Of a DNA stretch of 64,000 nt, positions 1 to 64,000 are shown piece by piece. Below the pieces are notes generated by a model. It did not search any database. It saw only the letters and a list, made by a program, of their open reading frames with translations, and was not told where the DNA came from. How positions within the stretch are numbered: the first letter of the stretch is position 1; each line of letters starts with the position of its first letter. This DNA is from a virus. The stretch is from IMG/VR virus record IMGVR_UViG_3300021168_000494, positions 3,304-67,303 of that record; one strand, given 5' to 3'. The translations under genes and the position numbers were made by a program.

Positions 1-64
1 AGAGATGGACGCTGGTTTTTGGTGGTATCGTAGGCGAGCACAGCAGGACCAACATCGGGGGAAT

Positions 65-1528
65 ATGAAGAAGCCGAAACCGCTTGAGAAAATCTCCGAT
101 TTAAAACCGGACCGAACTAATGCCAACAGGGGTACGGACAGAGGGCGAAAGATGGTTGCGGAATCTCTGGCCAAGTACGGCGCCGGTCGGTCGGTGCTCG
201 TGGATCGCAACGGCCACATCATCGCTGGCAACAAGACCGTGGTGGCGGCCGGCGAACGCGAAATACAGGTCGTGCAATCCGATGGGAAGAAGCTCGTCGT
301 CGTTCAGCGCACCGACCTTGAGATGAATTCAAAGGAAGCGCGCGAGTTGGCGATCGCCGATAATCGCGCAGCGGAGGTCGGACTCGACTGGGATATCGAC
401 GTCCTCAAATCCCTCGACGTGAATCTGCCGGCATTCTGGACAGAAGCGGAACTGCGGAAGCTGATCGGTGAAGACGCACCGCTCGAGGGACCCGACGCCA
501 GGATGGATGAGGCCGAGGCCCTGCGGATCAAATGGCAAACCGCGCCAAACCAGCTTTGGTTCATCCCACCGGATCACACGCTTTACTGCGGCGATGCTGC
601 GAAGTTCGATGACTGGAAATTAGTGTTCGGTGATCGGCGTGCGGAGATGTGCTTCACAGACCCACCGTGGAACGTGGGCATCGGCCAGGACAGTAACCCA
701 CAGCATCGCCAACGCGCTGGCCTTCGCAATGACCGTCTACCGGCCGAAGATTTCCAGGTGATGATCAATTCCGCAGTGGACCAGATCCAAAAATTCAGCA
801 AGGGCGACGTCTATCTCGTGCTTGGAGCCAGCGAATGGCCCATGCTCGACGGAGTGATGCGCGGCCACGGATTTCACTGGTCGTCGACGATTATTTGGGT
901 CAAGGATTCCTTCGTGATCGGGCGCAGCAAATATCACCAGCGATACGAGCCTGTGTGGTATGGCTGGCATACGAAAGGCAAAAGCACTTTCTGCGGTCTA
1001 AGGAACCTTGATAATGTGTGGGAAATCCCACGACCGAAAGCATCCGAGCAACACCCCACGATCAAACCCCTCGAGCTCGTCGCGCGCGCCATCAAGAACT
1101 CCTCCGCACCTGGCGACCTCGTCTGCGATCCATTCCTCGGCGCCGGCAGTACGATGGTCGCAGCCCACTCCCTTCAGCGCACCTGCTACGGTATCGAGAT
1201 AGAACCAAAGTACGTCGCCGTCACCCTTGAACGCCTTTCTGAAATGGGCCTTAGTCCCAAGCTGGTCGGCACTGGCCCCGAATTGGTGAAACATGCCCAA
1301 GAATCGCTCCAAGCCGCGCAAACCCCGCAAGCCTCGGGGAAATCCCCCACCCGCTCCACAAAGCCCCGCACAGGCCCAGGAAAGCCCAAATCCGGCCAAT
1401 CCCGTGGCAACAGGGGAGAAAACACGCGTAGTGTTGCCCACGGGCCAGGTAATGAGCCCGGAGTTCCTCGCGCAGCAGTGGAAACCGGGGCAAAGCGGAA
1501 ATCCGAACGGGCGGCCGCGGAAGATTAG
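65..1528 (+). CDS. ParB/Srx-like N-terminal domain fused to an N6-adenine/N4-cytosine DNA methyltransferase
   Basis: N-terminus has 'IIAGN..V..A' and 'LAIADNR..E' ParB-like motifs. The C-terminal half has catalytic TDPPW, 'HPTIKP' and SAM-binding 'DPFLGAGST..AA....R..YGIEIEP.Y'. ATG 65 follows GGGG. Confidence 0.9.
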   Translation: MKKPKPLEKISDLKPDRTNANRGTDRGRKMVAESLAKYGAGRSVLVDRNGHIIAGNKTVVAAGEREIQVVQSDGKKLVVVQRTDLEMNSKEARELAIADNRAAEVGLDWDIDVLKSLDVNLPAFWTEAELRKLIGEDAPLEGPDARMDEAEALRIKWQTAPNQLWFIPPDHTLYCGDAAKFDDWKLVFGDRRAEMCFTDPPWNVGIGQDSNPQHRQRAGLRNDRLPAEDFQVMINSAVDQIQKFSKGDVYLVLGASEWPMLDGVMRGHGFHWSSTIIWVKDSFVIGRSKYHQRYEPVWYGWHTKGKSTFCGLRNLDNVWEIPRPKASEQHPTIKPLELVARAIKNSSAPGDLVCDPFLGAGSTMVAAHSLQRTCYGIEIEPKYVAVTLERLSEMGLSPKLVGTGPELVKHAQESLQAAQTPQASGKSPTRSTKPRTGPGKPKSGQSRGNRGENTRSVAHGPGNEPGVPRAAVETGAKRKSERAAAED

Positions 1529-1847
1529 CGATCCGCTAGAAGAGTTCCTTGCCGGCGAAGTACCGAATGACCCGCAAAAACGCTCGTATTTGAAGGTTCT
1601 GATTGAGGCGGCCGTGAAGCGCGCGATCACGAAGAGCGATGCGCTGGTGCAGGAGATATTCAATCGCGTCGAGGGCAAAGTGACCCAGGCCGAGGACGAG
1701 AAAGCCGCTGCCGGCATGAAGGTGATCCTCATCGACATACCGCGACCGGATCGTTCGATGATAAACGTGACGCCTGGCCGGCCAATCGCTGCAGCAGGTG
1801 GTGGTCAGGCTGCGGAGGCTCCGGTGGACCCGCGGCCAAAGGACTAG
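1293..1847 (+). CDS. terS: Probable terminase small subunit (DUF5681-like)
   Basis: 'QWKPGQSGNPNGRP' motif, then a helical region ending 'IFNRVEGKV'; lies upstream of terL. Confidence 0.7.
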   Translation: MPKNRSKPRKPRKPRGNPPPAPQSPAQAQESPNPANPVATGEKTRVVLPTGQVMSPEFLAQQWKPGQSGNPNGRPRKISDPLEEFLAGEVPNDPQKRSYLKVLIEAAVKRAITKSDALVQEIFNRVEGKVTQAEDEKAAAGMKVILIDIPRPDRSMINVTPGRPIAAAGGGQAAEAPVDPRPKD

Positions 1848-1905
1848 GGTATATACTTCGCTCGGAAGTACGGTATATACTCTGCCCCTGCGGAGGGTTA
1901 GGGAA

Positions 1906-2091
1906 ATGAGTTATGACCAGCAATGCGAAGAACTGGCAAGGCATTTCCTCGAAGGTGTTACGGGGGAGGATCCAGAGCCCGGAGAAACCAGTGCTTTGGC
2001 TCAACACAAAAAAGTCACTGCTTTGGCTCAACACATCCAAGATGCCGTCGAGGATTGGTTTTCGGATCAGGCGCGGAAGAAGGAGGGCTGA
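1906..2091 (+). CDS. Hypothetical protein with an internal ALAQH duplication
   Basis: AGGG SD before ATG 1906; stop overlaps the next start (TGATG). Confidence 0.6.
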   Translation: MSYDQQCEELARHFLEGVTGEDPEPGETSALAQHKKVTALAQHIQDAVEDWFSDQARKKEG

Positions 2092-2330
2092 TGGGCAGAA
2101 CCGACTCATTCTCGACGCTAGAGGAACGGATTCAGTGGCTCCTGAAGCACCGGCACTTTCTTAGCGGCCGACCGAACAAACACAAGATCGTGCTCGCGAT
2201 GAAGTTTGACGGGCTGGTGTCCAAGCTGACGTACTGGCCCGACGTAAAGCTCGACGACGCGATCGAACAGGCGCGGCTGCGCTGGTACAAGGAAACCAAC
2301 GGTCGACCGCTGGTGGCGAGGCGCCCATGA
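2091..2330 (+). CDS. Hypothetical protein
   Basis: GGAGG SD; coupled to both neighbours. Confidence 0.6.
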   Translation: MGRTDSFSTLEERIQWLLKHRHFLSGRPNKHKIVLAMKFDGLVSKLTYWPDVKLDDAIEQARLRWYKETNGRPLVARRP

Positions 2331-2521
2331 ACGAGCAAATCATCGTGATTCCTGGTAATCCGGACGAACGCGGACTCGTGGCGATCTGGTCCGATACCCG
2401 ACCGCATCCGTCCCATTGCTGGCTCCGCGCAGCCCAACAACATCTTCCACTTCAAGAACGTGAACTATTTCCAGCAACTCGAGTCCGCAGCGACCTGCTG
2501 GCACATGGCCGAGGCGATTAA
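2327..2521 (+). CDS. Hypothetical protein, possibly frameshifted
   Basis: GAGG SD and ATGA overlap. Phage-like codon usage seems to move to another frame near 2400 and continue to 2630. Confidence 0.35.
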   Translation: MNEQIIVIPGNPDERGLVAIWSDTRPHPSHCWLRAAQQHLPLQERELFPATRVRSDLLAHGRGD

Positions 2522-2639
2522 CAGGATCCCGCGTCCACCTCGGCGTGCGATTGACTGGGGATGGGGCAAGGGATGGCCCGGATGGCGAACACGAGGCAAC
2601 GTGGGAGTGGCACGACCCCGAGGAAGATGAGGAGCCAAA

Positions 2640-2876
2640 ATGAAAACAACTGAGTTCTTTATCAGAGTGACGATGGAAGATGACGAATCGTCGGCGCAGG
2701 TCAACATAGGTGCGCATCCGAGCCCACCGCGCCTCGCCGCACTGATGGTGGCTGCCGAACACCTAGCTAACGCGATGGCGATGGAGGGCGCGGACTACGA
2801 GAAGTCCCTTCAACTACTCTGTGAGGGCGCGCGGAAAGCAAAAGTGCTGATCAGCCACGGACATGAAACGTCGTGA
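2640..2876 (+). CDS. Hypothetical protein
   Basis: GAGGAG SD; GTGA overlap with the next gene. Confidence 0.6.
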   Translation: MKTTEFFIRVTMEDDESSAQVNIGAHPSPPRLAALMVAAEHLANAMAMEGADYEKSLQLLCEGARKAKVLISHGHETS

Positions 2877-3091
2877 CGATCCTGAATTCTAATTCGCTCC
2901 GCGACAACGCGCCGAAGCTGGTGCCGGGATCCCGCTGGCGTACCCGCGCACGACCACACAAATACGTCGAACTCGTTTCTGCAGAGCCTGGCGTCGTCAC
3001 GATCCGCGGCCAGTATCGACAGCGGAAGAATCCGAAGACCCGCAAGGTGAGCCGCTATGGCTTCCTGCAGGTATTCGTGCCGGTGGAGTAG
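2873..3091 (+). CDS. Small basic hypothetical protein
   Basis: Coupled GTGA start; 'PGSRWR...VELV' beta-rich pattern. Confidence 0.55.
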   Translation: MTILNSNSLRDNAPKLVPGSRWRTRARPHKYVELVSAEPGVVTIRGQYRQRKNPKTRKVSRYGFLQVFVPVE

Positions 3092-3095
3092 AAGA

Positions 3096-3269
3096 ATGGA
3101 CGAGAAACAGTGGACGAGGATGCAAGACGCTATGGAGCGGAAGACCCCCACGAACGGGGAAGCGGCTCGCCGGCCCTACTGTGCGAAACACCATCGAGCG
3201 AAGATCGACATTGGAGGCGAGAAAAAGTGTCCAGACTGCGTTAAGGAGAAGACAAATGCATCGCCGTGA
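3096..3269 (+). CDS. Small zinc-finger-like protein
   Basis: GGAG SD; 'CAKH...CPDC'. Confidence 0.55.
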   Translation: MDEKQWTRMQDAMERKTPTNGEAARRPYCAKHHRAKIDIGGEKKCPDCVKEKTNASP

Positions 3270-4180
3270 GCCTATTTCCACGTTCTACCGCTGACTTCCT
3301 GAACGGTATATACTCCAACCCAATGGACCTGATTCAGATATCTGGAGTCGAGCACGACTTGATCCGGGTCTTTCCGGAGCGAAACAAATGGACACCCGAG
3401 GATGATTGGGCGTTCGTTGGCTTTCCTCCGTTCTTCCGACCGGGCACACCGGATACCCCAGTTCATATCAGCGTCACATTCACCTGGCACCGTAAACTCG
3501 CGCAGCAACTCGCTGGCAGTTGGAGGATGTATTACAAGAACGTTCGGATCGGTGGACCGGCCTATGATGATGAAGGTGGAGAGTTCATTCCCGGCCGATA
3601 CATGAAAAAAGGCTGCACAATCACGAGCCGCGGTTGCCCAAAGCGGTGCGGATGGTGCAAAGTTCCGTTTTCGGAGGGGCCTCTTCGCGAGATGAGCACG
3701 ATTCCGGCCGGTTGGATCATTCAGGACAATAATATTCTTGCGTGCAGCGAAGGCCATTTGGAAAAAGTGTTTGCCATGCTCCGAGAACAAAAACGAAACG
3801 TTTCTTTCAATGGTGGCCTCGACAAACACTATCTGAAACCGTGGCACGTAAAGTTATTTGAATCAGTTCCGGTCGATGAACTGTGGTTCGCGTGCGATCA
3901 GACAAAAGACTTCCCCGCTCTTGAGAAGGCCCGTGAACTATTGGACGGATTCCCGATGCGGAAACGGCGCTGTTACACCATGATCGGATATGACGATGAA
4001 ACGCTGGCTCAGGCCGAGCGCCGGATCGAACGCGTGTTTGAACTCGGCTTCATGCCTTTTTCGCAACTCTACCAACCACCGACGTTCGACATGCCCACCA
4101 AGATTTATGGCCTCGACTGGAAAGCAGTCAATCGAAAGTGGTCGCGCCCTGCAGCCTACATGAAAACTGTGGCTGGCTAG
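3266..4180 (+). CDS. Radical SAM protein
   Basis: 'TSRGCPKRCGWC' CxxxCxxC motif; 'IQDNNIL', 'FNGGLD', 'YTMIG'. Confidence 0.85.
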   Translation: MSLFPRSTADFLNGIYSNPMDLIQISGVEHDLIRVFPERNKWTPEDDWAFVGFPPFFRPGTPDTPVHISVTFTWHRKLAQQLAGSWRMYYKNVRIGGPAYDDEGGEFIPGRYMKKGCTITSRGCPKRCGWCKVPFSEGPLREMSTIPAGWIIQDNNILACSEGHLEKVFAMLREQKRNVSFNGGLDKHYLKPWHVKLFESVPVDELWFACDQTKDFPALEKARELLDGFPMRKRRCYTMIGYDDETLAQAERRIERVFELGFMPFSQLYQPPTFDMPTKIYGLDWKAVNRKWSRPAAYMKTVAG

Positions 4181-4196
4181 GGGTATATATTCTCCA

Positions 4197-4226
4197 TTGA
4201 CAACGGTATATACCCTCCTCTAGGAT
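4197..4226 (+). promoter_or_regulatory. Sigma70-like promoter, leaderless onto GTG 4234, with a GGTATATACC palindrome in the spacer
   Basis: TTGACA 4197-4202, 18-nt spacer, TAGGAT 4221-4226; GTG 7 nt downstream with no SD. Confidence 0.6.
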
Positions 4227-4233
4227 AATCCCC

Positions 4234-4638
4234 GTGAAAACGTTTCTGCTGAAGTTGGACGACGCAGTCCACAAACTCTGGCTGGCCTCATCTAAAAAAG
4301 CCGGCCTCTCGCTATCGGAATGGATCCGTGGCAACTGCAATAGGGCTCTCCCGGCCCAGGAAGCAAAGGTGAGAAATGGTACGCATCCGAGTAATCGAAC
4401 GGCGCCTTCCCCACGGGTGGGAAGTGCTCCTCGAAATAAACGGCGTGATCGGCCGCGCCGAGGAGATGCTGTGCCTCGAGGAAATGAACTCGCCGTATAT
4501 GCCGAAACCCAAGCCGGTCTCGGAAAAGGTCACCGTACTGCAACCGTGGATACGCCATCCGGAGTCGTTCATCACTGTAACCGGCCCACCTGCCGAATTT
4601 GCCAGTTCGCTCGAGAAGTAAAAGGATCGAAGAAATGA
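4234..4638 (+). CDS. Ribbon-helix-helix-like DNA-binding protein with an extended C-terminus
   Basis: 'KTFLLKLDDAVHKLW..SSKKAGLSLSEWIR' beta-alpha-alpha pattern; ends 'HC..PTCRIC'. Confidence 0.6.
   Translation: MKTFLLKLDDAVHKLWLASSKKAGLSLSEWIRGNCNRALPAQEAKVRNGTHPSNRTAPSPRVGSAPRNKRRDRPRRGDAVPRGNELAVYAETQAGLGKGHRTATVDTPSGVVHHCNRPTCRICQFAREVKGSKK
4376..4621 (+). CDS. Hypothetical protein nested in another frame of the RHH gene
   Basis: AAGGTGAG SD before ATG; globular-looking composition. Confidence 0.5.
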   Translation: MVRIRVIERRLPHGWEVLLEINGVIGRAEEMLCLEEMNSPYMPKPKPVSEKVTVLQPWIRHPESFITVTGPPAEFASSLEK

Positions 4639-4859
4639 CCCAGGTCGTCCAGCCCGAACGGTGCCGTGTCTGCGGATGTACGCCATTGGATGCGTGCGTG
4701 CTTCAAATCGGCCCCGATGAGACGATGGCTTGCCGTTGGTACGATCTCGATCACACTCTTTGCACGAATCCCCAGTGCGTCGGTACGATCCCCCTCGTCG
4801 AACTAGAGGCGATGCCGCTGATCCGGTTGGCTGTTGGTGGTTCGGTCGCCGGTGCCTGA
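4635..4859 (+). CDS. Cys-rich zinc-binding protein
   Basis: 'CRVCGCT..AC...C.W......LC..C', a common phage motif. Confidence 0.65.
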   Translation: MTQVVQPERCRVCGCTPLDACVLQIGPDETMACRWYDLDHTLCTNPQCVGTIPLVELEAMPLIRLAVGGSVAGA

Positions 4860-5049
4860 ACGTGCGCACTGCGAATGTCCGTTTGCTCGGTGCCATACGA
4901 CCTCGGATGCGCCGTGTCAAATATATTTTGATCATCTCGTTCCGATTAGATGGAAGGTGAACGGCAAGGTCAGAATCATTTGGGTGTGCGAGGCTTGCAG
5001 TGCGACGGTCGTGGCGCGCGGCTCCCAGGACCTCGAGAAGGTTTACTGA
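4852..5049 (+). CDS. Small Cys-rich hypothetical protein
   Basis: 'CEC...CH....C...VCEAC'; overlapping start. Confidence 0.5.
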   Translation: MPERAHCECPFARCHTTSDAPCQIYFDHLVPIRWKVNGKVRIIWVCEACSATVVARGSQDLEKVY

Positions 5050-5059
5050 AAGGAACGCT

Positions 5060-5248
5060 ATGAAGCTACCAGCTAAAATATTTGTGAAGTGGGAAGCTGA
5101 CGGCAGCGATCCGTTTCTGAACGCGAACACGACGAAGTCGGCGCTGGCCGATAAGGATGAAGCGGTTCGAATCGGCGAGTATCGGTTGGTCCGATCCTCG
5201 ACGGTGCATCTTAAGCCGGTGGAGACTGACCCGGAAAACCACTCGTGA
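5060..5248 (+). CDS. Hypothetical protein
   Basis: AAGGA SD. Confidence 0.55.
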   Translation: MKLPAKIFVKWEADGSDPFLNANTTKSALADKDEAVRIGEYRLVRSSTVHLKPVETDPENHS

Positions 5249-5331
5249 TCGAAGGCTACCCTGGCCAGAGTTTTTGGCACGAACACAACCCACGGATTCG
5301 CCGCGCCGAAGAGCGCTTCGAAAGGAGAAAC

Positions 5332-5550
5332 ATGGCAATCACCAAAGCGCAGTTAGAGAACTGGTTCACCTACCACAGCCCGAGCAAGGAGCAACTCCCG
5401 AAGTATGAGGCGATCCGCAACGCTGGCCTGAACCTCGCCGAGATCATCGTCGAGAACTCACCACCGAGCGCCGACCAGACCGCAGCCGTCCGGAAGGTTC
5501 GTGAGGCTTGCTTTACTGCCAATGCGGCTATAGCTTGTCAGGGCGAATGA
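5332..5550 (+). CDS. Small helical-hairpin protein, Acb2/Tad1-like candidate immune-signal sponge
   Basis: AAGGAG SD; 'FTYH.P..EQ..KY..IR.....LA..I....P.SA....A..K.RE....ANAAIA' hairpin pattern, recognised from memory of this family. Confidence 0.6.
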   Translation: MAITKAQLENWFTYHSPSKEQLPKYEAIRNAGLNLAEIIVENSPPSADQTAAVRKVREACFTANAAIACQGE

Positions 5551-5972
5551 CCTGTAGCGAATGCAAAGCCGACAAGGACGCGGATGATTTTTATGTTGAT
5601 CGTTCGCGTCCTCGCGGTAGAGTCGCCCGATGCAGACTCTGTTATTCGATTCGACAGAAATCAAACCGCATCGCAAAGCCAGAGCGGCGATTCTCGGAAG
5701 CGAAGTGCAACGCAGTGCGACGCGGAATTGAATGGCGGCTCACTTTCGAGGAGTATGTGGCGTGGCTTTGGAACGCAGACTGCTTTTACTGCGGGGAACC
5801 AGCGAAAGGTGGGATCGACCGGATGAACAATGAACTCCACTACGATGCCCACAACGCCCTTGCGTGCTGCAAGCTGTGCAACTCGATGAAGGGGAAAATG
5901 ACGATGCACCAATTCCTCGACCGGATTCAAAAGATCGTCGCTGCCACCTCGATGGTGGTCAACGGCGAATAG
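5547..5972 (+). CDS. HNH-type endonuclease
   Basis: 'CFYCG...GIDR.NN..Y..HN..ACC..CN.MKG' with an N-terminal CxxC...CxxC. Confidence 0.8.
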   Translation: MTCSECKADKDADDFYVDRSRPRGRVARCRLCYSIRQKSNRIAKPERRFSEAKCNAVRRGIEWRLTFEEYVAWLWNADCFYCGEPAKGGIDRMNNELHYDAHNALACCKLCNSMKGKMTMHQFLDRIQKIVAATSMVVNGE

Positions 5973-5982
5973 GAACACGGGG

Positions 5983-6078
5983 ATGGCGAGCGACAAACAA
6001 CGGGTGACTCTCCTGCTGGTGTTGCTCGCCGTTCTCGCAATCTGCATTTTCCTGGTAACGAGCGAGGCACAAAAATGA
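5983..6078 (+). CDS. 31-aa membrane peptide
   Basis: Single hydrophobic helix; ATGA overlap with the next gene (below the ORF-track length cut-off). Confidence 0.5.
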   Translation: MASDKQRVTLLLVLLAVLAICIFLVTSEAQK

Positions 6079-6467
6079 ACGCGCATCAAATCGAACTCGG
6101 CCTAGCAATAGCGTTGTTCTTGGCCTGTGTTGCGATCATCTGGCAAAACGGCATCATCGTTCGACTCCACAAAAAGAACGAAGCGCAGCGCCAACTCATC
6201 GAGGCGCAGCCAGCAAAGCCCGAACCGCCGCATAAGCCTTCGCGTATCCGCGTGTACGTGCCTGGAACGACGCCGGCATCGCATGTGGTGTACGGCTCGC
6301 GGTTGCAGTATGGCGATAACGGAAGGCTTGCGGTCGTCGACGAGGAAGACAAGCTGGCCGCATCGTTCGGCCCCGGGTGGATCGCTGCGATAGTCGAGCA
6401 GGAGCCCAAGACGACGGAACCGAATCCGCTCGAGCGACCGAAGCCAACGCCAAAAGAGGCCACATGA
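6075..6467 (+). CDS. Membrane-anchored hypothetical protein
   Basis: N-terminal transmembrane helix; GAGG SD. Confidence 0.6.
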   Translation: MNAHQIELGLAIALFLACVAIIWQNGIIVRLHKKNEAQRQLIEAQPAKPEPPHKPSRIRVYVPGTTPASHVVYGSRLQYGDNGRLAVVDEEDKLAASFGPGWIAAIVEQEPKTTEPNPLERPKPTPKEAT

Positions 6468-6820
6468 AGTTCCGCAAATTGCCGGTGGTCGTTGAGGTGG
6501 TCGTTGAGGCCACGCAGTGGTTCAAGAATGGCGATCATCCGCTCGATGCGTGCACGCTACTCCACGAGAAGTTTTTGAGCGAAGGAAAAATCGTTCGTTA
6601 TTTCCGGCGCCCTGATGTGCCCGGGGCTGTTCGCTGTAAGCACTGCGGCGAGACGATGCTCATTCACGGGTGGATCGACACGAAGGAAGGTGGCCACATC
6701 GTCTGCCCTGGCGATTGGATCATCACGGGGGTTGCCGGCGAGCACTATCCTTGCAAGCCGGATATTTTTGCGAAAACATATGAACGAGTCCCTATCGCGT
6801 CACCGGATTTGCAACCGTGA
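6464..6820 (+). CDS. Conserved phage protein of the 'GDWII.G..GE.YPCKPDIF..TYE' family, with a CxxC...H insert
   Basis: Family motif 'KFRKLPVV.EA.QW' through 'PCKPDIFAKTYE'. Confidence 0.75.
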   Translation: MKFRKLPVVVEVVVEATQWFKNGDHPLDACTLLHEKFLSEGKIVRYFRRPDVPGAVRCKHCGETMLIHGWIDTKEGGHIVCPGDWIITGVAGEHYPCKPDIFAKTYERVPIASPDLQP

Positions 6821-6945
6821 AGGCCCGGATCTACAAACGGCATCTGACGTGGTATCTCGAGGTGCCGAAGGTCGGGATGTGGCAAGCGAACGATTTTGAG
6901 GCGATATTTCGGCAGTGGCAGGGTTTTCTGAGGTGGGCGCAATGA
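6817..6945 (+). CDS. Small hypothetical protein
   Basis: GTGA and ATGA overlaps at both ends. Confidence 0.45.
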   Translation: MKARIYKRHLTWYLEVPKVGMWQANDFEAIFRQWQGFLRWAQ

Positions 6946-7193
6946 TCTATTTCACCACTCCCGACGAGAAGCACGTCCTGATCCTGAGCATCGACAACCT
7001 TGACCGTCTCCGCAAAGGCCAGCCACTCGCGAGCCCGGATTCAAAGGTGCTCGTCTGCTACACCCACGATATCGCGTGGTTTCGGAACGAACTCCTGCGA
7101 GAGTTCAACACGAACAACCGCACGATCGCCACGGCCAAACTCGACGAACTCCTACGCGAGGGATTGAAGCGACCGATTACCCGGGAGGAATGA
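6942..7193 (+). CDS. Hypothetical protein
   Basis: GAGGTGG SD; coupled. Confidence 0.55.
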   Translation: MIYFTTPDEKHVLILSIDNLDRLRKGQPLASPDSKVLVCYTHDIAWFRNELLREFNTNNRTIATAKLDELLREGLKRPITREE

Positions 7194-7486
7194 TGCCGAA
7201 GTGGAAGCCACGGGTACCGTTCCGCAACGCCCACGGGCGCCTCTATCGCAGCGTTGAAGTGAAGATCATCATCGGCGAAAAGGTCACGAAGCATCACAAG
7301 TCCGCGCCTCCTGGCCTAGGATTTACCGACCTGAATATCCGTGACGCCGCCGACGCGATGATCGAGCACCTCGAGAAGAAGTTTCCGGGCGTCGAGTTTC
7401 GGGAAGTGCAGATCGCTCCGAACGCGTTCAATTACATCGCGGAGGAGCCGAAAGAGGCCATTGAAGAAATTGGTGGCGAGAAGTAG
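7190..7486 (+). CDS. Hypothetical protein
   Basis: GGGAGG SD; coupled. Confidence 0.55.
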   Translation: MMPKWKPRVPFRNAHGRLYRSVEVKIIIGEKVTKHHKSAPPGLGFTDLNIRDAADAMIEHLEKKFPGVEFREVQIAPNAFNYIAEEPKEAIEEIGGEK

Positions 7487-7571
7487 ACTTCCCGAAGTGC
7501 CGGATGGATCCGGGGGCTGTAGTCCTGGGAGGGAAGGCAGCCCCTGGCGCATATCGTGTTAACCTTTCCCC

Positions 7572-9176
7572 GTGAACGAGCTAGTTCCATACGTCCCCGG
7601 CCGACCGATCCGCATCTCTGATTTCTATCAGCCTTGGGAACACCAAAGACTCTTTCATTCGATGCCGGCCAAACATCGGCTCCACGTCGGTGGCTTCGGA
7701 TCCGGCAAGTCGCGGCCGCTTCTGATGGAAGCGGTCCTCCACTGTATGGAGTTCCCCGGCTCGAATTCGATCATCCTCCGCAAGACGATGCCCGACCTAA
7801 AGCGGACGGTTATCGACAAGTTCGAAGCCGACGTCCCCAAATATGTGTACGAGGCCGGCAGTCAGGCGCGTGGCACATTCAACAAGAGCGACCACATCGT
7901 CTACTGGCCACCGGACCCTGTGACCCATCGGCAGAGCAAACTTTATTTTGGGGCGTGCGAACGCGTCGAGGACGTCGGCAAGTATCTCTCGACCGAGTTC
8001 GTATTCATCGGCTTCGAGGAGTTGGGCGAGTTCCCTTATCTGATTTACGACGCTATGGAGGGCCGCAACCGCTGCACGATCCCGGGCGCTCGCCCCTGCA
8101 TGGCCGGCGTCACGAATCCTATGGGCATCGGATGGGGCTGGATCAAGAAACTGTGGATCGACAAGAAACCAATTCACGGGATGGACCCGGAGAAGTACAA
8201 CCCTGCCGATTATCAATTCCTGCACTCCACGGTTGATCAGAACGAAATCCTGAAGCACGACGAGGCGTACATTGCCTCGCTCGAGAAATCTCCCCTGCGC
8301 GACAAAATCCGGTGGGGGAACATCGAGACGGTCAGCGGCCAATACTTCGACAACTGGGAAGAGCGGCGCCACGTCCTGCCGGCGAGCGCCTTCAAGTTCG
8401 AATCCTGGCAGCCGGTGTGGGTGGGATGGGACTACGGCTTCGGCCACTTCGCCGTGATGAGTTTCTGGACCAAGGCAATCCTGAAGCCGCGGTTTGAAGG
8501 CGAGAAGCCGCGGTGGGTGAACGTGACGCTGCTCGAGCTCATCCTGCACGAGAACACTCCCGAGGAACAGGCGGCCGCCTTGATATCGTCGATCCCGCGC
8601 CTCCGGGACCCCGACACCGGGGAAGACGCCGGCTACGCCTGGGATATCGAGTCCATCCACTTCTCCTGGGAGCGTTTCAACAAGAGCACGAAGGACAAGA
8701 GCGGAAATATAATCAGCGTGGCCGACCAGGTGGGCGATATCCTCGCAGCGGCCGGCTTGCCGCGGCCAACGCGATCAAATACAGACCGCGTTTCCGGCTG
8801 GACCAAGATGTACTCGATGCTCGAGATGGACGACTGGTTCCTGCTCGAGGGGCAGTGCCAGAACCTGGCCGAGTCGATTCCGCTGCTCGTCCGCGGCGAC
8901 GGCGTCACATGCTCGATGGAGGACGTCGTCAAGCCGAAGGGCGTCAGCTTAACTGATGACTGCGGCGATTCGATGCGCTATGCTGTCGCCGGTGTTCTAC
9001 TGGATGCGGCCGACAAGCCCAAGGAAGTTCAGCTGCGGGAAAAGTTGGCCGGGATCAAGGACGAGTTCACGCGATCGGTTGTCGCCTATCGAGAGTGGAA
9101 TCTGGAACAGGCGCAAGGTAGGAAACCTCCGAAGCAGGTGATTCAACCAACGTGGATGCGTCGAGTGAAAAACTGA
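7572..9176 (+). CDS. terL: Terminase large subunit
   Basis: Walker A GGFGSGKS, Walker B-like FIGFEE, motif III 'GVTNP', RNase H-like 'GWDYG' and C-terminal 'DD..DS.RYA'. Confidence 0.92.
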   Translation: MNELVPYVPGRPIRISDFYQPWEHQRLFHSMPAKHRLHVGGFGSGKSRPLLMEAVLHCMEFPGSNSIILRKTMPDLKRTVIDKFEADVPKYVYEAGSQARGTFNKSDHIVYWPPDPVTHRQSKLYFGACERVEDVGKYLSTEFVFIGFEELGEFPYLIYDAMEGRNRCTIPGARPCMAGVTNPMGIGWGWIKKLWIDKKPIHGMDPEKYNPADYQFLHSTVDQNEILKHDEAYIASLEKSPLRDKIRWGNIETVSGQYFDNWEERRHVLPASAFKFESWQPVWVGWDYGFGHFAVMSFWTKAILKPRFEGEKPRWVNVTLLELILHENTPEEQAAALISSIPRLRDPDTGEDAGYAWDIESIHFSWERFNKSTKDKSGNIISVADQVGDILAAAGLPRPTRSNTDRVSGWTKMYSMLEMDDWFLLEGQCQNLAESIPLLVRGDGVTCSMEDVVKPKGVSLTDDCGDSMRYAVAGVLLDAADKPKEVQLREKLAGIKDEFTRSVVAYREWNLEQAQGRKPPKQVIQPTWMRRVKN

Positions 9177-9325
9177 CGAGATGCGAAACCTGCGGGAAGG
9201 AATTTCCGGCATTCAGCGTACCGTTCAACGGTGGCGAGATAGACTCGAAGCATTGCCGGGAGTGTCGGGCGAAAAAGAAAGTGGAACTCAAGTCATACCG
9301 GAAGCCGAAGCAGACCGAAAAGTAA
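9152..9325 (+). CDS. Zinc-ribbon protein (57 aa)
   Basis: Manual translation gives 'CETCGKEF...HCRECR'; the stop overlaps the next ATG (TAATG). Confidence 0.6.
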   Translation: MDASSEKLTRCETCGKEFPAFSVPFNGGEIDSKHCRECRAKKKVELKSYRKPKQTEK

Positions 9326-9534
9326 TGGCTCCTCAGAAACCAACCCGGATCGGACCCGACCGACAGATCGTAACCGATGCGATCACTCTGGCCGACAAAA
9401 TGGGTTGCTCCCTCGTGGCCGATGCTCTCGAGTGGAGCGTAGAGCATGGTACCTGGGTGGTCCCGACCGACAAGGACCTTCCTGCGGATTTCACCATCGT
9501 ACCCGAGCGGAAAGAGCTCACCAATGGAAAATAG
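9325..9534 (+). CDS. Hypothetical protein
   Basis: TAATG coupling supports a start at 9325 rather than 9181. Confidence 0.5.
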   Translation: MAPQKPTRIGPDRQIVTDAITLADKMGCSLVADALEWSVEHGTWVVPTDKDLPADFTIVPERKELTNGK

Positions 9535-9742
9535 CCCAGTCGAAGTCGCCTTTGTTCCAGTCTTCAACGATGAAGGATTTCTCGTGGGAGTCTACAAAAA
9601 GGACGATTCGGATCACCATCACCACTGGATGTTTGACGGGGATGGCGAAGGCGCTGTTTGCCACGCCTGCCAATTGCACATCCGCGTTTATACCGTTCAG
9701 GAAGCGCTGGAGTTAAATGGACCGCAGAAACTTTCTTCGTAA
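9524..9742 (+). CDS. Hypothetical protein with an HHHHW...CHAC metal site
   Basis: Overlapping start; His/Cys motif. Confidence 0.55.
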   Translation: MENSPVEVAFVPVFNDEGFLVGVYKKDDSDHHHHWMFDGDGEGAVCHACQLHIRVYTVQEALELNGPQKLSS

Positions 9743-10070
9743 CATGCTCGGCGTCGCCGCAGCCACTGCGCTGCCGTCCGAAGTGTTTCCGTTCCGCAAA
9801 ATATTTCTTCCAGCGGCTCCTACTGTGGCGTCGACCATGATCATCGAAGGCCCCTGGATTGATCCGGGCCGCGTCGACATACTGGACTGGCAGTACTGGG
9901 GCAGAACGTTCATTCCTGATGAATTCATCGAAGAACTTGTCCCATATCTCACTGGTGTCTGCCCTGTGCTGACAGCCGATGGCCGAAACCGAACGGCGAC
10001 GGCTTTCGTACTGCACCAAGAGGACGCCAAGAGGAAGGTGGACCATTTCCTTCAGAGATTTATTTCGTAG
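9717..10070 (+). CDS. Protein with a twin-arginine-like N-terminus
   Basis: MDRRNFL followed by a hydrophobic stretch; GGAG SD. Confidence 0.6.
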   Translation: MDRRNFLRNMLGVAAATALPSEVFPFRKIFLPAAPTVASTMIIEGPWIDPGRVDILDWQYWGRTFIPDEFIEELVPYLTGVCPVLTADGRNRTATAFVLHQEDAKRKVDHFLQRFIS

Positions 10071-10545
10071 TCGGCACGTTGCCTGGCTCGAAAACGAGAT
10101 ACTCGCGATGACGCTGCGGCACGCAGCTGCGGACCTACAGACGCAGGAAAAGCACGAGAAAGAGATCGCCCGGATCGAATCCCTCAACCAAATCATCCAG
10201 TACGAGGCGATGCGCGAACTCGCCGAAGTGAAAAAGGCTCACGCAGTGGAGTTGTTCCGTGTTATAGAAGAGAACCAGAGATTGCGAGATGATGCCAAGC
10301 GTTTGCAGCTTCTCGCGATCCCGGCACTAAAGAACGTCGAGCTCGAACCAGATAAGACCCCGCCTCCATCGCCGCAGGAAGGTGTTTACCTCGGCACTCC
10401 CTGGCAGCGGGTCCTTGCAAGAGAACTAGAAGCGCAGGAGCGTGCGGCGAAGAACAAATTTACGCGCCCAGTTCCTGCAGAGGGAGCATCCGAACCTGCC
10501 AACGCCACACAAGGGAACAACGCCCCAAGCGACGTGCCATCCTGA
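10045..10545 (+). CDS. Coiled-coil protein, probable ATT start
   Basis: GGAAGGTGG SD, then ACC-ATT in frame; heptad-rich sequence. Confidence 0.6.
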   Translation: MSFRDLFRSRHVAWLENEILAMTLRHAAADLQTQEKHEKEIARIESLNQIIQYEAMRELAEVKKAHAVELFRVIEENQRLRDDAKRLQLLAIPALKNVELEPDKTPPPSPQEGVYLGTPWQRVLARELEAQERAAKNKFTRPVPAEGASEPANATQGNNAPSDVPS

Positions 10546-10969
10546 AAGGAAAATGCGGGCGAAAGGCCTTTGTCGAGCGTGTTACGAGAAGGAACGCCGT
10601 GGGCCAGGGAAATACCGCATAGATGGCAGGAGCAAAGTGCCGGGCTATAAACAAAAGTGGCATCGAACTCCCAAAGGGAAAGAGTCCAATCGAAATGCTT
10701 ACACAAAATATCGCTTCGGCATTTCGAGAGACGAATACGAGAGGCTTCTCAAAGCATCCGATGGGCTGTGTGGCATTTGTAAACGCCCAATGGATATGAG
10801 CAAAGCCGGGAGACATTCGGGGGAAGGGCCAGTTCTTGATCACGGGCACGAAGAGAGAAAGATTCGAGAATTTACACACCGTCGATGCAATGCGGCCATC
10901 GGGCTCTTGAAAGAAGACCCAGTGACCTGCAGGTTGGCGGCTGAGTACATCGAGAAACACAGGAGGTAA
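10496..10969 (+). CDS. Endonuclease VII-like (His-Me finger) homing endonuclease
   Basis: 'YGI....Y..L.......CGIC...VLDH.H......R....CN.AIG' pattern. The start is uncertain: CTG 10496 after GGGAG, or an internal ATG near 10553. Confidence 0.75.
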   Translation: MPTPHKGTTPQATCHPERKMRAKGLCRACYEKERRGPGKYRIDGRSKVPGYKQKWHRTPKGKESNRNAYTKYRFGISRDEYERLLKASDGLCGICKRPMDMSKAGRHSGEGPVLDHGHEERKIREFTHRRCNAAIGLLKEDPVTCRLAAEYIEKHRR

Positions 10970-10970
10970 T

Positions 10971-11453
10971 ATGGCTGTTCTTGCGAAGGACGGAAGTCGC
11001 CACCACTCGGCGAGCCGAGCAAGCCTTCATGACAAGTTGACCGAGAAAAAAGGCCCCGCAACCGTAACCCCGATGAAGAAACCCGAGGGCAAGGATCCGG
11101 CAGCGGCTGCAAAGGCGCCGGCGATCGCCCAGGATCATCCACACATGCCCGGGCCGCACCAAATCCCGACGCAGACTCCGATCGCGGAGCACGTCGAGGA
11201 ACACGGGCCGGCAACCCACACGTTCCACATGCACGACCACGGTGGCGAAGGAAAGCATCATGTCACCTCTCATCACGGAGCTATGGGCGAGAACATGCAC
11301 CACTCCGAACACGAATCCCACGAAGCGGCTCACGATCACATGGCCGTGGCGATGGGCGCCGAATCACCGGATCACGAACAGGGCGAACCACACGACTACG
11401 AAGCGCCCGAAGCGTCGGCGGCCGGCGAACGAATCCCTGGCCTAGCGAGTTAA
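10971..11453 (+). CDS. Histidine-rich low-complexity protein
   Basis: AGGAGG SD; dense H-x-H runs in the C-terminal half. Confidence 0.75.
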   Translation: MAVLAKDGSRHHSASRASLHDKLTEKKGPATVTPMKKPEGKDPAAAAKAPAIAQDHPHMPGPHQIPTQTPIAEHVEEHGPATHTFHMHDHGGEGKHHVTSHHGAMGENMHHSEHESHEAAHDHMAVAMGAESPDHEQGEPHDYEAPEASAAGERIPGLAS

Positions 11454-11457
11454 CGCC

Positions 11458-11625
11458 ATTCCCTGGACACGGCGGCAGGTGAAGTTTCTCTTCTCGTCCG
11501 GTTCGCCGCTCACCGGATCGCAAAAAGAAAAGATGCATGGGGAGTTACACGCTAACCCTGCGATGGGTCACATGAAGAGAGGCTCTTCGCGGATGGCCGA
11601 AGCGTTCAGAAAGGCACGTCGATGA
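11458..11625 (+). CDS. Small basic protein (55 aa), probable ATT start
   Basis: Open frame ATT-CCC-TGG gives (M)PWTRRQVKFLFSSGSPL...ELHANP; its TGA overlaps the ATG at 11622. Confidence 0.6.
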   Translation: MPWTRRQVKFLFSSGSPLTGSQKEKMHGELHANPAMGHMKRGSSRMAEAFRKARR

Positions 11626-11948
11626 ACGAGAACGAAGTAGTTGAGGTCAACGCCAACGGATCCTTCATCACTCCGCAGATTGCATCGTTCGCAGCTACGC
11701 TGTGGAATGACAAGAATCCAAAAAACGGCGTCGCGTACATCGCCCTAGGAGAAACACAACTTCGGAAACTCGAATCTCTCTACATGGGACCAGAAGGCCC
11801 AAGGAGACCGGACGTTGAGATCTCGAAGCACGCGCAAACCCTAGCTCACATCCCGATCCGCGTCGACAAATTGGTACCTGACACCGAGATTCACATGCGC
11901 GATTCGCAGGATCGGCTTGTGGCCAAAATCGTCACGTTGGAGAAGTGA
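11622..11948 (+). CDS. Hypothetical protein
   Basis: AAAGG SD; ATGA overlap. Confidence 0.6.
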   Translation: MNENEVVEVNANGSFITPQIASFAATLWNDKNPKNGVAYIALGETQLRKLESLYMGPEGPRRPDVEISKHAQTLAHIPIRVDKLVPDTEIHMRDSQDRLVAKIVTLEK

Positions 11949-11960
11949 TGTAGGAGGGTG

Positions 11961-12599
11961 ATGGTGGGTGGGAAAACGCTCGTTCATATCGCGCCGGCAG
12001 CTGGCGTACAGAGATGGGCGCTTGCGTTTGTCGGGGGAGGGGACACGAGCAACCAGCCGAAAAGCTGCTTCGTTTGTCCCTTCATGTATCTCAATCAGAA
12101 ACGCTGTCAGATTCACGGGCCAAAGATCGTCATCGACAGGCTGAAGAAGAGTGGAGATGTTTACACCCCAGTTTGCGTCTACCAGCGAGGCGGGACCCCT
12201 TTGGTCGTCGCCGACGATCAGGTCGTCTACAACGCTACAACGCTCGGGGCCGAGGCAGCGGACCAGACCGGATTGGAGTGGTCGAAAACACCTACGGGAA
12301 CGAACTGCGGTGGATTCCGGGAAGGGGCCATCTGCGAATGGTTTATAACGGAGGACGAGAAGGGGAAGGACGGAATTTGCGGCCTCATGTCCAAGGATCA
12401 GGACGAGACCAGTAACGCAATGAGCGATCACAAGGGCCGCGACGTCGATTGGGACGACTGCTGCGACGGACACGAGGGAGAACACATGGAGTGGCGGGAA
12501 GCACAGAAGATTCTCGGTGGCACGACGGAAAAACAGAAACCGTCAAGACTAGCTAAGGCTTTCAAAGCAGAGAAGCTCAAGGAAAGTGCCGCAACTTAA
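11961..12599 (+). CDS. Cys-rich, possibly metal/Fe-S-binding protein
   Basis: AGGAGG SD; two Cys clusters, 'CFVCPF...CQIH...C' and 'CGG....CEWF...CG...DCC'. Confidence 0.65.
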   Translation: MVGGKTLVHIAPAAGVQRWALAFVGGGDTSNQPKSCFVCPFMYLNQKRCQIHGPKIVIDRLKKSGDVYTPVCVYQRGGTPLVVADDQVVYNATTLGAEAADQTGLEWSKTPTGTNCGGFREGAICEWFITEDEKGKDGICGLMSKDQDETSNAMSDHKGRDVDWDDCCDGHEGEHMEWREAQKILGGTTEKQKPSRLAKAFKAEKLKESAAT

Positions 12600-12616
12600 A
12601 AACAGGAGGGAATAGG

Positions 12617-12877
12617 GTGGCTCAAATGACCAAGACTATTATAAATAATGCTCCCGCCTCTTTACAGGCGTTCCAGATTCTTCGCATTGGTGCAGTGGAT
12701 CCCGCCACGTCGCAGCGCCAGCTATTTTTGTCGAACGGAAGTCACGTGCAGATTTCATCGAAGCAAGCCACTCAGTTTTTGCCCAGTGTTGGTGACTACT
12801 ACGTCGTGCCGTCCGAGGGCCACCCGTACTGTGTGGCCCAGTCGACCTTCCTGCAGAACTACGTGGTCGGATCTTAG
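12617..12877 (+). CDS. Hypothetical protein ('P.VGDYYV...G..Y.....F' motif)
   Basis: AGGAGGG SD. Confidence 0.6.
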   Translation: MAQMTKTIINNAPASLQAFQILRIGAVDPATSQRQLFLSNGSHVQISSKQATQFLPSVGDYYVVPSEGHPYCVAQSTFLQNYVVGS

Positions 12878-12887
12878 GAGGTACATC

Positions 12888-13085
12888 ATGGCGAACAGAT
12901 GGATGCAAGCCGAAGCGAGCCGCGAAAAACACGCCGGCACAAAAGGTTCTTTCACGCGGATCGCCCACTCACACGGTCGCTCGACGCACGCCGAAGCCGA
13001 GCACGATAAGCACAAACCGGGAAAGATCGGCCAGAAAGCCAGGATGGCGCTGGCATTTGCGAGTGCGCGTCACCACGGGAGCTAA
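12888..13085 (+). CDS. Small basic His-rich protein
   Basis: AGGAGG SD; 'KG.F...A..HG.S.......K..G....AR.AL' pattern typical of pre-portal small proteins. Confidence 0.65.
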   Translation: MANRWMQAEASREKHAGTKGSFTRIAHSHGRSTHAEAEHDKHKPGKIGQKARMALAFASARHHGS

Positions 13086-13094
13086 AACAATATC

Positions 13095-15737
13095 GTGGCC
13101 TTCAAAACCGAACCAGCCGTCGCCGAGGAAGAGACAGCAACACAAGGTGGCGCCGATACGAAAGATAACGACGAACCAAAGTACGGAATAGGTGTCCTCG
13201 CCGGCCTCGAGTGGTCGCCAGTCCCGAACGCTGAGTTAACAACCGAGCAGAAGAATCTCATCCAGACTATCGTCAAGAAACATGAGAAGCGCGATTATCC
13301 AGCGCGTTTGATCGAAGTGATCGCCGCTTGGGAAGCGGCTCTCTTCTACCGCGGCTTCCAATTCCTGATCCCGCAACGTGGTGGGGGATGGGTGATCCCG
13401 GGCGAATCGAGCGGATACGGTCCTTCGATGCAGATGGATCTTGCCCTCCTGCCGACGAACATCTATTCGGCGCGCGCACAAATGATCATCGCGGCCCTTA
13501 CCCGCACCGTCCCTGGCGTGCGATTCGCCCCGCAACGCGCAGACTCAGACGCGCAAATAACGACGGCCGAATCCGCAGAGAAATTCGTGAAGGTCATCGC
13601 TCGGAACAACGATTTGATCCAGATCCAGACTGACGCGGCCAGGTACCTGTGGACAGACGGACGTTTTCTGTACTGGTCGCGCTTCGTGAAAGACGGTCAG
13701 AGATTTGGATGGGAAGAGGACGACGAGCCCGATGATTTGGTCCCTGAAAACGAGCCAGGCCCATCACCTACGCCAGTCGAGGGTGAGGCTGCTGCGGCAA
13801 CACCGGAATCTGCTGAGACTGCGCAGGAAGGTACACCGTCAGCGGAAGGCCAGGGATCGCCGCTAGAGACTTCCGAAATTTCCCCCTCAGATGAGGAGGA
13901 AAAACAGGAAGGCGAAGAAGGCACCGGCGAGGAAGAGGGTGAAGAGGAAGAAGAGCCGGTAAAGCGCACGCCCCGCGGTCAAGAGGTCCGCACAGCACAC
14001 GGAAAACTGGAAGTGAAACTCTCGCCGATGAGTGCGAATGAACTCAGCGAGGTCGATGTTCTCCTTTTCGAAGGTGAAGTGGATGAATCAAGAGCGCGCG
14101 GCATGTGCCCGTGGGTCGCCAAGGATATCAAAGGAGCGACGAATGCTGCCACGGCCTCGGGAGAGATCGCGCGGCTTGCTCGCCAGAACGTAAAACTCGG
14201 GATGCAGTCGACCTATGTGACTAGCGATTCGATCGCCGCCGACGTCACTATGAAGCGCGTGTGGATGCGCCCAAGCGTCCTGATGGAAATCGCGGATGAA
14301 GTAAAGCGCGACGAACTGATCGCCCTTTTCCCGAACGGCTGTTACGTCTGCTATGCCGGCGAAACGTTTTGTTTCGCGCGCAACGAGTCGATGGATGACG
14401 CCTGGGCGTTGGGACAAGCCTACTCTGGCGACGGCCAGAACAGGAACGCGATGGGCACGTCGACGATGCCGATCCAGAAGCGCCTGAACAACTGGCTCGA
14501 CCTGATGAACGATATCTTCGTGCGGACCATTCCGAAGAAGTGGATGGACTCAAGGGCGTTCGCAGTCGAGGCGATCCGGCAGCAGACGAATGTGCCCGGG
14601 GATATCGGATCCTTCAAACGGCAACCAGGCACGCCGGTCGCTGAATTGATCTTCGTCGAACCAGCCGTCAATCCACCCGCCAACCTTTCGGAGTTCATCA
14701 AGGAATATTCGGGGCCTCTCGCGGAACTTCTCTCCGGGGCGTATCCAGCGCTTGCAGGAGGGGACGTCGGCACAGCTGATAGCGGGGTCGCGATCGCCAC
14801 TCAGCGCGATTCCGCGCTTGGCCGGCTGGCGCCAACCTGGCACCAGATGAAGAACGCCGAAGCGACGTCCATGAAACAGCTTGTGCGGTGGGCCGCGAAG
14901 TGCCGCGACAAGTCGATCAATGAACGAGTGCCTGGCGGTGAAACGATTTCACTCGAGATCAACGACCTCAAAGGCAACATCATGGTGTTTGCCGAGAGCG
15001 ACGAGAACTTCCCGGAGACGTACACGCAGCGTAAGAACGCGCTGATGACAGTCTTCAATGACGCTGCGAAAAATCCCCAGTTGCTCGAGGTCTTCTTTAA
15101 CGCTGCAAACCTCGAACTCCTGCAGAACATGTTCGGGATGGCTGATTTCTACATTCCGCAGGTGGCCGCTCGTAATAAACAGCTTGGCGAGATCGAGGTG
15201 CTGCTGAAGAGCACGCCTGTGCCGAATCCCCAAGTGGAACTGCTCAAACAGAAAATCGCGCAGATGAAAGAGGCCGGCGTGGATCCGCAGGAACTCGCAG
15301 CGGCCGAGCAACAGGTCGAAGCGATGCCGCAGCAGGTGAGTTCGATCGAGATTGACGCAAAGCGCGAGGACAACGACACCGAGGCTCTGACTTGCTGGCA
15401 GTACATCAACAGCCCGGAGGGCCGCGGCGACAAGCAAAAGAACAAAGACGGATTCGATAACGTGTGCCTCCACTACGATGCGCACGTCGCAGCCGCCGAG
15501 GCAAAGGCTGCGGCTGCTGGCCAGCCCGGGAAACCCCCGAGTGTCAGCATCGGATACAAGGACGTCGCCGCACTCGACAAAGGCGCGTCTGATCAGATTT
15601 TGCAAAAGGCTGGCGTTACTCCGACTGCTGGTGCACAGGCCCCGCCTGCTGTTCCAGCACCAACCGGAGAAAAGCCGGTCGCAGCGCCGATCCCGACAGG
15701 AATGCCGGAAGGCGCTGGTGGTCCACCAAAACACTAA
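13095..15737 (+). CDS. Portal protein (P22 gp1-like size) with an acidic insert
   Basis: 880 aa between terminase and scaffold; 'ADSGVAIATQRD.A..RL' portal-like motif; Q/A/P-rich C-terminus. Confidence 0.8.
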   Translation: MAFKTEPAVAEEETATQGGADTKDNDEPKYGIGVLAGLEWSPVPNAELTTEQKNLIQTIVKKHEKRDYPARLIEVIAAWEAALFYRGFQFLIPQRGGGWVIPGESSGYGPSMQMDLALLPTNIYSARAQMIIAALTRTVPGVRFAPQRADSDAQITTAESAEKFVKVIARNNDLIQIQTDAARYLWTDGRFLYWSRFVKDGQRFGWEEDDEPDDLVPENEPGPSPTPVEGEAAAATPESAETAQEGTPSAEGQGSPLETSEISPSDEEEKQEGEEGTGEEEGEEEEEPVKRTPRGQEVRTAHGKLEVKLSPMSANELSEVDVLLFEGEVDESRARGMCPWVAKDIKGATNAATASGEIARLARQNVKLGMQSTYVTSDSIAADVTMKRVWMRPSVLMEIADEVKRDELIALFPNGCYVCYAGETFCFARNESMDDAWALGQAYSGDGQNRNAMGTSTMPIQKRLNNWLDLMNDIFVRTIPKKWMDSRAFAVEAIRQQTNVPGDIGSFKRQPGTPVAELIFVEPAVNPPANLSEFIKEYSGPLAELLSGAYPALAGGDVGTADSGVAIATQRDSALGRLAPTWHQMKNAEATSMKQLVRWAAKCRDKSINERVPGGETISLEINDLKGNIMVFAESDENFPETYTQRKNALMTVFNDAAKNPQLLEVFFNAANLELLQNMFGMADFYIPQVAARNKQLGEIEVLLKSTPVPNPQVELLKQKIAQMKEAGVDPQELAAAEQQVEAMPQQVSSIEIDAKREDNDTEALTCWQYINSPEGRGDKQKNKDGFDNVCLHYDAHVAAAEAKAAAAGQPGKPPSVSIGYKDVAALDKGASDQILQKAGVTPTAGAQAPPAVPAPTGEKPVAAPIPTGMPEGAGGPPKH

Positions 15738-15758
15738 GACAAATATCGGGAGGAACGT

Positions 15759-17234
15759 ATGGAAGAGATACTGAACGGAGCGGGAACGGCGGTCGCAGAT
15801 GGCGCGGCAGCTGGTGGTGATGCTGGTGGTGCGGGAACTGGGGGCGGCGCTGGAGAAGGTGAAGGCGCTGGAGAGGGCGCTGGAGAAAAACCTGGAACTG
15901 GTGAAGGTGGAGCGGGAGGAGATGGCGCCGGCGCTGGAGAAGGAGCCGGTGAAGGAGAAGGCGAAGGAGCCGGCGAGATCGAGGGCGCTGCAGCTGGCGA
16001 AGGAGAAGGCGAAGGCGAGGGCGACGAATTTGAAAGTGCGGATGGCCGCAAGGTCGACTCCAAAACCCGTGAAGCGCTGGCCGCACTCAAGAAAGTAAAT
16101 CCTGCGGCCGCGAAGCAACTCTTCGCGGATCATGGGCGAGCTCAGGCCATCGTCAAGGAAGTCGGCGCGCAAAATCTCAGCGATGCCGTAAACAAGGTGC
16201 GCCAGATCACCGCCACGCTCGAATCGGTTGGTGGCGAGGAAGGCTTGGAAGGGCTGCAAAGCGAGGCCGAGGACTACCGGAACGAAATCAAACAGTTTTC
16301 GGAAGGCGATCCTGCTCTCCTGAATCAGCTTCACGAAGCCAATCCCGACGCGTTCGCCACGTCCATCACGAACGGCCTCGCACTGATCATGGAGAAATCG
16401 CCGGCGAAATTGGACGCCGTTCTCCTGCCAGCACTTGTGCCGCGGCTACAGAAGGCCGGGATGTTTGACTCCGTCGATCAGTTGGCTGCGCTGATCAAAG
16501 AGGGCAAAGGCCAGGAAGCCTATGATCTAACGGCGAAAATCAAGGCATGGCTCGACAACGCGAAACATCTGTCGGAAAAAGCCGCCACGACTCGCAACAA
16601 TGTGGACCCGAGGAAAGAAGCCCAAGACAAACGGGATTCCGAACTCACGGCGAAAGAACAGAAGATCTACGAGGGCCAGATCGGCAGCGACGTGAACAAG
16701 TTGAACAACACTGCAACTGCACGCGTCGTCGAACCGTTCTTTAAAGACCTGAAGCTAAAGACGGAAGGTCGGCGCGAATTCATCAACGCGCTGAACTCGC
16801 GGATTTGGAAGACCATGCGCGAGGACAAAGCGTTCCAGCGCGCTGGCAACGCCCTGAAGGCCAAAGGTGATGCTGGCCGCACTGCGCGATTTGTGAGTGC
16901 CAAATTCGTCGAACTCCTCCCCGAGCACTTCCGGGCACTGCGGGACGCCATGTACCCTAATTACACCCGCGGTGGGACAAAGGTGGCCCCGGGCGCAGGA
17001 AAGGCCAACGGTGCGGCAGGCGGGGTCGCTGGCGGGGGTAACGGGACAGGTGGGGGTGCAGGGGCCGGGAAAGCGCCGGCCGGCGTCACCCTCGTCACCA
17101 AAATGCCGAAACCCGAGGATATCGACTGGAGCAAGACGACCGAGGAAATGTATCACGTTGGCCGTGGGAACGGCGAAGCGATCCTGAAGAGTGGGAAAAG
17201 ACTTCGCTGGAATTGGGCGACCGTCGAACGGTAG
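15759..17234 (+). CDS. Probable capsid scaffolding protein
   Basis: Lies between portal and capsid; G/E/A-repeat N-terminus, helical core, Gly-rich linker. Confidence 0.7.
   Translation: MEEILNGAGTAVADGAAAGGDAGGAGTGGGAGEGEGAGEGAGEKPGTGEGGAGGDGAGAGEGAGEGEGEGAGEIEGAAAGEGEGEGEGDEFESADGRKVDSKTREALAALKKVNPAAAKQLFADHGRAQAIVKEVGAQNLSDAVNKVRQITATLESVGGEEGLEGLQSEAEDYRNEIKQFSEGDPALLNQLHEANPDAFATSITNGLALIMEKSPAKLDAVLLPALVPRLQKAGMFDSVDQLAALIKEGKGQEAYDLTAKIKAWLDNAKHLSEKAATTRNNVDPRKEAQDKRDSELTAKEQKIYEGQIGSDVNKLNNTATARVVEPFFKDLKLKTEGRREFINALNSRIWKTMREDKAFQRAGNALKAKGDAGRTARFVSAKFVELLPEHFRALRDAMYPNYTRGGTKVAPGAGKANGAAGGVAGGGNGTGGGAGAGKAPAGVTLVTKMPKPEDIDWSKTTEEMYHVGRGNGEAILKSGKRLRWNWATVER
15775..16025 (+). repeat. 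Degenerate coding repeat (GEGAG/GEGEG)
   Basis: Repeated ggcgaa/ggcgct/ggagaa units. Confidence 0.7.
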
Positions 17235-17274
17235 AATCAGGCCCGGAGAGTCAGTGGTAGGTTCTCCGAGAGGG

Positions 17275-17345
17275 ATGGAGCACGTTGCCCCTTCTGATGC
17301 CTTTGGTGCTGTGAGCATCGCGTCAGATCACCGTGCTCCATTTTT
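17275..17345 (+). terminator. Long bulged hairpin with a T-tract (terminator or RNase III-type site)
   Basis: ATGGAGCACG...CGTGCTCCAT 10-bp closing stem; inner TCTGATGC/GCGTCAGA stem; followed by TTTT. Confidence 0.55.
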
Positions 17346-17397
17346 GTGTTCTGTTTTGGTCTTGTGCCCCGCGCGATAGCAGGTTAGGATTCAACGG

Positions 17398-17871
17398 ATG
17401 TCGGAACACGAACATAACGAAAAATCCCGACTGACAAAGATCGAAGAGATTCTCGAGTGTCTGCATGAAGACGTGAAGCGGATGCTCCGATGGATCGCTC
17501 TAAAGAAGATCGACTTTATTCAAGTTGGAGGCAGTATGAATTTCTCAATCGTTCGAGGCGCAGCGGGAACTTTCACTGCAGTCTTGACGCCAGCCAATGG
17601 CACCCAGGCACCGAGTACTCTTCCTGCATGGGCCGCAGATGATACGACCATCGTTCTCAATCCGAGCGCTGACGGGCTGTCTTGTGAAGTCACGGCGCCG
17701 CTCGGTGGAACGGTTACGGCGTTCCATCTCAGTATCAAAGCGACGTCGTCCGACCCGAGTGTTGGAGTAAGCGGAGTGGTCAACGCGAATCACGCGATTA
17801 CGATCACCGAGCCGACTCCTCCACCGCCGACGCCGTTGCAGAGCATCGACTTCGTCCAGTCCGCTGGCTAA
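17398..17871 (+). CDS. Ig-like beta protein, possible head decoration; alternative start at 17536
   Basis: Thr/Ala/Val-rich beta pattern 'P.W..DD......PSADG.S..VT'; strong GGAGG SD at the internal ATG 17536. Confidence 0.6.
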   Translation: MSEHEHNEKSRLTKIEEILECLHEDVKRMLRWIALKKIDFIQVGGSMNFSIVRGAAGTFTAVLTPANGTQAPSTLPAWAADDTTIVLNPSADGLSCEVTAPLGGTVTAFHLSIKATSSDPSVGVSGVVNANHAITITEPTPPPPTPLQSIDFVQSAG

Positions 17872-17887
17872 AGTCTCGTCGCTCACC

Positions 17888-17926
17888 AATCCCCGGGCGC
17901 GCACTTCCACGGTGCCCGGGGATTTT
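17888..17926 (+). terminator. Intrinsic terminator-like hairpin
   Basis: AATCCCCGGGCGC...GTGCCCGGGGATT followed by TT. Confidence 0.6.
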
Positions 17927-17933
17927 CCAGTTT

Positions 17934-18106
17934 GCTCCGGTAGCTCAGTGGTGCAGAGTCCGGTCACATGCGTCCCGCTTCGGCTGGCTGCAACGGCGAT
18001 CAGACTCCGCTAGAGCACCTCGTATTTAACGAGGGGGTCGTGGCGGGTCGCCACCGCGCGCAGGGTCGCAAGGCTCGGCGAGGTTCAAAACCCACCCGGA
18101 GCGCCA
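17934..18106 (+). ncRNA. tRNA-like RNA (UUU anticodon position, encoded CCA) with 58-nt D-loop and 39-nt T-stem insertions
   Basis: Acceptor GCTCCGG/CCGGAGC + G + CCA; D stem GCTC/GAGC; anticodon stem CCTCG/CGAGG with loop TATTTAA; variable loop GGGTC; T loop TTCAAAA with stem GTGGG/CCCAC. Removing both inserts gives 76 nt. Confidence 0.8.
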
Positions 18107-18110
18107 TTTC

Positions 18111-18152
18111 TCCGCTAATTTTATCAGCCCACGAACTGATAAAATTAGCGGA
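18111..18152. repeat. Perfect 17-bp AT-rich inverted repeat
   Basis: TCCGCTAATTTTATCAG-cccacgaa-CTGATAAAATTAGCGGA. Confidence 0.85.
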
Positions 18153-18168
18153 CGTTCCACGTGGAACG
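18153..18168. promoter_or_regulatory. parS: parS-like palindrome
   Basis: CGTTCCACGTGGAACG matches the chromosomal parS consensus GTTtCACGTGaAAC (GTTCCACGTGGAAC variant). Confidence 0.7.
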
Positions 18169-18189
18169 CTCCCTCAATTCAAAAAAACT

Positions 18190-18218
18190 TTGACAATAGG
18201 CAAGGGCGGGTGTACTTT
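18190..18218 (+). promoter_or_regulatory. Sigma70-like promoter for the capsid operon
   Basis: A-tract, TTGACA, 17-nt spacer, TACTTT. Confidence 0.7.
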
Positions 18219-18222
18219 CACT

Positions 18223-18385
18223 CTCAACAGAGCGCACCCTGCGAGCGGGATAAACTAGACGCCACTCTGCATTGTTCCAAAGCACATCGGGGGATCGACA
18301 AATCTGCGTGCTTGACTGCGCGTGGATCGCCAACGTGCTCGTGCGGGGAGACGGCCACTGTTGAGCCAATGCAGAGGTTCCCACT
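18223..18385 (+). promoter_or_regulatory. Structured 5' leader of the major capsid gene
   Basis: CTCAACAG(18223)/CTGTTGAG(18358) and CTCTGCATTG(18265)/CAATGCAGAG(18367) perfect pairings; the second covers the SD. Confidence 0.55.
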
Positions 18386-19723
18386 ATGGCAAATCCTTTG
18401 GCAGAAGCGGCCGTCGAGGCCGTAGAGCTAGAGAATTTTGCGAAAGGGATCCCGGACCTGGTCTACAAAGGCCACACGGTCTACAACTTCATCAAGAAAA
18501 AGAGCAAGACGTACCCGACCTCCGTCACCACGCAAGCCGGTGGCGTTTCGCGTCCGTCGTTCCGCATTCCTGTCCGCATGCAGTCCGGTGCGGCCATCTT
18601 CCAGGCGACCGGCAACGGTGACGCCCTGGGACGCGGGACTGGCTCCTTGTGGGTTGCGGGAGACCTTTCGCCGATCGGTTTGTTTGCCGGCTGCGAGATC
18701 ACGTATCTTGCCCGGATTGCGACACAAGGCCCGAAGCGCAGCCTGATCAGCTTGCGCGCCGAAGAGTTGAAGAACTCCTTCAACCAATTCATGCAGGGGC
18801 TGGATGCTCAGTTCCTGAGTGACGGTTCCGGTGCCATCCTTCAGATCCCTTCCACTGCGACGATCAATAACAACACGCTCGGCGGGTCCAACCCGTCCTC
18901 GATCGTGGGCCTCGGTGGCCAGGCAAATCAATTCCAGGAACAGCAGGTGGTTCAGTTCTTCCCAACCGAAGGCGGGTCGGCACGCACCACGCCGGCGACT
19001 GCGACGGTTTCCTATGTCGATGGCGCGAACGACACGGTGTACTTTTCGACGGCTCTGCCGACGAACACAGCCACTGGCGATTTCGTCATGATTCAGGGGA
19101 GCACGGGAGCGCTGAACTCGGGCCTTGCCGGGATTTACACCTATCAGGTGAACTCGAACACCGGCACGATCCTGAACCTTTCCCGGTCGACCTATCCTGG
19201 CCAGCTATCGACCCCGAACATCAACAAGAACGGGGCCGCCATCAACATGACCGACGCCTATAAGGCCGAAATTCTAATCGGCCGCGGACTCGGTGCGGAC
19301 AACGAAGCTGTGGCTGACTTCGAATGGATCTGCGGACCCGACCAGGAACTGGCCGTGACGCAGCTTTACACGAACGTCCTGTCGCAGAACTACGTGCCGC
19401 CCGGGGACAAGGCGCTGGACATGGTGAAAAAGCACATGTCTCCAACCTACGGTGGACGCACGCTCAACGTGAGCTACACCGCGAAGGCGGGGCGCCTCGA
19501 CGCTCTTTGCCCGGAGACTTGGGGGATCATCGAGACGGTCGAGCCTTCGCTGTACGATTTCGGAGACGGTGTCACCACGATGCCGATCCCGGACTACGTC
19601 GGCCAGGGCAGCTACTTGACCTCTTCGATTTTCTTCTACAACGCGTTCCTGAACCTTTTCAACTCGAACATGAAGGCCGCCGTGTTCATCTCGAACGCTG
19701 CGCAGCCTCCACTGACGAGTTAA
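18386..19723 (+). CDS. Major capsid protein
   Basis: 445 aa after the scaffold, with its own promoter and strongly biased codons; HK97-fold-like 'DG.G.I' and insertion domain. Confidence 0.8.
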   Translation: MANPLAEAAVEAVELENFAKGIPDLVYKGHTVYNFIKKKSKTYPTSVTTQAGGVSRPSFRIPVRMQSGAAIFQATGNGDALGRGTGSLWVAGDLSPIGLFAGCEITYLARIATQGPKRSLISLRAEELKNSFNQFMQGLDAQFLSDGSGAILQIPSTATINNNTLGGSNPSSIVGLGGQANQFQEQQVVQFFPTEGGSARTTPATATVSYVDGANDTVYFSTALPTNTATGDFVMIQGSTGALNSGLAGIYTYQVNSNTGTILNLSRSTYPGQLSTPNINKNGAAINMTDAYKAEILIGRGLGADNEAVADFEWICGPDQELAVTQLYTNVLSQNYVPPGDKALDMVKKHMSPTYGGRTLNVSYTAKAGRLDALCPETWGIIETVEPSLYDFGDGVTTMPIPDYVGQGSYLTSSIFFYNAFLNLFNSNMKAAVFISNAAQPPLTS

Positions 19724-19742
19724 ACCCTCAACCAACGCGCGT

Positions 19743-19777
19743 GATCGGGGGAGGAGTTGCGCCCTCCCCATCATTTC
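19743..19777 (+). terminator. Hairpin after the capsid gene
   Basis: GGGGGAGG...CCCTCCCC stem. Confidence 0.45.
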
Positions 19778-19795
19778 AAATCGGGGGAAATCATC

Positions 19796-20203
19796 ATGGC
19801 AATGGATAAGACGGATTCGACCGGTGTTTTGGATTCGAGTGCTCCAGTTGTGAAAGACCTTCGCCGGCTCGATGAGACCGGGGAACGCAAGGAAAAGTGG
19901 GAGATTGTTCCGCGGCACGAATGGGTTCTCATCCGTCAGAATCGTTCCGAGGAAGAGAAAACCGAAGGCGGGATCGTCAAGCCTGGCGAGGACTTCTTCC
20001 TGATGGATAAGGGGAAGCCGAAATCCCAACGCGGAGCGGTCGTCGCCGTATCAGAGAAGATCACGGACCTCCAGGCTGGGGACTTCGTGATCTTCACCAA
20101 CTTCCCGATCGACCTCGAGGATATCGAGGAATTGACCGGTGACCCGGAACTGAAGCTGGTCCGAGATGAAGAAGTGTACGCACGCGTGAAGCGATGCACA
20201 TAA
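19796..20203 (+). CDS. groES: GroES-like co-chaperonin
   Basis: 'IVP..EWVLI.....EEKTEGGIV.P....K...G.VVAV......L.AGD.V.F...LVR.EEV.A'. Confidence 0.8.
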   Translation: MAMDKTDSTGVLDSSAPVVKDLRRLDETGERKEKWEIVPRHEWVLIRQNRSEEEKTEGGIVKPGEDFFLMDKGKPKSQRGAVVAVSEKITDLQAGDFVIFTNFPIDLEDIEELTGDPELKLVRDEEVYARVKRCT

Positions 20204-20964
20204 AAGGTCCAGAGTCGCGGCGATGCCCGGAAGCGTTTCAGGCGAGGCTCACGCGCATGTTCGGCAAGAATCAGTTCGGTGATCCTCACTTCAAAATCGT
20301 ATGGGGCCAGTCGCAGTTCATCCGCATGGGGAACCTCTGGCGCGACAAGAAAGGGAACGAGCGCCTCGGCTACCGCGAACGCTATCAATGCCACGGGCAA
20401 CCCTGTTGGGTGATCATGCGGTGGCACTCGCCGATGGAGTACGGATCGCCACGGGCCTATTACCTCAACAGCCACATCGCGGCCGAGACGCGAGTCGATC
20501 CAGAAAGCGGAAAGCGCCTCGAGGCACCGAAGGGTTTCTACGTCACTGGTGAGTATCCTTACCGCGGCCGCTATGAAATCGTTCAACCGCTGATTTCGAA
20601 GGAGTTCATCGCCGGCAAACTGGTGGTGACTCACTTTCCGCTTTCGCATTTCCTGATCGACAGATTGATCCCGCTGATGGTTCAGTTGGCCAACCTTTCG
20701 CAAAGGCAGAAAGAGGCGATCCAGGCCGCAAACAAGGCCATCGAAGATAAGAAGGAAACGGAATTCGTCGCGGACATTTTGGAAAACAACATGCCGCGGT
20801 GGATGGGTCCAGTGTCTTACACGAGGCAGGGAATTAAAACCTCCGTGCTAACGCGAAAGATGGATCAGATCCAAAAGGTGTGGGACCGCATGAGCCGAGG
20901 CGGTCGCAGACCGAGGTTCAGTCGGGGCATGGCTCAAGGCGACCGACCGGTCGTCAAACACTAA
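20194..20964 (+). CDS. Hypothetical protein in the morphogenesis region
   Basis: Long ORF coupled to the groES-like gene. Confidence 0.7.
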   Translation: MHIKGPESRRCPEAFQARLTRMFGKNQFGDPHFKIVWGQSQFIRMGNLWRDKKGNERLGYRERYQCHGQPCWVIMRWHSPMEYGSPRAYYLNSHIAAETRVDPESGKRLEAPKGFYVTGEYPYRGRYEIVQPLISKEFIAGKLVVTHFPLSHFLIDRLIPLMVQLANLSQRQKEAIQAANKAIEDKKETEFVADILENNMPRWMGPVSYTRQGIKTSVLTRKMDQIQKVWDRMSRGGRRPRFSRGMAQGDRPVVKH

Positions 20965-20982
20965 AAATATCGGGAGGAAAGA

Positions 20983-21861
20983 ATGGCAACATCAGCGGTA
21001 CCACTCACTCACAGGTTGGCGCAGGATCAGCGAACGGCGAAGAAGAACGCCCTTGCGATGCAGGAGCGGCAGAACCACGGCGAGAACATCATCGAAGCGC
21101 AGGATCAGGGTCGCGAGCCTGGCTACGTGATTTATGTGTACAACATCCTCGACCGTGAATACGTGATCACTCAGCCACCGCTTTTCCCGGGCTTTGTGAT
21201 CCCGGCATGCAAACCGGGACAGAAATTCTCTCACACGGTCCTGCCACCGTTCGTGAAAGAGCCGTACATGAAGCCAGGGTCGACGGAGTACTACTACAAA
21301 AACGTCGACGGCCGGAAAGCAGCGACAAGTCTCCTGAATCCGGGCGCGTTTCCCGGAACCAATTGGGACAGCCAGATTCAGAACTGGGATTCCGAGGAGA
21401 CTGCGATCACCGGATCTGCGAACAACCTGAATCTCTACGGTGCGTGGTGGTCACTCACGAAGCCGGAAGAGACGGAGAAATTGGACGCTGAAATCAAGAT
21501 TTTCAGGGCGCGGGTGGGTACCACGATGAACGCTCTCGTGAAACAGGCCGAGCAACTTGCTGCAGCCGGCGACCTCAAGAGCATTTCTCCGGTCATGCAT
21601 TTTGCGATGGACTATCTCGGTAAACAAGCTCCGTGGCACATGGCTGCCTACCACATGATCTCTTGCCCGAACTGCGGCGAGCCGGTCAAGGAAGGCATCG
21701 CGTACCACAGGAATTCTTTTGGCGAACGTTGCATCGTCGACGAAGTGAAGTACAAAGCGATGGTGGCCAGACAGAGGGAGCTCGATGCTCCCGCGGCAGA
21801 GCCAGACGATGAGCCGGTTGGCGCCGGGGCGAAGAAGAGCAAGCCCCGAAAGGCGTCGTAG
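20983..21861 (+). CDS. Hypothetical protein with a C-terminal 'CPNCG......H.....C' zinc ribbon
   Basis: GGGAGG SD; zinc ribbon. Confidence 0.7.
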   Translation: MATSAVPLTHRLAQDQRTAKKNALAMQERQNHGENIIEAQDQGREPGYVIYVYNILDREYVITQPPLFPGFVIPACKPGQKFSHTVLPPFVKEPYMKPGSTEYYYKNVDGRKAATSLLNPGAFPGTNWDSQIQNWDSEETAITGSANNLNLYGAWWSLTKPEETEKLDAEIKIFRARVGTTMNALVKQAEQLAAAGDLKSISPVMHFAMDYLGKQAPWHMAAYHMISCPNCGEPVKEGIAYHRNSFGERCIVDEVKYKAMVARQRELDAPAAEPDDEPVGAGAKKSKPRKAS

Positions 21862-21948
21862 ATCTTCTAGGAGGGGGGTCCCGTATCCCAACGTACCCCC
21901 GATTCGTGGGGCGCGTCCCTCCTCCTAGTCGCAAGTTGTGAGGGGAAT

Positions 21949-22770
21949 ATGACGAACGTTCAGCCGAGCGCATTTCCGGTTATCGAGGACGTCACATCAC
22001 TGTGGCGATCTCTCGTGAACGACACGTTCCCTGGCCTTCAGGGCACACAGGGGCGCATCGCTACTGATAACGCCCCTTTCACCCTGCCTTTCCTGAATTC
22101 AGCAATCCGCAATCTCTCGCGCCGGCTTCGAAACGAAGGTGTGACCTTTCCGATCAAGGATGGCGTGGTCCTTGGGAATATCCCCGCAGTCGTCAAAGCG
22201 GACACCAGTGTTTTTATCAATATCGGTTTCAACGGAACGAACAACGGCACCACCAACAGTGCGACGCCGTTCCTTCCTCCCGATTGCATGCAGGTGTACC
22301 TCGTGCGCCAGCGCGTTACGGGATCCGGCCTTCCATTCGTGGTCGTTCCCGAAGCGGCCGGCGGCTTGCAGTCTGGATTTCAAAATCAGTGGCTCGGGCA
22401 GTGGGAGTGGCGCCAGTACGCGATCTGGTTGAACGGATCCCTGCAACCGCAGGACCTCATGATCCGGTATCTCTCCGGGCAGCCACCGATCAACGTGCCG
22501 GCCGCCAATTTCGCGAGCACGCCCATTTTCATTCTCGATTCCGCAGACGCACTGGCTTATTTGATGGCCAGCGACTACGGATCTGCGCGCGGGGCAAACC
22601 CCGCGGTGATCGCACGAGTCGAAAAAAAGGCCGATGACTTCATCGACGAGATGGCGCTTGAGTACATTCGCCGTTCACAGACGCAAAATTTCCAGCGGCT
22701 TTCCTATCAGGGCGGTGGTTCGAACGTCCAGGGTGACACGGGTCTTGGATCGACGGGGACACAAACATAA
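21949..22770 (+). CDS. Probable head-tail adaptor
   Basis: Position; 'R.LVND...FLNSA.R.L...L' and 'LP.DC' adaptor-like patterns. Confidence 0.6.
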   Translation: MTNVQPSAFPVIEDVTSLWRSLVNDTFPGLQGTQGRIATDNAPFTLPFLNSAIRNLSRRLRNEGVTFPIKDGVVLGNIPAVVKADTSVFINIGFNGTNNGTTNSATPFLPPDCMQVYLVRQRVTGSGLPFVVVPEAAGGLQSGFQNQWLGQWEWRQYAIWLNGSLQPQDLMIRYLSGQPPINVPAANFASTPIFILDSADALAYLMASDYGSARGANPAVIARVEKKADDFIDEMALEYIRRSQTQNFQRLSYQGGGSNVQGDTGLGSTGTQT

Positions 22771-23790
22771 ATGTCGACCTTCTTCCGCATTCAGGGATCG
22801 CTTAACTCTGCTCAGGGGCCAGCCCTCGACGGAGTGATCATCTACCTTTGCACGCAACCGGCAGTTACCTCGACGATCCCTCCATCACCGCTCGCGACGA
22901 TCTATTCCGACAACGCCGGCGCGAATCCGATCAATCAATCGGTTGCACCGGTCCAGACCGATGGCCTCGGAAACTGGTTCGCTTACGCGGCCACAGGCAC
23001 TTACACGATCGTATTCTTCGATCCGATTGGCCGGATACCCGTCACAATATTTCCAGATCAGCAAGTCGTGTCTCCTGGCGGCGGATCCGTCACGAGTATC
23101 GGGCTCACGATGCCGGCAGAGTTCACCGTTGCCGGATCGCCCGTCGCGAGCAACGGCACAATCGCAGTCACCAAGGCGAATGAGAACGCAAATCTCGTCT
23201 ATGCCGGCCCTTCTTCCGGTGGTGCTGCAGCGCCGACCTTCCGAGCCCTTGTTGCTGCTGATTTGCCATCTGGTGGGGGAACAGTCACGAGCGTGACGCT
23301 TGGAGTAAGTGCCGGCGCACTGTTCACGGCGTCCATCACTGGCACGAATCCGATCACCGGTGCCGGCACGTTCACGCTGAACCTGAATTTTGCGAATCAG
23401 AATCCAAACACGGTGCTGGCCGGCCCCGCGAGTGGTGCTGCCGGCGCCGTCACGGCCCGAACACTGGTGGCAGCAGATATTTTTGTTCCTGTGCCGGTCG
23501 CGTTCAGTGCAACTCCTGTATTCAACGCTGGCCTAGGGGCTTGGCCGGTTTTCACGATGACGCTCACCGGTGCTGTGACCTCGAGCAGCGTAACGAATGC
23601 GACGGCTGGTCAACACGCGACGTTCATCATCACGCAGGACGGGACAGGTGGCCATCCTTTCGCGTGGCCACCAAACTTCAAGGATCCACCGGCCGTTGCG
23701 CCCGATGCTACACTTGTAAGCGTTGTGATTTTTGTTTACGACGGCACGAATTGGCGACCGACCGGCCCCGGCTTCACGATGGCCGGATAA
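22771..23790 (+). CDS. Virion structural/fibre protein
   Basis: Tailspike head-binding-like N-terminus 'NP....P.QTDG.GN...YA'; two 'N.V.AGP.SG.A...TFR.LVAAD' repeats; 'TQDGTGG...WP' C-terminal domain. Confidence 0.7.
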   Translation: MSTFFRIQGSLNSAQGPALDGVIIYLCTQPAVTSTIPPSPLATIYSDNAGANPINQSVAPVQTDGLGNWFAYAATGTYTIVFFDPIGRIPVTIFPDQQVVSPGGGSVTSIGLTMPAEFTVAGSPVASNGTIAVTKANENANLVYAGPSSGGAAAPTFRALVAADLPSGGGTVTSVTLGVSAGALFTASITGTNPITGAGTFTLNLNFANQNPNTVLAGPASGAAGAVTARTLVAADIFVPVPVAFSATPVFNAGLGAWPVFTMTLTGAVTSSSVTNATAGQHATFIITQDGTGGHPFAWPPNFKDPPAVAPDATLVSVVIFVYDGTNWRPTGPGFTMAG

Positions 23791-23862
23791 TTTTCACTCG
23801 CGCTTCGACTGGCGAGGAAGTACGCCACCTGGACTCCAGGGTTGGAAACAAAGGAGTAAATC

Positions 23863-24240
23863 ATGGCACTAGCAACACTCTCCGTGAAGCCTGGCTTCAC
23901 CCAATCGAACGATCAGCGAACGCAAAGTTTTTGGGGAACGCTTCTCGTCAGCGCGCCGACCGACACCTATCCGAACGGGGGTTTTTTGCTCGACAGCGTG
24001 CTACTTGCGGCGCTTCTCCCGAATAGCAACTCGGGCATGATCGGATTCCAGGCGCAGGGTTCCGGGTCTGGCTACATCTATCAGCGTATTCCGTCCACCG
24101 GTCGGCTGATGGTGCTGCAGATTCCTCCGAACGGATCGCTCACGACCGCGGCACCGCTGCAGCAATACCCCTCGCAGCAGGTGTCGGGCATTTGGGCCGA
24201 CGTGATTGGCTTCGAAGCCGTCTACTTGAGAAACGCATAG
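23863..24240 (+). CDS. Small virion protein
   Basis: AAGGAG SD; 'TYP.GG' motif seen in decoration-type proteins. Confidence 0.6.
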   Translation: MALATLSVKPGFTQSNDQRTQSFWGTLLVSAPTDTYPNGGFLLDSVLLAALLPNSNSGMIGFQAQGSGSGYIYQRIPSTGRLMVLQIPPNGSLTTAAPLQQYPSQQVSGIWADVIGFEAVYLRNA

Positions 24241-24253
24241 TAGAATAAGGCCC

Positions 24254-24820
24254 ATGTTCATCTACGTTGTCACGAACGATGTGAACAGCAAATGTTACGT
24301 GGGCCTTCACTTCGGAAGCGATTTGCGAAAGAGATGGTTAGAACATCTTTCTGCCGCTCGCATCGGCTTACGAAGTGCTCTCCATTGCGCGATGCGGAAA
24401 CACGGCGTCCACAAATTCCACATCAGTTCGCTGTGGTCGGGAACGCTCTCAACAGAAAACCTAAAGTTATTAGAACGCTTTTTCATTAAGTCGCTCAAAA
24501 CCAAATCTCCGGTCGGCTACAACACGACAGATGGTGGAGATGGAACTATCGGTTATCGTCACAGTGAAGAGGAAAAGCGAATTCGCAGCGAGAGGATGAA
24601 AGGAAATATCTCGCTGTGGACTGGAAGAAAACGATCTCCTGAAATCGGCAGAAGAATCAGCACCGCAAAACGAGGAAAGAAACGAGGACCGCAATCTCCT
24701 GAATGGAGGGCTAAAATATCTGCCTCCCTGATCGGGAACAAGCGTTCTCTGGGACACAAATGGTCTGCAGACTCGATTGCAAAGCGAACAGCAACGCGAG
24801 CCGAGAAGGTGAACCATTAA
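24254..24820 (+). CDS. GIY-YIG homing endonuclease with NUMOD3-like repeats
   Basis: 'FIY...N..N.K.YVG', 'RW..H', 'GYN.T.GGDG', 'HSEE.K...S'. Confidence 0.88.
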   Translation: MFIYVVTNDVNSKCYVGLHFGSDLRKRWLEHLSAARIGLRSALHCAMRKHGVHKFHISSLWSGTLSTENLKLLERFFIKSLKTKSPVGYNTTDGGDGTIGYRHSEEEKRIRSERMKGNISLWTGRKRSPEIGRRISTAKRGKKRGPQSPEWRAKISASLIGNKRSLGHKWSADSIAKRTATRAEKVNH

Positions 24821-27800
24821 CAATGCCGATACACCTCTAGCTCCCGTTCCGCTCGAACTGCTCGGGGGTCTCTATACCGAAGCCGCGCCTGAGTCTCTTC
24901 CCCTAGGCGCCAGCCCCATCGTGATTAATTGCGATTTTATTTTGGGATCAGTGCTCCTGCGGCCGGGGAAGCAGAGCGCATTCGTTTTCGGAAATTCCTT
25001 CATAAAGCAGAACACCAAGTTCGTCACGTCGATCCCGGGCGCGAACGCGCCGAATGAAACTCCGTGGTCCAATCCGACAAATGCGGAACTCGATACTCCG
25101 GGCACTTACGCCGAAGTGTCGCTGATGGGAGCGGGAGGCTTACCAAACTCGCAAGTCTTGGACTGCATAAATTACGCGATGAACATCCCTGCAACGGTTC
25201 AGGTCCTCGGTCTGCAGGTAGAGATCGACGGTTTGCAATCCGGTCTGCAGGCAGGCGCGCAGATTGCTGTCACAGTAGGAACGACCACGATCATTGCACA
25301 GCTTGGCACTTTGTTCGGCACAACCGATATCGGCACTCCTCTCAGTAATTGGGGGCTCACGCTCACGCCGGCACTCCTGAACGATCCAAATTTCCCCGTG
25401 AAGATCGTTGGCAGCGCACCTTTAATTCCGAATATCGGCACCGGCACAACGCAACTCGATGCTTTCGCAGGTGCCGCAGCTGGTGGCAGCGAATCGTCAA
25501 CGGTGGTGATATCGGCCAACCCGAGCGTCCCGAAGGATTGGGCTCTTCTCGCTACCGCGCAAAACGGAAACAAGTCGACGCAGAATCCCGGGATGTGGAG
25601 CATCCTGAGTCTCACGATCAGCGGAAATGTTCTGACGATCACCGTAAGTACGCCCTGCTCAATCGCTCCGGGCCAGACGATGACGATCGGCAACCAAAGT
25701 GGGGCGACGGCTTTTCTGAACGGGCAGACGGTCGTGGTCGGAACAAACAGCGGAACTGTGCTCACCGCGCCATTTGTACACGCCAATGCGGCGAACAACG
25801 TTGGATTTATCTCCGCGAATGGCTGGACGGGGCTCGGATCCAACGGGAGTGCCGGCGCACTCATGATGCAGCAATTCCCGTCCGCTGCCCCCGTGAATTT
25901 CAGTGGTGCACTTTCCGGGACGTTCTCCTGGGCCGCTGTCATGGGGCTTTTCGCAACGAACGGAATCCCTGCTCTTGTCCAATCTGCCAGCGGAAGTGGT
26001 GCGACGAGCAAACCACAAACCGAAGGCTTCCCGAATGCCACACAGGCTGGCAATTCACTATTTTTTGTCCTCCAAGCGAGTCTTATACCGGATGCAGTGC
26101 CGATACTCGGTTCGACATGCACGGACACCGCAGGGAACCTCTACACGCTCGTCGGGATGAGTCAAGGACCAATCGACGTGTCCAATTTTGGCTCGCTCGT
26201 CCTCATCTATTTCGCGCAAAACACTGTCTCGCTCCCGAACACAGGGCATATTACGTTGTCGTTAACGGACACCTTTGGTGCAGCTTCGGTTGCCTCTGCG
26301 ACGTGGACCGTCCTCGAAATCTCGAATCTGGCGAACGTGCCAGCGCAGATCCCAACGGTGTTTGATATCGCAGCCGTGAAGCTGAAGGCGTGGGTCAGTC
26401 CGAATCCTCCACCGAGTTTCAATTACATCAAGACGTTCGCGGAAACGGGCGGCGAAGTTCTCACTCTGGCTCTTGGCAGCAACGGGATTTTCTACCAGGA
26501 AGACGCGATCAATAACCCAACGGTTTTGTTCCCGGTGTATTCCGCGATTGAGCCGAACACTTTTGCTCAGTCGGCGACGGTCGACGACCGCGAATTCATC
26601 GCGCTATCGAATCTGCTGAACGGCACTGACATGCCGCGGACCTACACCCCTCCGAACTTTGACCGGCTCTCGCAGGTCGGTCCCGGTGCGCCACCATCGG
26701 CATCTTCTTCTTCGGCCGCGAGCAATATTCTCTCGATCACGCAGCCCCCGGTGCAAAGCGATCCTGTAGAACCTGGCCACCTTTCTGGAATCCTGTGGTC
26801 ATCTGGACCTGGAAGTACGGTCGCTGGCAACGTCCTCACGGTCTATTACGCCGGCACGAACAACCTAGCCGTGGCTGATCCGAATCTCGTGATCGGCGCT
26901 GGCGTGCAACTCGCGGCAATCAATTCAAGCCAATTCGGTGGCCAAACCGTGAACGGCGACTACATCATCACTGGAACTGGCCAGGGTGTTCCTCCCGGCG
27001 CCGCTCAGAGTCGCTGGTATTTCACGGTGATCATGCCGACGTCGCAGTCGATCAATCAGGCGAACCACATCGAGTCTCACGCACCCACGGGTACATACCA
27101 GGTGACGACCGCCACTCTGACGGCTGCCGCACAGGTACCGAATTTGGAAGTTGGTGGGACACTGCAGATCGCCGGCACCGGAGGCGCACCGACTGCCGGC
27201 TACGACGGAAGCTGGACGGTGAATGCGACGCCGAACGCTTCGCAGCTTCTGATCACGAGCACTTCACTGAACGGCAACGTAGCCACTTATGGATACACGT
27301 TGATCAGTGGCAGCGCCCCTGTTGCCGGCCAGCTTGTGACAATCACCGGGACGCTGAACGGAAACGGAATTTTCAATCAGAGCAACCAGGGGATCGCGTC
27401 GGCATCCCCGGGGTCCTTCTCGATCAATCTCTTCGGGAATAATGTGAACTCGGCGGCCGAAAACGGGTCGGGTGTGATCTTCGGCACGATATTCCAGTTC
27501 GACCCACTCGTGATCGTCGGCAACAAGACTGGTGGAAATCTGGTGACCTCGGGGATCATCGGCGCTGGCGTGCGAAAGGTGTGCTACTCCTTCCTCACGA
27601 GGAACGGATTCATGACGCAACCGTCACCGATCACGACATTTGACGTGAACTCCGGGGCCTCGGCGATCACAATCTCCGATTTGCTGCCAGGACCGTCGAA
27701 CGTGATTGCGCGCGTGATCCATCTGACAGGTGCGAATGGTGGGAATTTCTACAACATCCCTCAACCGGTCGTCGTGAACAATAACGGAGTGAAAGTCACG

Positions 27801-29672
27801 AACTCGTCGACGTGGGTGAATGACAACACGAGCAGGAGCGTCACACTCAGTTTCTCGGATGGCGTACTGCTGGCTGCGGATCAAATCGACATTGAAGGGA
27901 ACAACCTCTTCGAAAACTTCGAACTTGGCAGTTGTGTGGCCCTGATTCCGTATGCGGAGCGACTCTTCGCGGTCGGCGAGCAAAATAAAATCTTCAACCT
28001 CCTGAATTGCTCTTTCGATGGTGGGATCGCCGGTGGATCCGGGAGCACAGCGAGCGTCCCGGCAGGATGGACAGTCGACCCGACGAATGGTAGCGGCGAA
28101 AGTGTCGTGGCATCTCCGCAGTTTGGGAATGCAGTCCAGATTTTCAATCAGACCGTGAGCACTCAGGCGCTTTACGGGATGATTACGCAACCGGCATTCC
28201 AGGACGAGTTCCTTGTGCCGATCATCGAGCCGTCGACAACCTACAGCGTGCGGATCACCTGCTCGTGTCCGACCGGAGCGGCTTCTGGAAATCTCGTCGT
28301 TGATCTATTCAGCCCGTCGTCGGGCCTCATACTCGGGCAGTTCACTCTGTCGCTCGCCTCCATCGGCAGCACGATGCAAATTTTCACGGGGAAAATGCTG
28401 ACGACGACTCTTTCGCCTGTGCCGGCCGACCTGTTGATCAGGATCTACGCTGCGAACATTCCAAATGGCGTTCAGATCCAAATCGACCGTGTCGAGCCGT
28501 TCCCAACCGAGACGCCGAACCTGAACACGCAGATCATCGGCAGTTACACCCAGGCGTTCGAGCAATTCGACCGGCTGAGTGGTGTGGTTCAAGCCAACCA
28601 GCAGAATCAGCAGCCCGTCGTCACGGCCTTCACCCTCTTCGGCACACTTTACGTCGTGAAAAGCGGATCGTTCGTGGCTGTGAACGATAACGACACGACG
28701 GAGCCGGCCAACTGGACTAAACCGCGGGTCGTTTCCAATTCCGTTGGAGGATTTGGGCCTTATTCCGTGACCTTCGGAGTGGATGATCCGAACTCTGGCG
28801 AGGAATGGTCGCTGATCGCCGGCCCTGCAGGTCTCTTCATTTTCTTCGGTGGGCAACCGGTCAAACTCAGTGAGGAAATCCAAGCGGTCTGGAATCAGAT
28901 CAATACTGCCTTCGCTTACACGACGTGGGTCCGCAATGATGTGGCCAACCGGAGAATTCTTGTGGGAGTGCCGCTGAAGGCGTTGAACGCCCAGGGGCAG
29001 AATCCATCGTGGTTGCCGGCAGGGCTGCTCACCGACAATAATCCGTCAACGCCGAACGTGGTTCTCGAACTGAACTATAAACAACTGAACACCTCGAGCG
29101 CCCTAGCCGACAGCGTTCAGATCCACCGCAGCTATTCCGGGAAATTAATCGCCTCGGATATCGTGCGGAAGTGGTCCATCTGGCTTCTGAAGGCGCCATG
29201 CGCTGCTTTCCTCCAGCGTGCGGACAACTCGATGCCGCTGTTCGTCGGGAATTCCGATGCCACGGGGAAAATTTATCAAATGATCGACGGTTTGATGCAG
29301 GACGACGGCGCTGCGATCAACCAGCTTTATGCGACGGCCGGTTTTGTGCCATCGGAAACCGGAGAGGCGCGGCAAATCGGCGTGACGCGGTACACCTTCG
29401 AATACATGACTCTTCTGATCCGCGGGAATGGCACCGTGATTTTGACCGTGTACCCAAATACGCTCGATACTCCCTATTCGCATGTGCTGTTGCCGAACCT
29501 CACGTTGCCGGCCAGTACGAATGGCGACGCAGAAGTTCCAGTGAACGAGGTCGGAAACAGATTGTTCGTTCTGTTCAACTCGAACGCAGTCGGTTCGGGA
29601 TTCAATCTGGCGCGCGTCGTGATGGTGATGACGAAGGATCCATGGAGTCCGGTCCGCGGCGTAAATTCGTAG
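24816..29672 (+). CDS. Large tail protein (nozzle/stabilisation-like with inserted beta-sandwich domains), probable ATT start
   Basis: The frame is open from 24813; 'LGGL.TE..P..LP.G.SP...N' N-terminus lies upstream of the first GTG (24921); beta-propeller-like C-terminus. Confidence 0.75.
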   Translation: MNNADTPLAPVPLELLGGLYTEAAPESLPLGASPIVINCDFILGSVLLRPGKQSAFVFGNSFIKQNTKFVTSIPGANAPNETPWSNPTNAELDTPGTYAEVSLMGAGGLPNSQVLDCINYAMNIPATVQVLGLQVEIDGLQSGLQAGAQIAVTVGTTTIIAQLGTLFGTTDIGTPLSNWGLTLTPALLNDPNFPVKIVGSAPLIPNIGTGTTQLDAFAGAAAGGSESSTVVISANPSVPKDWALLATAQNGNKSTQNPGMWSILSLTISGNVLTITVSTPCSIAPGQTMTIGNQSGATAFLNGQTVVVGTNSGTVLTAPFVHANAANNVGFISANGWTGLGSNGSAGALMMQQFPSAAPVNFSGALSGTFSWAAVMGLFATNGIPALVQSASGSGATSKPQTEGFPNATQAGNSLFFVLQASLIPDAVPILGSTCTDTAGNLYTLVGMSQGPIDVSNFGSLVLIYFAQNTVSLPNTGHITLSLTDTFGAASVASATWTVLEISNLANVPAQIPTVFDIAAVKLKAWVSPNPPPSFNYIKTFAETGGEVLTLALGSNGIFYQEDAINNPTVLFPVYSAIEPNTFAQSATVDDREFIALSNLLNGTDMPRTYTPPNFDRLSQVGPGAPPSASSSSAASNILSITQPPVQSDPVEPGHLSGILWSSGPGSTVAGNVLTVYYAGTNNLAVADPNLVIGAGVQLAAINSSQFGGQTVNGDYIITGTGQGVPPGAAQSRWYFTVIMPTSQSINQANHIESHAPTGTYQVTTATLTAAAQVPNLEVGGTLQIAGTGGAPTAGYDGSWTVNATPNASQLLITSTSLNGNVATYGYTLISGSAPVAGQLVTITGTLNGNGIFNQSNQGIASASPGSFSINLFGNNVNSAAENGSGVIFGTIFQFDPLVIVGNKTGGNLVTSGIIGAGVRKVCYSFLTRNGFMTQPSPITTFDVNSGASAITISDLLPGPSNVIARVIHLTGANGGNFYNIPQPVVVNNNGVKVTNSSTWVNDNTSRSVTLSFSDGVLLAADQIDIEGNNLFENFELGSCVALIPYAERLFAVGEQNKIFNLLNCSFDGGIAGGSGSTASVPAGWTVDPTNGSGESVVASPQFGNAVQIFNQTVSTQALYGMITQPAFQDEFLVPIIEPSTTYSVRITCSCPTGAASGNLVVDLFSPSSGLILGQFTLSLASIGSTMQIFTGKMLTTTLSPVPADLLIRIYAANIPNGVQIQIDRVEPFPTETPNLNTQIIGSYTQAFEQFDRLSGVVQANQQNQQPVVTAFTLFGTLYVVKSGSFVAVNDNDTTEPANWTKPRVVSNSVGGFGPYSVTFGVDDPNSGEEWSLIAGPAGLFIFFGGQPVKLSEEIQAVWNQINTAFAYTTWVRNDVANRRILVGVPLKALNAQGQNPSWLPAGLLTDNNPSTPNVVLELNYKQLNTSSALADSVQIHRSYSGKLIASDIVRKWSIWLLKAPCAAFLQRADNSMPLFVGNSDATGKIYQMIDGLMQDDGAAINQLYATAGFVPSETGEARQIGVTRYTFEYMTLLIRGNGTVILTVYPNTLDTPYSHVLLPNLTLPASTNGDAEVPVNEVGNRLFVLFNSNAVGSGFNLARVVMVMTKDPWSPVRGVNS

Positions 29673-29680
29673 GAGCGGCG

Positions 29681-30274
29681 ATGCCTGTCAGTCTTGAAAA
29701 AGAACGGTCATTCATCCAACAGATCCCGATCTTTGGGCAGTACCTCGACGACGCAGTTGGCAAACTCCAAGAGGGTCTGAACAATCTAGGTCTGCATCTC
29801 TCTGCCGACCCGACCGGAAAAGTGACCGCTCCTCCGGTGGTGCAGCAGCTTACCGTCAAGACGAACGGAACGGGCCTCGTGCATGCTGTGGTCACCGACA
29901 ATAATCCAATTCAGAAAAACCTTCATTACTTCGTGGAATACGACACCACCCCATCGTTTGCACAACCGCACGTAAAACAACTAGGAGCGAGCCGTTCGAT
30001 GGAGCCGATCACGCTGCCGGCACTCGATGACAACGGCAATCCGCAGAATTTTTATTTCCGGGCTTACTCGCAATATCCCGGAAGCGATCCGAGCGCGCCG
30101 ATTCACTTTGGTGGAGATACGCCCACGGCCGTGAATCCTGGCGGGTCGCAGAAAATGACGCTGCTTCCGTCGACCGGAAGCGGAACTGCCCAACCGACAG
30201 GGCAGCAGGGTGGCTCTGGATTTGGTAAAGTCCTGTTTCGGCCGGCGCCGGCGCCGAAGCGACAGAGCAAATGA
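29681..30274 (+). CDS. Virion/tail-associated protein
   Basis: AGGAG SD; follows the tail gene. Confidence 0.65.
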   Translation: MPVSLEKERSFIQQIPIFGQYLDDAVGKLQEGLNNLGLHLSADPTGKVTAPPVVQQLTVKTNGTGLVHAVVTDNNPIQKNLHYFVEYDTTPSFAQPHVKQLGASRSMEPITLPALDDNGNPQNFYFRAYSQYPGSDPSAPIHFGGDTPTAVNPGGSQKMTLLPSTGSGTAQPTGQQGGSGFGKVLFRPAPAPKRQSK

Positions 30275-30696
30275 TCAGAAATTTCGAAGATTCGGATATC
30301 GAGAAAGCGCGTGAGGTCCACGCAGCGAATGAACTGCCGGCGACTTGCTTTCCGAATCTGACGCAGACGTCGTCAGCCGGGAAAGAAGAGCCAAATCCCT
30401 TGTTCGTCGTGAAGTCGGTTTACGAACATGAAGGCCGACCGGCACTGTTCAGTTTTTTGAAGATCACGTCCGAGCTCTATCTGCTCGTGGATCACACGGT
30501 GGGAACGCCGGAAGAGCGGTGGACCTGGCTGCAGGAATTTAAGGAGCACGTGAAGTGCGAAGCGTGGCGGCTCGGGCTCGAGCAGATGACTGCTTTTGTG
30601 CCGCGAGAAATTGAAGCCAGCTTCGAAAAACGATTACTGGAACTCGGATTCATCCGCTCCCCGTGGCAGTCGTACACGCTGAATATAGAAGAGTAG
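30271..30696 (+). CDS. GNAT-like protein
   Basis: 'IR.F..SD' start and 'RL.ELGF' end; sits before the ejection genes as in podoviruses. Confidence 0.55.
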   Translation: MIRNFEDSDIEKAREVHAANELPATCFPNLTQTSSAGKEEPNPLFVVKSVYEHEGRPALFSFLKITSELYLLVDHTVGTPEERWTWLQEFKEHVKCEAWRLGLEQMTAFVPREIEASFEKRLLELGFIRSPWQSYTLNIEE

Positions 30697-30760
30697 TGAA
30701 CAAGCCTCCCGATTTGTGGCATACTCTCAGTCGAATCGGGATCAGTGAGGAGCACCAGCT

Positions 30761-31420
30761 ATGGCCCGATTTCTTCTCAACCCGGCATTCGATATCGAGA
30801 CCGGCAGACTCCTTTCCCACGACGGCGAATTTTTCGAGGACCCGAAGATCCTTTTTGATCGCGGTGCGGCTGGCGAAGCAAAACAGCAAGGCAAAGTTGC
30901 CGGTGGAGTCGCCGGAACAGCAGGTTCGAACGCTTCGCAGATCGGATCCACGATAACCCCAGTTCTCGAGCAGCAAGCCACTCATCCTACCGGCTACGAT
31001 CCCACCACGCTGAACAATATGCTCGTGTCGCAGCAGGAAGCGGCCGGGGGCGCAAATGCGACTGTCGGTGGCGAAGGAAAGTTGAACGCTCTTCGCACGC
31101 GGACCGCAGGAGGCTTCGCCCCTGCATTGGCCGAAGCCGCACGATCAAAGGGGCGCACTCTCGCTACGGGTGCCCTGAACGTTCAGAATCGCAGTGCCGA
31201 TCTCGCGCAGCAAAAACAGCAGGAAGCACTTCGTGCTCTTCAGGGTCTCTATGGGACGGATACATCGAACCAACTCCGGGCGATGGGCCTGCAAAACCAA
31301 GACCTTGAGACCCAACTTCAGGCAGGAAAATCCGGCTGGCTCCAGAATACTGAGGGAATTTTGGGGACAATTGGTAACCTAGGTAGTCAAGCTGCGGGGG
31401 CATACAAAGCCACGTCTTAA
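30761..31420 (+). CDS. Probable ejection (internal virion) protein
   Basis: Ala/Gly/Gln-rich helical sequence with an amphipathic C-terminus; GAGGAG SD. Confidence 0.65.
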   Translation: MARFLLNPAFDIETGRLLSHDGEFFEDPKILFDRGAAGEAKQQGKVAGGVAGTAGSNASQIGSTITPVLEQQATHPTGYDPTTLNNMLVSQQEAAGGANATVGGEGKLNALRTRTAGGFAPALAEAARSKGRTLATGALNVQNRSADLAQQKQQEALRALQGLYGTDTSNQLRAMGLQNQDLETQLQAGKSGWLQNTEGILGTIGNLGSQAAGAYKATS

Positions 31421-31439
31421 AGAGCGAGGCATTTTTCAA

Positions 31440-31877
31440 ATGCAGGTATATATCGTCACCAACGATCTGAACGGGAAAGCCTATGTGGGAGCATGTGCTA
31501 TGCCACTCGACAGGCGTTGGAGCGGTCACCTATCTTGGGCGAGGAAAGGTCGAGGCTATTCCTTACATGCCGCGATGCGCGAACATGGGATAGAACACTT
31601 CCACATTTCGAGGGTCTGGTCCGGGATGGTTCCGAAAGCCAAACTCAAACGGCTGGAAGAGTATTTCATCAAATCATTCCAGACGATGGTTCCAAATGGA
31701 TACAACGAAACCATTGGTGGGACCACGCGAATTTTCCAACCTTGTGCGGCGCAGAAAAAAGAGAAGATTTCCAAAACACTCAAAGGCCATCCGGTTTCAG
31801 ATGAGACACGCGCCAAGATAAGCGAGAGAACGAAGATCGGCATGGCGCGTAGAATGCAGGAAAATCCGTGGCGCTAA
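31440..31877 (+). CDS. GIY-YIG homing endonuclease (paralogue of 24254)
   Basis: 'VY.VTND.N.K.YVG', 'RW..H', 'GYN.T.GG', 'S.ETRAKIS'. Confidence 0.85.
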   Translation: MQVYIVTNDLNGKAYVGACAMPLDRRWSGHLSWARKGRGYSLHAAMREHGIEHFHISRVWSGMVPKAKLKRLEEYFIKSFQTMVPNGYNETIGGTTRIFQPCAAQKKEKISKTLKGHPVSDETRAKISERTKIGMARRMQENPWR

Positions 31878-33706
31878 CCCTGCAAGATATCATGGCGGCA
31901 CCGAGCGACCCCGATTTGCTGAATCAGCATCTCGAGGGCCTCGGTCTTTTGAAACGGCCCGAGCCACCTGCGCCGACGATCCCGCCAGCGATCGTGGCAC
32001 CGATGATGGCGCCGAAGTCAGACGTCGCGCCCATGACTCCCCCGACCTCATTTCCTGTCGAAAAAAGTGCAGGTCATCCGTTGACGGGCCTCGCCCGTGA
32101 ACTGGCCCTCGGCGCGACTGTGCAACCGAACATGCCTGAGCACAAGGTCGCGGATATGACGGCTCCCGATATGGGCGGGACGCCGGCGATGCCCGAGGGT
32201 GGAGTTGCTGTGAAACCGATGGCGCCACCGGTACTGTCGCACACCGAAAAAATGGCGCTGCCCACATCGTCGCCAGGCGCACCGATCGGAAGTGCTGCAG
32301 AAACAGCAAGCGAACTGGCCCGGATTCAGGAGCAAAAAGAACACCCGTGGGGAAGCCCGGACAATCATCCGGGGATCCTCGGGAAGATCGGCCACGTTGC
32401 CGGCAGGATCGGAAACATCGCTCTCGACACATTGGCGCCCGGGATCGCGCTGAACATTCCCGGGACAGACCTACAAAAAAGCGGTGAGGAAAATACTCTG
32501 AAGCGGGAACTCGCAACGCGCACGGCCGCCGAAGGCCAGGCTGGAAACCTCAAATCCGAAGAGGCTGCGCGCGACGTACAGACTGCGGAAGGAAAGCAGC
32601 GCCTCGCCAAAATGCAAGGCGAAGAAAATCTCGAGCGTGACACCGAGGGCAACGTCACTGGCTGGAAGGATGCCCAAGGCAAACTCCACGGTCTCGATGA
32701 AGAAGGGACACCGCAGGGCGTGAAGGATATCGCGGAAGCGACGCAGAACAAGCCGCACTTCGAAAAATCGGCGAACGGCGATATCGTGCAGATCACTCCT
32801 GGGAAGAATGGCGCCGCGGCGACGTCCAACGTGGTTTACAAAGGCCAGCCGAATCAGAAGACCGAGACGCGGTCGATCGTTGGTGACGACGGCCACGCGC
32901 ACGACCAGCTGATTGATATCACCCCGGGCAGCCCGACGTTTGGGAAGTCGCTCGCAGACCTCGGTCGTTCGAAAGAGGACAAACAGGAATCGCCGACTCA
33001 GGCGCTTACGAAAATGAAAGCCGATGAAGAGCCGGTGATCGGCTACGACAAAGACGGTGTGATGCAGCTTATGCCGCGGGGCGAGGCGAAGGAAGCCGGC
33101 CTCTCGCACATCATCAAGGCGACGACGAAGGATCGCGAGGACGCGCAGCAGAATACGTCGGTCCTGAACGATATGGGCGCGAAGGTTCGGAATCTGTCCT
33201 CGAGCAGCAAGGCTCTCGATCAGGGGCTTTACGAGCGCACTCTGATCAAAACGGCACTGGCCGGTGGACCGAACGATCTGACAACTGCCGGCGCAGTCAA
33301 ACTCATGTCGGACAAATCGAAGGCTTACGTTCAGGACGTGTTCTCTCTGCGCGAAGCCGCTCTTGCTTTGCCGAAGCAACTCACTGGTGGTTCGCGCGTG
33401 TCCGAGGTTCAGGCCCAGGCGTTGTGGAATACGATCCCGGGCGTCGGTGGTGACTCAAAGTACGCAGACAAGCAACTTCGGAAGTTCGACGAAAATCTCT
33501 CTCGTCTCTGGAAGAAAGTTCCGCGCGTTGAAGGGAACAAACCGGAGCGAGCCTTCCCGGAAAGGGCAGGTGGGGGTGCAGTGGAGAATTGGACACCACC
33601 CAAAGGCGCACCAGACGCAACCAACGTTCCCGATAATAAAGTTTTGAAGGACAAACAAGGCAACATCGTGGCTCGAGCGAAGGGTGGCCAGTGGCAGCAG
33701 CCGTAA
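31868..33706 (+). CDS. Probable ejection protein
   Basis: Pro/Met-rich N-terminus, helical C-terminus; position. Confidence 0.6.
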   Translation: MALTLQDIMAAPSDPDLLNQHLEGLGLLKRPEPPAPTIPPAIVAPMMAPKSDVAPMTPPTSFPVEKSAGHPLTGLARELALGATVQPNMPEHKVADMTAPDMGGTPAMPEGGVAVKPMAPPVLSHTEKMALPTSSPGAPIGSAAETASELARIQEQKEHPWGSPDNHPGILGKIGHVAGRIGNIALDTLAPGIALNIPGTDLQKSGEENTLKRELATRTAAEGQAGNLKSEEAARDVQTAEGKQRLAKMQGEENLERDTEGNVTGWKDAQGKLHGLDEEGTPQGVKDIAEATQNKPHFEKSANGDIVQITPGKNGAAATSNVVYKGQPNQKTETRSIVGDDGHAHDQLIDITPGSPTFGKSLADLGRSKEDKQESPTQALTKMKADEEPVIGYDKDGVMQLMPRGEAKEAGLSHIIKATTKDREDAQQNTSVLNDMGAKVRNLSSSSKALDQGLYERTLIKTALAGGPNDLTTAGAVKLMSDKSKAYVQDVFSLREAALALPKQLTGGSRVSEVQAQALWNTIPGVGGDSKYADKQLRKFDENLSRLWKKVPRVEGNKPERAFPERAGGGAVENWTPPKGAPDATNVPDNKVLKDKQGNIVARAKGGQWQQP

Positions 33707-36558
33707 AGAAGGATCCTGAATTCACGATCGAGGACGACGACCAGCAAAAGCCGGCCGCTGGTGGATCTGACTTCTCCGTTGGAGATGATGAGACTGCTGC
33801 GCCCGAAGCGAAACCGGAAACTTTTCTCGACCGCGAGGCTGCGGGAAAGAACACGACTTGGGACAGGATCAAACACGGCCTGAATCCCCTCAGTTTTCTC
33901 ACCGACACGAGCGAGGGTCTCGGAAAGATCGGGGATATCGCACAGAAAAAATCCGATGCAGCGCATGAAGCAGATATCCAAGCCACTGGCCGTGGAGAGA
34001 AGCCGCGTGGGACTCTCGGGTCGATCTTTAATCCATCGCAGGGTTATGATCTCGCGGCGCGAACTGCGCGGATGGCTTCTGGATTGACAGAGCCGAAGAA
34101 TGTCGCCATAGGTGCTGGCGCGATTGCGGCTCCTGAAATCGTTGGGCCGGCTCTCGTCGCTCACGGTCTCAGCACTGCGGCTCCGATTGTTTCGAAGTAC
34201 GCCTCGAATGTAAGCAAGGAGGATCTCGGTGGCGGCCTTTCACCTGAAGAAGCAGAAGAGGGACTGGGTGGCCTTGCCGAAGCGGCTGGCGGTGGTGCTG
34301 CGATCGGAGAAATCGGCGCGCGCGGTGGCCTCGGGAAAACGGCGACTGCGAAAGCTGGCGGTGCTGCTCTTGATGCTCTTGGGAATCCGTTGGGCCTGGG
34401 TCTCGAGGGACACGAACTCCTGACGAAGGGCGTGGGACCGCGTGCGCGCGCGACGGGATGGCAGGACGCGATCCAAAGTCCGGGCGTGCAGCGCGCAATT
34501 CTGGAACAGCACGCACAAACTCCAATCACCGGCCTTGAAGATTTCAAAGACGCGATTCCACAGATGAAGGAAAAACTGTGGGATGAAAAAGTTCAGCCGG
34601 CACTCGATCGTCAGGGGCCGCGGCCCGTCGACATGAAGCCGGCCGCTAAAGCTGTCCGCGATGCGATAACTCCCGAGATGCGGCAATTTGACGAGGCTGG
34701 CGTGAAGACCTTAGAAAGTCTCGCGGACAAACTCGAGCGGTCGCGGACCGTCGCCGAGGCGAGCGATCTTCAGAAATACGCGAACGCGCAAGTCGAGAGT
34801 TACTTCAACAAGTATCCGACTGCGCGGCGATCCGCACTCGCAGCCAACCCGGACACGCTTGGATGGGAAACTGCGCGGCGCGCGATCCGCGAACAACTGA
34901 ACGACACGCTCGAACATGCAGGCGAAACGGAAACGGCCGAGGCCCGTAAGGATTACGGGCACATGACGACTCTCGAAAAGGAACTCGAGAAAAAGGTGAA
35001 CGTCAATGATCGAAAGGCACCGACAGGCCTTTACAATTTCCTCGGCACTGCTGGTGGCCTAGCATCGCTTCTGGCCGGCCACGGAGTGATGGCTGCGGGT
35101 CTCTATGGCCTCGGGAAAGTTGCCGAACACTTCAACAAGCCGGATGTGATGATTCGCCGCGGGATCGAGAACCTCAAACCACCCGAGGCTCCTGCGTTCA
35201 CGGCTCCAGCGCCTTTCGTTCCTCCGCAGTACGCAGAGCCGGCAAATCCGGCCCGGGCCGCCTTGCCAGCGCCAGCTGTGCCAGCAGGATACGACGCAGG
35301 ACCATCCGGTCCGGTCCGGGGTGGCCGCTGGACCACGCCAGCAGGGTTGCTGCCTGAATCTGTGCCTCCAATTGGTGGACCTAAAGGACTTCTGCCCGGG
35401 ATCGGCGAACTTGTTCCACGTGGAACGCCCCTCCCGGAGCCCGGAGCGGCCGAACTGGCCCACCCGGAGATGTTCCCGAAGGAGCCGATTGGGGCCGAGG
35501 CGCAGCCACAGACGTATCGTCGGCCCAAAGGGCGGCCAGGGGCCGGCCAGATGGCCCGTGGCTACACAGGGGAGGCCAAGCCGCGCGTAGTGGGCTGGAC
35601 GGCCGATGGAGGGCCAATCTACGAGAAAACCCCCGGCCAGGCGGCTAAACCCCCGGAAACCGCCCCTGTGGGCGAAGGTGGGGGCGTTAAGCCGATGGTG
35701 CCTCCTGCCCGAGAAGTCGGGATCCAACCGCTCGGAAAAGGCTTCGAATTGGGCAAGGGCGAGGACCTCGGCGAGGGTCTCGGTACGCAGCATGAGATTA
35801 CGAAGAACGGGGAGCGAGTGGGCAGCATAACCGTTGAGCCGCGGGGCGATGGTGTGCTACACGTTCACTGGCTCGGTGGCGACCTTGGGGCCGACGCGAT
35901 CCGTGGGCCGCTACTGGATGCGCTGAAGCAGGAATACCCGGAGACGACAAAGCTGACCTACGATCGCCGGCGCCTTGCGAAGGGCGCGAATGCGGCGACG
36001 ACCGAACCTCGGGAAATGAATCTCGGGGAAATCGGTGCAGAGCACGCGCCCACGGGATCGGTGTGGGAAGGGCTTTCGCAGGACGTGAAGGACGCATTCG
36101 ACAAAGAGAAACTTGGCCCAGTGAAAAAGACTGGGATGGAAGACCTCCAGGTTGGCGACACGTTCGTTGACCACGAAGGCGAGCCACGACGGGTAATGGA
36201 GATCACCGAGGACGGGAAAATTCACACGGCAGACGGTACCGAAGTTACCTACGACGGGGACATCGAGCACTTGGGCGAAATCAACTCGCCTCGCGCGCAA
36301 CTTGCGCGTGGTGGAAAGTTCATTCCGAAAGAAAAGCCAACTGCCAAGGCTTCTGAGGAAGTGAAAAAGGCGATTGAGGGCACAGACCTAGAATTTCGCG
36401 GACGTGACGAAATGGGGATCAATCATCTTCACGACCCGCAGACTCAAACGACACTAGCGGTTTACGACAAAGACCTCGACAACGCGAAGATTAAAGAACG
36501 CCTCGAAGCGAAGCGTGATGAATTCTGGAAGACACCGCAAGAAGAAGAGACCCATTAA
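33691..36558 (+). CDS. Large multi-domain ejection/internal virion protein
   Basis: Gly/Ala-rich membrane-like segments, a helical core, a Pro-rich linker and small C-terminal globular domains. Confidence 0.65.
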   Translation: MAAAVKKDPEFTIEDDDQQKPAAGGSDFSVGDDETAAPEAKPETFLDREAAGKNTTWDRIKHGLNPLSFLTDTSEGLGKIGDIAQKKSDAAHEADIQATGRGEKPRGTLGSIFNPSQGYDLAARTARMASGLTEPKNVAIGAGAIAAPEIVGPALVAHGLSTAAPIVSKYASNVSKEDLGGGLSPEEAEEGLGGLAEAAGGGAAIGEIGARGGLGKTATAKAGGAALDALGNPLGLGLEGHELLTKGVGPRARATGWQDAIQSPGVQRAILEQHAQTPITGLEDFKDAIPQMKEKLWDEKVQPALDRQGPRPVDMKPAAKAVRDAITPEMRQFDEAGVKTLESLADKLERSRTVAEASDLQKYANAQVESYFNKYPTARRSALAANPDTLGWETARRAIREQLNDTLEHAGETETAEARKDYGHMTTLEKELEKKVNVNDRKAPTGLYNFLGTAGGLASLLAGHGVMAAGLYGLGKVAEHFNKPDVMIRRGIENLKPPEAPAFTAPAPFVPPQYAEPANPARAALPAPAVPAGYDAGPSGPVRGGRWTTPAGLLPESVPPIGGPKGLLPGIGELVPRGTPLPEPGAAELAHPEMFPKEPIGAEAQPQTYRRPKGRPGAGQMARGYTGEAKPRVVGWTADGGPIYEKTPGQAAKPPETAPVGEGGGVKPMVPPAREVGIQPLGKGFELGKGEDLGEGLGTQHEITKNGERVGSITVEPRGDGVLHVHWLGGDLGADAIRGPLLDALKQEYPETTKLTYDRRRLAKGANAATTEPREMNLGEIGAEHAPTGSVWEGLSQDVKDAFDKEKLGPVKKTGMEDLQVGDTFVDHEGEPRRVMEITEDGKIHTADGTEVTYDGDIEHLGEINSPRAQLARGGKFIPKEKPTAKASEEVKKAIEGTDLEFRGRDEMGINHLHDPQTQTTLAVYDKDLDNAKIKERLEAKRDEFWKTPQEEETH
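35412..35427. promoter_or_regulatory. parS: Second parS-like palindrome (inside a CDS)
   Basis: TGTTCCACGTGGAACG. Confidence 0.65.
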
Positions 36559-36746
36559 ATGTGCGCGCGGTGGCTGCCACGGCAGCCCGTGATCCGGCAT
36601 TCGTGCTCCCAAATATCACCGGAAATGTGGCTGACATCGACCTTGTCCTCGCGGCTTGCCCGGATCTCGTCGGTGGTGCGATCAATCGCAGCGATCACGT
36701 AATAAACCAAAAAGGCCAAGAACACGCAAAACGAAAGGAATTCCAT
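36555..36746 (-). CDS. Small membrane protein
   Basis: GGGAGG SD; N-terminal transmembrane helix. Confidence 0.55.
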   Translation of the reverse strand: MEFLSFCVFLAFLVYYVIAAIDRTTDEIRASREDKVDVSHISGDIWEHECRITGCRGSHRAHI

Positions 36747-36748
36747 CG

Positions 36749-36898
36749 TTACCTCCCTGCGATCCAACGCTCGCGGAATTTAGCACAATAATCCGAGAAA
36801 GTGTCGGGCGCCGTCACAATCACCACCTGGTAGCCGCTTACGAACTTGCGCCAGAGGTCGGCGCGAAAGGCGATTTGTTCGGGTGTCTGCTTCATCAT
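36749..36898 (-). CDS. Small hypothetical protein (49 aa)
   Basis: AGGAGG SD; MMKQTPEQIAFRADLW... Confidence 0.5.
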   Translation of the reverse strand: MMKQTPEQIAFRADLWRKFVSGYQVVIVTAPDTFSDYCAKFRERWIAGR

Positions 36899-36940
36899 GT
36901 CCTCCTACCCACAGTCTGCTGATCGGGCGAGCTTTTGGGA

Positions 36941-37483
36941 ATGGTACAGTACGGTTGGTTGCTTAGTACCGAAGTACCGGAGGACGAAGTGCCGATGAAT
37001 CGCATGGTGGACGGCCAGATCGTTGGCGACACGATTGGACGGTATGAAGCCGGGCAGAAGTTCAGACCTATCGAAAGCATCGAATTCATTGAGCAGCAAA
37101 TCAGTGGACGGTGGGTCGTTCGCATTCCTCGTTTTCTCGCCGAGTATCACGGATGGTGGGATACGTGGGAAAAAGAACGGCACGAGTCGATGTTCGAGCA
37201 CCTGAAAGCAGGGATGCTTTTCTACGAAGTTGGTGCGGCTGATGGGTGGCAAGCTGTGTTTTACGCTTCGATGGTCGGTGGAGCGTCGAACATGGTCCTG
37301 ATCGAACCGACTCCTGAACTCTGGCCGAATATCAAAGCGATTTGGGAGCAAAATAATCTCTCGATGCCGCTGGCGACGTACTTGGGATTTTGCGGAGAGC
37401 ACGACGCAGGGATCGGCACCGTCAAATTATCGTCGTGGCCGCAACTTCAGGGCTATCCTCCTGTGATGGTCCTCCTTCCGTAA
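36941..37483 (+). CDS. FkbM-like SAM methyltransferase, apparently C-terminally truncated
   Basis: 'L..GM.FYEVGA..G...........V..IEP'; lacks the downstream IDVEG motif. Confidence 0.6.
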   Translation: MVQYGWLLSTEVPEDEVPMNRMVDGQIVGDTIGRYEAGQKFRPIESIEFIEQQISGRWVVRIPRFLAEYHGWWDTWEKERHESMFEHLKAGMLFYEVGAADGWQAVFYASMVGGASNMVLIEPTPELWPNIKAIWEQNNLSMPLATYLGFCGEHDAGIGTVKLSSWPQLQGYPPVMVLLP

Positions 37484-37506
37484 AATCGACGAATCAGGAT
37501 TTCCAC

Positions 37507-37541
37507 ATTGGGAACGCGTCTCGCCTCGTGTTCCCAATTTT
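37507..37541 (+). terminator. Hairpin with T-tract
   Basis: ATTGGGAAC...GTTCCCAAT followed by TTT. Confidence 0.5.
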
Positions 37542-37576
37542 CATTTACGGAGAAGCGGTATATACTCTCGCCCGAC

Positions 37577-37795
37577 ATGGGACCCCAGGAGACCACTTCG
37601 GAAGAAGTGGCCGAGTTCAGGAAGGCGATGGATGCTCTGCGGGGGTGTGGTCGCGTGCCGCTCGGAATCCTAGCTTACAACGTAGAGAAACAAGAGTTCA
37701 CTCTCACGCGATTTCCTGGCATCGGGATCGACGAAGTGGACGTTCTCCTCAAGACGATAAAAATGCAGGTTACGCAGACCGGAACGAAAACATGA
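37577..37795 (+). CDS. Hypothetical protein
   Basis: ATGA overlap with the glycosyltransferase; downstream of TATACT. Confidence 0.5.
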   Translation: MGPQETTSEEVAEFRKAMDALRGCGRVPLGILAYNVEKQEFTLTRFPGIGIDEVDVLLKTIKMQVTQTGTKT

Positions 37796-39693
37796 AAATT
37801 GCGATCGTGACGAACTTGAACGGCATCGGGCTCACGCGGGATGAAGAACTCCTCGGAGATTACCTACACTCGAAAGGACACGGCGTCGTGGGCCTCCAAT
37901 ACGACCTCCCGCAAGAGGCGATGGATGGCACGCCGGCGTTTCAGGAAAGATACGACCTCGCGATCTTCCTCGAAGTGATCCCGCGGCACCTGCTCAATCT
38001 GGCACCGGTGAAGTGGGCCTGGTTGAATCCAGAGTGGGTGAAGCCAGAGATGATCCGGTTGATCGACCGGAACATCGACAAAATCTTCGCCAAAACTCAC
38101 GAGGCGTTTCGACTTTTTTCTCCACTCTGGCCGAAGCGCACGCACTACACCGGCTTCATGGCCCGGGATCAGTACAACGAAAACCTTTCGAGGTTCCCGT
38201 GGTTTTTGCACATCGGTGGGAATTCCTCAATCCGCGGAACTCAAGCGGTCGTGGATGCCTGGCGCTGGAAAAAGAACGGCAAGGCGCTGGACGCTCGCCT
38301 GTTCGTGATAAGCAGCGTACTCCAGGACAAGCCAGAACTTCCGAACGTAACTTATTTTGACCGCGCATCCGAAGATGCTCTGAAAGTGCTGCAGAACGAG
38401 TGCCTCTTCCACATCTATCCGGCCGCCACGGAGGGATACGGGCACGCTTTGCACGAGGCCCTAGGCGTCAATGCCTTCGTGATCAGCACGGATGCCCCAC
38501 CGATGAACGAGTTCGGTGCTGCGCTACGGTTGCCGGCGAGGAAAGCCGGCCGCTACAACCTAGCCGACCTCTACGAAGTCTCGGCTCTTGATATTTACGA
38601 CGCTGTCGAGAACATCCTGCGCCTCTACCCGGACCAGATCGAGCAGAATTCTAGGGATCATTTTCTTGTTCAAAATCAGATGTTCAAAGACATTCTCGAC
38701 ACACACATGCTGGACGTCCGTCCACGGCAGGCGCCCATTTCCGCAGGGAGAGCATTGAATCGGGTCGCTTTCCTCGGGAACTTCCTCACGACCGACAGCA
38801 CCGAAAGCATGGTGCAGTGGGCACTCGAGGAGCGCCTAGGTGTCGAGGTCGAGACGTTGCAGGAAAACAAGGTGAACCTGCGGATGCTCGAAGAGGCGAT
38901 GGAATGGAACGATATTTTCCTGTGGGTCCACACCCGGAATTTTTCCCAGGTCCCGGACAACGCGATGCTCATGTTCCTGCAGGATCTCCGCAAGCGGAAG
39001 ATTCCCACGGTCTCCATGCATCTCGACAAATTTTGGGGCATCCCTGATCGAGAGAAGCGGATCGGCTTGGATCCATTCTGGAAAACAGAGTTCGTGTTCA
39101 CAGCGGACGGATCGCACCAGGCTGAGTTTTTTGCGGCCGGCGTGAATCACATTTGGATGAAGCCGGCAATGAGCGAGGTCTACTGCCACCCAGGCGTTCC
39201 ACGCGAAGAGTTCCGCTGCGACGTAGGCTTTGTGGGAGCGAAGGGATACCACGCAGAATACCCGTTCCGTCCGCAACTCGTGGAGTGGCTCGAGGAGACC
39301 TATGGTGGCCGCTTCAGGCACATCACGGACGTCCGTGGGCACGCACTGAACGATTTCTACGCATCCTGCAAGGTGGTCGTTGGCGACTGCATCTTCGCTG
39401 GCACGCCGAACTATTGGTCTGATCGCTTACCGGAAACCTGCGGTCGTTTCGGGTTCCTGCTTCATCCGGGCGTCGAGGGCCTCGGCGACCATCCAGTCAC
39501 CCGCTACGTCCCGCAGGACCTTGACCACCTGCATCATAAAATCGAATGGGCACTCAGCAACGACGTGGCAAGGAACTCGATTCGGCAACTGTGTGCTCAA
39601 TACGTGCGGAATCGGGACACTTGGACAGACCGGATGAATGAGATCCTGCACATTGTACGAGGAGAGAACCATGCCAAATTGCACAAAGGCTGA
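37792..39693 (+). CDS. Two-domain GT-B glycosyltransferase (GT4-like plus CgeB-like)
   Basis: 'EGYGH...EAL.....ISTD.PPMNE' in domain 1; 'DVGFVG', 'YWSDR..E..G', 'TW..R' in domain 2. Confidence 0.85.
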   Translation: MKIAIVTNLNGIGLTRDEELLGDYLHSKGHGVVGLQYDLPQEAMDGTPAFQERYDLAIFLEVIPRHLLNLAPVKWAWLNPEWVKPEMIRLIDRNIDKIFAKTHEAFRLFSPLWPKRTHYTGFMARDQYNENLSRFPWFLHIGGNSSIRGTQAVVDAWRWKKNGKALDARLFVISSVLQDKPELPNVTYFDRASEDALKVLQNECLFHIYPAATEGYGHALHEALGVNAFVISTDAPPMNEFGAALRLPARKAGRYNLADLYEVSALDIYDAVENILRLYPDQIEQNSRDHFLVQNQMFKDILDTHMLDVRPRQAPISAGRALNRVAFLGNFLTTDSTESMVQWALEERLGVEVETLQENKVNLRMLEEAMEWNDIFLWVHTRNFSQVPDNAMLMFLQDLRKRKIPTVSMHLDKFWGIPDREKRIGLDPFWKTEFVFTADGSHQAEFFAAGVNHIWMKPAMSEVYCHPGVPREEFRCDVGFVGAKGYHAEYPFRPQLVEWLEETYGGRFRHITDVRGHALNDFYASCKVVVGDCIFAGTPNYWSDRLPETCGRFGFLLHPGVEGLGDHPVTRYVPQDLDHLHHKIEWALSNDVARNSIRQLCAQYVRNRDTWTDRMNEILHIVRGENHAKLHKG

Positions 39694-39988
39694 TTGCGGG
39701 AAGCCCGGAACACGCGCGTTGAAACTCGAATTCTACGCGAGTGCGGATGCCCCACCGGCAACGGCGTTCATCAATCTTCCGGTCTGCGACGAGCACAACC
39801 TGACCGATGATGAGGTCCGGGAGTTCCTGCGGATCAACTGGGAAGTGCTCTGCATGGGATTCGACCAGGTAGGAAACCTGAAGCCGGATCCAACGCTCAC
39901 GAAGTTCGAATGGGCACCGTGGGCCGAAGCTGAAGAATTCTGGCGCGTGGGAATGGCCAAGCCGCGCACGACGTTCAGGAAAAACTGA
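39671..39988 (+). CDS. Hypothetical protein (C...C...C..H)
   Basis: GAGGAG SD; TGATG overlap. Confidence 0.6.
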   Translation: MPNCTKADCGKPGTRALKLEFYASADAPPATAFINLPVCDEHNLTDDEVREFLRINWEVLCMGFDQVGNLKPDPTLTKFEWAPWAEAEEFWRVGMAKPRTTFRKN

Positions 39989-40968
39989 TGAAGATACTGA
40001 TCACGGGCGCCGCTGGCTTCCTAGCCGCGCACTTCGTCGAATTCCTTCTCAAGAATACGGACTGGGAGATCGTCCTGTTCGACAGATTCACTCACGGGGC
40101 GATTCGATTGCAGGAACTGAAGGCTTTCGAATCTCCACGAGTGAGCCAGCACGCCATCAGGCTCGAGGACCGCGTGAACGAGCCAACCATGAACACCATC
40201 GGCCAATTGGATTACATCGTTCACCTTGGCGGTCGCACTCAACTGAGCGAATCGCTGAACGCGCCCTTGGTGTTCATGGAGGCGAACATCCTAGGCACCT
40301 GCCAGATGCTCGAGCTCGCGCGCCGGCAAAAGAACCTTAAGAAATTCCTCTACCTGTCGAGCGATGAGATGTATGGTCCGTCTCCTGACGGCAGCACATT
40401 GACCGAGCAGTCGCCTTACAATCCCCTCACGCCCTATGCAGCCACAAAAATATCCGCAGTCGAATTGACTCTGGCCTGGGGCAACACCTACGGGGTCCCG
40501 GTCGTCATCGCAACGTGCATGAGCCTCATCGGGGAGCGGCAACCAGCCGACAAATTCCTCCCGCGGGTGGTGCGCGCTGGCCTCACGGACAAAGCGGTCA
40601 CGATCTACGTCGACCAGAAAAGTGGCCATCACTACGTTAGCGATTTCCTTCATGCCCGGGACGTAGTGTCTGCGCTAATGTTCCTGCTCGAGAATGGCAA
40701 GCCTCTCGACAAATACAACGTTGCCGGAATCCATCCTCATCGAAATTTGAAACTGGTCCTTGAGGTGGAAAGGATTTTGAAGAGGCCAATCCGGTATGAA
40801 CGCGTGAACGCCGCGATCGCGCGCCCTGGCTTTGCGATGCGGTCGGGACTGAACGGCACCAAGTTGCTAGGAATGGGATGGCGACCGCTTCGGTCCTTTG
40901 AACAAAGCGTCGAGGAAACCGTGCTGTGGATGGTTCGCCCGGAAAATCTGCACTGGTTGGGGATATGA
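39988..40968 (+). CDS. NAD-dependent NDP-sugar dehydratase (RmlB-like SDR)
   Basis: 'ILITGAAGF', 'SSDE.YG', 'PYAATK', 'GERQ..KF.P'. Confidence 0.88.
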   Translation: MKILITGAAGFLAAHFVEFLLKNTDWEIVLFDRFTHGAIRLQELKAFESPRVSQHAIRLEDRVNEPTMNTIGQLDYIVHLGGRTQLSESLNAPLVFMEANILGTCQMLELARRQKNLKKFLYLSSDEMYGPSPDGSTLTEQSPYNPLTPYAATKISAVELTLAWGNTYGVPVVIATCMSLIGERQPADKFLPRVVRAGLTDKAVTIYVDQKSGHHYVSDFLHARDVVSALMFLLENGKPLDKYNVAGIHPHRNLKLVLEVERILKRPIRYERVNAAIARPGFAMRSGLNGTKLLGMGWRPLRSFEQSVEETVLWMVRPENLHWLGI

Positions 40969-41852
40969 AAGTTCCGATCATCTGGCACGCGCAGGAGGAC
41001 AGCCGCGGCTACTATGGCTGCACTGCGATGGTCAACGACCTGTTCGATCACTACGCTTGCGGACCGCACTATCCTGGGCGTGGTCGGATGCCGGAAGTGG
41101 ACGGTGCCGTCGTCGTGGTTCACGGTGGCCGAGAACTCGGTGGCCTCGACAAATTGAACCTCGACCTGCAGAAATTCCCAAAATGGGTGCTGATCATCGC
41201 CCTCGGCGACGAAGAGAGCAGCTTCCCGATCGAGAAGATGGAACACCCGAATAAGATCGTGTGGATACAGGAGCCGCTTCCTGGCCGGCATGATTTCGCC
41301 GATCGCTACATCGTCGACGGCTACGGCCACGACCATTGGAGGCACGTCGTTCAGTGCGAGAAGGACCTCGACTGGTTCTTCGGAGGGCAGATCACCCACG
41401 GGCGCCGGCTCGCGTGTGTTAACGCCCTGCGGACGGTCGACTGGGGCGGGATCGTGATCGAGACCCGCGGATACTTTCAGGGGATATCCCTAAGCGAATA
41501 TTACCGGACGCTCTGCAGGGCGAAGATCGTGCCTTGCCCGTCCGGGCCTTTCTCACCGGATGCTGCTCGTCCGTGGGATGCACTGGAATGCGGTGCGGTG
41601 CCGATTCTGGATGACCACAGCCCGACTCGTCCGGAGCCCGGATTTTGGACATACGTTCTCGGCTCGCATCCGCTTCCGGTGATTCGGGACTGGTCGCTCC
41701 TGCCGACCTACCTGAAGGAGATCAAAGCCAACTACGAAAATCTCCAACCGATGTGCATGCAGTGGTGGGCGCGTTACAAATCGAATTTTAAAGTTCAATT
41801 CGCCCAGGACCTTATGGAACTCCAGGAGAAAGCCCAATGTATAAAGACGTGA
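40965..41852 (+). CDS. Exostosin/GT47-like glycosyltransferase
   Basis: 'FFGG', 'EY...L..AK..PCPSG......R.W.ALE.GAVPI'. Confidence 0.75.
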   Translation: MKVPIIWHAQEDSRGYYGCTAMVNDLFDHYACGPHYPGRGRMPEVDGAVVVVHGGRELGGLDKLNLDLQKFPKWVLIIALGDEESSFPIEKMEHPNKIVWIQEPLPGRHDFADRYIVDGYGHDHWRHVVQCEKDLDWFFGGQITHGRRLACVNALRTVDWGGIVIETRGYFQGISLSEYYRTLCRAKIVPCPSGPFSPDAARPWDALECGAVPILDDHSPTRPEPGFWTYVLGSHPLPVIRDWSLLPTYLKEIKANYENLQPMCMQWWARYKSNFKVQFAQDLMELQEKAQCIKT

Positions 41853-42619
41853 TCACCGCTGTCATGACGACGTCGCCGATCCCGAGCCATCCGAGCACGG
41901 TCGTCGTCGACCAGGTGATCGACAGCATCCAGCATCACCTCGGAGGCGTCGAGATCCTGCTGCTCTGCGATGGCGTGCGGGAACCTGAACACGAATCGCG
42001 CCGGCCAGCTTACGAGGAATACAAAAAGCGGATGCGGTACCGTCCGTGCGTGCGGCTCGCGGCCTGGGATCACAGCGTCCAACAGGCACAGATGTTCCGG
42101 CAGGCGCTGCCAAACGTCAAAACTCCGCTCATGCTTTACATCGAACACGACTACGCCCTCACACTCGATCCGATAGATTGGGAAGGGATCGTCAACGCGA
42201 TTCAGCAGGAGCGAACGAACTGCGTGCGCTTTCACAACCTCGAGGAAATCCATCCACTGCACCAGCACCTGATGCTCGACTGCTTCGAGGGCGCCGATGG
42301 GCACCACGGTGGACGGAAGATTTGCGAGCCTCCGCTTGTCTGTGGCGTGCCGATGATCCGCACCGTCCAGTTTTGGGGCTGTCCGCACCTGACAAAAACA
42401 GAGTGGTACGTCCGACAGATGCTCGATCCGACGAAATTCAGCGACCGGAGCTACACGGAGATCGAGCCGGCGATGTACGGGCACGTCTGCGATTCCCCGT
42501 GGGAGGATTACAAGCTGATGGTGTATGCTCCGTCCGAACCTTCGATGCGCCGCAGCATCCACGTTGGCGGCCGCGGCCACGATAAAGACGATCCGAAGAG
42601 GGACTTTATATTTCGGTGA
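41837..42619 (+). CDS. GT-A fold glycosyltransferase-like protein
   Basis: 'VKTP...YIEHD' DxD-like motif; closing 'H.GGR'. Confidence 0.7.
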   Translation: MYKDVITAVMTTSPIPSHPSTVVVDQVIDSIQHHLGGVEILLLCDGVREPEHESRRPAYEEYKKRMRYRPCVRLAAWDHSVQQAQMFRQALPNVKTPLMLYIEHDYALTLDPIDWEGIVNAIQQERTNCVRFHNLEEIHPLHQHLMLDCFEGADGHHGGRKICEPPLVCGVPMIRTVQFWGCPHLTKTEWYVRQMLDPTKFSDRSYTEIEPAMYGHVCDSPWEDYKLMVYAPSEPSMRRSIHVGGRGHDKDDPKRDFIFR

Positions 42620-42644
42620 ACCTGGTACGGTAAGAAAGGAAAAT

Positions 42645-43118
42645 ATGGCTGACGAAGATGAAGTCAAGAACGATGGGAGTGCAGAAGTCTACGACGATCA
42701 CTCTGTTGACAATTCCGTCCATCACGCAGTGAACCTTTGGCCGCTGGCTATCATTGGGGTTGTGGCCGCTGCGCTAATTGCGGCGAGTATTTTCCTGCCT
42801 GATGCCAAGCATCGAGCGGAGACGGTTCCCAATGGAAAGAGTTATCAGGCGATCGGCAACATCGTGGATTGTTTGCCACTGAGCCAATTTGGGAACGGCC
42901 CATATCGTAGTTTTGTCCGCACGCCAAGGGAAGAATTTTTCTCCGTTTATTGGAGGCGCGACTTCCAACCCCCAATTTTCGGCGCAGCGATTGGTGAATT
43001 GAAGTACCACCAGTGCGGCCAGCAAGATGGAGTTACGGTTCACTGCTTCGATTCATTTGCTGTGAGTTCGCAGCGCGTGAAAGTACTTGATCTTAGTCCG
43101 GATCCAGCGAAAAAATAA
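42645..43118 (+). CDS. Single-pass membrane protein inside the glycosylation cluster
   Basis: AAGGA SD; one transmembrane helix; AT-richer codons. Confidence 0.6.
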   Translation: MADEDEVKNDGSAEVYDDHSVDNSVHHAVNLWPLAIIGVVAAALIAASIFLPDAKHRAETVPNGKSYQAIGNIVDCLPLSQFGNGPYRSFVRTPREEFFSVYWRRDFQPPIFGAAIGELKYHQCGQQDGVTVHCFDSFAVSSQRVKVLDLSPDPAKK

Positions 43119-43672
43119 TGAACATCGAAAAAGCACTGCGCGTACCGGGATGGATGAGCCCACCGGAGTTAGAGTGGCTCGCGGAACAGGCACACCACAG
43201 CGACCTGATTGCCGAAATCGGTTGCTGGATGGGCCGCTCGACCCGGGCGATGGCCGACGCAACAGATGGCGCGATCGTGGCGATCGACACTTGGGAAGGG
43301 AGCGCCGAAAATCAAGACGAGTTGAAGGACAAGGCCCCCGATTACCTGTTCCAGGAATTCAATACGAACCTCGCGGATCATTTGAGGACCGGTCACGTTG
43401 TGGCGATGCGCGGGTCCTCTCTCTCCGCTGCTGCCGCTTTTGCCATGCAGAAAAAACGTTTCGACATGGTCTTTATCGACGCGGCGCACGACTACGCCAG
43501 CGTCAAAGCCGATATCCTCGCGTGGCTCCCGCTGGTTATTACCGGTGGTTTGATCTGCGGTCACGATTACGACTGGGGATGGCCCGGGGTTGTCCACGCC
43601 GTCCGGGAACTAATTTCGCCGACTCCCAACCAGGCGGCCGGTGGTTCCTCGATTTGGTACAAGCAACTATGA
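43118..43672 (+). CDS. Class I SAM methyltransferase (Methyltransf_24-like)
   Basis: 'EIG.W.GRST', 'IDTW.GS', 'D.VFIDA.H.Y..V..D', 'GG.I.GHDY'. Confidence 0.88.
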   Translation: MNIEKALRVPGWMSPPELEWLAEQAHHSDLIAEIGCWMGRSTRAMADATDGAIVAIDTWEGSAENQDELKDKAPDYLFQEFNTNLADHLRTGHVVAMRGSSLSAAAAFAMQKKRFDMVFIDAAHDYASVKADILAWLPLVITGGLICGHDYDWGWPGVVHAVRELISPTPNQAAGGSSIWYKQL

Positions 43673-44820
43673 ACTGGCCTTCCGTTTCAATCGCATTCCC
43701 CTGCTGGCGCCGTGGCGCATTGCTCGAGAAGACCCTTGATTCGATTCGCCGGCAGAAATATCCCGGGCCTCTTGAACTGATCGTGGTGGAGGAGGAAGAC
43801 GATGGGTACACCAAAAAAGTCGCTGAAGCCTTTGGAGCAAAATACATCCACAACCCGCGGCTCGAGCCCTATCCCGTCTTTCAATCCATCACGGAACTCT
43901 GGAACCTCTGCCTTCACGCGTGCACAGGCGAGATCGCAATCCTTCAAACAGCCGAGGTCCTCCACGAATCGTCGACGGTAATCGAGGAACTCGTACTCAC
44001 AGTCGATGCCGGTAGCAAAATTCTGGCCACGCCGCTGATCAAAGACCTTGCCCAAGACGGATCCTTCGCTGGCTGGTACAACCACCCCCGGGAGGGCTCG
44101 CGCCCTGGGTGGGTTTCCGGTGCCGGTCCGCACGCCTTTCGCCGGCAGGAGATGCTCGAGATCGGTGGCTATGAAGAACTGTTTTACGGCTACGGGCACG
44201 AAGACGATTATTTGTTCCACCTGCTGCGATTGAACGGCTGGTCGATCGAGTACGTCGACACGATCACCTGCGCCCATCAGTGGCATGAACGGATCAAGTT
44301 CGAGGACACGACCGGATACGCCAACCGCTCGCTAATCCGCACGCTCATCATGGAGATCGAGGACGGGAAACGAAAACCGGTCGCCAACCGCCAACCCCTC
44401 GAATATGAGATCGGCCCGGGACACCCGGAAATACGCGACGCCGTTTTACAAGCACTGGCACTTCCGATGAGCGAAACGTACAAACGGTGGGTTGAGCACT
44501 GCTGGCTAGGTGGCGATCAGAATGTCGATCTCACGTTCGTGGCGCAGAGAACGATTGCCAACGAAGGCCAGGGCATTCTTTCACAGATCGGCGAAATGGT
44601 CCTTGAAGCCGCTTGGGCGCGGCAACGTGCCGATGAAGCATTTAAAGTGTCCCGGTCCACCGATTTGCCGAGTTGGAGCGGGAGAGCAAGAATCTGCGGA
44701 TACATCCACGAGACATGGGCCTCGCGATCCATTGCGCGAGCCAGAAAGCTGATGGAAGAATGCGAGAAGTCGTCCTCGTCACCACATACCGAAGGCCCGA
44801 ACACCTCTACTGCTGTCTGA
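43669..44820 (+). CDS. GT2-family glycosyltransferase
   Basis: 'VSI.FP...R..LL..TL.SI..Q.Y', 'IGGY.E.F.GYG.EDD', 'HQWH'. Confidence 0.85.
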   Translation: MNWPSVSIAFPCWRRGALLEKTLDSIRRQKYPGPLELIVVEEEDDGYTKKVAEAFGAKYIHNPRLEPYPVFQSITELWNLCLHACTGEIAILQTAEVLHESSTVIEELVLTVDAGSKILATPLIKDLAQDGSFAGWYNHPREGSRPGWVSGAGPHAFRRQEMLEIGGYEELFYGYGHEDDYLFHLLRLNGWSIEYVDTITCAHQWHERIKFEDTTGYANRSLIRTLIMEIEDGKRKPVANRQPLEYEIGPGHPEIRDAVLQALALPMSETYKRWVEHCWLGGDQNVDLTFVAQRTIANEGQGILSQIGEMVLEAAWARQRADEAFKVSRSTDLPSWSGRARICGYIHETWASRSIARARKLMEECEKSSSSPHTEGPNTSTAV

Positions 44821-45722
44821 AACGGATCCGGGCGGCCGAACCACATATCGCCGTCGCAGTGTTCCCGGACCGCTGCACCGCCACAGATTTCGAGACGGAA
44901 GTGGCCCTGCGGACCTTCAGGACCGGTCTCACGCAGATCCATACCGTCCCGGACCACGACTACCACGGCAACACGATGAACACGATGGAGGCGTTCCGGT
45001 GGGCGTACAACGAAGGCTTCGACCGTGTTTTCTACGTCGAAGACGACGTCATGGTCCACCCGGATTTCTTCGCGTGGCACCGCGCGCAGCATGATCAGTG
45101 GCCAAGAATATTTGCGACGATGGCTTGGATTTTCAATCGCCACGCGCCGATCACCGACGACGTGATGTTCCAACCGTGGTATTACGCGATTGGCACCTGT
45201 TTTGCCCGGAAGAAACTCGAGCTCGTCGTGCAACACGCGAATCCGAAGTACTACGCAGACATGCCCGGATACGTGGAGAAAACCTTTCCTGGTAGCCAGC
45301 TGAACACGCCTTTCGGGATCCAGCACTACGAGCAGGACGGATTGATTCAGCGTGTCCTAGACCTCGACAAAACGCAGACGATATCCCCCGGGATCACGAA
45401 GTGCACGCACATCGGGTCGTTCGGGTACAACCGCGGATGGGATAGCCGCGACGAGTTGTTCGCAAACTGTGGTGATTTCGGGGAGCGTTGCCAGCGGCTT
45501 GAGATGTTCATCGGTGATGCCTACTGGCGTGCGGAAGTGTTCGGCCGCGAGATCGTGGAACGCGAAATCGGCCATGAATTGCCAAAGCGAACTTTCAAAT
45601 ACAAAATCGGTCTGCCCGGAGGATGGGAAACGGAGGTCGTTTCCGAACGCAGCAAAGAGAGATTGCCGAAGCGAATTAACTCAGTTTCGCTCCCTCAAAA
45701 TGCGATAATCACCAAGGTCTGA
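44760..45722 (+). CDS. GT-A glycosyltransferase
   Basis: 'TYRRP..L..CL', 'YVEDD..V.PDFF', 'HIG.FG.N'. Confidence 0.75.
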   Translation: MREVVLVTTYRRPEHLYCCLKRIRAAEPHIAVAVFPDRCTATDFETEVALRTFRTGLTQIHTVPDHDYHGNTMNTMEAFRWAYNEGFDRVFYVEDDVMVHPDFFAWHRAQHDQWPRIFATMAWIFNRHAPITDDVMFQPWYYAIGTCFARKKLELVVQHANPKYYADMPGYVEKTFPGSQLNTPFGIQHYEQDGLIQRVLDLDKTQTISPGITKCTHIGSFGYNRGWDSRDELFANCGDFGERCQRLEMFIGDAYWRAEVFGREIVEREIGHELPKRTFKYKIGLPGGWETEVVSERSKERLPKRINSVSLPQNAIITKV

Positions 45723-45723
45723 T

Positions 45724-46236
45724 ATGGCGTATGTAGACCTAAGCGGTCGCAGATTCGAGAAGTTTGTTGCCCAGTGGCCAGCTGGTCGCAAATGGCGCGC
45801 AGTTTATTGGCTCTGCCTTTGCGATTGTGGGAACCTCAGAGTTGTGGCCAGAGCCAATCTCCTTAACGGACATCAAAAAAGTTGCGGTTGCTTTCGGCAG
45901 GTGCGTCTCACCGAACACGGCCATGCTAGGACCTTACATTCTGGCGGCCTCAGTAGGGAGTATCGTTCTTGGCAGTCGATGAAGGATCGGTGCCTGAATC
46001 CGAACGGATCACGTTACTCATCCTATGGTGGGGCGGGGATCAGAGTGTGTGGTCGTTGGGACAATTCCTTTCTGCATTTCTTGGCTGATATGGGACCACG
46101 TCCTCCTAGAACAAGTCTTGATCGTTTCCCTGATCCAAATGGGAATTACGAGCCGGGGAACTGCCGGTGGGCGACGGCGAAGGAGCAAAGGCACAATCGC
46201 AGGTTCCAAAAAACGAAAAGAGTGGTAGAGTCTTAG
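45724..46236 (+). CDS. HNH homing endonuclease
   Basis: 'WLC.CDCG', 'SCGC', 'M..RC.NP....Y..YGG.GI.VC.RW', 'SLDR.....GNYEP.NCRWAT'. Confidence 0.9.
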   Translation: MAYVDLSGRRFEKFVAQWPAGRKWRAVYWLCLCDCGNLRVVARANLLNGHQKSCGCFRQVRLTEHGHARTLHSGGLSREYRSWQSMKDRCLNPNGSRYSSYGGAGIRVCGRWDNSFLHFLADMGPRPPRTSLDRFPDPNGNYEPGNCRWATAKEQRHNRRFQKTKRVVES

Positions 46237-46291
46237 CGAACACCGCCAGTTAATCGGGGCTGGCCTTCATTCCTGTTTTGGAGGCGTCCCG

Positions 46292-46993
46292 ATGACCGCT
46301 TATGTAACAAATCCGGTTGGAAAAGTCGTACCTCTCCTCCAGCCGAATGTTCCCTCCTTTGCCTGGGGATCGCGTCTTCCAGGAACAGACTGCAAGATGC
46401 TGATCACTTCAGACTCCGTCTCTGCCAACGTGGTCACGCTGACCGTGACGATCATCAAGGGAAATATTCCCGCAGTCGGTGATCTGATTTTCACCTATGG
46501 CACTACCAACAGCGCGGGTGGTCTCAACCAAACGACCGGGATCGCCATCGCATCCGTGAACATCAATGCTGGCACCGGGATCGGGACGATCACTTTTCCT
46601 CTTACGATCGCAAATCAAGGCAGCACTCCCGACGTCGGCTACGCGATCTCTGTTCCCGGCATCACCACTGAAACACCGACGCCTGGAAACGGTGGCGCAT
46701 CGGCCTCGCAGCAATTTGCCCTGATGAGCGAAATCGGCAAAAACGGAACACCATTTTCTGTCGATGGGAAATTCGCCGGCGCGCCCGGAGCATTCGAGAT
46801 CGACGTGCAAGTCGCTTCGATTGATCTGGACTCGTATTACCAGACGATCCAGAACGGAAACATGACGAGCGTCGATGCGACGAATAACACTTTCCATCTC
46901 GATGGGACGCTGGTGAATGCACGCTTCGTGCGATTACTGCTGCGGAGCCGCACGAACACCGTTGCCCTATACGCGACGATCTCAGCCGGCTAA
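46292..46993 (+). CDS. Virion structural protein (beta-rich)
   Basis: GGAGG SD; Thr/Gly-rich; C-terminal 'ARFVR' jelly-roll-like motif. Confidence 0.6.
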   Translation: MTAYVTNPVGKVVPLLQPNVPSFAWGSRLPGTDCKMLITSDSVSANVVTLTVTIIKGNIPAVGDLIFTYGTTNSAGGLNQTTGIAIASVNINAGTGIGTITFPLTIANQGSTPDVGYAISVPGITTETPTPGNGGASASQQFALMSEIGKNGTPFSVDGKFAGAPGAFEIDVQVASIDLDSYYQTIQNGNMTSVDATNNTFHLDGTLVNARFVRLLLRSRTNTVALYATISAG

Positions 46994-47006
46994 GGAGAAC
47001 TGTCCC

Positions 47007-48980
47007 ATGAAGAAATATCTTCTAGGATTTCTTAATCTCCTGTTTGCATCTCTGCTTTTTGCTCAACCGGGAACTCCTCCTGGTGGTTACGGTCCCGGGA
47101 CAGGGAACAGTACCGGTGGGGGTGGCCTCACCCAGGTCTCTTCTCTTCCAGCCACGTGCACTCCATCCACAACGGCGCCAGTGCAACTGACTGTCGCTTC
47201 AGCTGGTTTACCAATCGGCATTTATGTCTGCACTGGGACGAACACATGGACCATTGATTCAAGCGTTGGACCGGGACCAAAATACGGGTCAGTCGTGATC
47301 ACGCCAGCGCAGTTGGTCAACACCTATGGCGCGCAATTTCAGGGAACGGTAGTTCCCGACATTACGACAACCAATCTCAGCACCACGGTCAGCGCGCCGG
47401 ATGCACATTTTCAAACTGGCCGGTTTCCCGCAGTGGTCGGGATGTTTTTTGAAGCCATTTTCGGAACGGGTGGTGCCGGCTGTCAGAACGGTCAAGGCGT
47501 GGTCCTCTTCGGTGGTGCCTCCGTCACAACGATCGCTTCTATCGTGAATGACACGACGATTACGGTCGTCGGCACGGCCAACACCAGCGTTCCCGGTACT
47601 GGATGTGCGGCCTGGGGATACGACGTGACCGCCGCGATTCTGGCTGCTCAGACAGCCGGTGGGTGCAGCGCCTATATTCAGATGCCAGCTGGCGTTGCTT
47701 TTTTCCAGTCTAACCCAATTCCAACGATATCGGCCTGCCCGAGTCTTACAAACACTGCGCTTGCATATCCTGGTCAAGGCATCAGTGGGCAAGGCACCGC
47801 CGCACAAACCATCCTGATCCCCCGCGCCGACTTCGCTTACACAGGTGGAAGTTTCCCATGCAGCGGGCTTTCCGGCAGCAGTATCTCGTGCTTTGGGAAT
47901 CCCAATGTTTACGAACAAACCTCTTTTGAGATTTGGGGACTGGGGAAGCCTGCCCCGAGTGCGTTGCCGAATACGTGGCTGATCCAAAGCGGGATAGCGA
48001 GTCGGCTATTTTACATGAATTATATCGGTTGGGACTGGTCAGGGGGCGGTACATCTCTAACTGGCATCGCGTTCAACAGCGTTACGGGGACGATGGATAC
48101 GGGCGGTTGCAATTACGTTGGCTCTGTCTGCATCGAAGCTGAAGCCGGTGTGACACAGTTTAAATGGTCGAACAACTTCTTTTCCGGTGCCAACTTTGCG
48201 ACCAACAGTACGAATACCGTTAAACTTTTGACAGGATCTAACGGCGTATCCACGAGCAACGTGATCGCCGGGACTCTACAGCTGAATGCCGCCACGCTGA
48301 TAGAAGACAACGACAACGTTCAGTGTAGCTCGGGGAGTTCTGGAGTTCTCCTCGGCGCCGGCAGCACGCTGTATCTACGAAACAATAATCAAGTGTGCGC
48401 GAGCAACCCAAATCCTGCTCACGGAATTTTAACCAGTGGTACCGGTAACACTCTCTACATCGGTTCTGGAAACGCAATCGGGGCTGGCGGGGCCGGTCAA
48501 TTCTCCCTAGACTGGGCGGCCAACAACAGCATTTTTGAGCAGGGTTCCGGCAATTCCTACACCGCTGCAGGTGGAGCAACGGCTGGATGGAATGGGCTAG
48601 GGAGTTTCTTCGGTGATGGGAATGCGACCGGCACCGCACTTGCGGCCGCGAACATCACGCCCACATCCGGCTTCGGTACCGGATGCGCGACGGCAGGGCA
48701 GTGTATATCTGCCGTTACTGGTGCGACGAAGCTAGGTCAATTCACGGTCACTTACGGGACCACTCCATCTTCTCCGCAAGTCATCACGATTGTTTTCCCG
48801 AAGGCCTTTACTCCCGGAGTTGTTCCCATCTGCCGCCTTACTGATGTCGGAGGAACGAACGCTTTCCCGACGAGCATCATAACGACGACGTGCACCGCAA
48901 CGGGAGCGAGTTTTACGATCACCAACACCCCGGTTGGTGGCAGCACGGATATTTTGCAAATTCAAGCGGGGAATCCATAG
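47007..48980 (+). CDS. Tailspike/beta-helix-like protein with a Sec signal peptide
   Basis: MKKYLLGFLNLLFASLLFA-Q; 'LPATC......IYVCT.TNTW'; 'D.TAAI.AA......I..P.G' pectate-lyase-like cap; many Cys. Confidence 0.7.
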   Translation: MKKYLLGFLNLLFASLLFAQPGTPPGGYGPGTGNSTGGGGLTQVSSLPATCTPSTTAPVQLTVASAGLPIGIYVCTGTNTWTIDSSVGPGPKYGSVVITPAQLVNTYGAQFQGTVVPDITTTNLSTTVSAPDAHFQTGRFPAVVGMFFEAIFGTGGAGCQNGQGVVLFGGASVTTIASIVNDTTITVVGTANTSVPGTGCAAWGYDVTAAILAAQTAGGCSAYIQMPAGVAFFQSNPIPTISACPSLTNTALAYPGQGISGQGTAAQTILIPRADFAYTGGSFPCSGLSGSSISCFGNPNVYEQTSFEIWGLGKPAPSALPNTWLIQSGIASRLFYMNYIGWDWSGGGTSLTGIAFNSVTGTMDTGGCNYVGSVCIEAEAGVTQFKWSNNFFSGANFATNSTNTVKLLTGSNGVSTSNVIAGTLQLNAATLIEDNDNVQCSSGSSGVLLGAGSTLYLRNNNQVCASNPNPAHGILTSGTGNTLYIGSGNAIGAGGAGQFSLDWAANNSIFEQGSGNSYTAAGGATAGWNGLGSFFGDGNATGTALAAANITPTSGFGTGCATAGQCISAVTGATKLGQFTVTYGTTPSSPQVITIVFPKAFTPGVVPICRLTDVGGTNAFPTSIITTTCTATGASFTITNTPVGGSTDILQIQAGNP

Positions 48981-48988
48981 GAGGCACC

Positions 48989-49351
48989 ATGAAGAGCAGA
49001 ATCTTACTCGGGCTATTTTGCTTGGCGCTGGTCCTCACCGTTCCAGTAAGGGCGCAAGGACCGACTTATTTCTACGTCGCAACCGCCGTGGACGTGAACG
49101 GTTTCGAATCTGCGTTCTCGACTCAAGCCACCGCAGTGTTCAATCAAGGTCAGCACATCGCATCACTCACTTGGACCGCTTCTGTGGTTCCAACGGGCGG
49201 CGCGGCCATCGCTGGTTACAACATCTACCGAGCTAAAGTGAGCGGTGGACCGTACACCAAGATCAACACAGCACTGGTTACGGTGGTGACCTACTCGGAC
49301 ACATTCGTGCTGCCGACTGCACCTACTGGCCTGGCAGCACCAACCAGCTGA
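48989..49351 (+). CDS. Secreted fibronectin type III protein (circularly permuted order)
   Basis: Signal peptide ...VRA-Q; 'YFYVATAVD.NG.ES..S' precedes 'LTW.AS...GYNIYR....GPY..IN'. Confidence 0.75.
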   Translation: MKSRILLGLFCLALVLTVPVRAQGPTYFYVATAVDVNGFESAFSTQATAVFNQGQHIASLTWTASVVPTGGAAIAGYNIYRAKVSGGPYTKINTALVTVVTYSDTFVLPTAPTGLAAPTS

Positions 49352-49379
49352 ATTTCAGCATTGCGTGCAAGGAGCTCTT

Positions 49380-50225
49380 GTGAAAAAGAAAATGTTTCTA
49401 CTTTGGTTGCTGTTCGCGTTGCCTCTCGCAGCGCAGACCTCCATCCCGATCCAGAATCCATCGTTCGATGCCACCGTCACGTTCACCAGCACTGGATCTT
49501 ATGGTGGCTTCGAGTACGGCGTCGTGCCGTCGTGGACGCTCGCTCCAGGATCCAGTGGGGGCGTGCAGAGCCTCAGTACTGCTTACTTCACGGCTTATCC
49601 CAACAGCGGCAATCAGGGCCTCTTCCTGAATAGCGGGAACGTGACACAGGACCTGGGGATCGCCGCCCAACCCAATACGAACTACTCGCTCACGTTCTAT
49701 GTAGGCCATCGGCTGGATGGCGAGGCCGTTACTGCGACCGCACAACTCTTCATCGGCTCAACATCGCTCTGCTCGCTTGCTGTGAACGAGGCCAACATTC
49801 CTGCCGGCGCCTTCGCTGCTTCCACCTTGACCTGCCCCACGGGAGCCACTGTCCCTAGCGGTGATCTGATTATCTGGCTAGGAACTTCCGGCACGCAGGC
49901 CAACTTCGATGCACTCTCACTAACTTCCTCTCCGATCGCGCAGCAGCACCACGCGACGCTGACCTGGACCGACACCGCGAATCCGGCCGGAACGACTTAC
50001 AACGTCTACAGGGCATTCGGTGGTTGCCCGACCACGTTCTCGCTGACCTTGCTGGCCTCGAATGTCGCCACGCTCGGCACCAACCCACTGACCTACGTAG
50101 ACCCCACGGTAACGAACGCGCAGAACTACTGCTATGGCGTGACGGCGGTATCGGGAGGCACCGAATCGCTGGCAGCGGTGACGGTCTATATTCCACAGCA
50201 GCCAAGTAATCTGAAGGTGCAATGA
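49380..50225 (+). CDS. Secreted CBM-like + FN3 protein
   Basis: Signal peptide ...LAA-Q; 'I.NPSF', 'Q.......NT.Y.L.F', 'FD..SL'; then 'LTW...YNVYR...YCY.VTAV'. Confidence 0.75.
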   Translation: MKKKMFLLWLLFALPLAAQTSIPIQNPSFDATVTFTSTGSYGGFEYGVVPSWTLAPGSSGGVQSLSTAYFTAYPNSGNQGLFLNSGNVTQDLGIAAQPNTNYSLTFYVGHRLDGEAVTATAQLFIGSTSLCSLAVNEANIPAGAFAASTLTCPTGATVPSGDLIIWLGTSGTQANFDALSLTSSPIAQQHHATLTWTDTANPAGTTYNVYRAFGGCPTTFSLTLLASNVATLGTNPLTYVDPTVTNAQNYCYGVTAVSGGTESLAAVTVYIPQQPSNLKVQ

Positions 50226-50235
50226 AGAGAGAGAG

Positions 50236-50550
50236 ATGAAAGGGAAAAAAATCGAGGTTGGACTGGATCGCGGTTGCGTTGGGATTCGGATTCCCATCGA
50301 ATTGCTGCTAAAAATCTTGCAACCGCGGATCCAGTTCGCTTCTCTTCAGGATTTCACACCGAGAGAGCAGCAGGTCCTCGACGGGATCTGTGAGAGTCTC
50401 TCAAACAAGGAGATCGGCAATCGGATCAACCTGACGGAAAGAACAGTGAAATTTCACGTGACAAGTTTGTTCGCAAAGGTAGGAGTTAAATCCAGACGTG
50501 ATCTCCAGATGCACTTCGCCGGGATCACGGTGAACGGAAAAAGAAAATGA
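50236..50550 (+). CDS. LuxR-type HTH regulator
   Basis: 'TPRE.QVL..I...LSNKEI...I.LTERTVKFHV..LF.K.GV.SR'. Confidence 0.88.
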   Translation: MKGKKIEVGLDRGCVGIRIPIELLLKILQPRIQFASLQDFTPREQQVLDGICESLSNKEIGNRINLTERTVKFHVTSLFAKVGVKSRRDLQMHFAGITVNGKRK

Positions 50551-50966
50551 CCGGAACGCTGGCACCAAACATGGGCTTCATCGTGATCGGAGTGCTTTTT
50601 ATCGCCACGCTGGTGGCGGTGATGTTCAAAGAGACGGTCCTAGAGTTTGTCAAAGCAAACTTTGGGTTGCTGGTTCTACTGACTCTATTCATGACGCTGC
50701 TCGCGATCTCCTTCCACGTTTTCCACGAATCGAGCGACAACACAGTCGGCAAGGATTTTCTCGCCTGGCTCGAGCAGAAAGCCGGGGAAGTCCTAGCCTC
50801 GATCATGACGGTCATCGTCGGGGCGCGGGCTGGCAACCAGCGTGCGTCGGACAGTGGCGGGAATGGGAACACCACGACGACCACGAGCGGATCGAGCACC
50901 AAGACCACGACTTCAACCACAGCGGCTGTCCCGGTTGCGCCGGCCTCGCCATCCCTACACCCATGA
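50547..50966 (+). CDS. Membrane protein, holin candidate
   Basis: Three hydrophobic segments; Thr-rich tail; upstream of the endolysin. Confidence 0.55.
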   Translation: MTGTLAPNMGFIVIGVLFIATLVAVMFKETVLEFVKANFGLLVLLTLFMTLLAISFHVFHESSDNTVGKDFLAWLEQKAGEVLASIMTVIVGARAGNQRASDSGGNGNTTTTTSGSSTKTTTSTTAAVPVAPASPSLHP

Positions 50967-51319
50967 CCTTTCACTATTATGGCGCATTGAAGGCGTTTGC
51001 ATGGATACTCGGCGCAGCCGCTATACCGGCCGCAATTTTTTTCTCGCTGGAACCAACAGTGAAGGTTGCTCTCATCATGGCGGCGGCGATGGTGTTCACT
51101 GCGCTGGTCGGTAGCGGGACTACAATCATCGTTGGCCGGATGAACCTAAAGGCCAGCGCAAGCCTTCACCAAACGATAAACAAAGTCGAAGAGCAGACGA
51201 ACAATATGAACACTGAATTGCGCCAGCAAAGGAACGAAGCCTCGAAGCGTGCCGATAACAAGGAAGGATTTATCGAAGGAGTGGCATCAGAGCAAGAGAG
51301 GACGAGAGACAAATCTTAG
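50963..51319 (+). CDS. Membrane protein with a coiled-coil tail (lysis module)
   Basis: Two transmembrane segments. Confidence 0.55.
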   Translation: MTFHYYGALKAFAWILGAAAIPAAIFFSLEPTVKVALIMAAAMVFTALVGSGTTIIVGRMNLKASASLHQTINKVEEQTNNMNTELRQQRNEASKRADNKEGFIEGVASEQERTRDKS

Positions 51320-51354
51320 TTGTGGGAAAATACTAGGGACCTGGGGGCCACTGA

Positions 51355-51738
51355 ATGGGAGCGAATTCTGAAGTAGATCGACGCAGGGATAATCACGACC
51401 GCGAACCAGACCACTTTATCGTGGTAAGAAACTGGCACACGCTACTCATCGTTCTCAGTATCATAGTCAGCGCGGTCTTGGCGTTCGGATCCCTGCACGA
51501 CGATTCTGTCGAGTACAGGCGCCGGATCGAATCGCTCGAGAACAGGCCGCAGGTCAGCCAGGAGAGCATCGACAATCTGAATAAACGGCTTGAGCGGATC
51601 GAAAAGAGGTGGGACGCGGAAGACCTCGAAAAGTTCAGGCAGATGGGTGAGCCTGGACTAAAGCGACAAAAAATAACGAGACCGGACGAGCTACTTCGTG
51701 ATAGGAAGGTAAGTCATGCAACTGTCGGATCACTTTGA
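51355..51738 (+). CDS. Single-TM coiled-coil protein (lysis module)
   Basis: One transmembrane helix, then 'L..RLERIE'. Confidence 0.55.
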   Translation: MGANSEVDRRRDNHDREPDHFIVVRNWHTLLIVLSIIVSAVLAFGSLHDDSVEYRRRIESLENRPQVSQESIDNLNKRLERIEKRWDAEDLEKFRQMGEPGLKRQKITRPDELLRDRKVSHATVGSL

Positions 51739-52204
51739 AAGCAGCGAATTCGAGAAGGACGGCCCGATCCCCACGGACTGCCTCGAGATCGCAAAGCAGT
51801 TTTGCACTCTAGTCCTTGAGCCGATCCGGGCGTACATCGGGGAGCCGATGGACGTCACAAGCGGATACAGACCACCTGCAGCTAACGCGGCCGCTCACGG
51901 CGTGTCGAACAGCGAGCACATTTGGACGCCGCGGTACTGCGCTGCAGATTGGGAGTTTGTCCCGAAGCCGGGATTCTCGATGCGATCAGTGTTCGATTGG
52001 ATCCGCGACAGCGCCTCCATTCCGTTCCACCAGGTGATCCTTGAGCACAGCGCCATCGGCTCGAGCATCATCCACATCAGCTACAACCTCGACAAGATCG
52101 GCGTTCGCCAGGCCCTCGAAGGCTCGACTCATAACGCGTCGCCATACACCTCGTGGGAAGTCGCCACGTTTATTCCGCAAACCGGGGGACAGGAGAACGC
52201 GTGA
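51716..52204 (+). CDS. Peptidase M15 endolysin
   Basis: 'LS.HF...EF', 'LEPIR', 'TSGYR...N...G...S.H.....AAD', 'IHIS'. Confidence 0.88.
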
Positions 52205-52407
52205 TGGAAGAGGGAAAGGTGAAGTGGTTCAACGCATCGAAGGGGTTTGGATTCATCGGTCGGGATCGGGCGCCGGATGTTTTCGTTCACTACACCGGGA
52301 TCACCGGGAACGGATACAAAAGCCTCGCCGAAGGGGATAAGGTCGAATTTGAGGTCGTGCAGGGTCCGAAAGGCCCCCAGGCGGCCAGTGTTCGAAAAAT
52401 CGAGTAG
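52204..52407 (+). CDS. cspA: Cold-shock protein
   Basis: 'GKVKWFN..KGFGFI.....DVFVHY..I...GYKSL.EG..VEFE...G.KGPQA..V'. Confidence 0.95.
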
Positions 52408-52436
52408 AAGTGGGGAACTTAATTTAAGGAGACTCT

Positions 52437-53048
52437 ATGATTCTATCACGTAGGCAGTTTTTTGAAGTTTCAGCAAAAGGTACTCTCGGGACGGCGATCT
52501 TGGCAGCGGAAGTCGGTGGAGCGGCTTATTTGCTTTCGGGATGCTCGTTCAACATTTCCAGCATTCTCGCATGGGTGCCCACGGCGACCAGTTCGATCAG
52601 CAGCATTCTTACGCTGCTCGTTGGCGCGGGTGCCCTGGCGTGCTTGACCTGTTCCGTGCTGGCGAATATCGCTCTGGCGGCGATCTCAGCGGTCGGAACG
52701 GCAGTGCAGGCGTACCAAAACGCTCCTGCTGCGAGCAAGGCAACGCTCCTCGGCAAGATTCAGACCGGTCTCCAAGCCGCGCTAACTGCATCAGGTTCGT
52801 TTTTCGAGAGCGCCAACGTACCGGATCAAAAACTCTTCGCCTTGATTGTTGGGATCGCCGGCCTAGTTCTCAGCGCCATCAGCGGATTCATCGCACAAGT
52901 TGGTGGAGTCACTCCGGTGCCGGCGACCTTCAGGTTGAGTAGACAGACGATTCCTTACTCTCCGAAGGTCTACACCCTTCGCGGCTATAAGAGCGATTTC
53001 AACAAGTTGGTCAAGAGTTACGACCACGCTGAACTGGCGATGAGCTAA
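52437..53048 (+). CDS. Tat-signal lipoprotein with hydrophobic helices
   Basis: SRRQFF twin-arginine motif; LSGC lipobox. Confidence 0.65.
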   Translation: MILSRRQFFEVSAKGTLGTAILAAEVGGAAYLLSGCSFNISSILAWVPTATSSISSILTLLVGAGALACLTCSVLANIALAAISAVGTAVQAYQNAPAASKATLLGKIQTGLQAALTASGSFFESANVPDQKLFALIVGIAGLVLSAISGFIAQVGGVTPVPATFRLSRQTIPYSPKVYTLRGYKSDFNKLVKSYDHAELAMS

Positions 53049-53773
53049 TGAAGTTCGGAAAACTCCCGGCCAAGCGAAGTCTAAAGATGGCTTCGCTCTC
53101 CAATCACATGAACATGAAGACCGTATCCTACCCGAGGGTACGGGCGTGGGAGAGACCCATTGCCCTCGGGATGCTGGCAAACGATATCGTAGGGGATTGC
53201 ACGGTTGCTGCGATGTATCACCTGCGAATGACCCAACGCTCGGTTGCTCAGGCCGGCACGCCCTTGATCGTCACCGATGCCGAAGCGATAGCGGACTATT
53301 CAGCCATCACGGGTTACGTCGAAGGGGACGAATCAACCGACAACGGCGCTGCGTGCATGGATGTTCTCAACTGGTACAAGAAGGGTGGTGTCCTCCTTGG
53401 CGCATCCACGGTGGACATTCAGAACGTGGAGATGGTGAAAGCGGCAATCAACACGTTCGGCTGCCTTTACACAGGGTTTACCGTACCGCAGTCGATGGTG
53501 GATCAACTCCAAAGTGGAACCGACCCCGATTGGAGTTTCAGTTCGGGCGACAAGCCAACCAATAACGGCCACTGCGTAAACCTCGTGGGCTACGGCGCGG
53601 ATGGTGTTGCACTCGATTCCTGGGGCAAGGTCTACCGCACGAGTTGGGAATTCTGGCAACAGTGGTTCACTGAAGCCTACGCAGTCGTGGTGCCAGATTG
53701 GGTGAAGGCGAACGGTGAATCTCCAACTGGGCTTGACATGCCCGGGTTACTCGCAGCGTTGCCACAAAGCTGA
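53048..53773 (+). CDS. Papain-like cysteine peptidase
   Basis: 'ND.VGDCTVA', 'GHCV..VGY', 'SWG'. Confidence 0.78.
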   Translation: MKFGKLPAKRSLKMASLSNHMNMKTVSYPRVRAWERPIALGMLANDIVGDCTVAAMYHLRMTQRSVAQAGTPLIVTDAEAIADYSAITGYVEGDESTDNGAACMDVLNWYKKGGVLLGASTVDIQNVEMVKAAINTFGCLYTGFTVPQSMVDQLQSGTDPDWSFSSGDKPTNNGHCVNLVGYGADGVALDSWGKVYRTSWEFWQQWFTEAYAVVVPDWVKANGESPTGLDMPGLLAALPQS

Positions 53774-53845
53774 CCACCGGCGCAGCGTTCCCGATTGAAC
53801 AGACGAACCTCGGCTCCTCTGACTATCATTGGAGTCGAGGTTTTT

Positions 53846-54040
53846 ATGTCTATAATCACTCTCATCATAATTCTCGTGGTGATCGGCGTGATCCTGTGGC
53901 TGGTGAACACCTACATCCCGATGGACGCCAAGATCAAAAACATCCTAAACGTCGTGGTTGTGATTTGCGTCGTGCTTTGGCTGCTCAAGGTGTTCGGTGT
54001 TTTCAATATGAATCTAGGGACTGTTCCGCGCGTTAGGTAA
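53846..54040 (+). CDS. Thivi_2564-like two-TM membrane protein
   Basis: 'LI..L.V.GV.LWL.N.YIPM...IK.ILN.VVVI.V.LWLL..FG'. Confidence 0.8.
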   Translation: MSIITLIIILVVIGVILWLVNTYIPMDAKIKNILNVVVVICVVLWLLKVFGVFNMNLGTVPRVR

Positions 54041-54329
54041 GCGACCACACGATCGACTTCCTACCGCTCGGGCCTTCTCTGCGGAGACCGGAGTCTTTCA
54101 CGAGGCCCTTCTTCGCGAGAGGGGCCATTCGCGGTGATATCGACACAAGGGCGATCCCGGTGGCCTGAGAGATCTCGTGAGTTGTCCGCGGAGTCCGCAG
54201 GATATCGACCACGACAGCCTCGAGTTCCGTAGCGTTGACGGATTTAGCGGCCGCCTTCGCTGTCGGGGGATCCTTCCTGCGCGACCGTCCCGGCTTCGGG
54301 GTCTCCTGAAACAGGTTCTGCTGGACCAT
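54033..54329 (-). CDS. Winged-helix DNA-binding protein
   Basis: 'R..DP.TA..AA', 'T..EI....G....SISPR...L...GLV.DSG.RR'. Confidence 0.75.
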   Translation of the reverse strand: MVQQNLFQETPKPGRSRRKDPPTAKAAAKSVNATELEAVVVDILRTPRTTHEISQATGIALVSISPRMAPLAKKGLVKDSGLRREGPSGRKSIVWSLT

Positions 54330-54558
54330 TTTTCTTCTCCCGTACTTCAATGCTTTTCGGTTTGGTGGTCGCCACGATGGCGATGCTCAGGTCCGGGTGC
54401 ATCTGCATCACGTCACGCATCAGGGCCTCGGCGTGGGGCCGGCTGAAATCCTTACCGTCACAAATTATCAAATACGCGCAGTCCGGGCGCAGTTCGTATC
54501 CCTTGACGAGCGGCGAGAGTTTCTGGAAGTCGTCGATGTTGATGGGCATTTCTTTCAT
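54244..54558 (-). CDS. Hypothetical protein
   Basis: Coupled ORF. Confidence 0.55.
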   Translation of the reverse strand: MKEMPINIDDFQKLSPLVKGYELRPDCAYLIICDGKDFSRPHAEALMRDVMQMHPDLSIAIVATTKPKSIEVREKKNGPAEPVSGDPEAGTVAQEGSPDSEGGR

Positions 54559-54731
54559 CGAACGTGATGGTCTGCATTTGTTCCCACAAAAATGCGACCA
54601 TCTCTCATTTCTTTAACCTCAACAAAATCCACGACGTCTTCATGTTGCGGAGTTGCTTCGCAGCAGTTTGTGACAATCTCGGCATCGGGTGGAAGTGCTG
54701 CCAATGTTTCGATCAACTCTAGGACTTTCAT
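54555..54731 (-). CDS. Small hypothetical protein (MKV.ELI..L..LP.DAEI)
   Basis: AAGGAG SD; ATGA overlap; common phage motif. Confidence 0.6.
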   Translation of the reverse strand: MKVLELIETLAALPPDAEIVTNCCEATPQHEDVVDFVEVKEMRDGRIFVGTNADHHVR

Positions 54732-54760
54732 TTGTTATTCTCCTTCGATTTTGACTGGTT

Positions 54761-55099
54761 TCATAGAAAGGCTCGCGGCGAGAAGCTGATCAGCACGTCG
54801 GCCGCACGGATCGGGAAAACGCCATCATCTTCAAGCTGTGCGGCAGCTTGCCTCGGAGTGACGTTGAATCTCTCGACTACGAAAGCGATCAATTTGTCGG
54901 ATGGAGTGCCAACGATTTGATTCCAGTCTAGGCAATAAATTGGCTGGAAATCCTCGGGGCCGAGTTTTGCTCTGATCGGGAAAGGGCTTGCAAGGGGAAC
55001 TTCATCGGAGTCGAAGATCTTGCGCCATTGGGGATATCGCGGGGAAGAAGGATTCAGATGTGCTCTCCAGAATTGGTACGTCAGACTCGTCGTGATCAT
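54761..55099 (-). CDS. Hypothetical protein
   Basis: AAGGA SD; coupled. Confidence 0.6.
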   Translation of the reverse strand: MITTSLTYQFWRAHLNPSSPRYPQWRKIFDSDEVPLASPFPIRAKLGPEDFQPIYCLDWNQIVGTPSDKLIAFVVERFNVTPRQAAAQLEDDGVFPIRAADVLISFSPRAFL

Positions 55100-55353
55100 T
55101 TTTTCGTTCCTTTCGGTTTGCGGAATCGGTCGGCGTTAGGACAGCGACCGAAGTGACACTCGAGGCGTTGCGGGTCTTCATTCTCCGTGCCCGGGATCAC
55201 TGTGAATGGCATCTTTTTGTTCTTCCCGGTATGAGGGTCGATGTTGGGTGTTAGAAACCACAGCATGAGGGCGTTGCAACCGCGGCAGTGGGACTCGCCG
55301 TCGTATTTATAGCCGATGGATTCGAGTTCGTCGCGCGTATTGGGGAGCGGCAT
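55096..55353 (-). CDS. Zinc-binding protein (CRGC...W..T...MP...HF..CP.A)
   Basis: Conserved phage motif; GAGG SD. Confidence 0.7.
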   Translation of the reverse strand: MPLPNTRDELESIGYKYDGESHCRGCNALMLWFLTPNIDPHTGKNKKMPFTVIPGTENEDPQRLECHFGRCPNADRFRKPKGTKK

Positions 55354-55359
55354 AGAACC

Positions 55360-55512
55360 TCACAGGAAGTATTCGTAGTGCAGGTCGCTTACGAGTTTGT
55401 AAACCACGACCGGATCAAGGTGTGGTTGGCGCCGGCAGATTTCCTTCGTAAGCTGAGTGTCGATCCCGACCCAATCTGGCTCGACGTCTAGGTCCGTGAT
55501 ATTCAGCTTCAC
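55360..55512 (-). CDS. Small hypothetical protein
   Basis: GGAGG SD before GTG. Confidence 0.45.
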   Translation of the reverse strand: MKLNITDLDVEPDWVGIDTQLTKEICRRQPHLDPVVVYKLVSDLHYEYFL

Positions 55513-55555
55513 GATGGTCCTCCACCAGCGCCATCCGTCGATAGAACTGGTCCAG

Positions 55556-56338
55556 CTACTCCTCATCGTCAGCGTCGAAGAGTTCTTCCTGCGTCTCCTC
55601 GAGTTTGAGCCAGAAGTTGTTCTGCAGGTTGTGTTCCGCGAAGTTCGTAACGTCGCGGCTCAACTTCACCTGCAGCCGGAACGAGAGTCGGATCACCTGG
55701 CGAGCGGATCCCTCGCCCTTCCGTTCCACGATCGCAAGGCCGGCGTTGATCATTTTCGCGGCCGGTAGTTCGAGAGCCGCTTCCGTACTGTCATGCGAGA
55801 GGAAGAACTCCGCGTGCTGCCCGGGCAGTTCACGGAAATTCATACTCTTGCGGCCCTTCTTCGTGACGTCCTTGTACCCATCGGCGATGATCTTCGGCAC
55901 CAGGTCCAGATGTGCGTCCTCGAGCGGCACCGTGATCTGCATCGCCACGGTGATATCGCCCTTCGGAGTTTTGCCGAAGATCGGTTTCAGGTAGAAGACC
56001 TCCATGCGATCGCCGACAACTTTCGGCTTGGGAGGCTGCTCGGCTAGGAGGGAGCCCTTCTTCGCGGCCGGCTTGTCGAGTTCCTCGAGTTGGCTTTCGG
56101 CTGTTCGTGTAGGCGTATTGAAATCCGCTACAGGATCGAGCGGTCGAGGTCCGCGCGATCCGGTCTTTTTCGGTGCCCGTTTTCTGTCTGGAAGCAGACT
56201 TTTTGACGGTTGCCCCTCCCCTTCCTTCGCGCCTTCGGCCGGCGTTTCGGTCGACGTTGCCGCTGCGGCCTGTGCCGGCTTGGGTTTCGGCGTGCGCTTC
56301 GGCTTGGATACAGACTTCTTGGACTTTTTTGTCATCAC
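55556..56338 (-). CDS. Hypothetical protein with a Lys/Pro-rich N-terminus and acidic tail
   Basis: AGAGGA SD; acidic C-terminus. Confidence 0.65.
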   Translation of the reverse strand: MMTKKSKKSVSKPKRTPKPKPAQAAAATSTETPAEGAKEGEGQPSKSLLPDRKRAPKKTGSRGPRPLDPVADFNTPTRTAESQLEELDKPAAKKGSLLAEQPPKPKVVGDRMEVFYLKPIFGKTPKGDITVAMQITVPLEDAHLDLVPKIIADGYKDVTKKGRKSMNFRELPGQHAEFFLSHDSTEAALELPAAKMINAGLAIVERKGEGSARQVIRLSFRLQVKLSRDVTNFAEHNLQNNFWLKLEETQEELFDADDEE

Positions 56339-56409
56339 GTTCCTCTTTCGATTTTAGGTTTGAACTGCGGGGATACAGCGCGCTGAGTATATACTCTCGG
56401 CTCCCGGAA

Positions 56410-57111
56410 TCAACCGCTATCTGTTGCACGATGCTCGATCACGTGGAGTAATCCACATGCCAGACAGCGCGTTACGACACCGTAAATTCCAAGTTGGGCA
56501 AGCCATCGAACGGCCCCTTCGGCGACCTCCTGTTCGGCATATACCTGCAGAGGGCAAGGGGCACCAGGCTTTTTCACCCCCAGTTCCACAAGTTTTGCAC
56601 ATTCCCTTTCCGTCATCTCGCGGACAAATTTCAACTTAGCTGACTTACCCACTTTTCCACTGCGATAAAGACTTACAACAGGATCCTCCCCATCTAAAGA
56701 TTTAGAAAACACTTGTGGTGATGATGAGTGCTGTGGATTTGTAGGAAATCTGTCGAGACCGCACTTAGCCGCTATGGTTTCTAGGACTTCTGGCATTTGG
56801 TTTTGCACAGCGGCATTGGAAAATCTGATAGTTTCGATGGATAACTTCTGAAGGATCCGGGCGTCGCGGATCGCGTCCTGCCGAGCGTTGTGGCTCGGCC
56901 CGTCGACCTCTATCGCCAATTGTCGGGAAGGGCAGTAGAAGTCTACGATGTAGCCCCGTAGAACGGCCTGACGGCGAAACTTCAGCCCTCCTAGGCGGTT
57001 GTACCGCAGGTGGTCCCAAAGTAGGCTCTCGTGGGCTGTGGGGGCCTTCCGCATGCGTTTAGCGAACTGTTTGATTTCAGGCCGAACCAGCCTTCGGAGA
57101 CTCCTACCCAT
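56410..57111 (-). CDS. DUF559/Vsr-like endonuclease with a C-terminal extension
   Basis: 'MRK.PT..E..LW..LR.....G.KFRRQ.....YIVDFYC....L.IEVDG..H......D..RD'. Confidence 0.85.
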   Translation of the reverse strand: MGRSLRRLVRPEIKQFAKRMRKAPTAHESLLWDHLRYNRLGGLKFRRQAVLRGYIVDFYCPSRQLAIEVDGPSHNARQDAIRDARILQKLSIETIRFSNAAVQNQMPEVLETIAAKCGLDRFPTNPQHSSSPQVFSKSLDGEDPVVSLYRSGKVGKSAKLKFVREMTERECAKLVELGVKKPGAPCPLQVYAEQEVAEGAVRWLAQLGIYGVVTRCLACGLLHVIEHRATDSG

Positions 57112-57298
57112 CGTTCCTCCCGTTGCCGGCGCCCCTCGGATCCGGGAACAGTAGCGCGTAATCATGCGCGCGAATCGGCGTGATCCACTCCCACCACCCA
57201 TCGCCGGTCTGTCGGTCAAGGACGTGAATCCAGCGGCCCACGCGCCAGCGGATGAATCGCGCGGTCGGATCAGATAGCCTCTCGATCGTCAGTTCCAC
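57104..57298 (-). CDS. Small Trp-rich protein
   Basis: GGAGGG SD before GTG. Confidence 0.45.
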   Translation of the reverse strand: MELTIERLSDPTARFIRWRVGRWIHVLDRQTGDGWWEWITPIRAHDYALLFPDPRGAGNGRNDG

Positions 57299-57659
57299 GT
57301 CGCCCTCCGATCTCCCGGTTGTGTTTGTTGCGATGGCAGGGATGGATTGAGAACATCCCGTGTGCCCACTGGACATTCGTGCAGATCGTGCCGTCAGCCA
57401 AGCGCCGGCCAAAACAGTCGCAGCGCGCCATCGGTCGGCCGCTGCGGATGTGTTCAAGGTTCCCATCCCAGGCGGGGCAGAATTTCTTACAAAGGGCGCA
57501 AATGTACCGCGCGGCCAAGTAGACCTTCTCCCGGAGCTCACTCCGATCCGGGCCGGCCAGATAGATGTGGCCAGCGATCGAAATCCAGCTTGGAGCGTGG
57601 ATCTCGCCGGCTTTGCGCGCAGCTTTAGTTGCGGCGACGTCCTTTTGGTTTTCGATCAA
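57270..57659 (-). CDS. HNH-like zinc-binding protein
   Basis: 'R..VY....ICALC......LEH.......N....H....CH..KH'. Confidence 0.55.
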   Translation of the reverse strand: MIENQKDVAATKAARKAGEIHAPSWISIAGHIYLAGPDRSELREKVYLAARYICALCKKFCPAWDGNLEHIRSGRPMARCDCFGRRLADGTICTNVQWAHGMFSIHPCHRNKHNREIGGRRGTDDREAI

Positions 57660-57921
57660 TTTCCCCTCGTCTCTGTGCTTCGACTTTGTATTCGAGGCGC
57701 CGGCGCAGGAGATGGTGCTCTTCGCACATGCCCTCGATCAAATAATCCGTGGCCAGTTCTAGGCCGAAGGCCGACACCCAACTATCCCACAGCGTTTCAA
57801 ACGCCTCGATCGCCAGCCGATCCATTTGCAGACGCAACTCGCCGCGGATCATGTTCCGGGCCTTCCGGCGTTCGGCGAGGCCCTTGAAGAATTCCTTCTG
57901 CTCTTTGGACAATTCGTTCAT
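57625..57921 (-). CDS. Hypothetical protein
   Basis: ATGA overlap. Confidence 0.55.
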   Translation of the reverse strand: MNELSKEQKEFFKGLAERRKARNMIRGELRLQMDRLAIEAFETLWDSWVSAFGLELATDYLIEGMCEEHHLLRRRLEYKVEAQRRGEIDRKPKGRRRN

Positions 57922-58580
57922 TTTAGAATCGGGACGTGCCTCGCCAGCCGGCGTTTCAGATACCGAGGGAACTCCCACGCGCCCTGTTGCCGACAGGAGC
58001 GATGGAGGTTCTTGATCAGACGTGCGTGCTGAACCTGCAGATGTTCCTCGCCCTCGGTCCAGAGGTCGTGCCATCCGAAATCAAACTTCCGGCGCCCAGG
58101 GTAGAAGTTGAGGGCGTCGCCGTGGATCAGTTCCACGCGGTGGTTGCTGCGGAACTCGTGGCCCACCACTCGGAGGATTTGTTTGTCGATCTCGACGACC
58201 GTGATGTGATCAACCTTCTTCGAGGCGAGTAAGCCACGCACGACGCAACCGAGGCCCAAGCCGGTGATGAGTACCGATCCGTGGGCGTTCATCCAAATCG
58301 GCAGATGCTTGCGGAGTTCCGGGCGCGAATCCTCCATCACTAGGTCTCCGTGATTACTGAGATGGAGAGTTGACCACGATGTTCGCCAGAGTAGCGTGTA
58401 GGAGGGGAAACCAACCCGAGCGAAGCTGTTTGCGGCCAGCGCCTGGTGAAAGACCGACAGGTGTGCGTTCCTGCGTTGCATATCTTCGGCCCACACGCGT
58501 TCGATCATCCACAGGCCGAATACCTGTGGTCGGAGTGAAAGCGGAACGCGCGCTGCTTCTATGTAGTCGTCCGGTTTCAT
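57918..58580 (-). CDS. Class I SAM-dependent methyltransferase (spermidine-synthase-like)
   Basis: 'G.VLI.GLGLG', 'ITVVEID', 'HGDA', 'FD..WHD.W'. Confidence 0.8.
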   Translation of the reverse strand: MKPDDYIEAARVPLSLRPQVFGLWMIERVWAEDMQRRNAHLSVFHQALAANSFARVGFPSYTLLWRTSWSTLHLSNHGDLVMEDSRPELRKHLPIWMNAHGSVLITGLGLGCVVRGLLASKKVDHITVVEIDKQILRVVGHEFRSNHRVELIHGDALNFYPGRRKFDFGWHDLWTEGEEHLQVQHARLIKNLHRSCRQQGAWEFPRYLKRRLARHVPILK

Positions 58581-58882
58581 GGGAGCTCGAGTCCTGCTTT
58601 TGCGGCTGCGTGGCCGATCTTTATGCCAGCGTGGATCGCTGAACTCTGGATGGCCATTAGATTTCGCAGCGTCAAAACGTATGGGTGGTCCATCTCCGGA
58701 AGATCGTGCAGGTCAAATTTGTAGCCTGCGAGTTCGATTGCTCCGACGACGCATCCCTTCACTAGATATTCGAAGTCATGGCATGCGTGCAGGGAATCGG
58801 CGAGGTGTTCTGTCACCTCACCTGGCTCTGTCAAGATGCTTTTGATTGCCTCGTTTAGTTTCTCGATTTCCTGTGGGGTCAT
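58577..58882 (-). CDS. Hypothetical protein
   Basis: GAGGA SD; coupled. Confidence 0.55.
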   Translation of the reverse strand: MTPQEIEKLNEAIKSILTEPGEVTEHLADSLHACHDFEYLVKGCVVGAIELAGYKFDLHDLPEMDHPYVLTLRNLMAIQSSAIHAGIKIGHAAAKAGLELP

Positions 58883-60216
58883 TCATCCTCTCCCGGCTCG
58901 CGCCGGATCGGCGTGCGCCCATCTTCCTGAAAGTGCAAACTGCCCAAGCGTTTGATCCCCACGATATCCTTCCGGTTGTCGATCCAGAGTTCGGCAACGG
59001 TGGAGACGAGGTCAACCTCGTTCGGGAAAAACTTCCGCAGGGTATCCGACCAGCAGTTGTGCCAAATGCCGTTCAGCCGGATGGAGACATAGGCAACGTG
59101 CCGCTCCCGGGTCATGCCCTGAATGACCCTGTGGATCGTGCCGATCTCCAACGTCGCGTCCTTTGGGAGCCCGTGGGGAACCTTCGGCTTTGCCGGCTGT
59201 TGCGCCTTTTGGGCCGGGGAGTCCCCACGTTTGGGCGGTGTTACGTTCCTGGCGGCCGCTAGGCGCGAATCGGCCTCCTGGCCGCGTTGGAGGGCAACAT
59301 CGGGGCGTTTGGCCCCTGTGGTGCCCTTTAAAGCCTGTTGCTGTTGAAATACAGCGTCATTCTCGGCTTGCGTATGCTCGTCGGAAGGACACTGGATTCG
59401 AAGGCATCCGTGGCGCTCGCACCATTCACCCCGTTTTTTGGCATCGAGAATTTGCTGTTGGCTGGCTTTGGATGCCCCGTACCCTGTGTCTAGGATCTTC
59501 CCGGACGGCGCCACGCCATCGTGAGATATCTGTCGGCCTCCGGGCGTGAGGTCCGCGAGCCGCTGGCTCATCTCCTCTTCGCTGTAGATATCCGAGAGAT
59601 CGGGGAACACCTTGCGGAGGGCGTGGGACTCGGCGCACTTGGCCAGCATGTGCTTCGGCATCCGATTCCAGAAGTCTGCGCGGGTCTCTCTCAAATCGAC
59701 AGGGGCGAACTCTTCCCAAAAGACAGTGGCAGCGCCCACCCGCTCTCCCTTTTTGCGGAAAGCCTCGACGGTCACCGAATCCGGGATCCTGCGCCCTGCC
59801 GGCGTCTTCCCATTGTCGCCGAGCGTTGGGTCATTAAAGGTCCACTTCGGCTCACCAGTTCCACCGAAGTCTCTGCGGTGACTGCGCGCGGCCATCGAAC
59901 GGTAGCCACCGATCCCCACGATGATCACCATTTCGGCCGGCTGATTTCTCCGCGGCCATTTGATGGCGTACACCTGCTTCGTGAACGGATCGAGTTTTTT
60001 CTTTTTGCAGACCAGCATGAAGAGAGAAAACTCCTCGTCGGTGCAATCCTTCGCCACCGTCTTTTTGAGGAGGTCGATCTCTGCCGGTCGCAGCGTCCGC
60101 TCCTGGGAGGGATGCCGGATGATCGCCGTGGTGACCGTGGCCGGCGTTGGCTTGGGCCTTGGGGCCGCCTTACGCTGCTGCCGGTGGGGTCTGCGAGCCG
60201 GCGTCTTTTTTGCCAT
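58879..60216 (-). CDS. bet: RecT/Bet single-strand annealing protein with a long C-terminus
   Basis: 'C....LDPF.KQ.Y', 'GI.GYR..A', 'W..MP..ML.KCAE..ALRK.FP......Y..EEM'. Confidence 0.88.
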   Translation of the reverse strand: MAKKTPARRPHRQQRKAAPRPKPTPATVTTAIIRHPSQERTLRPAEIDLLKKTVAKDCTDEEFSLFMLVCKKKKLDPFTKQVYAIKWPRRNQPAEMVIIVGIGGYRSMAARSHRRDFGGTGEPKWTFNDPTLGDNGKTPAGRRIPDSVTVEAFRKKGERVGAATVFWEEFAPVDLRETRADFWNRMPKHMLAKCAESHALRKVFPDLSDIYSEEEMSQRLADLTPGGRQISHDGVAPSGKILDTGYGASKASQQQILDAKKRGEWCERHGCLRIQCPSDEHTQAENDAVFQQQQALKGTTGAKRPDVALQRGQEADSRLAAARNVTPPKRGDSPAQKAQQPAKPKVPHGLPKDATLEIGTIHRVIQGMTRERHVAYVSIRLNGIWHNCWSDTLRKFFPNEVDLVSTVAELWIDNRKDIVGIKRLGSLHFQEDGRTPIRREPGEDE

Positions 60217-60454
60217 CGTTCTCCTCGATTCGCGTGCATTTGTAGTTCGGTTTGATGTGGACTAGGAAATAGCTGCCCTTCGATTCGGAGGCCATCATCT
60301 CCGTCACCTTCTCTGCGGGGACGGCATGGTACCTGTAAACACGCCTTTTGTCCTCTTCTTTCCGGGCGCGGAACTCGACCTCGAGGTCCCTCGTGGCAGC
60401 GTCGTAGCCGACCGCTGCGAGGATTTTGCTGCTGATTTTGTGTCGTTGCATCAT
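60170..60454 (-). CDS. KTSC domain protein
   Basis: 'SS....VGYD.....LEVEF.....Y.Y..VP......M..ESKG.YF..HIK..Y'. Confidence 0.88.
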   Translation of the reverse strand: MMQRHKISSKILAAVGYDAATRDLEVEFRARKEEDKRRVYRYHAVPAEKVTEMMASESKGSYFLVHIKPNYKCTRIEENDGKKDAGSQTPPAAA

Positions 60455-60540
60455 TCCTCCTGATAGAATCCCGGGAGGCCAAGTCCCCTCCCAACCTCCC
60501 GGGCCTTTCCGCAGCGCTGCCCTAGATTTGCTGCGAAACC

Positions 60541-61380
60541 CTAGAATTTCTTGTCTTCTTCGACTTCGATCCCGCCGACCTCGGCGATCACTTCGGCGAT
60601 GGTGAGTTTGCGATTACGGACCACTTCACCGATGGCGACGTCGTCCGGTTTGAGGTACTTCAGCTTCACTTCCTGGGGCCGCACGACTTTGAACGTCCGG
60701 TTTGTACGTCCACCGCGCGGGACTTCGGATTCCACCGTGGTCTTCTTCGCCTCGTCGGCGGCCTTCGCTTTGTTATCCTGCTCGTCGACCTTAGCCTGAA
60801 CCTTCATCGCCTCCTCGGTGGCACCGGCCTCCTCGAGCAGTTTCTTCGATTCACGCAGCGTAATCTTCCCCGCCTTGAGATCCGCTTTGATCTCTGCGAC
60901 GCGGCGCCGGCGAAGTTCAGTCGCCGCCTCCTGATCAGCGAGCCGTTTATTCTCGGCCTCACGTTCGAGCTCGGCCTGTTTCAATTTCTGCTGGCGTTCT
61001 TCCTCAGCTTTGCGTTCGCGTTCGACCTTTTGGGAGTAATCCACCATTTTTGCGTTCAGTGCCCCGCGGATTTCCTCGGCGGCATTGGTAACTCGACGCT
61101 GGCGCTGCAGCACAAATTCTTTTGCTCGATTGAGCATCGTGCGGAAAGGATCCATCGTCTCTTCCGCAAATACAGATTCAGCCTTGATCATGGTCAGTAA
61201 CTCGTCGGCCTTTGTGAAGCTGGCTACGTCGGTCACCTTTATTTTCATGACTTCGGCTTTGAGTTTTGCGACGTTATCCTCGAGATCCTCGAGTTTTGCG
61301 AGCGCCAGATTGAATGGCTTCGCCTGGATGATCTCCACGGTCGAGCCGTCCTTCACTTTGATAATTTCTCCGTTTGCCAC
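60541..61380 (-). CDS. Coiled-coil phage protein beside the recombinase
   Basis: Long E/K/A/R heptads; C-terminal 'YL.PD...I...........GI.V'. Confidence 0.7.
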   Translation of the reverse strand: MANGEIIKVKDGSTVEIIQAKPFNLALAKLEDLEDNVAKLKAEVMKIKVTDVASFTKADELLTMIKAESVFAEETMDPFRTMLNRAKEFVLQRQRRVTNAAEEIRGALNAKMVDYSQKVERERKAEEERQQKLKQAELEREAENKRLADQEAATELRRRRVAEIKADLKAGKITLRESKKLLEEAGATEEAMKVQAKVDEQDNKAKAADEAKKTTVESEVPRGGRTNRTFKVVRPQEVKLKYLKPDDVAIGEVVRNRKLTIAEVIAEVGGIEVEEDKKF

Positions 61381-61389
61381 GACTTCCTC

Positions 61390-61497
61390 CTAGATTTTGA
61401 ACCACCACAGCATTAACTTGATCAATAGAAATGCGATCACCGGCCCCATGACCATCGCTGCCAAAACCTGTCTACCGCGCACGTTGAATTCACGCAT
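61390..61497 (-). CDS. Small membrane peptide
   Basis: Hydrophobic helix; overlaps the upstream stop. Confidence 0.4.
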   Translation of the reverse strand: MREFNVRGRQVLAAMVMGPVIAFLLIKLMLWWFKI

Positions 61498-61684
61498 GCG
61501 CGGCCAACCGGCGTTGCTCCTGCGCGTGCCTCTTCCTGCGGACTCGGTCGATCTCAAATACCACCGACGCGCAAATGATGTCGTACCGGCAGCGTTCGAA
61601 GACCTGGTCGGTGATGTGTCCTTCGCGCCAGTCACTTCTGATTTGCTTCAATGCTCTGATTAGCGTTCCCATGTTTACTGCCAT
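61490..61684 (-). CDS. Hypothetical protein
   Basis: AAGGA SD. Confidence 0.5.
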   Translation of the reverse strand: MAVNMGTLIRALKQIRSDWREGHITDQVFERCRYDIICASVVFEIDRVRRKRHAQEQRRLAAHA

Positions 61685-62037
61685 CCTTTCTCTTTTTTGG
61701 TTTCGGCCCAATGGCATGATCTGCAAAGCCAGACAATTTTGAGAGGCTTTCTATAATTAGGATGGTGTGCTTGAGGAGTGCACCGTTTGCCGCACTTTGA
61801 GCATCGTTTCGGTCTAACAATCGTGCCTTTCCGACGTGCTCTCCACACCATAATCCATGCTCGACGTTTGTAAAGCGGTTGTTTCGCGCGCCACGCATTT
61901 TTCCTTTTGGTGATCTGGTTCTTATGCGTTTCGCGGTAGCGTTTGCACCGTCGCAAATGTGCTCTTAGATTCTTGGGGATAGAACGCCACCGTTTCATAT
62001 AGGCAGTCCATTTGCGTTTCTGTTCAGGTGTTCGCAT
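61675..62037 (-). CDS. HNH-like basic protein
   Basis: 'P..CS.CG......AHH.NY.KPL.I.WLC..CH'. Confidence 0.75.
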   Translation of the reverse strand: MRTPEQKRKWTAYMKRWRSIPKNLRAHLRRCKRYRETHKNQITKRKNAWRAKQPLYKRRAWIMVWRARRKGTIVRPKRCSKCGKRCTPQAHHPNYRKPLKIVWLCRSCHWAETKKEKGWQ

Positions 62038-62040
62038 AGG

Positions 62041-62514
62041 CTAAAGTTCTTCTTCCCTCATCTGCCAGTGTTTCTTTTGGCCACGTGGGCCTTTGAGCGA
62101 CCAGCCCTGCAGGAACACCAACCCACCGGCCGCCTTCCAGGTGTAGAACTCGTTGATCGCGAGGATTTTGTCTTTGTGCTCCGCGAAGTCTCCATCACGG
62201 CAGCACTGAACAAGGGCGATAGATGACTCGGCGAGAACTTCGCGTCCAACTCCTTTGCACGCTTCGCAGGTCTGCATATATCTGCGGCCTTGCTGAAAGC
62301 GCTTTCCGGTACCGCGGCAAGGCTCGCAATCGCGCCAGACTTTCGGTCGGCACGCGAGCAGATCGCCAAACCCCCACACATCCAACCGAATGCCGAACTT
62401 CATTTGTCCGCGCGGTGGGATCCACTTCTCGACGATGGCCACGGACCAGCCGTTGTCCCGGAGGATCGCGAGCGACCGCTGGACTGGTTTCGATTTGTTT
62501 TTCTTCTTCTTCAT
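62041..62514 (-). CDS. PD-(D/E)xK-like nuclease with a DnaJ-type zinc finger insert
   Basis: 'L...GW....VEKW........D.WGF.DLLA' then 'CEPCRGTG...CEACKGVG' then 'LVQ'. Confidence 0.65.
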   Translation of the reverse strand: MKKKKNKSKPVQRSLAILRDNGWSVAIVEKWIPPRGQMKFGIRLDVWGFGDLLACRPKVWRDCEPCRGTGKRFQQGRRYMQTCEACKGVGREVLAESSIALVQCCRDGDFAEHKDKILAINEFYTWKAAGGLVFLQGWSLKGPRGQKKHWQMREEEL

Positions 62515-62738
62515 TTCGGAACCTGATGAACAGTCGGTCCATATTTGGCGAGCATCAAGATGCCCGCGAGCAAGCCACCGAAAAGGACGAAGAGTAAGAG
62601 GAACACCGAGACCCACACGCCTTCGATCCGGCGCTTCGCTCGGTAGGCATCCGTCCAGAAGCTGTTCTTCCAATGCCGACCTTCCCGGGCCTGGGCGCGC
62701 GCAATAATATCCTGGGCAGTGAGGAGAGGAGGTTTCAT
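62511..62738 (-). CDS. Membrane protein
   Basis: C-terminal transmembrane helix; GGAG SD. Confidence 0.55.
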   Translation of the reverse strand: MKPPLLTAQDIIARAQAREGRHWKNSFWTDAYRAKRRIEGVWVSVFLLLFVLFGGLLAGILMLAKYGPTVHQVPK

Positions 62739-62739
62739 T

Positions 62740-62952
62740 TTAATTTTCTCCGCGATCTTGAATGCATTCGCCGCATATTAGGATGTTTCCGGCATCGTCA
62801 AAAACGTCTGAGCCGCACGGATGTAGAGTTCCGCGCGAGTCGCGCACTTGATTGCCATGAGGACAAGTCATCGCGCAGTCGTGGCAGGAAGCCGGGCCAA
62901 ATTTGCACTTAGCCGATGCTTCTGGCGTGCGAGCGTGTGATATCTCAATCAT
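62740..62952 (-). CDS. Cys-rich first gene of the leftward operon
   Basis: AAGGAGGG SD; multiple CxxC. Confidence 0.6.
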   Translation of the reverse strand: MIEISHARTPEASAKCKFGPASCHDCAMTCPHGNQVRDSRGTLHPCGSDVFDDAGNILICGECIQDRGEN

Positions 62953-62978
62953 TGAAACCCTCCTTTGTGGATGGTCAA

Positions 62979-63007
62979 AGTATCTACAAGAATAGAGCTA
63001 GTGTCAA
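62979..63007 (-). promoter_or_regulatory. Leftward sigma70 promoter
   Basis: TTGACA, 17-nt spacer, GATACT on the - strand. Confidence 0.75.
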
Positions 63008-63034
63008 CTCCTATGTTTACATGCGTGCTTGATG

Positions 63035-63063
63035 TTGACAACCTAGCAGTTTACGTATAGATT
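63035..63063 (+). promoter_or_regulatory. Rightward sigma70 promoter, leaderless onto ATG 63071
   Basis: TTGACA 63035-63040, 17-nt spacer, TAGATT 63058-63063. Confidence 0.75.
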
Positions 63064-63070
63064 GCAATTC

Positions 63071-63268
63071 ATGGAGTTGCGAATACTTAAATCCGCAGTA
63101 CGTAAGGCTGGTGGCCCGAAGAAGGTCGCTCAGGCTGTTGGGCTCAGTAGGCAGTCGATCTATTTCTACGTGACTGGGAAGCGCGAGCCAAACGATGCGT
63201 TTCTTGGCTACATCGGAGTTAAACGAGTAGTGAAGTACAAATCAGAAAAAAGGAAAGCGAGGAAATAA
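63071..63268 (+). CDS. Cro-like HTH regulator
   Basis: 'V..AGG...VA..VG.SRQ.I...V.GKREP....L..IG'. Confidence 0.8.
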   Translation: MELRILKSAVRKAGGPKKVAQAVGLSRQSIYFYVTGKREPNDAFLGYIGVKRVVKYKSEKRKARK

Positions 63269-63272
63269 CCAA

Positions 63273-63584
63273 ATGAAGGAAATGTACAGGCAGGGAGATG
63301 TGCTCTTCGTGAAGCGAGATTGTCGGCCAACGGGAAAAGCTGCGATCCGCAAGAGCGGGGAGATTCTGGAAGGCGAGTCGACGGGCCATGTTCATCGTGT
63401 TGCGAGCCAATGTTTGGCCACCACCGAAGTGTACGAGATCAACGGCCAACTCTTCCTTTCGAGCGAAGAAGGTATCTCGATTGTCCACGAGGAACACCAC
63501 AAACTGGAACTTCCAGCTGGCAACTATGAGGTGATCAGGCAGCGGGAGTATAGCCCGGAAGAAATCCGCAACGTCCGAGACTGA
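63273..63584 (+). CDS. Conserved 'RQGDV...GE.TGH.H...HEEH...QREY' phage protein
   Basis: All family motifs present; GAGGA SD. Confidence 0.8.
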   Translation: MKEMYRQGDVLFVKRDCRPTGKAAIRKSGEILEGESTGHVHRVASQCLATTEVYEINGQLFLSSEEGISIVHEEHHKLELPAGNYEVIRQREYSPEEIRNVRD

Positions 63585-63601
63585 AAGACGGAAAGGCAAT
63601 C

Positions 63602-64000
63602 ATGGCGCGCTCAAAAGAAGAATTACTTGCGGCCTATTCGAAGGCCTGTGAGTATCCGGGAGTGCTTGACGAAGCGTTGGTGGAATTTCATCTCAAACGC
63701 TACCTGAAAATCCTCTCTATCGACAAAAAGGTAGAGAGGATTCATCAGGGATGGGATGTGCAGGACAGTCCCTCGCTCTTCCGTTACGCGAATGAGGTTC
63801 TTGATGATTTCGCAAAGCGAAGTGGCCGTCCGATAGCCGCGAGAGACGCGAGAGACGCGAGAGACGCGAGAGACGCGAGAGCCGCGAGAGACGCGAGAGA
63901 CGCGATAGCCGCGAGAGCCGCGAGAGACGCGAGAGCCGCGAGAGACGCGAGAGCCGCGAGAGACGCGAGAGACGCGAGAGGCGCGATAGCCGCGAGAGAA
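63602..64000 (+). CDS. Partial gene (runs off the window) with ARD tripeptide repeats, possibly DUF6745-like
   Basis: AAAGG SD; frame open to the window end; this family usually follows the RQGDV gene. Confidence 0.65.
   Translation, partial: MARSKEELLAAYSKACEYPGVLDEALVEFHLKRYLKILSIDKKVERIHQGWDVQDSPSLFRYANEVLDDFAKRSGRPIAARDARDARDARDARAARDARDAIAARAARDARAARDARAARDARDARGAIAARE
63830..64000 (+). repeat. 9-bp tandem repeat (GCGAGAGAC and variants), 19 units visible
   Basis: Units gcgagagac, gcgagagcc, gcgatagcc and gcgagaggc. Confidence 0.95.

Follow-up and report, generated by a model that had tools for sequence, protein, structure and literature searches.

AUU start codons have been characterized in a few bacterial genes, and the values reported for them provide a scale for the genes described here. 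In E. coli, the yield of an AUU reporter is 6-8 times below that of AUG or GUG, and at the natural infC junction, UAA GGU AUU, coupling doubles the yield, according to PMC3592434. PMC13009471 places S. aureus AUU and AUA codons that stand behind extended Shine-Dalgarno (SD) motifs at ~10% of AUG. According to bioRxiv 10.1101/063800, AUA, AUC, AUU and CUG reach 1-2% of the AUG level, and proteins started at AUC or ACG carry N-terminal Met.

We analyzed a stretch of 64,000 nt (the window; positions 3,304 to 67,303 of IMG/VR record IMGVR_UViG_3300021168_000494) from an uncultured soil phage. A sequence-only reading had drawn attention to ATT codons at 10045, 11458 and 24816, in positions where a start codon is expected, and all three are present with their contexts as it described them. 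We propose, with a probability of about 0.8, that they are genuine AUU initiation codons acting as weak starts. The evidence comprises codon position, homology of start positions, purifying selection over the first codons and ribosome-binding sites. Relatives were found by an alignment-based scan of viral contigs, while a single-protein scan of viral contigs returned none; no close DNA relative was found among deposited phages, and the search of species-representative genomes for a prophage or host assignment found no relative.

For all three genes, alignment to the related viral contigs places the start of homologues at the ATT codon, and invariant residues precede the next canonical start downstream. 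Comparison with relatives shows more synonymous than non-synonymous change after the proposed starts, indicating purifying selection. At 24816 and 11458, the frame contains no ATG, GTG or TTG from the preceding in-frame stop up to the conserved N-terminus; at 10045 it contains one. The sequence-only reading had named 24921, 11479 and about 10108 as places where homologues might begin instead, and they do not begin there.

The largest of the three genes, and its surroundings, are as follows.

24816..29672, plus strand: gene for a 1,618-aa virion-module protein; ATT start at 24816-18; homologues begin MNNADTPLAP.
24805..24812, plus strand: SD-like GAAGGTGA, 3 nt (ACC) before ATT 24816; duplex energy -8.7 kcal/mol.
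24254..24820, plus strand: GIY-YIG / NUMOD3 homing-endonuclease gene; Pfam GIY-YIG 5.5e-7, NUMOD3 6.7e-6.

As previously noted, this frame has an in-frame TGA at 24810-12, and its first in-frame ATG, GTG or TTG is GTG 24921. Nothing but ACC and ATT lies between the TGA and the conserved NNADTP. The SD ranks in the top fifth by anti-SD duplex energy (9 of 45 canonical gene starts are equal or stronger), and it is contained in the 3' end of the homing-endonuclease gene, whose TAA (24818-20) shares one base with the ATT. The endonuclease gene is missing from the slot before the giant gene in the 21 relatives examined; a 32%-identical copy occurs only in L015 and L022, ~680 nt further upstream.

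Across 17 lineages (the window plus 21 loci, with near-duplicates merged), the aligned start codon of the giant gene is ATG in 2, GTG in 2, TTG in 4, ATT in 2, ATC in 5 and ACG in 2, counts that, here and below, do not equal independent events as the lineages are mutually related. Every one of these codons is ATG or a single mismatch away from it. Leu in this column is always TTG, Val always GTG and Thr always ACG, which has a rough probability of 1.7e-5 for a sense codon. An in-frame stop lies 3-30 nt before the start in 20 of the 21 loci, and ATT occupies the same start in two separate contigs from other records, L003 and L004. Residues G18 to P34 are invariant and precede the first canonical start (residue 36); across codons 2-35, synonymous and non-synonymous differences number 11 and 3 against L002, and 21 and 10 against L016.

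The start codon of this gene thus appears to drift among ATG, GTG, TTG, ATT, ATC and ACG, with ATG in only 2 of 17 lineages versus 32 of 45 gene starts genome-wide. Judged from these alignments, a weak start would be the family norm for the giant virion protein. In two relatives a canonical codon lies close downstream of the non-canonical start (TTG at 7 codons in L009, GTG at 11 codons in L018), and L026 has in-frame TTGs upstream of it. No SD at all precedes the ATC or ACG start in L008, L011, L015, L016 and L019. ACG is a very weak start codon in E. coli.

A terminator-like hairpin lies immediately upstream of the giant gene in 10 of 11 relatives folded, an arrangement that fits selection for low output. 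The sequence-only reading had suggested that AUU sets low stoichiometry for the three genes; the scarcity of ATG and the frequency of the hairpin support this indirectly, and for the giant protein only, suggesting that it is a low-copy part of the virion. An extension of this idea, which we regard as rather unlikely, is clade-wide selection for near-cognate initiation of the giant gene. The AUC/ACG subclade, in which the start lacks a ribosome-binding site and falls 4 nt after the terminator hairpin and U-run, would then imply a start-tolerant route or host. If so, initiation in this subclade would be far more tolerant of such codons than in E. coli, for example because it is driven by a U-rich leader or because IF3 discrimination is relaxed in the host lineage, and weak start and terminator together would throttle a low-copy virion component at two levels.

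The giant protein had been described as a tail protein, and it has no sequence match in Pfam, PHROG or PDB, nor do the other two ATT-gene products, whose functions were sought in the same databases. The ESM Atlas has rows that name Acidobacteriota and a crAss muzzle domain; their scores are 0.78-0.89, and we treat them only as leads.

The second ATT start directly follows another gene.

10971..11453, plus strand: upstream gene; TAA at 11451-53, 4 nt before ATT 11458.
11458..11625, plus strand: gene for a conserved basic protein of 55 aa; ATT start at 11458-60, from homologue start codons.

In all 6 genomes compared, ATG stands in the consensus start column of the upstream gene. The stop of the 55-aa gene (TGA 11623-25) overlaps the next ATG (11622), as the sequence-only reading stated. 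Its aligned start codon is ATG in 8, GTG in 3, TTG in 1 and ATT in 3 of 15 lineages, and the separate contigs L066-68 and L073, from other records, carry ATT. Only R-V-N-A-I separates the in-frame stop from the conserved PWT, and the PWTRRQ following the ATT shows five synonymous and no non-synonymous codon differences from L058. The ribosome-binding site is weak (-3.0, with 32 of 45 canonical starts equal or stronger).

The third ATT start lies within an overlap of two genes.

9717..10070, plus strand: upstream gene, 117 aa, TAT-signal-like N-terminus; 26-nt overlap with the ATT 10045 gene.
10031..10041, plus strand: SD-like GAGGAAGGTGG, 3 nt (ACC) before ATT 10045; -12.0 kcal/mol.
10045..10545, plus strand: gene for a 166-aa coiled-coil-like protein; probable ATT start at 10045-47; rival start at in-frame ATG 9979.

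None of the 45 canonical gene starts in the genome has an SD duplex as strong as the one at this site. In the closest relative, a GTG preceded by the same GGAAGGT occupies the aligned position. Among 9 lineages, 4 have the homologue start exactly at the ATT-aligned codon, 2 are one codon off and 3 begin a few codons downstream of it. ATG 10108 comes only after the conserved SFRDLFRSRH..WLE.

The best-surviving alternative, although quite improbable for the three genes together, is that each begins at the nearest canonical codon (ATG 9979 or 10108, GTG 11479, GTG 24921), the ATT being an Ile codon or part of an untranslated leader. Public gene calls do take GTG 24921 (P0004), and the SD of GTG 11479 is slightly better than that of ATT 11458 (-5.0 versus -3.0). 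However, the stretches that canonical starts would skip are conserved at the protein level with mostly synonymous change, and homologues start at the ATT-aligned codon. In relatives, the residue aligned with GTG 11479 is Phe or a Val with any of the codons GTG, GTT and GTA, contrary to a role as start. The SDs of the canonical alternatives range from -1.4 to -5.0, versus -12.0 at 10045 and -8.7 at 24816.

A canonical start is plausible at one site, 10045, although even there we consider it doubtful. ATG 9979, absent from the sequence-only reading, is in frame 22 codons upstream of ATT 10045 and of the conserved N-terminus; gene callers would choose it, and an upstream in-frame ATG exists in the closest relative too. 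But ATG 9979 has almost no SD (-1.4) and lies where another frame encodes the conserved C-terminus of the upstream gene. It is this overlapping frame that is conserved; the 22-codon extension is not.

Genuine AUU initiation is also consistent with a genome-wide census of ~73 conserved ORF families, in which these three, and no others, have no canonical codon in the consensus start column. Further flags raised by the census, at ATT 17389, CTG 39985, ACG 55659, an ATT in the homologue of 44646-45719 in G002 and an ATA in G004, were rejected, having ATG or GTG 1-3 codons away or poor alignments. The 13-mer AAGGTGRACCATT has two matches, the sites at 10045 and 24816 only, and a chance figure for it would be circular because the pattern derives from those two sites.

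The sequence-only reading also mentioned a possible CTG start at 10496, which our comparisons support.

10480-86, plus strand: SD-like GAGGGAG, preceding CTG 10496.
10496..10969, plus strand: HNH / endonuclease VII-family gene; probable CTG start; Pfam Endonuclease_7 E 8.4e-11.

In two HNH homologues, P0029 (70% in the alignment) and L077 (42%), the initial M aligns exactly with the CTG, and the SD energy is -7.0 at CTG 10496 versus -3.4 at the rival GTG 10442. A start at ATG 10553, following the upstream stop, would make the CTG unnecessary; the homologue starts and the invariant ATCHP.RK motif upstream of ATG 10553 argue against it. The HNH gene probably begins at its CTG in the same way as the ATT genes begin.

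We infer initiation by ribosomes at the ATT codons, its lower yield and the selective reason for it. In the proposed mechanism, AUU would be read by initiator tRNA with a third-position mismatch, so that the gene is translated with an efficiency below that of AUG. Initiation at 10045 and 24816 may be assisted by the strong, well-spaced ribosome-binding sites, and at 11458 and 24816 by the adjoining upstream stop codon. Stop and start are as close as in a coupled pair at 24816-20 (ATTAA) and at 11451-60 (TAA, 4 nt, ATT), which would allow translational coupling; at 10045 the stop of the upstream gene falls 23 nt downstream of the ATT.

The AUU starts could instead form a regulatory switch, in which a late lowering of IF3 fidelity, through host state or a phage factor, raises the genes together. 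IF3 represses non-canonical starts (PMC2268962), and four such starts are many for a 67-kb genome. Yet we consider a switch very improbable. The sequence-only reading had linked the AUU starts to IF3 activity, to a phage CspA and to a tRNA-like RNA, and none of these links gained support: no candidate factor was found in the genome; a cold-shock-domain gene exists at 52210-52404 and nothing ties it to the ATT starts; and neither the window nor the full 67.3-kb record yielded a tRNA or tmRNA with ARAGORN, nor was there an Rfam match at the gathering threshold. A search for RNA elements surrounding the homing-endonuclease gene, such as a group I intron, likewise gave no Rfam match at that threshold. 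The affected genes form no coherent set, one of them being the mobile HNH gene. Moreover, in relatives the same genes freely have ATG, GTG or TTG in place of ATT, which fits simple tuning of output better than a dedicated switch.

Misassembly, or a defective genome with knocked-out start codons, is a still less probable origin of the ATT codons. A Logan contig of run X1 (58,387 nt, depth ~15), made by a second assembler, spans 9900-25100 with no other letters and no gaps, that is, no differences across 15.2 kb; the ATG or indel that would have pointed to an error appears in neither form in this re-assembly. The contig under study is metagenomic, and the Logan contig, the sole full-length support from reads, could derive from the source sample, making it an independent assembly and not independent DNA. 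Identical fragments in runs X2 (RNA) and X3 (DNA) cover the capsid region and other parts, none over the ATT sites. However, knock-outs would need three start-codon losses in one dominant genotype with every frame left perfect, and the same ATT recurs in the separate contigs named above for the giant and small genes.

Frameshifting or read-through from an upstream ORF, with no start of their own, is hardly credible: all three genes overlap or abut such an ORF, and a T6 run lies shortly before the giant-gene start in some relatives, but the upstream neighbors of the giant gene vary (homing endonuclease here, terminator hairpin elsewhere), in-frame stops directly precede its start, canonical-start homologues require no fusion, and the out-of-frame ATG 24823 (at +7), proposed as joining the tail frame, begins an ORF of 5 codons and occurs in none of the 8 other lineages that lack a canonical start. 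A frameshift from the hairpin-loop ATG of L011 and L016 was also rejected; it needs opposite shifts in the two, and L008 has no such ATG.

Standard gene finders truncate these proteins. The giant protein is held in public gene calls and the ESM Atlas only from residue 36, and public collections thus store it minus its 35 most conserved N-terminal residues. The giant gene of L003 is called 12 residues short, and the conserved PWT motif of the 55-aa gene is lost in standard calls. One start codon that drifts through six near-cognates across a phage family would be a clean natural example of the choice of start codon serving as an expression dial.

As in E. coli infC and pcnB, AUU stands here at the expected canonical start with a ribosome-binding site before it and a predicted output below that of AUG. 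The infC AUU, 3 nt after the upstream stop (PMC3592434), resembles TAA CGCC ATT at 11458. In contrast to infC and pcnB, the genes are those of a phage virion module and not host regulators, with no evident autoregulatory logic, and the start of the giant gene is not fixed and turns over among relatives. A weak codon combined with a ribosome-binding site of unusual strength, as at 10045 and 24816, also occurs in S. aureus cvfC1 (AUU) and ccpN and infC (AUA) (PMC13009471). Unlike these cases, 11458 and several relatives' ATC and ACG starts have no extended SD motif, and the phage, at 57% GC, is not a Firmicute. The mechanism of the weak AUU start is itself already known from infC and pcnB, and no new one is revealed; this uncultured soil phage is a dense new example of an already known means of limiting protein output.

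The three ATT codons that the sequence-only reading took as starts, at 10045 (166-aa protein), 11458 (55-aa protein) and 24816 (a giant protein of 1,618 aa), are present in the sequence in the contexts it described. A Logan re-assembly contig (58,387 nt, depth ~15), which possibly comes from the source sample and is not independent DNA, shows zero differences from the window across 9900-25100, ruling out an assembler artefact. The parent viral record is 67,303 bp long and complete by CheckV, with a GC content of 57%. The sequencing runs containing this phage are soil metagenomes, and we found no deposited phages similar to the window at the DNA level. The region around the ATT genes is a virion-module block, and the features relevant here are as follows.

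Features of the phage genome (strand where recorded)
7572-9176: large terminase, virion-module block
Virion-module block: several small genes
10496-10969: HNH / endonuclease VII gene, virion-module block
Virion-module block: large conserved genes without family matches
19757-20203: Cpn10-like gene (148 aa, Cpn10 (GroES) family, E 3.1e-7), directly after a 445-aa gene (18386-19723), virion-module block
24254-24820, plus strand: GIY-YIG/NUMOD3 homing-endonuclease gene, virion-module block
From ATT 24816: 1,618-codon ORF, virion-module block
37357-44817: sugar-modifying gene cluster (glycosyltransferase-like domains, NAD-dependent epimerase/dehydratase, family 2 glycosyltransferase)
52210-52404: cold-shock-domain protein gene (Pfam CSD, E 1.5e-27)
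58882-60261, minus strand: RecT gene

The 148-aa Cpn10-family protein may be a phage co-chaperonin. Contigs from a soil RNA-library run are identical to window 17455-19796, which includes the 445-aa gene, and to 23857-24221; DNA carry-over is possible.

The frame of ATT 24816 opens only two codons upstream, at TGA 24810, and the next in-frame ATG, GTG or TTG is GTG 24921. Besides the window's own shortened call, a protein search returned 23 relatives of the giant protein, which begin MNNADTPLAP, co-linear with I-NNADTPLAP in the window. An alignment-based scan of viral contigs gave 28 loci, of which 26 were displayed and two (L007 and L025) fell short of the N-terminus; five others (L010, L020, L023, L028 and L029), whose extrapolated start lay in unalignable sequence, were dropped. 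Of the remaining 21, 20 carry an in-frame stop 3-30 nt ahead of the aligned start. Merging near-duplicates (L003/L004, L013/L014, L015/L022, L011/L019 and L021/L027) left 17 lineages including the window, and their aligned codon is ATC in five, TTG in four, and ATG, GTG, ACG and ATT (the window and L003/L004) in two each, that is, always ATG or one mismatch away. The four leucines are all TTG, the two valines all GTG and the two threonines all ACG (rough p = 1.7e-5 from the codon usage of these genes), a pattern that marks a start codon rather than a sense codon.

Invariant residues G18 to P34 lie upstream of the first canonical start, and codons 2-35 differ from those of L002 by 11 synonymous and 3 non-synonymous changes, with mostly synonymous changes against relatives generally. 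The out-of-frame ATG at 24823, which the sequence-only reading named as a refuting case should an indel join it to this frame, is a by-product of conserved Asn-Asn-Ala codons and is absent from all eight other lineages with a non-canonical start. Canonical alternatives occur near the aligned codon in L009 (TTG 7 codons downstream), L018 (GTG 11 codons downstream) and L026 (in-frame TTGs upstream).

In the giant-protein tree the window is sister to L002 (TTG), followed by the L003/L004 branch (ATT). The ATC and ACG lineages form one clade, excluding L018 and with L026 outside the tree sample, and the two codons swap between near-identical proteins (for example, L015 versus L016). ATG starts the giant gene in 2 of 17 lineages, versus 32 of 45 canonical starts in the window genome (binomial p 6e-7 treating the lineages as independent, although they are related, and 9e-3 if eight are taken as independent). 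Of 11 relatives folded, 10 have a GC-rich hairpin of ~11-16 bp in the 64-78-nt gap that precedes the gene, followed in most of the ten by a short U-run. Scarcity of ATG and the upstream hairpin are consistent with a low-copy product, and the suggestion that AUU sets low stoichiometry holds up to this extent for the giant protein. Its label as a tail protein is putative; Pfam, PHROG and PDB sequence searches gave no match. In L008, L011, L015, L016 and L019 an ATC or ACG at the aligned codon, without a ribosome-binding site, stands 4 nt past a strong hairpin and U-run.

The slot that separates the giant gene from a conserved 125-aa gene is an insertion hotspot. In most relatives it holds just the 64-78-nt spacer; in the window the homing-endonuclease gene replaces the hairpin spacer.

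Slot contents
Window, 24254-24820, plus strand: GIY-YIG/NUMOD3 endonuclease
L003 (/L004), 9502-10008, minus strand: Cys-rich 160-168-aa ORF, unrelated to that of the window
L006, 5784-6266, minus strand: Cys-rich 160-168-aa ORF, unrelated to that of the window

The frame of ATT 11458 opens five codons upstream, and the next canonical codon is GTG 11479. Scanning gave 19 loci, one of which (L076) was dropped for its unalignable N-terminus. Across 15 lineages including the window, the aligned codon is ATG in eight, GTG in three, TTG in one and ATT in three (the window, L066-68 and L073). The following P-W-T is conserved, and the first six codons past the start differ from those of L058 by 5 synonymous and 0 non-synonymous changes. 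By comparison among relatives, the valine codon at 11479 behaves as a sense codon, since they carry GTG, GTT, GTA or a phenylalanine there. CC occupies positions -2/-1 in five of six ATT starts (window 10043-44, 11456-57 and 24814-15; L066 and L073 at 2999-3000), the exception being AA in the L003 giant gene; the three small-gene CC-ATT cases may reflect common ancestry.

Homologues of the 10045 gene occur in 13 of these 19 loci, representing 9 distinct lineages, and their starts were placed by counting back from a conserved W-L-E. The start falls exactly at the ATT-aligned codon in four lineages (L059/60, L061, L064 and L065 (GTG)), one codon away in two (L066-68 and L073) and a few codons downstream in three (L058, L062/63 and L071). 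In the closest relative, gaaaggaaggtcaatc-GTG-tccttgaga corresponds to agaggaaggtggacc-ATT-tccttcaga of the window. An in-frame ATG at 9979, overlooked by the sequence-only reading, is without a ribosome-binding site (-1.4 kcal/mol) and lies in a region conserved in the upstream gene's frame, not in the 10045 frame; L065 and L058 also have an upstream in-frame canonical codon. We consider ATT the probable start of this gene. Starting at ATG 10108 would cut the conserved FR.RH..WLE motif. The N-terminus of the upstream 117-aa protein (9717-10070), MDRRNFLRNMLGVAAATALP, resembles a twin-arginine signal (Pfam TAT_signal E 0.002, under the cut-off) and is kept in the closest relative.

The possible CTG start noted at 10496 gained support, and CTG is the probable start of the HNH gene. 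The related protein P0029 (70% identity in the alignment) and locus L077 (42%), whose ORF opens six codons before its start, have M exactly at the CTG-aligned codon, and in the window GAGGGAG precedes the CTG by 9 nt (-7.0 kcal/mol). The in-frame GTG 10442 remains a rival. ATG 10553 was rejected as a sufficient start, as the motif ATCHP.RK, invariant among the window protein, P0029 and P0030 and present in L077, lies upstream of it. The gene has no clear counterpart in five related records, where the sole match, in G002, is 25% identical. It resembles a free-standing mobile gene inserted between two conserved ones, adjoining two ATT genes.

A census of all stop-to-stop ORFs of the record against five whole related records covered ~73 conserved families, among which only the three ATT genes are without a canonical start at the consensus column; other flagged genes had ATG or GTG within three codons, and no further open 5' extensions were notable. 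Canonical starts at these columns comprise 32 ATG, 8 GTG and 5 TTG. In the related records, two genes start at ATT in G002 (the giant and the small one) and one at ATC in G004. The anti-SD duplex energy is -12.0 kcal/mol at 10045, beyond all 45 canonical starts, -8.7 at 24816, which 9 of the 45 equal or exceed, and -3.0 at 11458. The homing-endonuclease TAA overlaps ATT 24816, and the weak-site ATT 11458 lies 4 nt past the upstream TAA.

The suggested link to IF3, cold shock or a tRNA-like RNA was not borne out: no tRNA or tmRNA was found in the window or whole record, and no Rfam family at gathering threshold, and nothing ties the cold-shock-domain gene or IF3 to the starts. A search of a limited set of literature turned up no account of phage virion genes repeatedly starting at AUU. 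In reporters, AUU yields 6-8x less than AUG or GUG (PMC3592434), ~10% of the AUG level when preceded by extended SD motifs in S. aureus (PMC13009471) and 1-2% of AUG in another E. coli system, where AUC and ACG starts gave a Met N-terminus (bioRxiv 10.1101/063800). The 11458 junction resembles UAA GGU AUU of infC, where coupling doubled reporter yield (PMC3592434). The mechanism is a known one, shared with infC, pcnB and the AUU/AUA genes of S. aureus. What is new is that the genes belong to the virion module of a soil phage with high GC, that such starts lie so densely (three ATT and one probable CTG within 67 kb) and that a single start codon has turned over through six near-cognates across the family.

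What the first reader, a model, noticed from the sequence alone, without database searches (positions are those of the whole stretch)
17934..18106. tRNA scaffold carrying two structured insertions
Seen: every tRNA element is present in order, with an encoded CCA. A 58-nt hairpin (17953-18010, closing stem GCAGAGTC/GACTCCGC) sits in the D-loop. A 39-nt insert (about 18043-18081, with a GCAA-tetraloop hairpin) splits the T-stem. Excising both gives exactly 76 nt. The anticodon loop is UAUUUAA: UUU (Lys) but with A instead of the universal U33. GTGG can pair either with the T-stem CCAC or with the insert (GTGGCG/CGCCAC), giving two folds. Known: bacterial tRNA introns are large group I/II elements, short non-canonical introns are archaeal and need BHB motifs (I see no clean BHB here), and PrrC and PARIS AriB target tRNA-Lys(UUU). 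Inference: this is a novel spliced phage tRNA, a decoy for anticodon nucleases or synthetases, or a tRNA-stabilised ncRNA/virion RNA, given its place in the head module.
Basis: partly seen in the sequence, partly recalled or inferred. Interest (0 to 1): 0.85.

Follow-up and report, generated by a model that had tools for sequence, protein, structure and literature searches.

The report
tRNA-shaped phage RNA, two extra hairpins
A soil phage carries a gene for an RNA that has every part of a transfer RNA, but with two large folded hairpins grafted near its corner and a spoiled anticodon loop, so it is probably a stable tRNA look-alike that does something other than decoding.

Summary
Window 17934-18106 (+) is a 173-nt tRNA cloverleaf with an encoded CCA. 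A 58-nt hairpin interrupts the D-loop and a 39-nt module interrupts the T arm. ARAGORN and Rfam miss the raw sequence. With both inserts removed in silico, ARAGORN calls a 76-nt tRNA-Lys(UUU) with A33.

One related phage record (L001) has the same 173-nt gene at the same place. The two copies differ at 36 of 172 aligned positions, yet 48 and 52 of the 53 proposed pairs are standard. Random placement of the same changes gives about 37, and none of 20000 trials reached 52. The tRNA core outside the anticodon arm is 55 of 59 identical. The anticodon loop (7 nt against 6 nt) and the discriminator differ.

So this is a selected, structured RNA and not a decaying pseudogene. It is very unlikely to decode. 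The reading as a spliced tRNA is weak: bacterial-type phage, no clean BHB, no EndA or RtcB, and the "mature" product would be defective.

My best reading is a tRNA-derived, tRNA-processed non-coding RNA acting as a mimic or chassis; the function is unknown. Only two full copies and one partial sighting exist, with no expression data.

The parts
17891..17926 (+). Hairpin plus short T run after the stop codon of the upstream 157-aa gene (ORF 17398-17871). It is a weak terminator-like element directly before the RNA gene and is absent from L001.
   Evidence: Read. Not called by the consensus scan. The alignment shows that L001 has only about 10 nt between the stop codon and the element.
17934..18106 (+). 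The whole 173-nt tRNA-shaped RNA gene with encoded CCA.
   Evidence: Covariance model R1 scores 201.1 bits here and 196.5 bits at L001 3607-3779.
17934..17952 (+). Acceptor 5' strand (17934-17940), U8 A9, D-stem 5' strand (17943-17946) and D-loop with A14, G15, G18 G19 (17947-17952).
   Evidence: ARAGORN drawing. 18 of 19 positions are identical in L001; only 17952 (T/C) differs.
17953..18010 (+). Insert 1: a 58-nt irregular hairpin in the D-loop at tRNA position 20/21. It has a lower helix of 13 pairs, a conserved internal loop (17966-17968 / 17993-17997), an upper helix of 10 pairs, and a UNCG-type tetraloop at 17979-17982 (UUCG here, UGCG in L001).
   Evidence: 41 of 58 positions are identical to L001. 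Three pairs changed on both sides are kept as standard pairs, and one G-U is replaced by A-C.
18011..18039 (+). A21 region, D-stem 3' strand (18013-18016), A26, anticodon stem (18018-18022 / 18030-18034), 7-nt loop UAUUUAA (18023-18029, A at position 33), and variable loop with G46 and C48 (18035-18039).
   Evidence: In L001 the stem is kept through three double changes or a one-base slip, and the loop is 6 nt (UAAUAA).
18040..18043 (+). T-stem 5' strand, first four bases (49-52). It can alternatively pair with 18051-18054 inside insert 2.
18044..18058 (+). Insert 2, 5' part: a 15-nt segment that is 14 of 15 identical in L001 and has no assured partner.
   Evidence: Three mutually exclusive pairings are possible and none shows covariation.
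18059..18082 (+). Insert 2, 3' part: a 9-pair hairpin capped by a GCAA (GNRA) tetraloop at 18068-18071, plus two linker bases.
   Evidence: One pair changed on both sides, three changed on one side, and the loop is invariant.
18083..18106 (+). G53, T-loop TTCAAAA (18084-18090), T-stem 3' strand (18091-18095), acceptor 3' strand (18096-18102), discriminator G (18103; T in L001), CCA.
18112..18167 (+). A 16-pair AT-rich hairpin (18112-18151) and a 14-nt palindrome (18154-18167) behind the CCA. They are present only in the window copy, so they are not part of the conserved element.
   Evidence: (L001 has a gap here).
18190..18218 (+). Promoter-like TTGACA, 17 nt, TACTTT for the downstream gene. 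It marks the 3' limit of the upstream transcription unit that holds the RNA gene.
   Evidence: Read (conserved in L001; similar hexamers in other relatives). It falls below the threshold of the consensus scan.

Best explanation
This is a real, selected gene for a tRNA-derived structured RNA that does not decode.

Shown:
- The 173-nt sequence keeps a complete tRNA core: acceptor stem with encoded CCA, U8, A14, G15, G18 G19, A21, A26, G46, C48, G53-C61 and a T-loop.
- Two folded modules sit near the elbow, at tRNA positions 20/21 and 52-54. One is a 58-nt UNCG-capped hairpin. The other is a 39-nt module made of a nearly invariant 15-nt strand and a GCAA-capped 9-pair hairpin.
- Both modules and the anticodon stem are kept by compensatory change in a second phage.
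- The anticodon loop and the discriminator are not kept.

Inferred:
- The gene has no promoter of its own. It lies just behind the upstream 157-aa gene of the structural-gene block, about 10 nt behind the stop codon in L001.
- It is therefore probably transcribed with that operon and cut out like a tRNA: RNase P at the 5' end and exonuclease trimming to the encoded CCA.
- The tRNA body would give it stability and an L-shape.
- The elbow modules and the abnormal loop would keep it out of translation.

Most likely use: a tRNA mimic or tRNA chassis that binds a factor recognising tRNA shape, or that displays the two modules and the invariant strand to a partner. The factor could be a host tRNA-cleaving defence nuclease, or a processing or modification enzyme. 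That last step is conjecture.
For: Anatomy:
- The layout is read. ARAGORN calls a 76-nt tRNA once the inserts are removed.
- Model R1 aligns the scaffold to two plain tRNA genes in the same slot of relative L024, at 42.7 and 37.8 bits. The core is 59 of 76 and 58 of 76 identical to them, against 43 of 76 for an unrelated tRNA-Met of L029.

Selection on structure:
- Window and L001 differ at 36 of 172 aligned columns, 27 of them in paired columns.
- Standard pairs are 48 of 53 (window) and 52 of 53 (L001).
- Placing the same number of changes at random gives mean 36.9, sd 2.6. 0 of 20000 trials reach 52 (the maximum was 47 there and 46 in the repeat).
- The reverse direction gives P = 0.00035.
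- Eight pairs changed on both sides. Seven of them stay standard pairs and one goes from G-U to A-C.
- With partners slid by 1-3 columns, pairing falls from 93.2% to 29.5-42.0%.

Core more constrained than inserts:
- Core without the anticodon arm: 55 of 59 identical.
- Insert 1: 41 of 58.
- Insert 2: 32 of 39.
- Anticodon arm: 8 of 16.

Not decoding:
- The window has A33.
- L001 has a 6-nt loop, called 'tRNA-???'.
- The discriminator is G against T.

Alternatives excluded:
- Not a repeat or mobile hairpin: the inserts match nothing else in the genome beyond 16 nt (a 16-nt stretch at 94% identity, or 13 nt exact).
- Not coding: differences by codon position are 11/8/9, with 3 synonymous against 16 non-synonymous codon changes.

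Accessory gene in a variable slot:
- 1 of 35 related loci has it.
- Four complete relatives have no tRNA and no element, and a fifth has only two tRNA(CUA) genes.

The phage does carry counter-defence content: one Acb2/Tad1 hairpin-domain protein among 84 ORFs.
Against: - Only two full sequences exist. With n = 2 the column-shuffle control is weak: 91 of 500 shuffles reach the observed covariation score.
- My substitution null used a structure partly drawn from the same two sequences.
- The window copy is the less perfect one, with 5 non-standard pairs. For the insert pairs alone, the test in the direction L001 to window gives P = 0.062.
- The window copy's MFE z-score is -1.69.
- The 2D energy model does not favour the split T stem in the window, so the L-shape of the T-arm region is assumed and not shown.
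- There is no evidence that the RNA is made. No partner protein was found: the six proteins shared only by the two carrier phages have no family.
- The three double changes in the anticodon stem can also be read as a single one-base slip.
Confidence: 0.5

Rival explanations
1. It is an interrupted tRNA gene. Both inserts are short protein-spliced introns that are removed to give a 76-nt tRNA, or the excised hairpins are themselves the product.
For: - Removing the inserts gives exactly 76 nt and a perfect cloverleaf.
- The two insertion points, 20/21 and 53/54, are both on the list of non-canonical intron positions known in archaeal tRNA genes (PMC4090602, passage seen).
- A relaxed half-motif (4-pair helix, 3-nt bulge, helix) can be drawn at insert 1 in both copies.
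Against: - The spliced product would be defective: A33 in the window, and a 6-nt loop in L001.
- The discriminator differs.
- The gene content is bacterial in type: M15 peptidase, RecT, LuxR-type HTH, cold-shock domain. There is a TTGACA-type promoter and an encoded CCA.
- PF01974 (splicing endonuclease) matches 0 of 2 carrier phages, and PF01139 (RtcB) matches 0 of 2. No RNA ligase appears among the 25 listed of 31 Pfam families.
- Compensatory changes lie deep inside the inserts and both tetraloops are conserved, which is more than introns need.
- My brute-force BHB scan was unspecific and found no full BHB at either junction shared by both copies.
Confidence: 0.1
2. It is a decaying tRNA pseudogene that happened to pick up two hairpin insertions. 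The similarity between the two phages reflects recent common descent and not selection.
For: - The anticodon loop is abnormal and differs between copies.
- The window copy has 5 non-standard pairs in the insert helices and a weak z-score.
- Relatives do without the gene.
- Other relatives carry over-long, non-canonical tRNA-like sequences in the same slot (L010, L014).
Against: - There are 36 differences, yet 52 of 53 pairs are standard in L001. 0 of 20000 random placements do as well.
- The core is 55 of 59 identical while the insert stems change by compensation.
- The UNCG and GNRA caps are kept.
- The 5-pair anticodon stem is kept despite changes on both strands.
Confidence: 0.12
3. It acts in cis. 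It is a tRNA-like punctuation mark that RNase P cuts to define or stabilise the 3' end of the upstream structural-gene mRNA, in the way mascRNA does for MALAT1 and t-elements do in plant mitochondria. The released RNA has no job of its own.
For: - It sits directly behind the upstream gene's stop codon with no promoter between, about 10 nt away in L001.
- It has a complete acceptor/T domain with CCA, which is what RNase P needs. That requirement is established knowledge, recalled.
Against: - A plain tRNA or a hairpin would do the same job.
- This reading does not explain why two elaborate modules with conserved caps and a nearly invariant 15-nt strand are maintained.
- Relatives with the same flanking genes have no such element.
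Confidence: 0.13

Closest known systems
Ordinary phage-encoded tRNA genes; here the two tRNA(CUA) genes of relative L024 in the same slot
   Same: Same place (between the upstream structural genes and the promoter of the putative capsid gene) and same strand. The encoded CCA is shared. The core is 59 of 76 and 58 of 76 identical, and the element's own covariance model aligns to them.
   Different: Those genes are 75-76 nt with canonical 7-nt loops and U33. ARAGORN and Rfam call them at 61-67 bits. The element is 173 nt, has two inserts and a non-canonical loop, and is invisible to both programs.
Archaeal tRNA genes with multiple non-canonical introns (Thermoproteales and others)
   Same: Short intervening sequences lie at positions 20/21 and 53/54, both listed for archaea (PMC4090602, passages). 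Removal restores a cloverleaf.
   Different: Archaeal introns need a BHB or relaxed BHB and the EndA endonuclease, and they yield working tRNAs. Here there is no clean BHB and no EndA or RtcB in the phage. The phage is bacterial in type, and the 'mature' product would have a defective anticodon loop.
tRNA-mimic non-coding RNAs: bacterial and phage YrlA (Y RNA-like) and mammalian mascRNA (both recalled, not from a call)
   Same: These are stable RNAs that copy the tRNA acceptor/T/D architecture, are handled by tRNA-processing enzymes, and do not decode.
   Different: YrlA closes the acceptor-like end with a loop and carries a Ro-binding stem. mascRNA is small and has no expansions. Neither has elbow-mounted hairpins. 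No Rfam family matched at E up to 10.
Engineered 'tRNA scaffold' for recombinant RNA expression (PMC3753655: search listing and start of abstract only; the original method is recalled)
   Same: A tRNA body is used as a chassis that gives processing and nuclease resistance to a grafted structured RNA.
   Different: The engineered graft replaces the anticodon arm. Here the anticodon arm is kept and the grafts sit in the D-loop and T arm, and the object is natural.
Phage tRNAs that counter tRNA-cleaving defences such as PARIS AriB, retron effectors and OLD (PMC11464382, PMC12409363, PMC11555353, PMC12445682: listings and starts of abstracts only)
   Same: A phage-borne accessory tRNA-type gene, in a phage that carries other counter-defence content.
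   Different: As I understand the abstracts, those are working tRNAs that replace cleaved host tRNAs. This RNA cannot plausibly decode. Its Lys-like UUU loop is not conserved in L001, so any role here would be as a decoy or inhibitor, which is untested.

Membership tests
Canonical tRNA (Rfam RF00005 / ARAGORN) | Detected as a 70-95-nt cloverleaf by the standard models | tested here: not met
   ARAGORN finds none in the window or genome. RF00005 gives no match at the gathering score, at E up to 10 on the region, or genome-wide. It is met only after both inserts are removed in silico.
Canonical tRNA (Rfam RF00005 / ARAGORN) | Conserved core and tertiary nucleotides (U8, A14, R15-Y48, G18 G19, A21, G53-C61, T54-A58) and a 7-pair acceptor stem | tested here: met
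   Read. All of these nucleotides are identical in L001.
Canonical tRNA (Rfam RF00005 / ARAGORN) | 7-nt anticodon loop with U33 and a conserved anticodon; conserved discriminator | tested here: not met
   The window has A33 in a 7-nt loop. L001 has a 6-nt loop, called 'tRNA-???'. The discriminator is G against T.
Archaeal-type intron-containing tRNA | Bulge-helix-bulge (or hBH/HBh') motif at each exon-intron junction | tested here: inconclusive
   The brute-force scan gives many unspecific motifs in this GC-rich RNA. Only a half-motif at insert 1 is shared by both copies, and neither junction has a full BHB.
Archaeal-type intron-containing tRNA | A splicing endonuclease and an RNA ligase are available | tested here: not met
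   PF01974 and PF01139 each match 0 of 2 carrier phage genomes, and the controls rang. The host is unknown, so host enzymes could not be tested.
Archaeal-type intron-containing tRNA | Removal yields a functional tRNA | tested here: not met
   The products have A33 (window) or a 6-nt loop (L001).
Bacterial or phage tRNA with a group I or II intron | A self-splicing intron of hundreds of nucleotides with a ribozyme core, usually in the anticodon loop | tested here: not met
   The inserts are 58 and 39 nt and lie in the D-loop and T arm. No intron family matches in Rfam.
tmRNA | A tRNA-like domain plus a tag reading frame and pseudoknots | tested here: not met
   ARAGORN's tmRNA search finds none, and Rfam finds none.
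tRNA-mimic ncRNA (functional class, not a sequence family) | A tRNA-like fold under selection without decoding capacity | tested here: met
   Structure is kept across 36 differences, while the decoding features are not kept.
tRNA-mimic ncRNA (functional class, not a sequence family) | A stable transcript processed by RNase P or CCA enzymes, and a defined binding partner | not testable with these tools
   RNA-run contigs gave no cover of the element (not usable as evidence either way). No partner was found by gene co-occurrence.

The most novel reading that the evidence does not exclude
This is a new class of phage RNA: an L-shaped tRNA chassis with two modules mounted at the elbow. The modules may dock on each other through the GNRA loop. 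The RNA would work as an inhibitor or decoy of host factors that recognise tRNA by shape, such as tRNA-cleaving defence nucleases or RNase P. Alternatively it would present the invariant 15-nt strand to a target. A bolder variant is that it is the first bacterial-virus tRNA gene with two protein-spliced introns at archaeal-type positions.
Probability: 0.2. Interest if true: 0.85.

Novelty: new variant of a known kind. Interest (0 to 1): 0.62.

Why it matters
Phage tRNA genes are now seen as weapons against tRNA-cleaving bacterial immunity. tRNA mimicry by non-coding RNAs is known from only a few cases. A natural RNA that keeps the whole tRNA core under tight constraint, gives up decoding, and carries two maintained structured grafts at the elbow fits none of those cases. 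The elbow is the surface read by RNase P, the ribosome and T-boxes.

If the RNA is expressed, it would offer three things. It would be a natural counterpart of the engineered tRNA scaffold. It would be a probe for what recognises tRNA shape in its host. It would also show that standard tRNA finders miss such genes: ARAGORN and Rfam both fail here.

The weakness is the evidence base of two full sequences, with no expression data.

Tried and rejected
Search for more homologues
- Five pattern scans of IMG/VR found only the record that holds L001:
  - 2 stretches, one of them a chance hit in coding DNA.
  - 69 stretches. I read 19 of them, and all were tandem or ordinary tRNAs or unrelated.
  - 6 stretches.
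  - 46 stretches.
- nhmmer over 394 loci and a two-sequence HMM over all 546 loci held match only five loci, all copies of one sequence (L001, L037, L209, L484, L485).
- CM search of 50 pattern-hit loci gave four weak matches (E 0.012-0.66). One is a tRNA-Ser, one looked like coding sequence when read, and two were judged unconvincing from their alignments.
- BLAST against the GenBank phage collection found nothing.
- A protein-pattern search with the 157-aa neighbour found nothing.
- The genome search with model R1 on five records found nothing. It also missed the L024 tRNAs that cmsearch finds, so that answer is void.

Expression
- One soil metatranscriptome run (X2) has contigs on both flanking genes and none between 17804 and 18540. 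Contigs cannot show absence, so I draw nothing from this.

Third homologue
- A DNA run (X3) has a 1604-nt contig that aligns to 17929-18060 with 26 other letters and 2 gaps. It then has 160 unlike letters in place of 18060-18207.
- I could not obtain its sequence, so it counts only as a sighting.

Host
- The putative capsid protein has one distant match (32% identity) in 1 of 401 Acidobacteriota genomes sampled, and none in 5 other genomes. This is too weak to name a host.

Capsid identity
- There is no Pfam, PHROG or PDB-sequence hit and no PF17236 hit.
- The AlphaFold model was poor (pLDDT 35.9), so I made no fold search.
- The Atlas feature search gives a lead only.

Partner search
- Six ORFs shared only by the two carrier phages have no family.

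Stop-codon recoding in L024's phage
- Only 2 in-frame TAGs appeared in tblastn alignments, both near protein ends. This is not evidence of recoding.

Rejected readings
- Protein-coding ORF 17968-18258.
- Mobile or repeated hairpins.
- tmRNA, group I or II intron, or any Rfam family. The four sub-threshold Rfam matches are chance-level (E 1.4-9).

Literature
- Five searches turned up no description of a phage tRNA-like gene with D-loop and T-arm expansions.
- PMC10690425 (passages) reports thousands of candidate structured RNAs from IMG/VR, some of them tRNA-like. Its Supplementary Table 1 could list this element, but supplements are closed and I did not see it.
Full report
WHAT IS THERE

Window 17934-18106 (+ strand) reads, in order, as a complete tRNA:
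- a 7-pair acceptor stem;
- U8 A9;
- a 4-pair D stem and a D-loop with A14, G15 and G18 G19;
- A26;
- a 5-pair anticodon stem and a 7-nt loop;
- a 5-nt variable loop ending in C48;
- a T arm with G53-C61 and a TTCAAAA loop;
- a discriminator G and an encoded CCA.

Two blocks interrupt this.
- A 58-nt hairpin at 17953-18010 sits in the D-loop, at tRNA position 20/21.
- A 39-nt block at 18044-18082 sits between T-stem bases 52 and 53. The register is ambiguous by one base because of a run of G. In the relative L001 the insert lies exactly at 53/54.

ARAGORN finds no tRNA in the window or in the whole genome. Rfam gives no tRNA match at the gathering score or at E up to 10. When a script removes the two blocks, the remainder is 76 nt and ARAGORN draws a perfect tRNA-Lys(ttt) with A at position 33.

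CONTEXT

The window is most of a 67,303-base virus record that is rated complete. It is a tailed phage with bacterial-type content:
- large terminase, RecT and a DNA methylase;
- M15 peptidase, a LuxR-type HTH, a cold-shock domain, GIY-YIG endonucleases and an Acb2/Tad1 hairpin-domain protein. These were seen among 84 ORFs scanned, with 31 families found and 25 listed.

The element lies between a 157-aa ORF (17398-17871) and a TTGACA-17-TACTTT promoter-like site at 18190-18218. That site precedes a conserved leader and a 445-aa protein.
- This protein is the most conserved of the clade.
- By language-model features it resembles clusters of which 10-17% carry the SU10 capsid family.
- It has no Pfam, PHROG or PDB-sequence match, and its AlphaFold model was poor. 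'Capsid' is therefore a lead and not a finding.

No promoter-like site lies in front of the element in either copy. In L001 the element starts about 10 nt after the upstream stop codon. Co-transcription with the upstream genes is inferred from this.

RELATIVES

A search with the 445-aa protein gave 35 related loci in IMG/VR, at 53-96% identity.
- Only 1 of the 35 (L001, 96%) has the element.
- The slot is variable. Relatives hold small ORFs or homing-endonuclease-like genes there.
- L024 has two ordinary tRNA(CUA) genes in the slot, and L029/L030 have a tRNA-Met.
- L010 and L014 have over-long, non-canonical tRNA-like sequences on the other strand.
- Four complete relatives have no tRNA and no element anywhere. 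A fifth has only the two tRNA(CUA) genes.
- The element's covariance model aligns to those two tRNAs with both inserts deleted, at 42.7 and 37.8 bits.
- The in-silico core is 59 of 76 and 58 of 76 identical to them.

The scaffold thus descends from an ordinary phage tRNA gene of this slot.

A third, more diverged copy was sighted in a soil DNA run (X3). It aligns to 17929-18060 with 26 other letters and 2 gaps, after which the sequence is unlike the window. I could not retrieve it. All other searches found nothing (see Tried and rejected).

IS THE STRUCTURE SELECTED?

Both copies are 173 nt long. With one gap each they differ at 36 of 172 columns, and 27 of those lie in paired columns.

I proposed 53 pairs: the cloverleaf, two helices in insert 1, and one hairpin in insert 2.
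- 48 are standard pairs in the window and 52 in L001.
- Eight pairs changed on both sides. Seven stay standard pairs, and the eighth goes from G-U to A-C.
- Placing the same number and kind of changes at random on the window copy gives a mean of 36.9 standard pairs (sd 2.6). 0 of 20000 trials reached 52; the maximum was 47 and 46 in the repeat.
- In the other direction, P = 0.00035.

The caps are kept. Insert 1 has UUCG against UGCG, both of the UNCG type. Insert 2 has GCAA in both copies. The core is far more conserved than the inserts:
- core without the anticodon arm: 55 of 59 identical;
- insert 1: 41 of 58;
- insert 2: 32 of 39;
- anticodon arm: 8 of 16.

There are limits, and they are real.
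- With two sequences, the tool's column-shuffle control is not significant: 91 of 500 shuffles reach the observed score. The slid-partner control is clear, at 93.2% paired against 29.5-42.0%.
- The structure was partly derived from these same sequences.
- For the insert pairs alone, the direction L001 to window gives P = 0.062.
- The window copy has 5 non-standard pairs and an MFE z-score of only -1.69, against -4.78 for L001.
- The three double changes in the anticodon stem could be a single one-base slip.

WHAT IT IS NOT

- It is not protein-coding. An ORF (17968-18258) overlaps the element and is partly open in L001. However, differences fall 11/8/9 on the three codon positions, and 16 of 19 differing codons change the residue.
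- It is not a mobile or repeated hairpin. The inserts match nothing else in the genome beyond 16 nt, that is, a 16-nt stretch at 94% identity or 13 nt exact.
- It is not a working decoder. The window has A33. L001 has a 6-nt loop, which ARAGORN calls 'tRNA-???' with a 2-nt anticodon. The discriminator is G in one copy and T in the other. The two main identity elements vary while the body is nearly frozen.
- It is unlikely to be an intron-containing tRNA.
  - For that reading: the positions 20/21 and 53/54 are both known archaeal intron sites (PMC4090602, passages).
  - Against it: the phage is bacterial in type. No shared full BHB exists at either junction, and my scan was unspecific.
  - Neither carrier phage has a match to the splicing-endonuclease or RtcB families.
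  - The product would be defective, and selection reaches deep into the inserts.

HOW IT MOST LIKELY WORKS

Shown: an intact, tightly conserved tRNA core, two maintained structured modules placed next to the elbow nucleotides (G18 G19 and the T-loop), and the loss of decoding features.

Inferred:
- The RNA is made as part of the upstream structural-gene transcript.
- RNase P and 3' trimming to the CCA release it.
- It is stable because it is a tRNA in shape.
- It stays off the ribosome because of bulky elbow grafts and a bad anticodon loop.
- It acts through its shape or its grafts. It may work as a mimic that occupies a tRNA-recognising factor. It may instead be a chassis that presents the two modules and the nearly invariant 15-nt strand (18044-18058).

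Which factor is involved is unknown. A nuclease or enzyme that reads the tRNA body would fit better. This last step is conjecture.

The fold of the T-arm region is the least secure part. GTGG (18040-18043) can pair with the T-stem 3' strand or with two different places in insert 2. The 2D model prefers the alternative in the window (0.42-0.48) but not in L001, where the T stem scores 0.24-0.25. No covariation decides between them.

COMPARISON AND NOVELTY

The element works like the known tRNA mimics (YrlA, mascRNA; both recalled) and like the engineered tRNA scaffold. It is a member of none of these. No Rfam family matches, and five literature searches found no description of D-loop and T-arm expansions in a phage tRNA-like gene. 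The supplementary catalogue of PMC10690425 could not be checked.

I rate it a new variant of a known kind, namely tRNA-derived or tRNA-mimic RNA. It is interesting because selection for structure is demonstrable. It is held back by n = 2, by the absence of expression evidence, and by an unknown function.

Noticed in passing
window about 18255-18385; the same place in L001-L033: A conserved, structured 5' leader lies before the 445-aa (putative capsid) gene. In 16 relatives RNAalifold predicts 18 pairs, 11 of which have changes on both sides that keep the pair. An outer pairing also appears to enclose the ribosome-binding site (read, not tested). No Rfam family matches. It is likely a cis-regulatory RNA of the clade.
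   Followed up: partly
L024 3515-3590 and 3655-3729: Two ordinary tRNA genes with the amber-reading anticodon CUA sit in the same slot of a relative. Only 2 in-frame TAGs appeared in alignments of that phage's proteins, both near protein ends. Whether the phage reads TAG as sense remains open.
   Followed up: partly
L023 4001-5973 and L024 4001-5994: The putative capsid gene of two relatives is about 640-660 nt longer than in the others. The homology resumes at residue 101-104. This suggests an intron or another insertion in the gene.
   Followed up: no
L014 3601-3741 (-) and L010 2636-2742 (-): Other over-long tRNA-like sequences occupy the same slot on the opposite strand. L014 (141 nt) matches Rfam tRNA at 37.6 bits, with the anticodon region replaced by a long hairpin (z-score -3.1). 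L010 is 107 nt with CCA. Neither recurs in any of the 546 loci held.
   Followed up: partly
window 18112-18167: A perfect 16-pair AT-rich hairpin and a 14-nt palindrome lie directly behind the CCA. They are absent from L001 and may be a recent insertion or a terminator.
   Followed up: no
L004, L006, L011, L014, L033 intergenic regions upstream of the putative capsid gene: An 8-nt palindromic motif (GTATATAC, with a one-base-longer variant in L014) recurs in front of small accessory ORFs in several relatives (read). It may be a phage-specific promoter or a homing site.
   Followed up: no
among the 84 ORFs of the window (exact ORF not identified): One protein matches the Acb2/Tad1 hairpin domain at E 2.4e-11. 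This family is annotated as sponges for defence signalling nucleotides.
   Followed up: no
L407, L410, L418, L423, L425, L429, L443, L444 (IMG/VR): In unrelated large phage contigs, a tRNA-like gene next to a normal tRNA carries two consecutive T-arm-like hairpins. I saw this while screening pattern hits.
   Followed up: no
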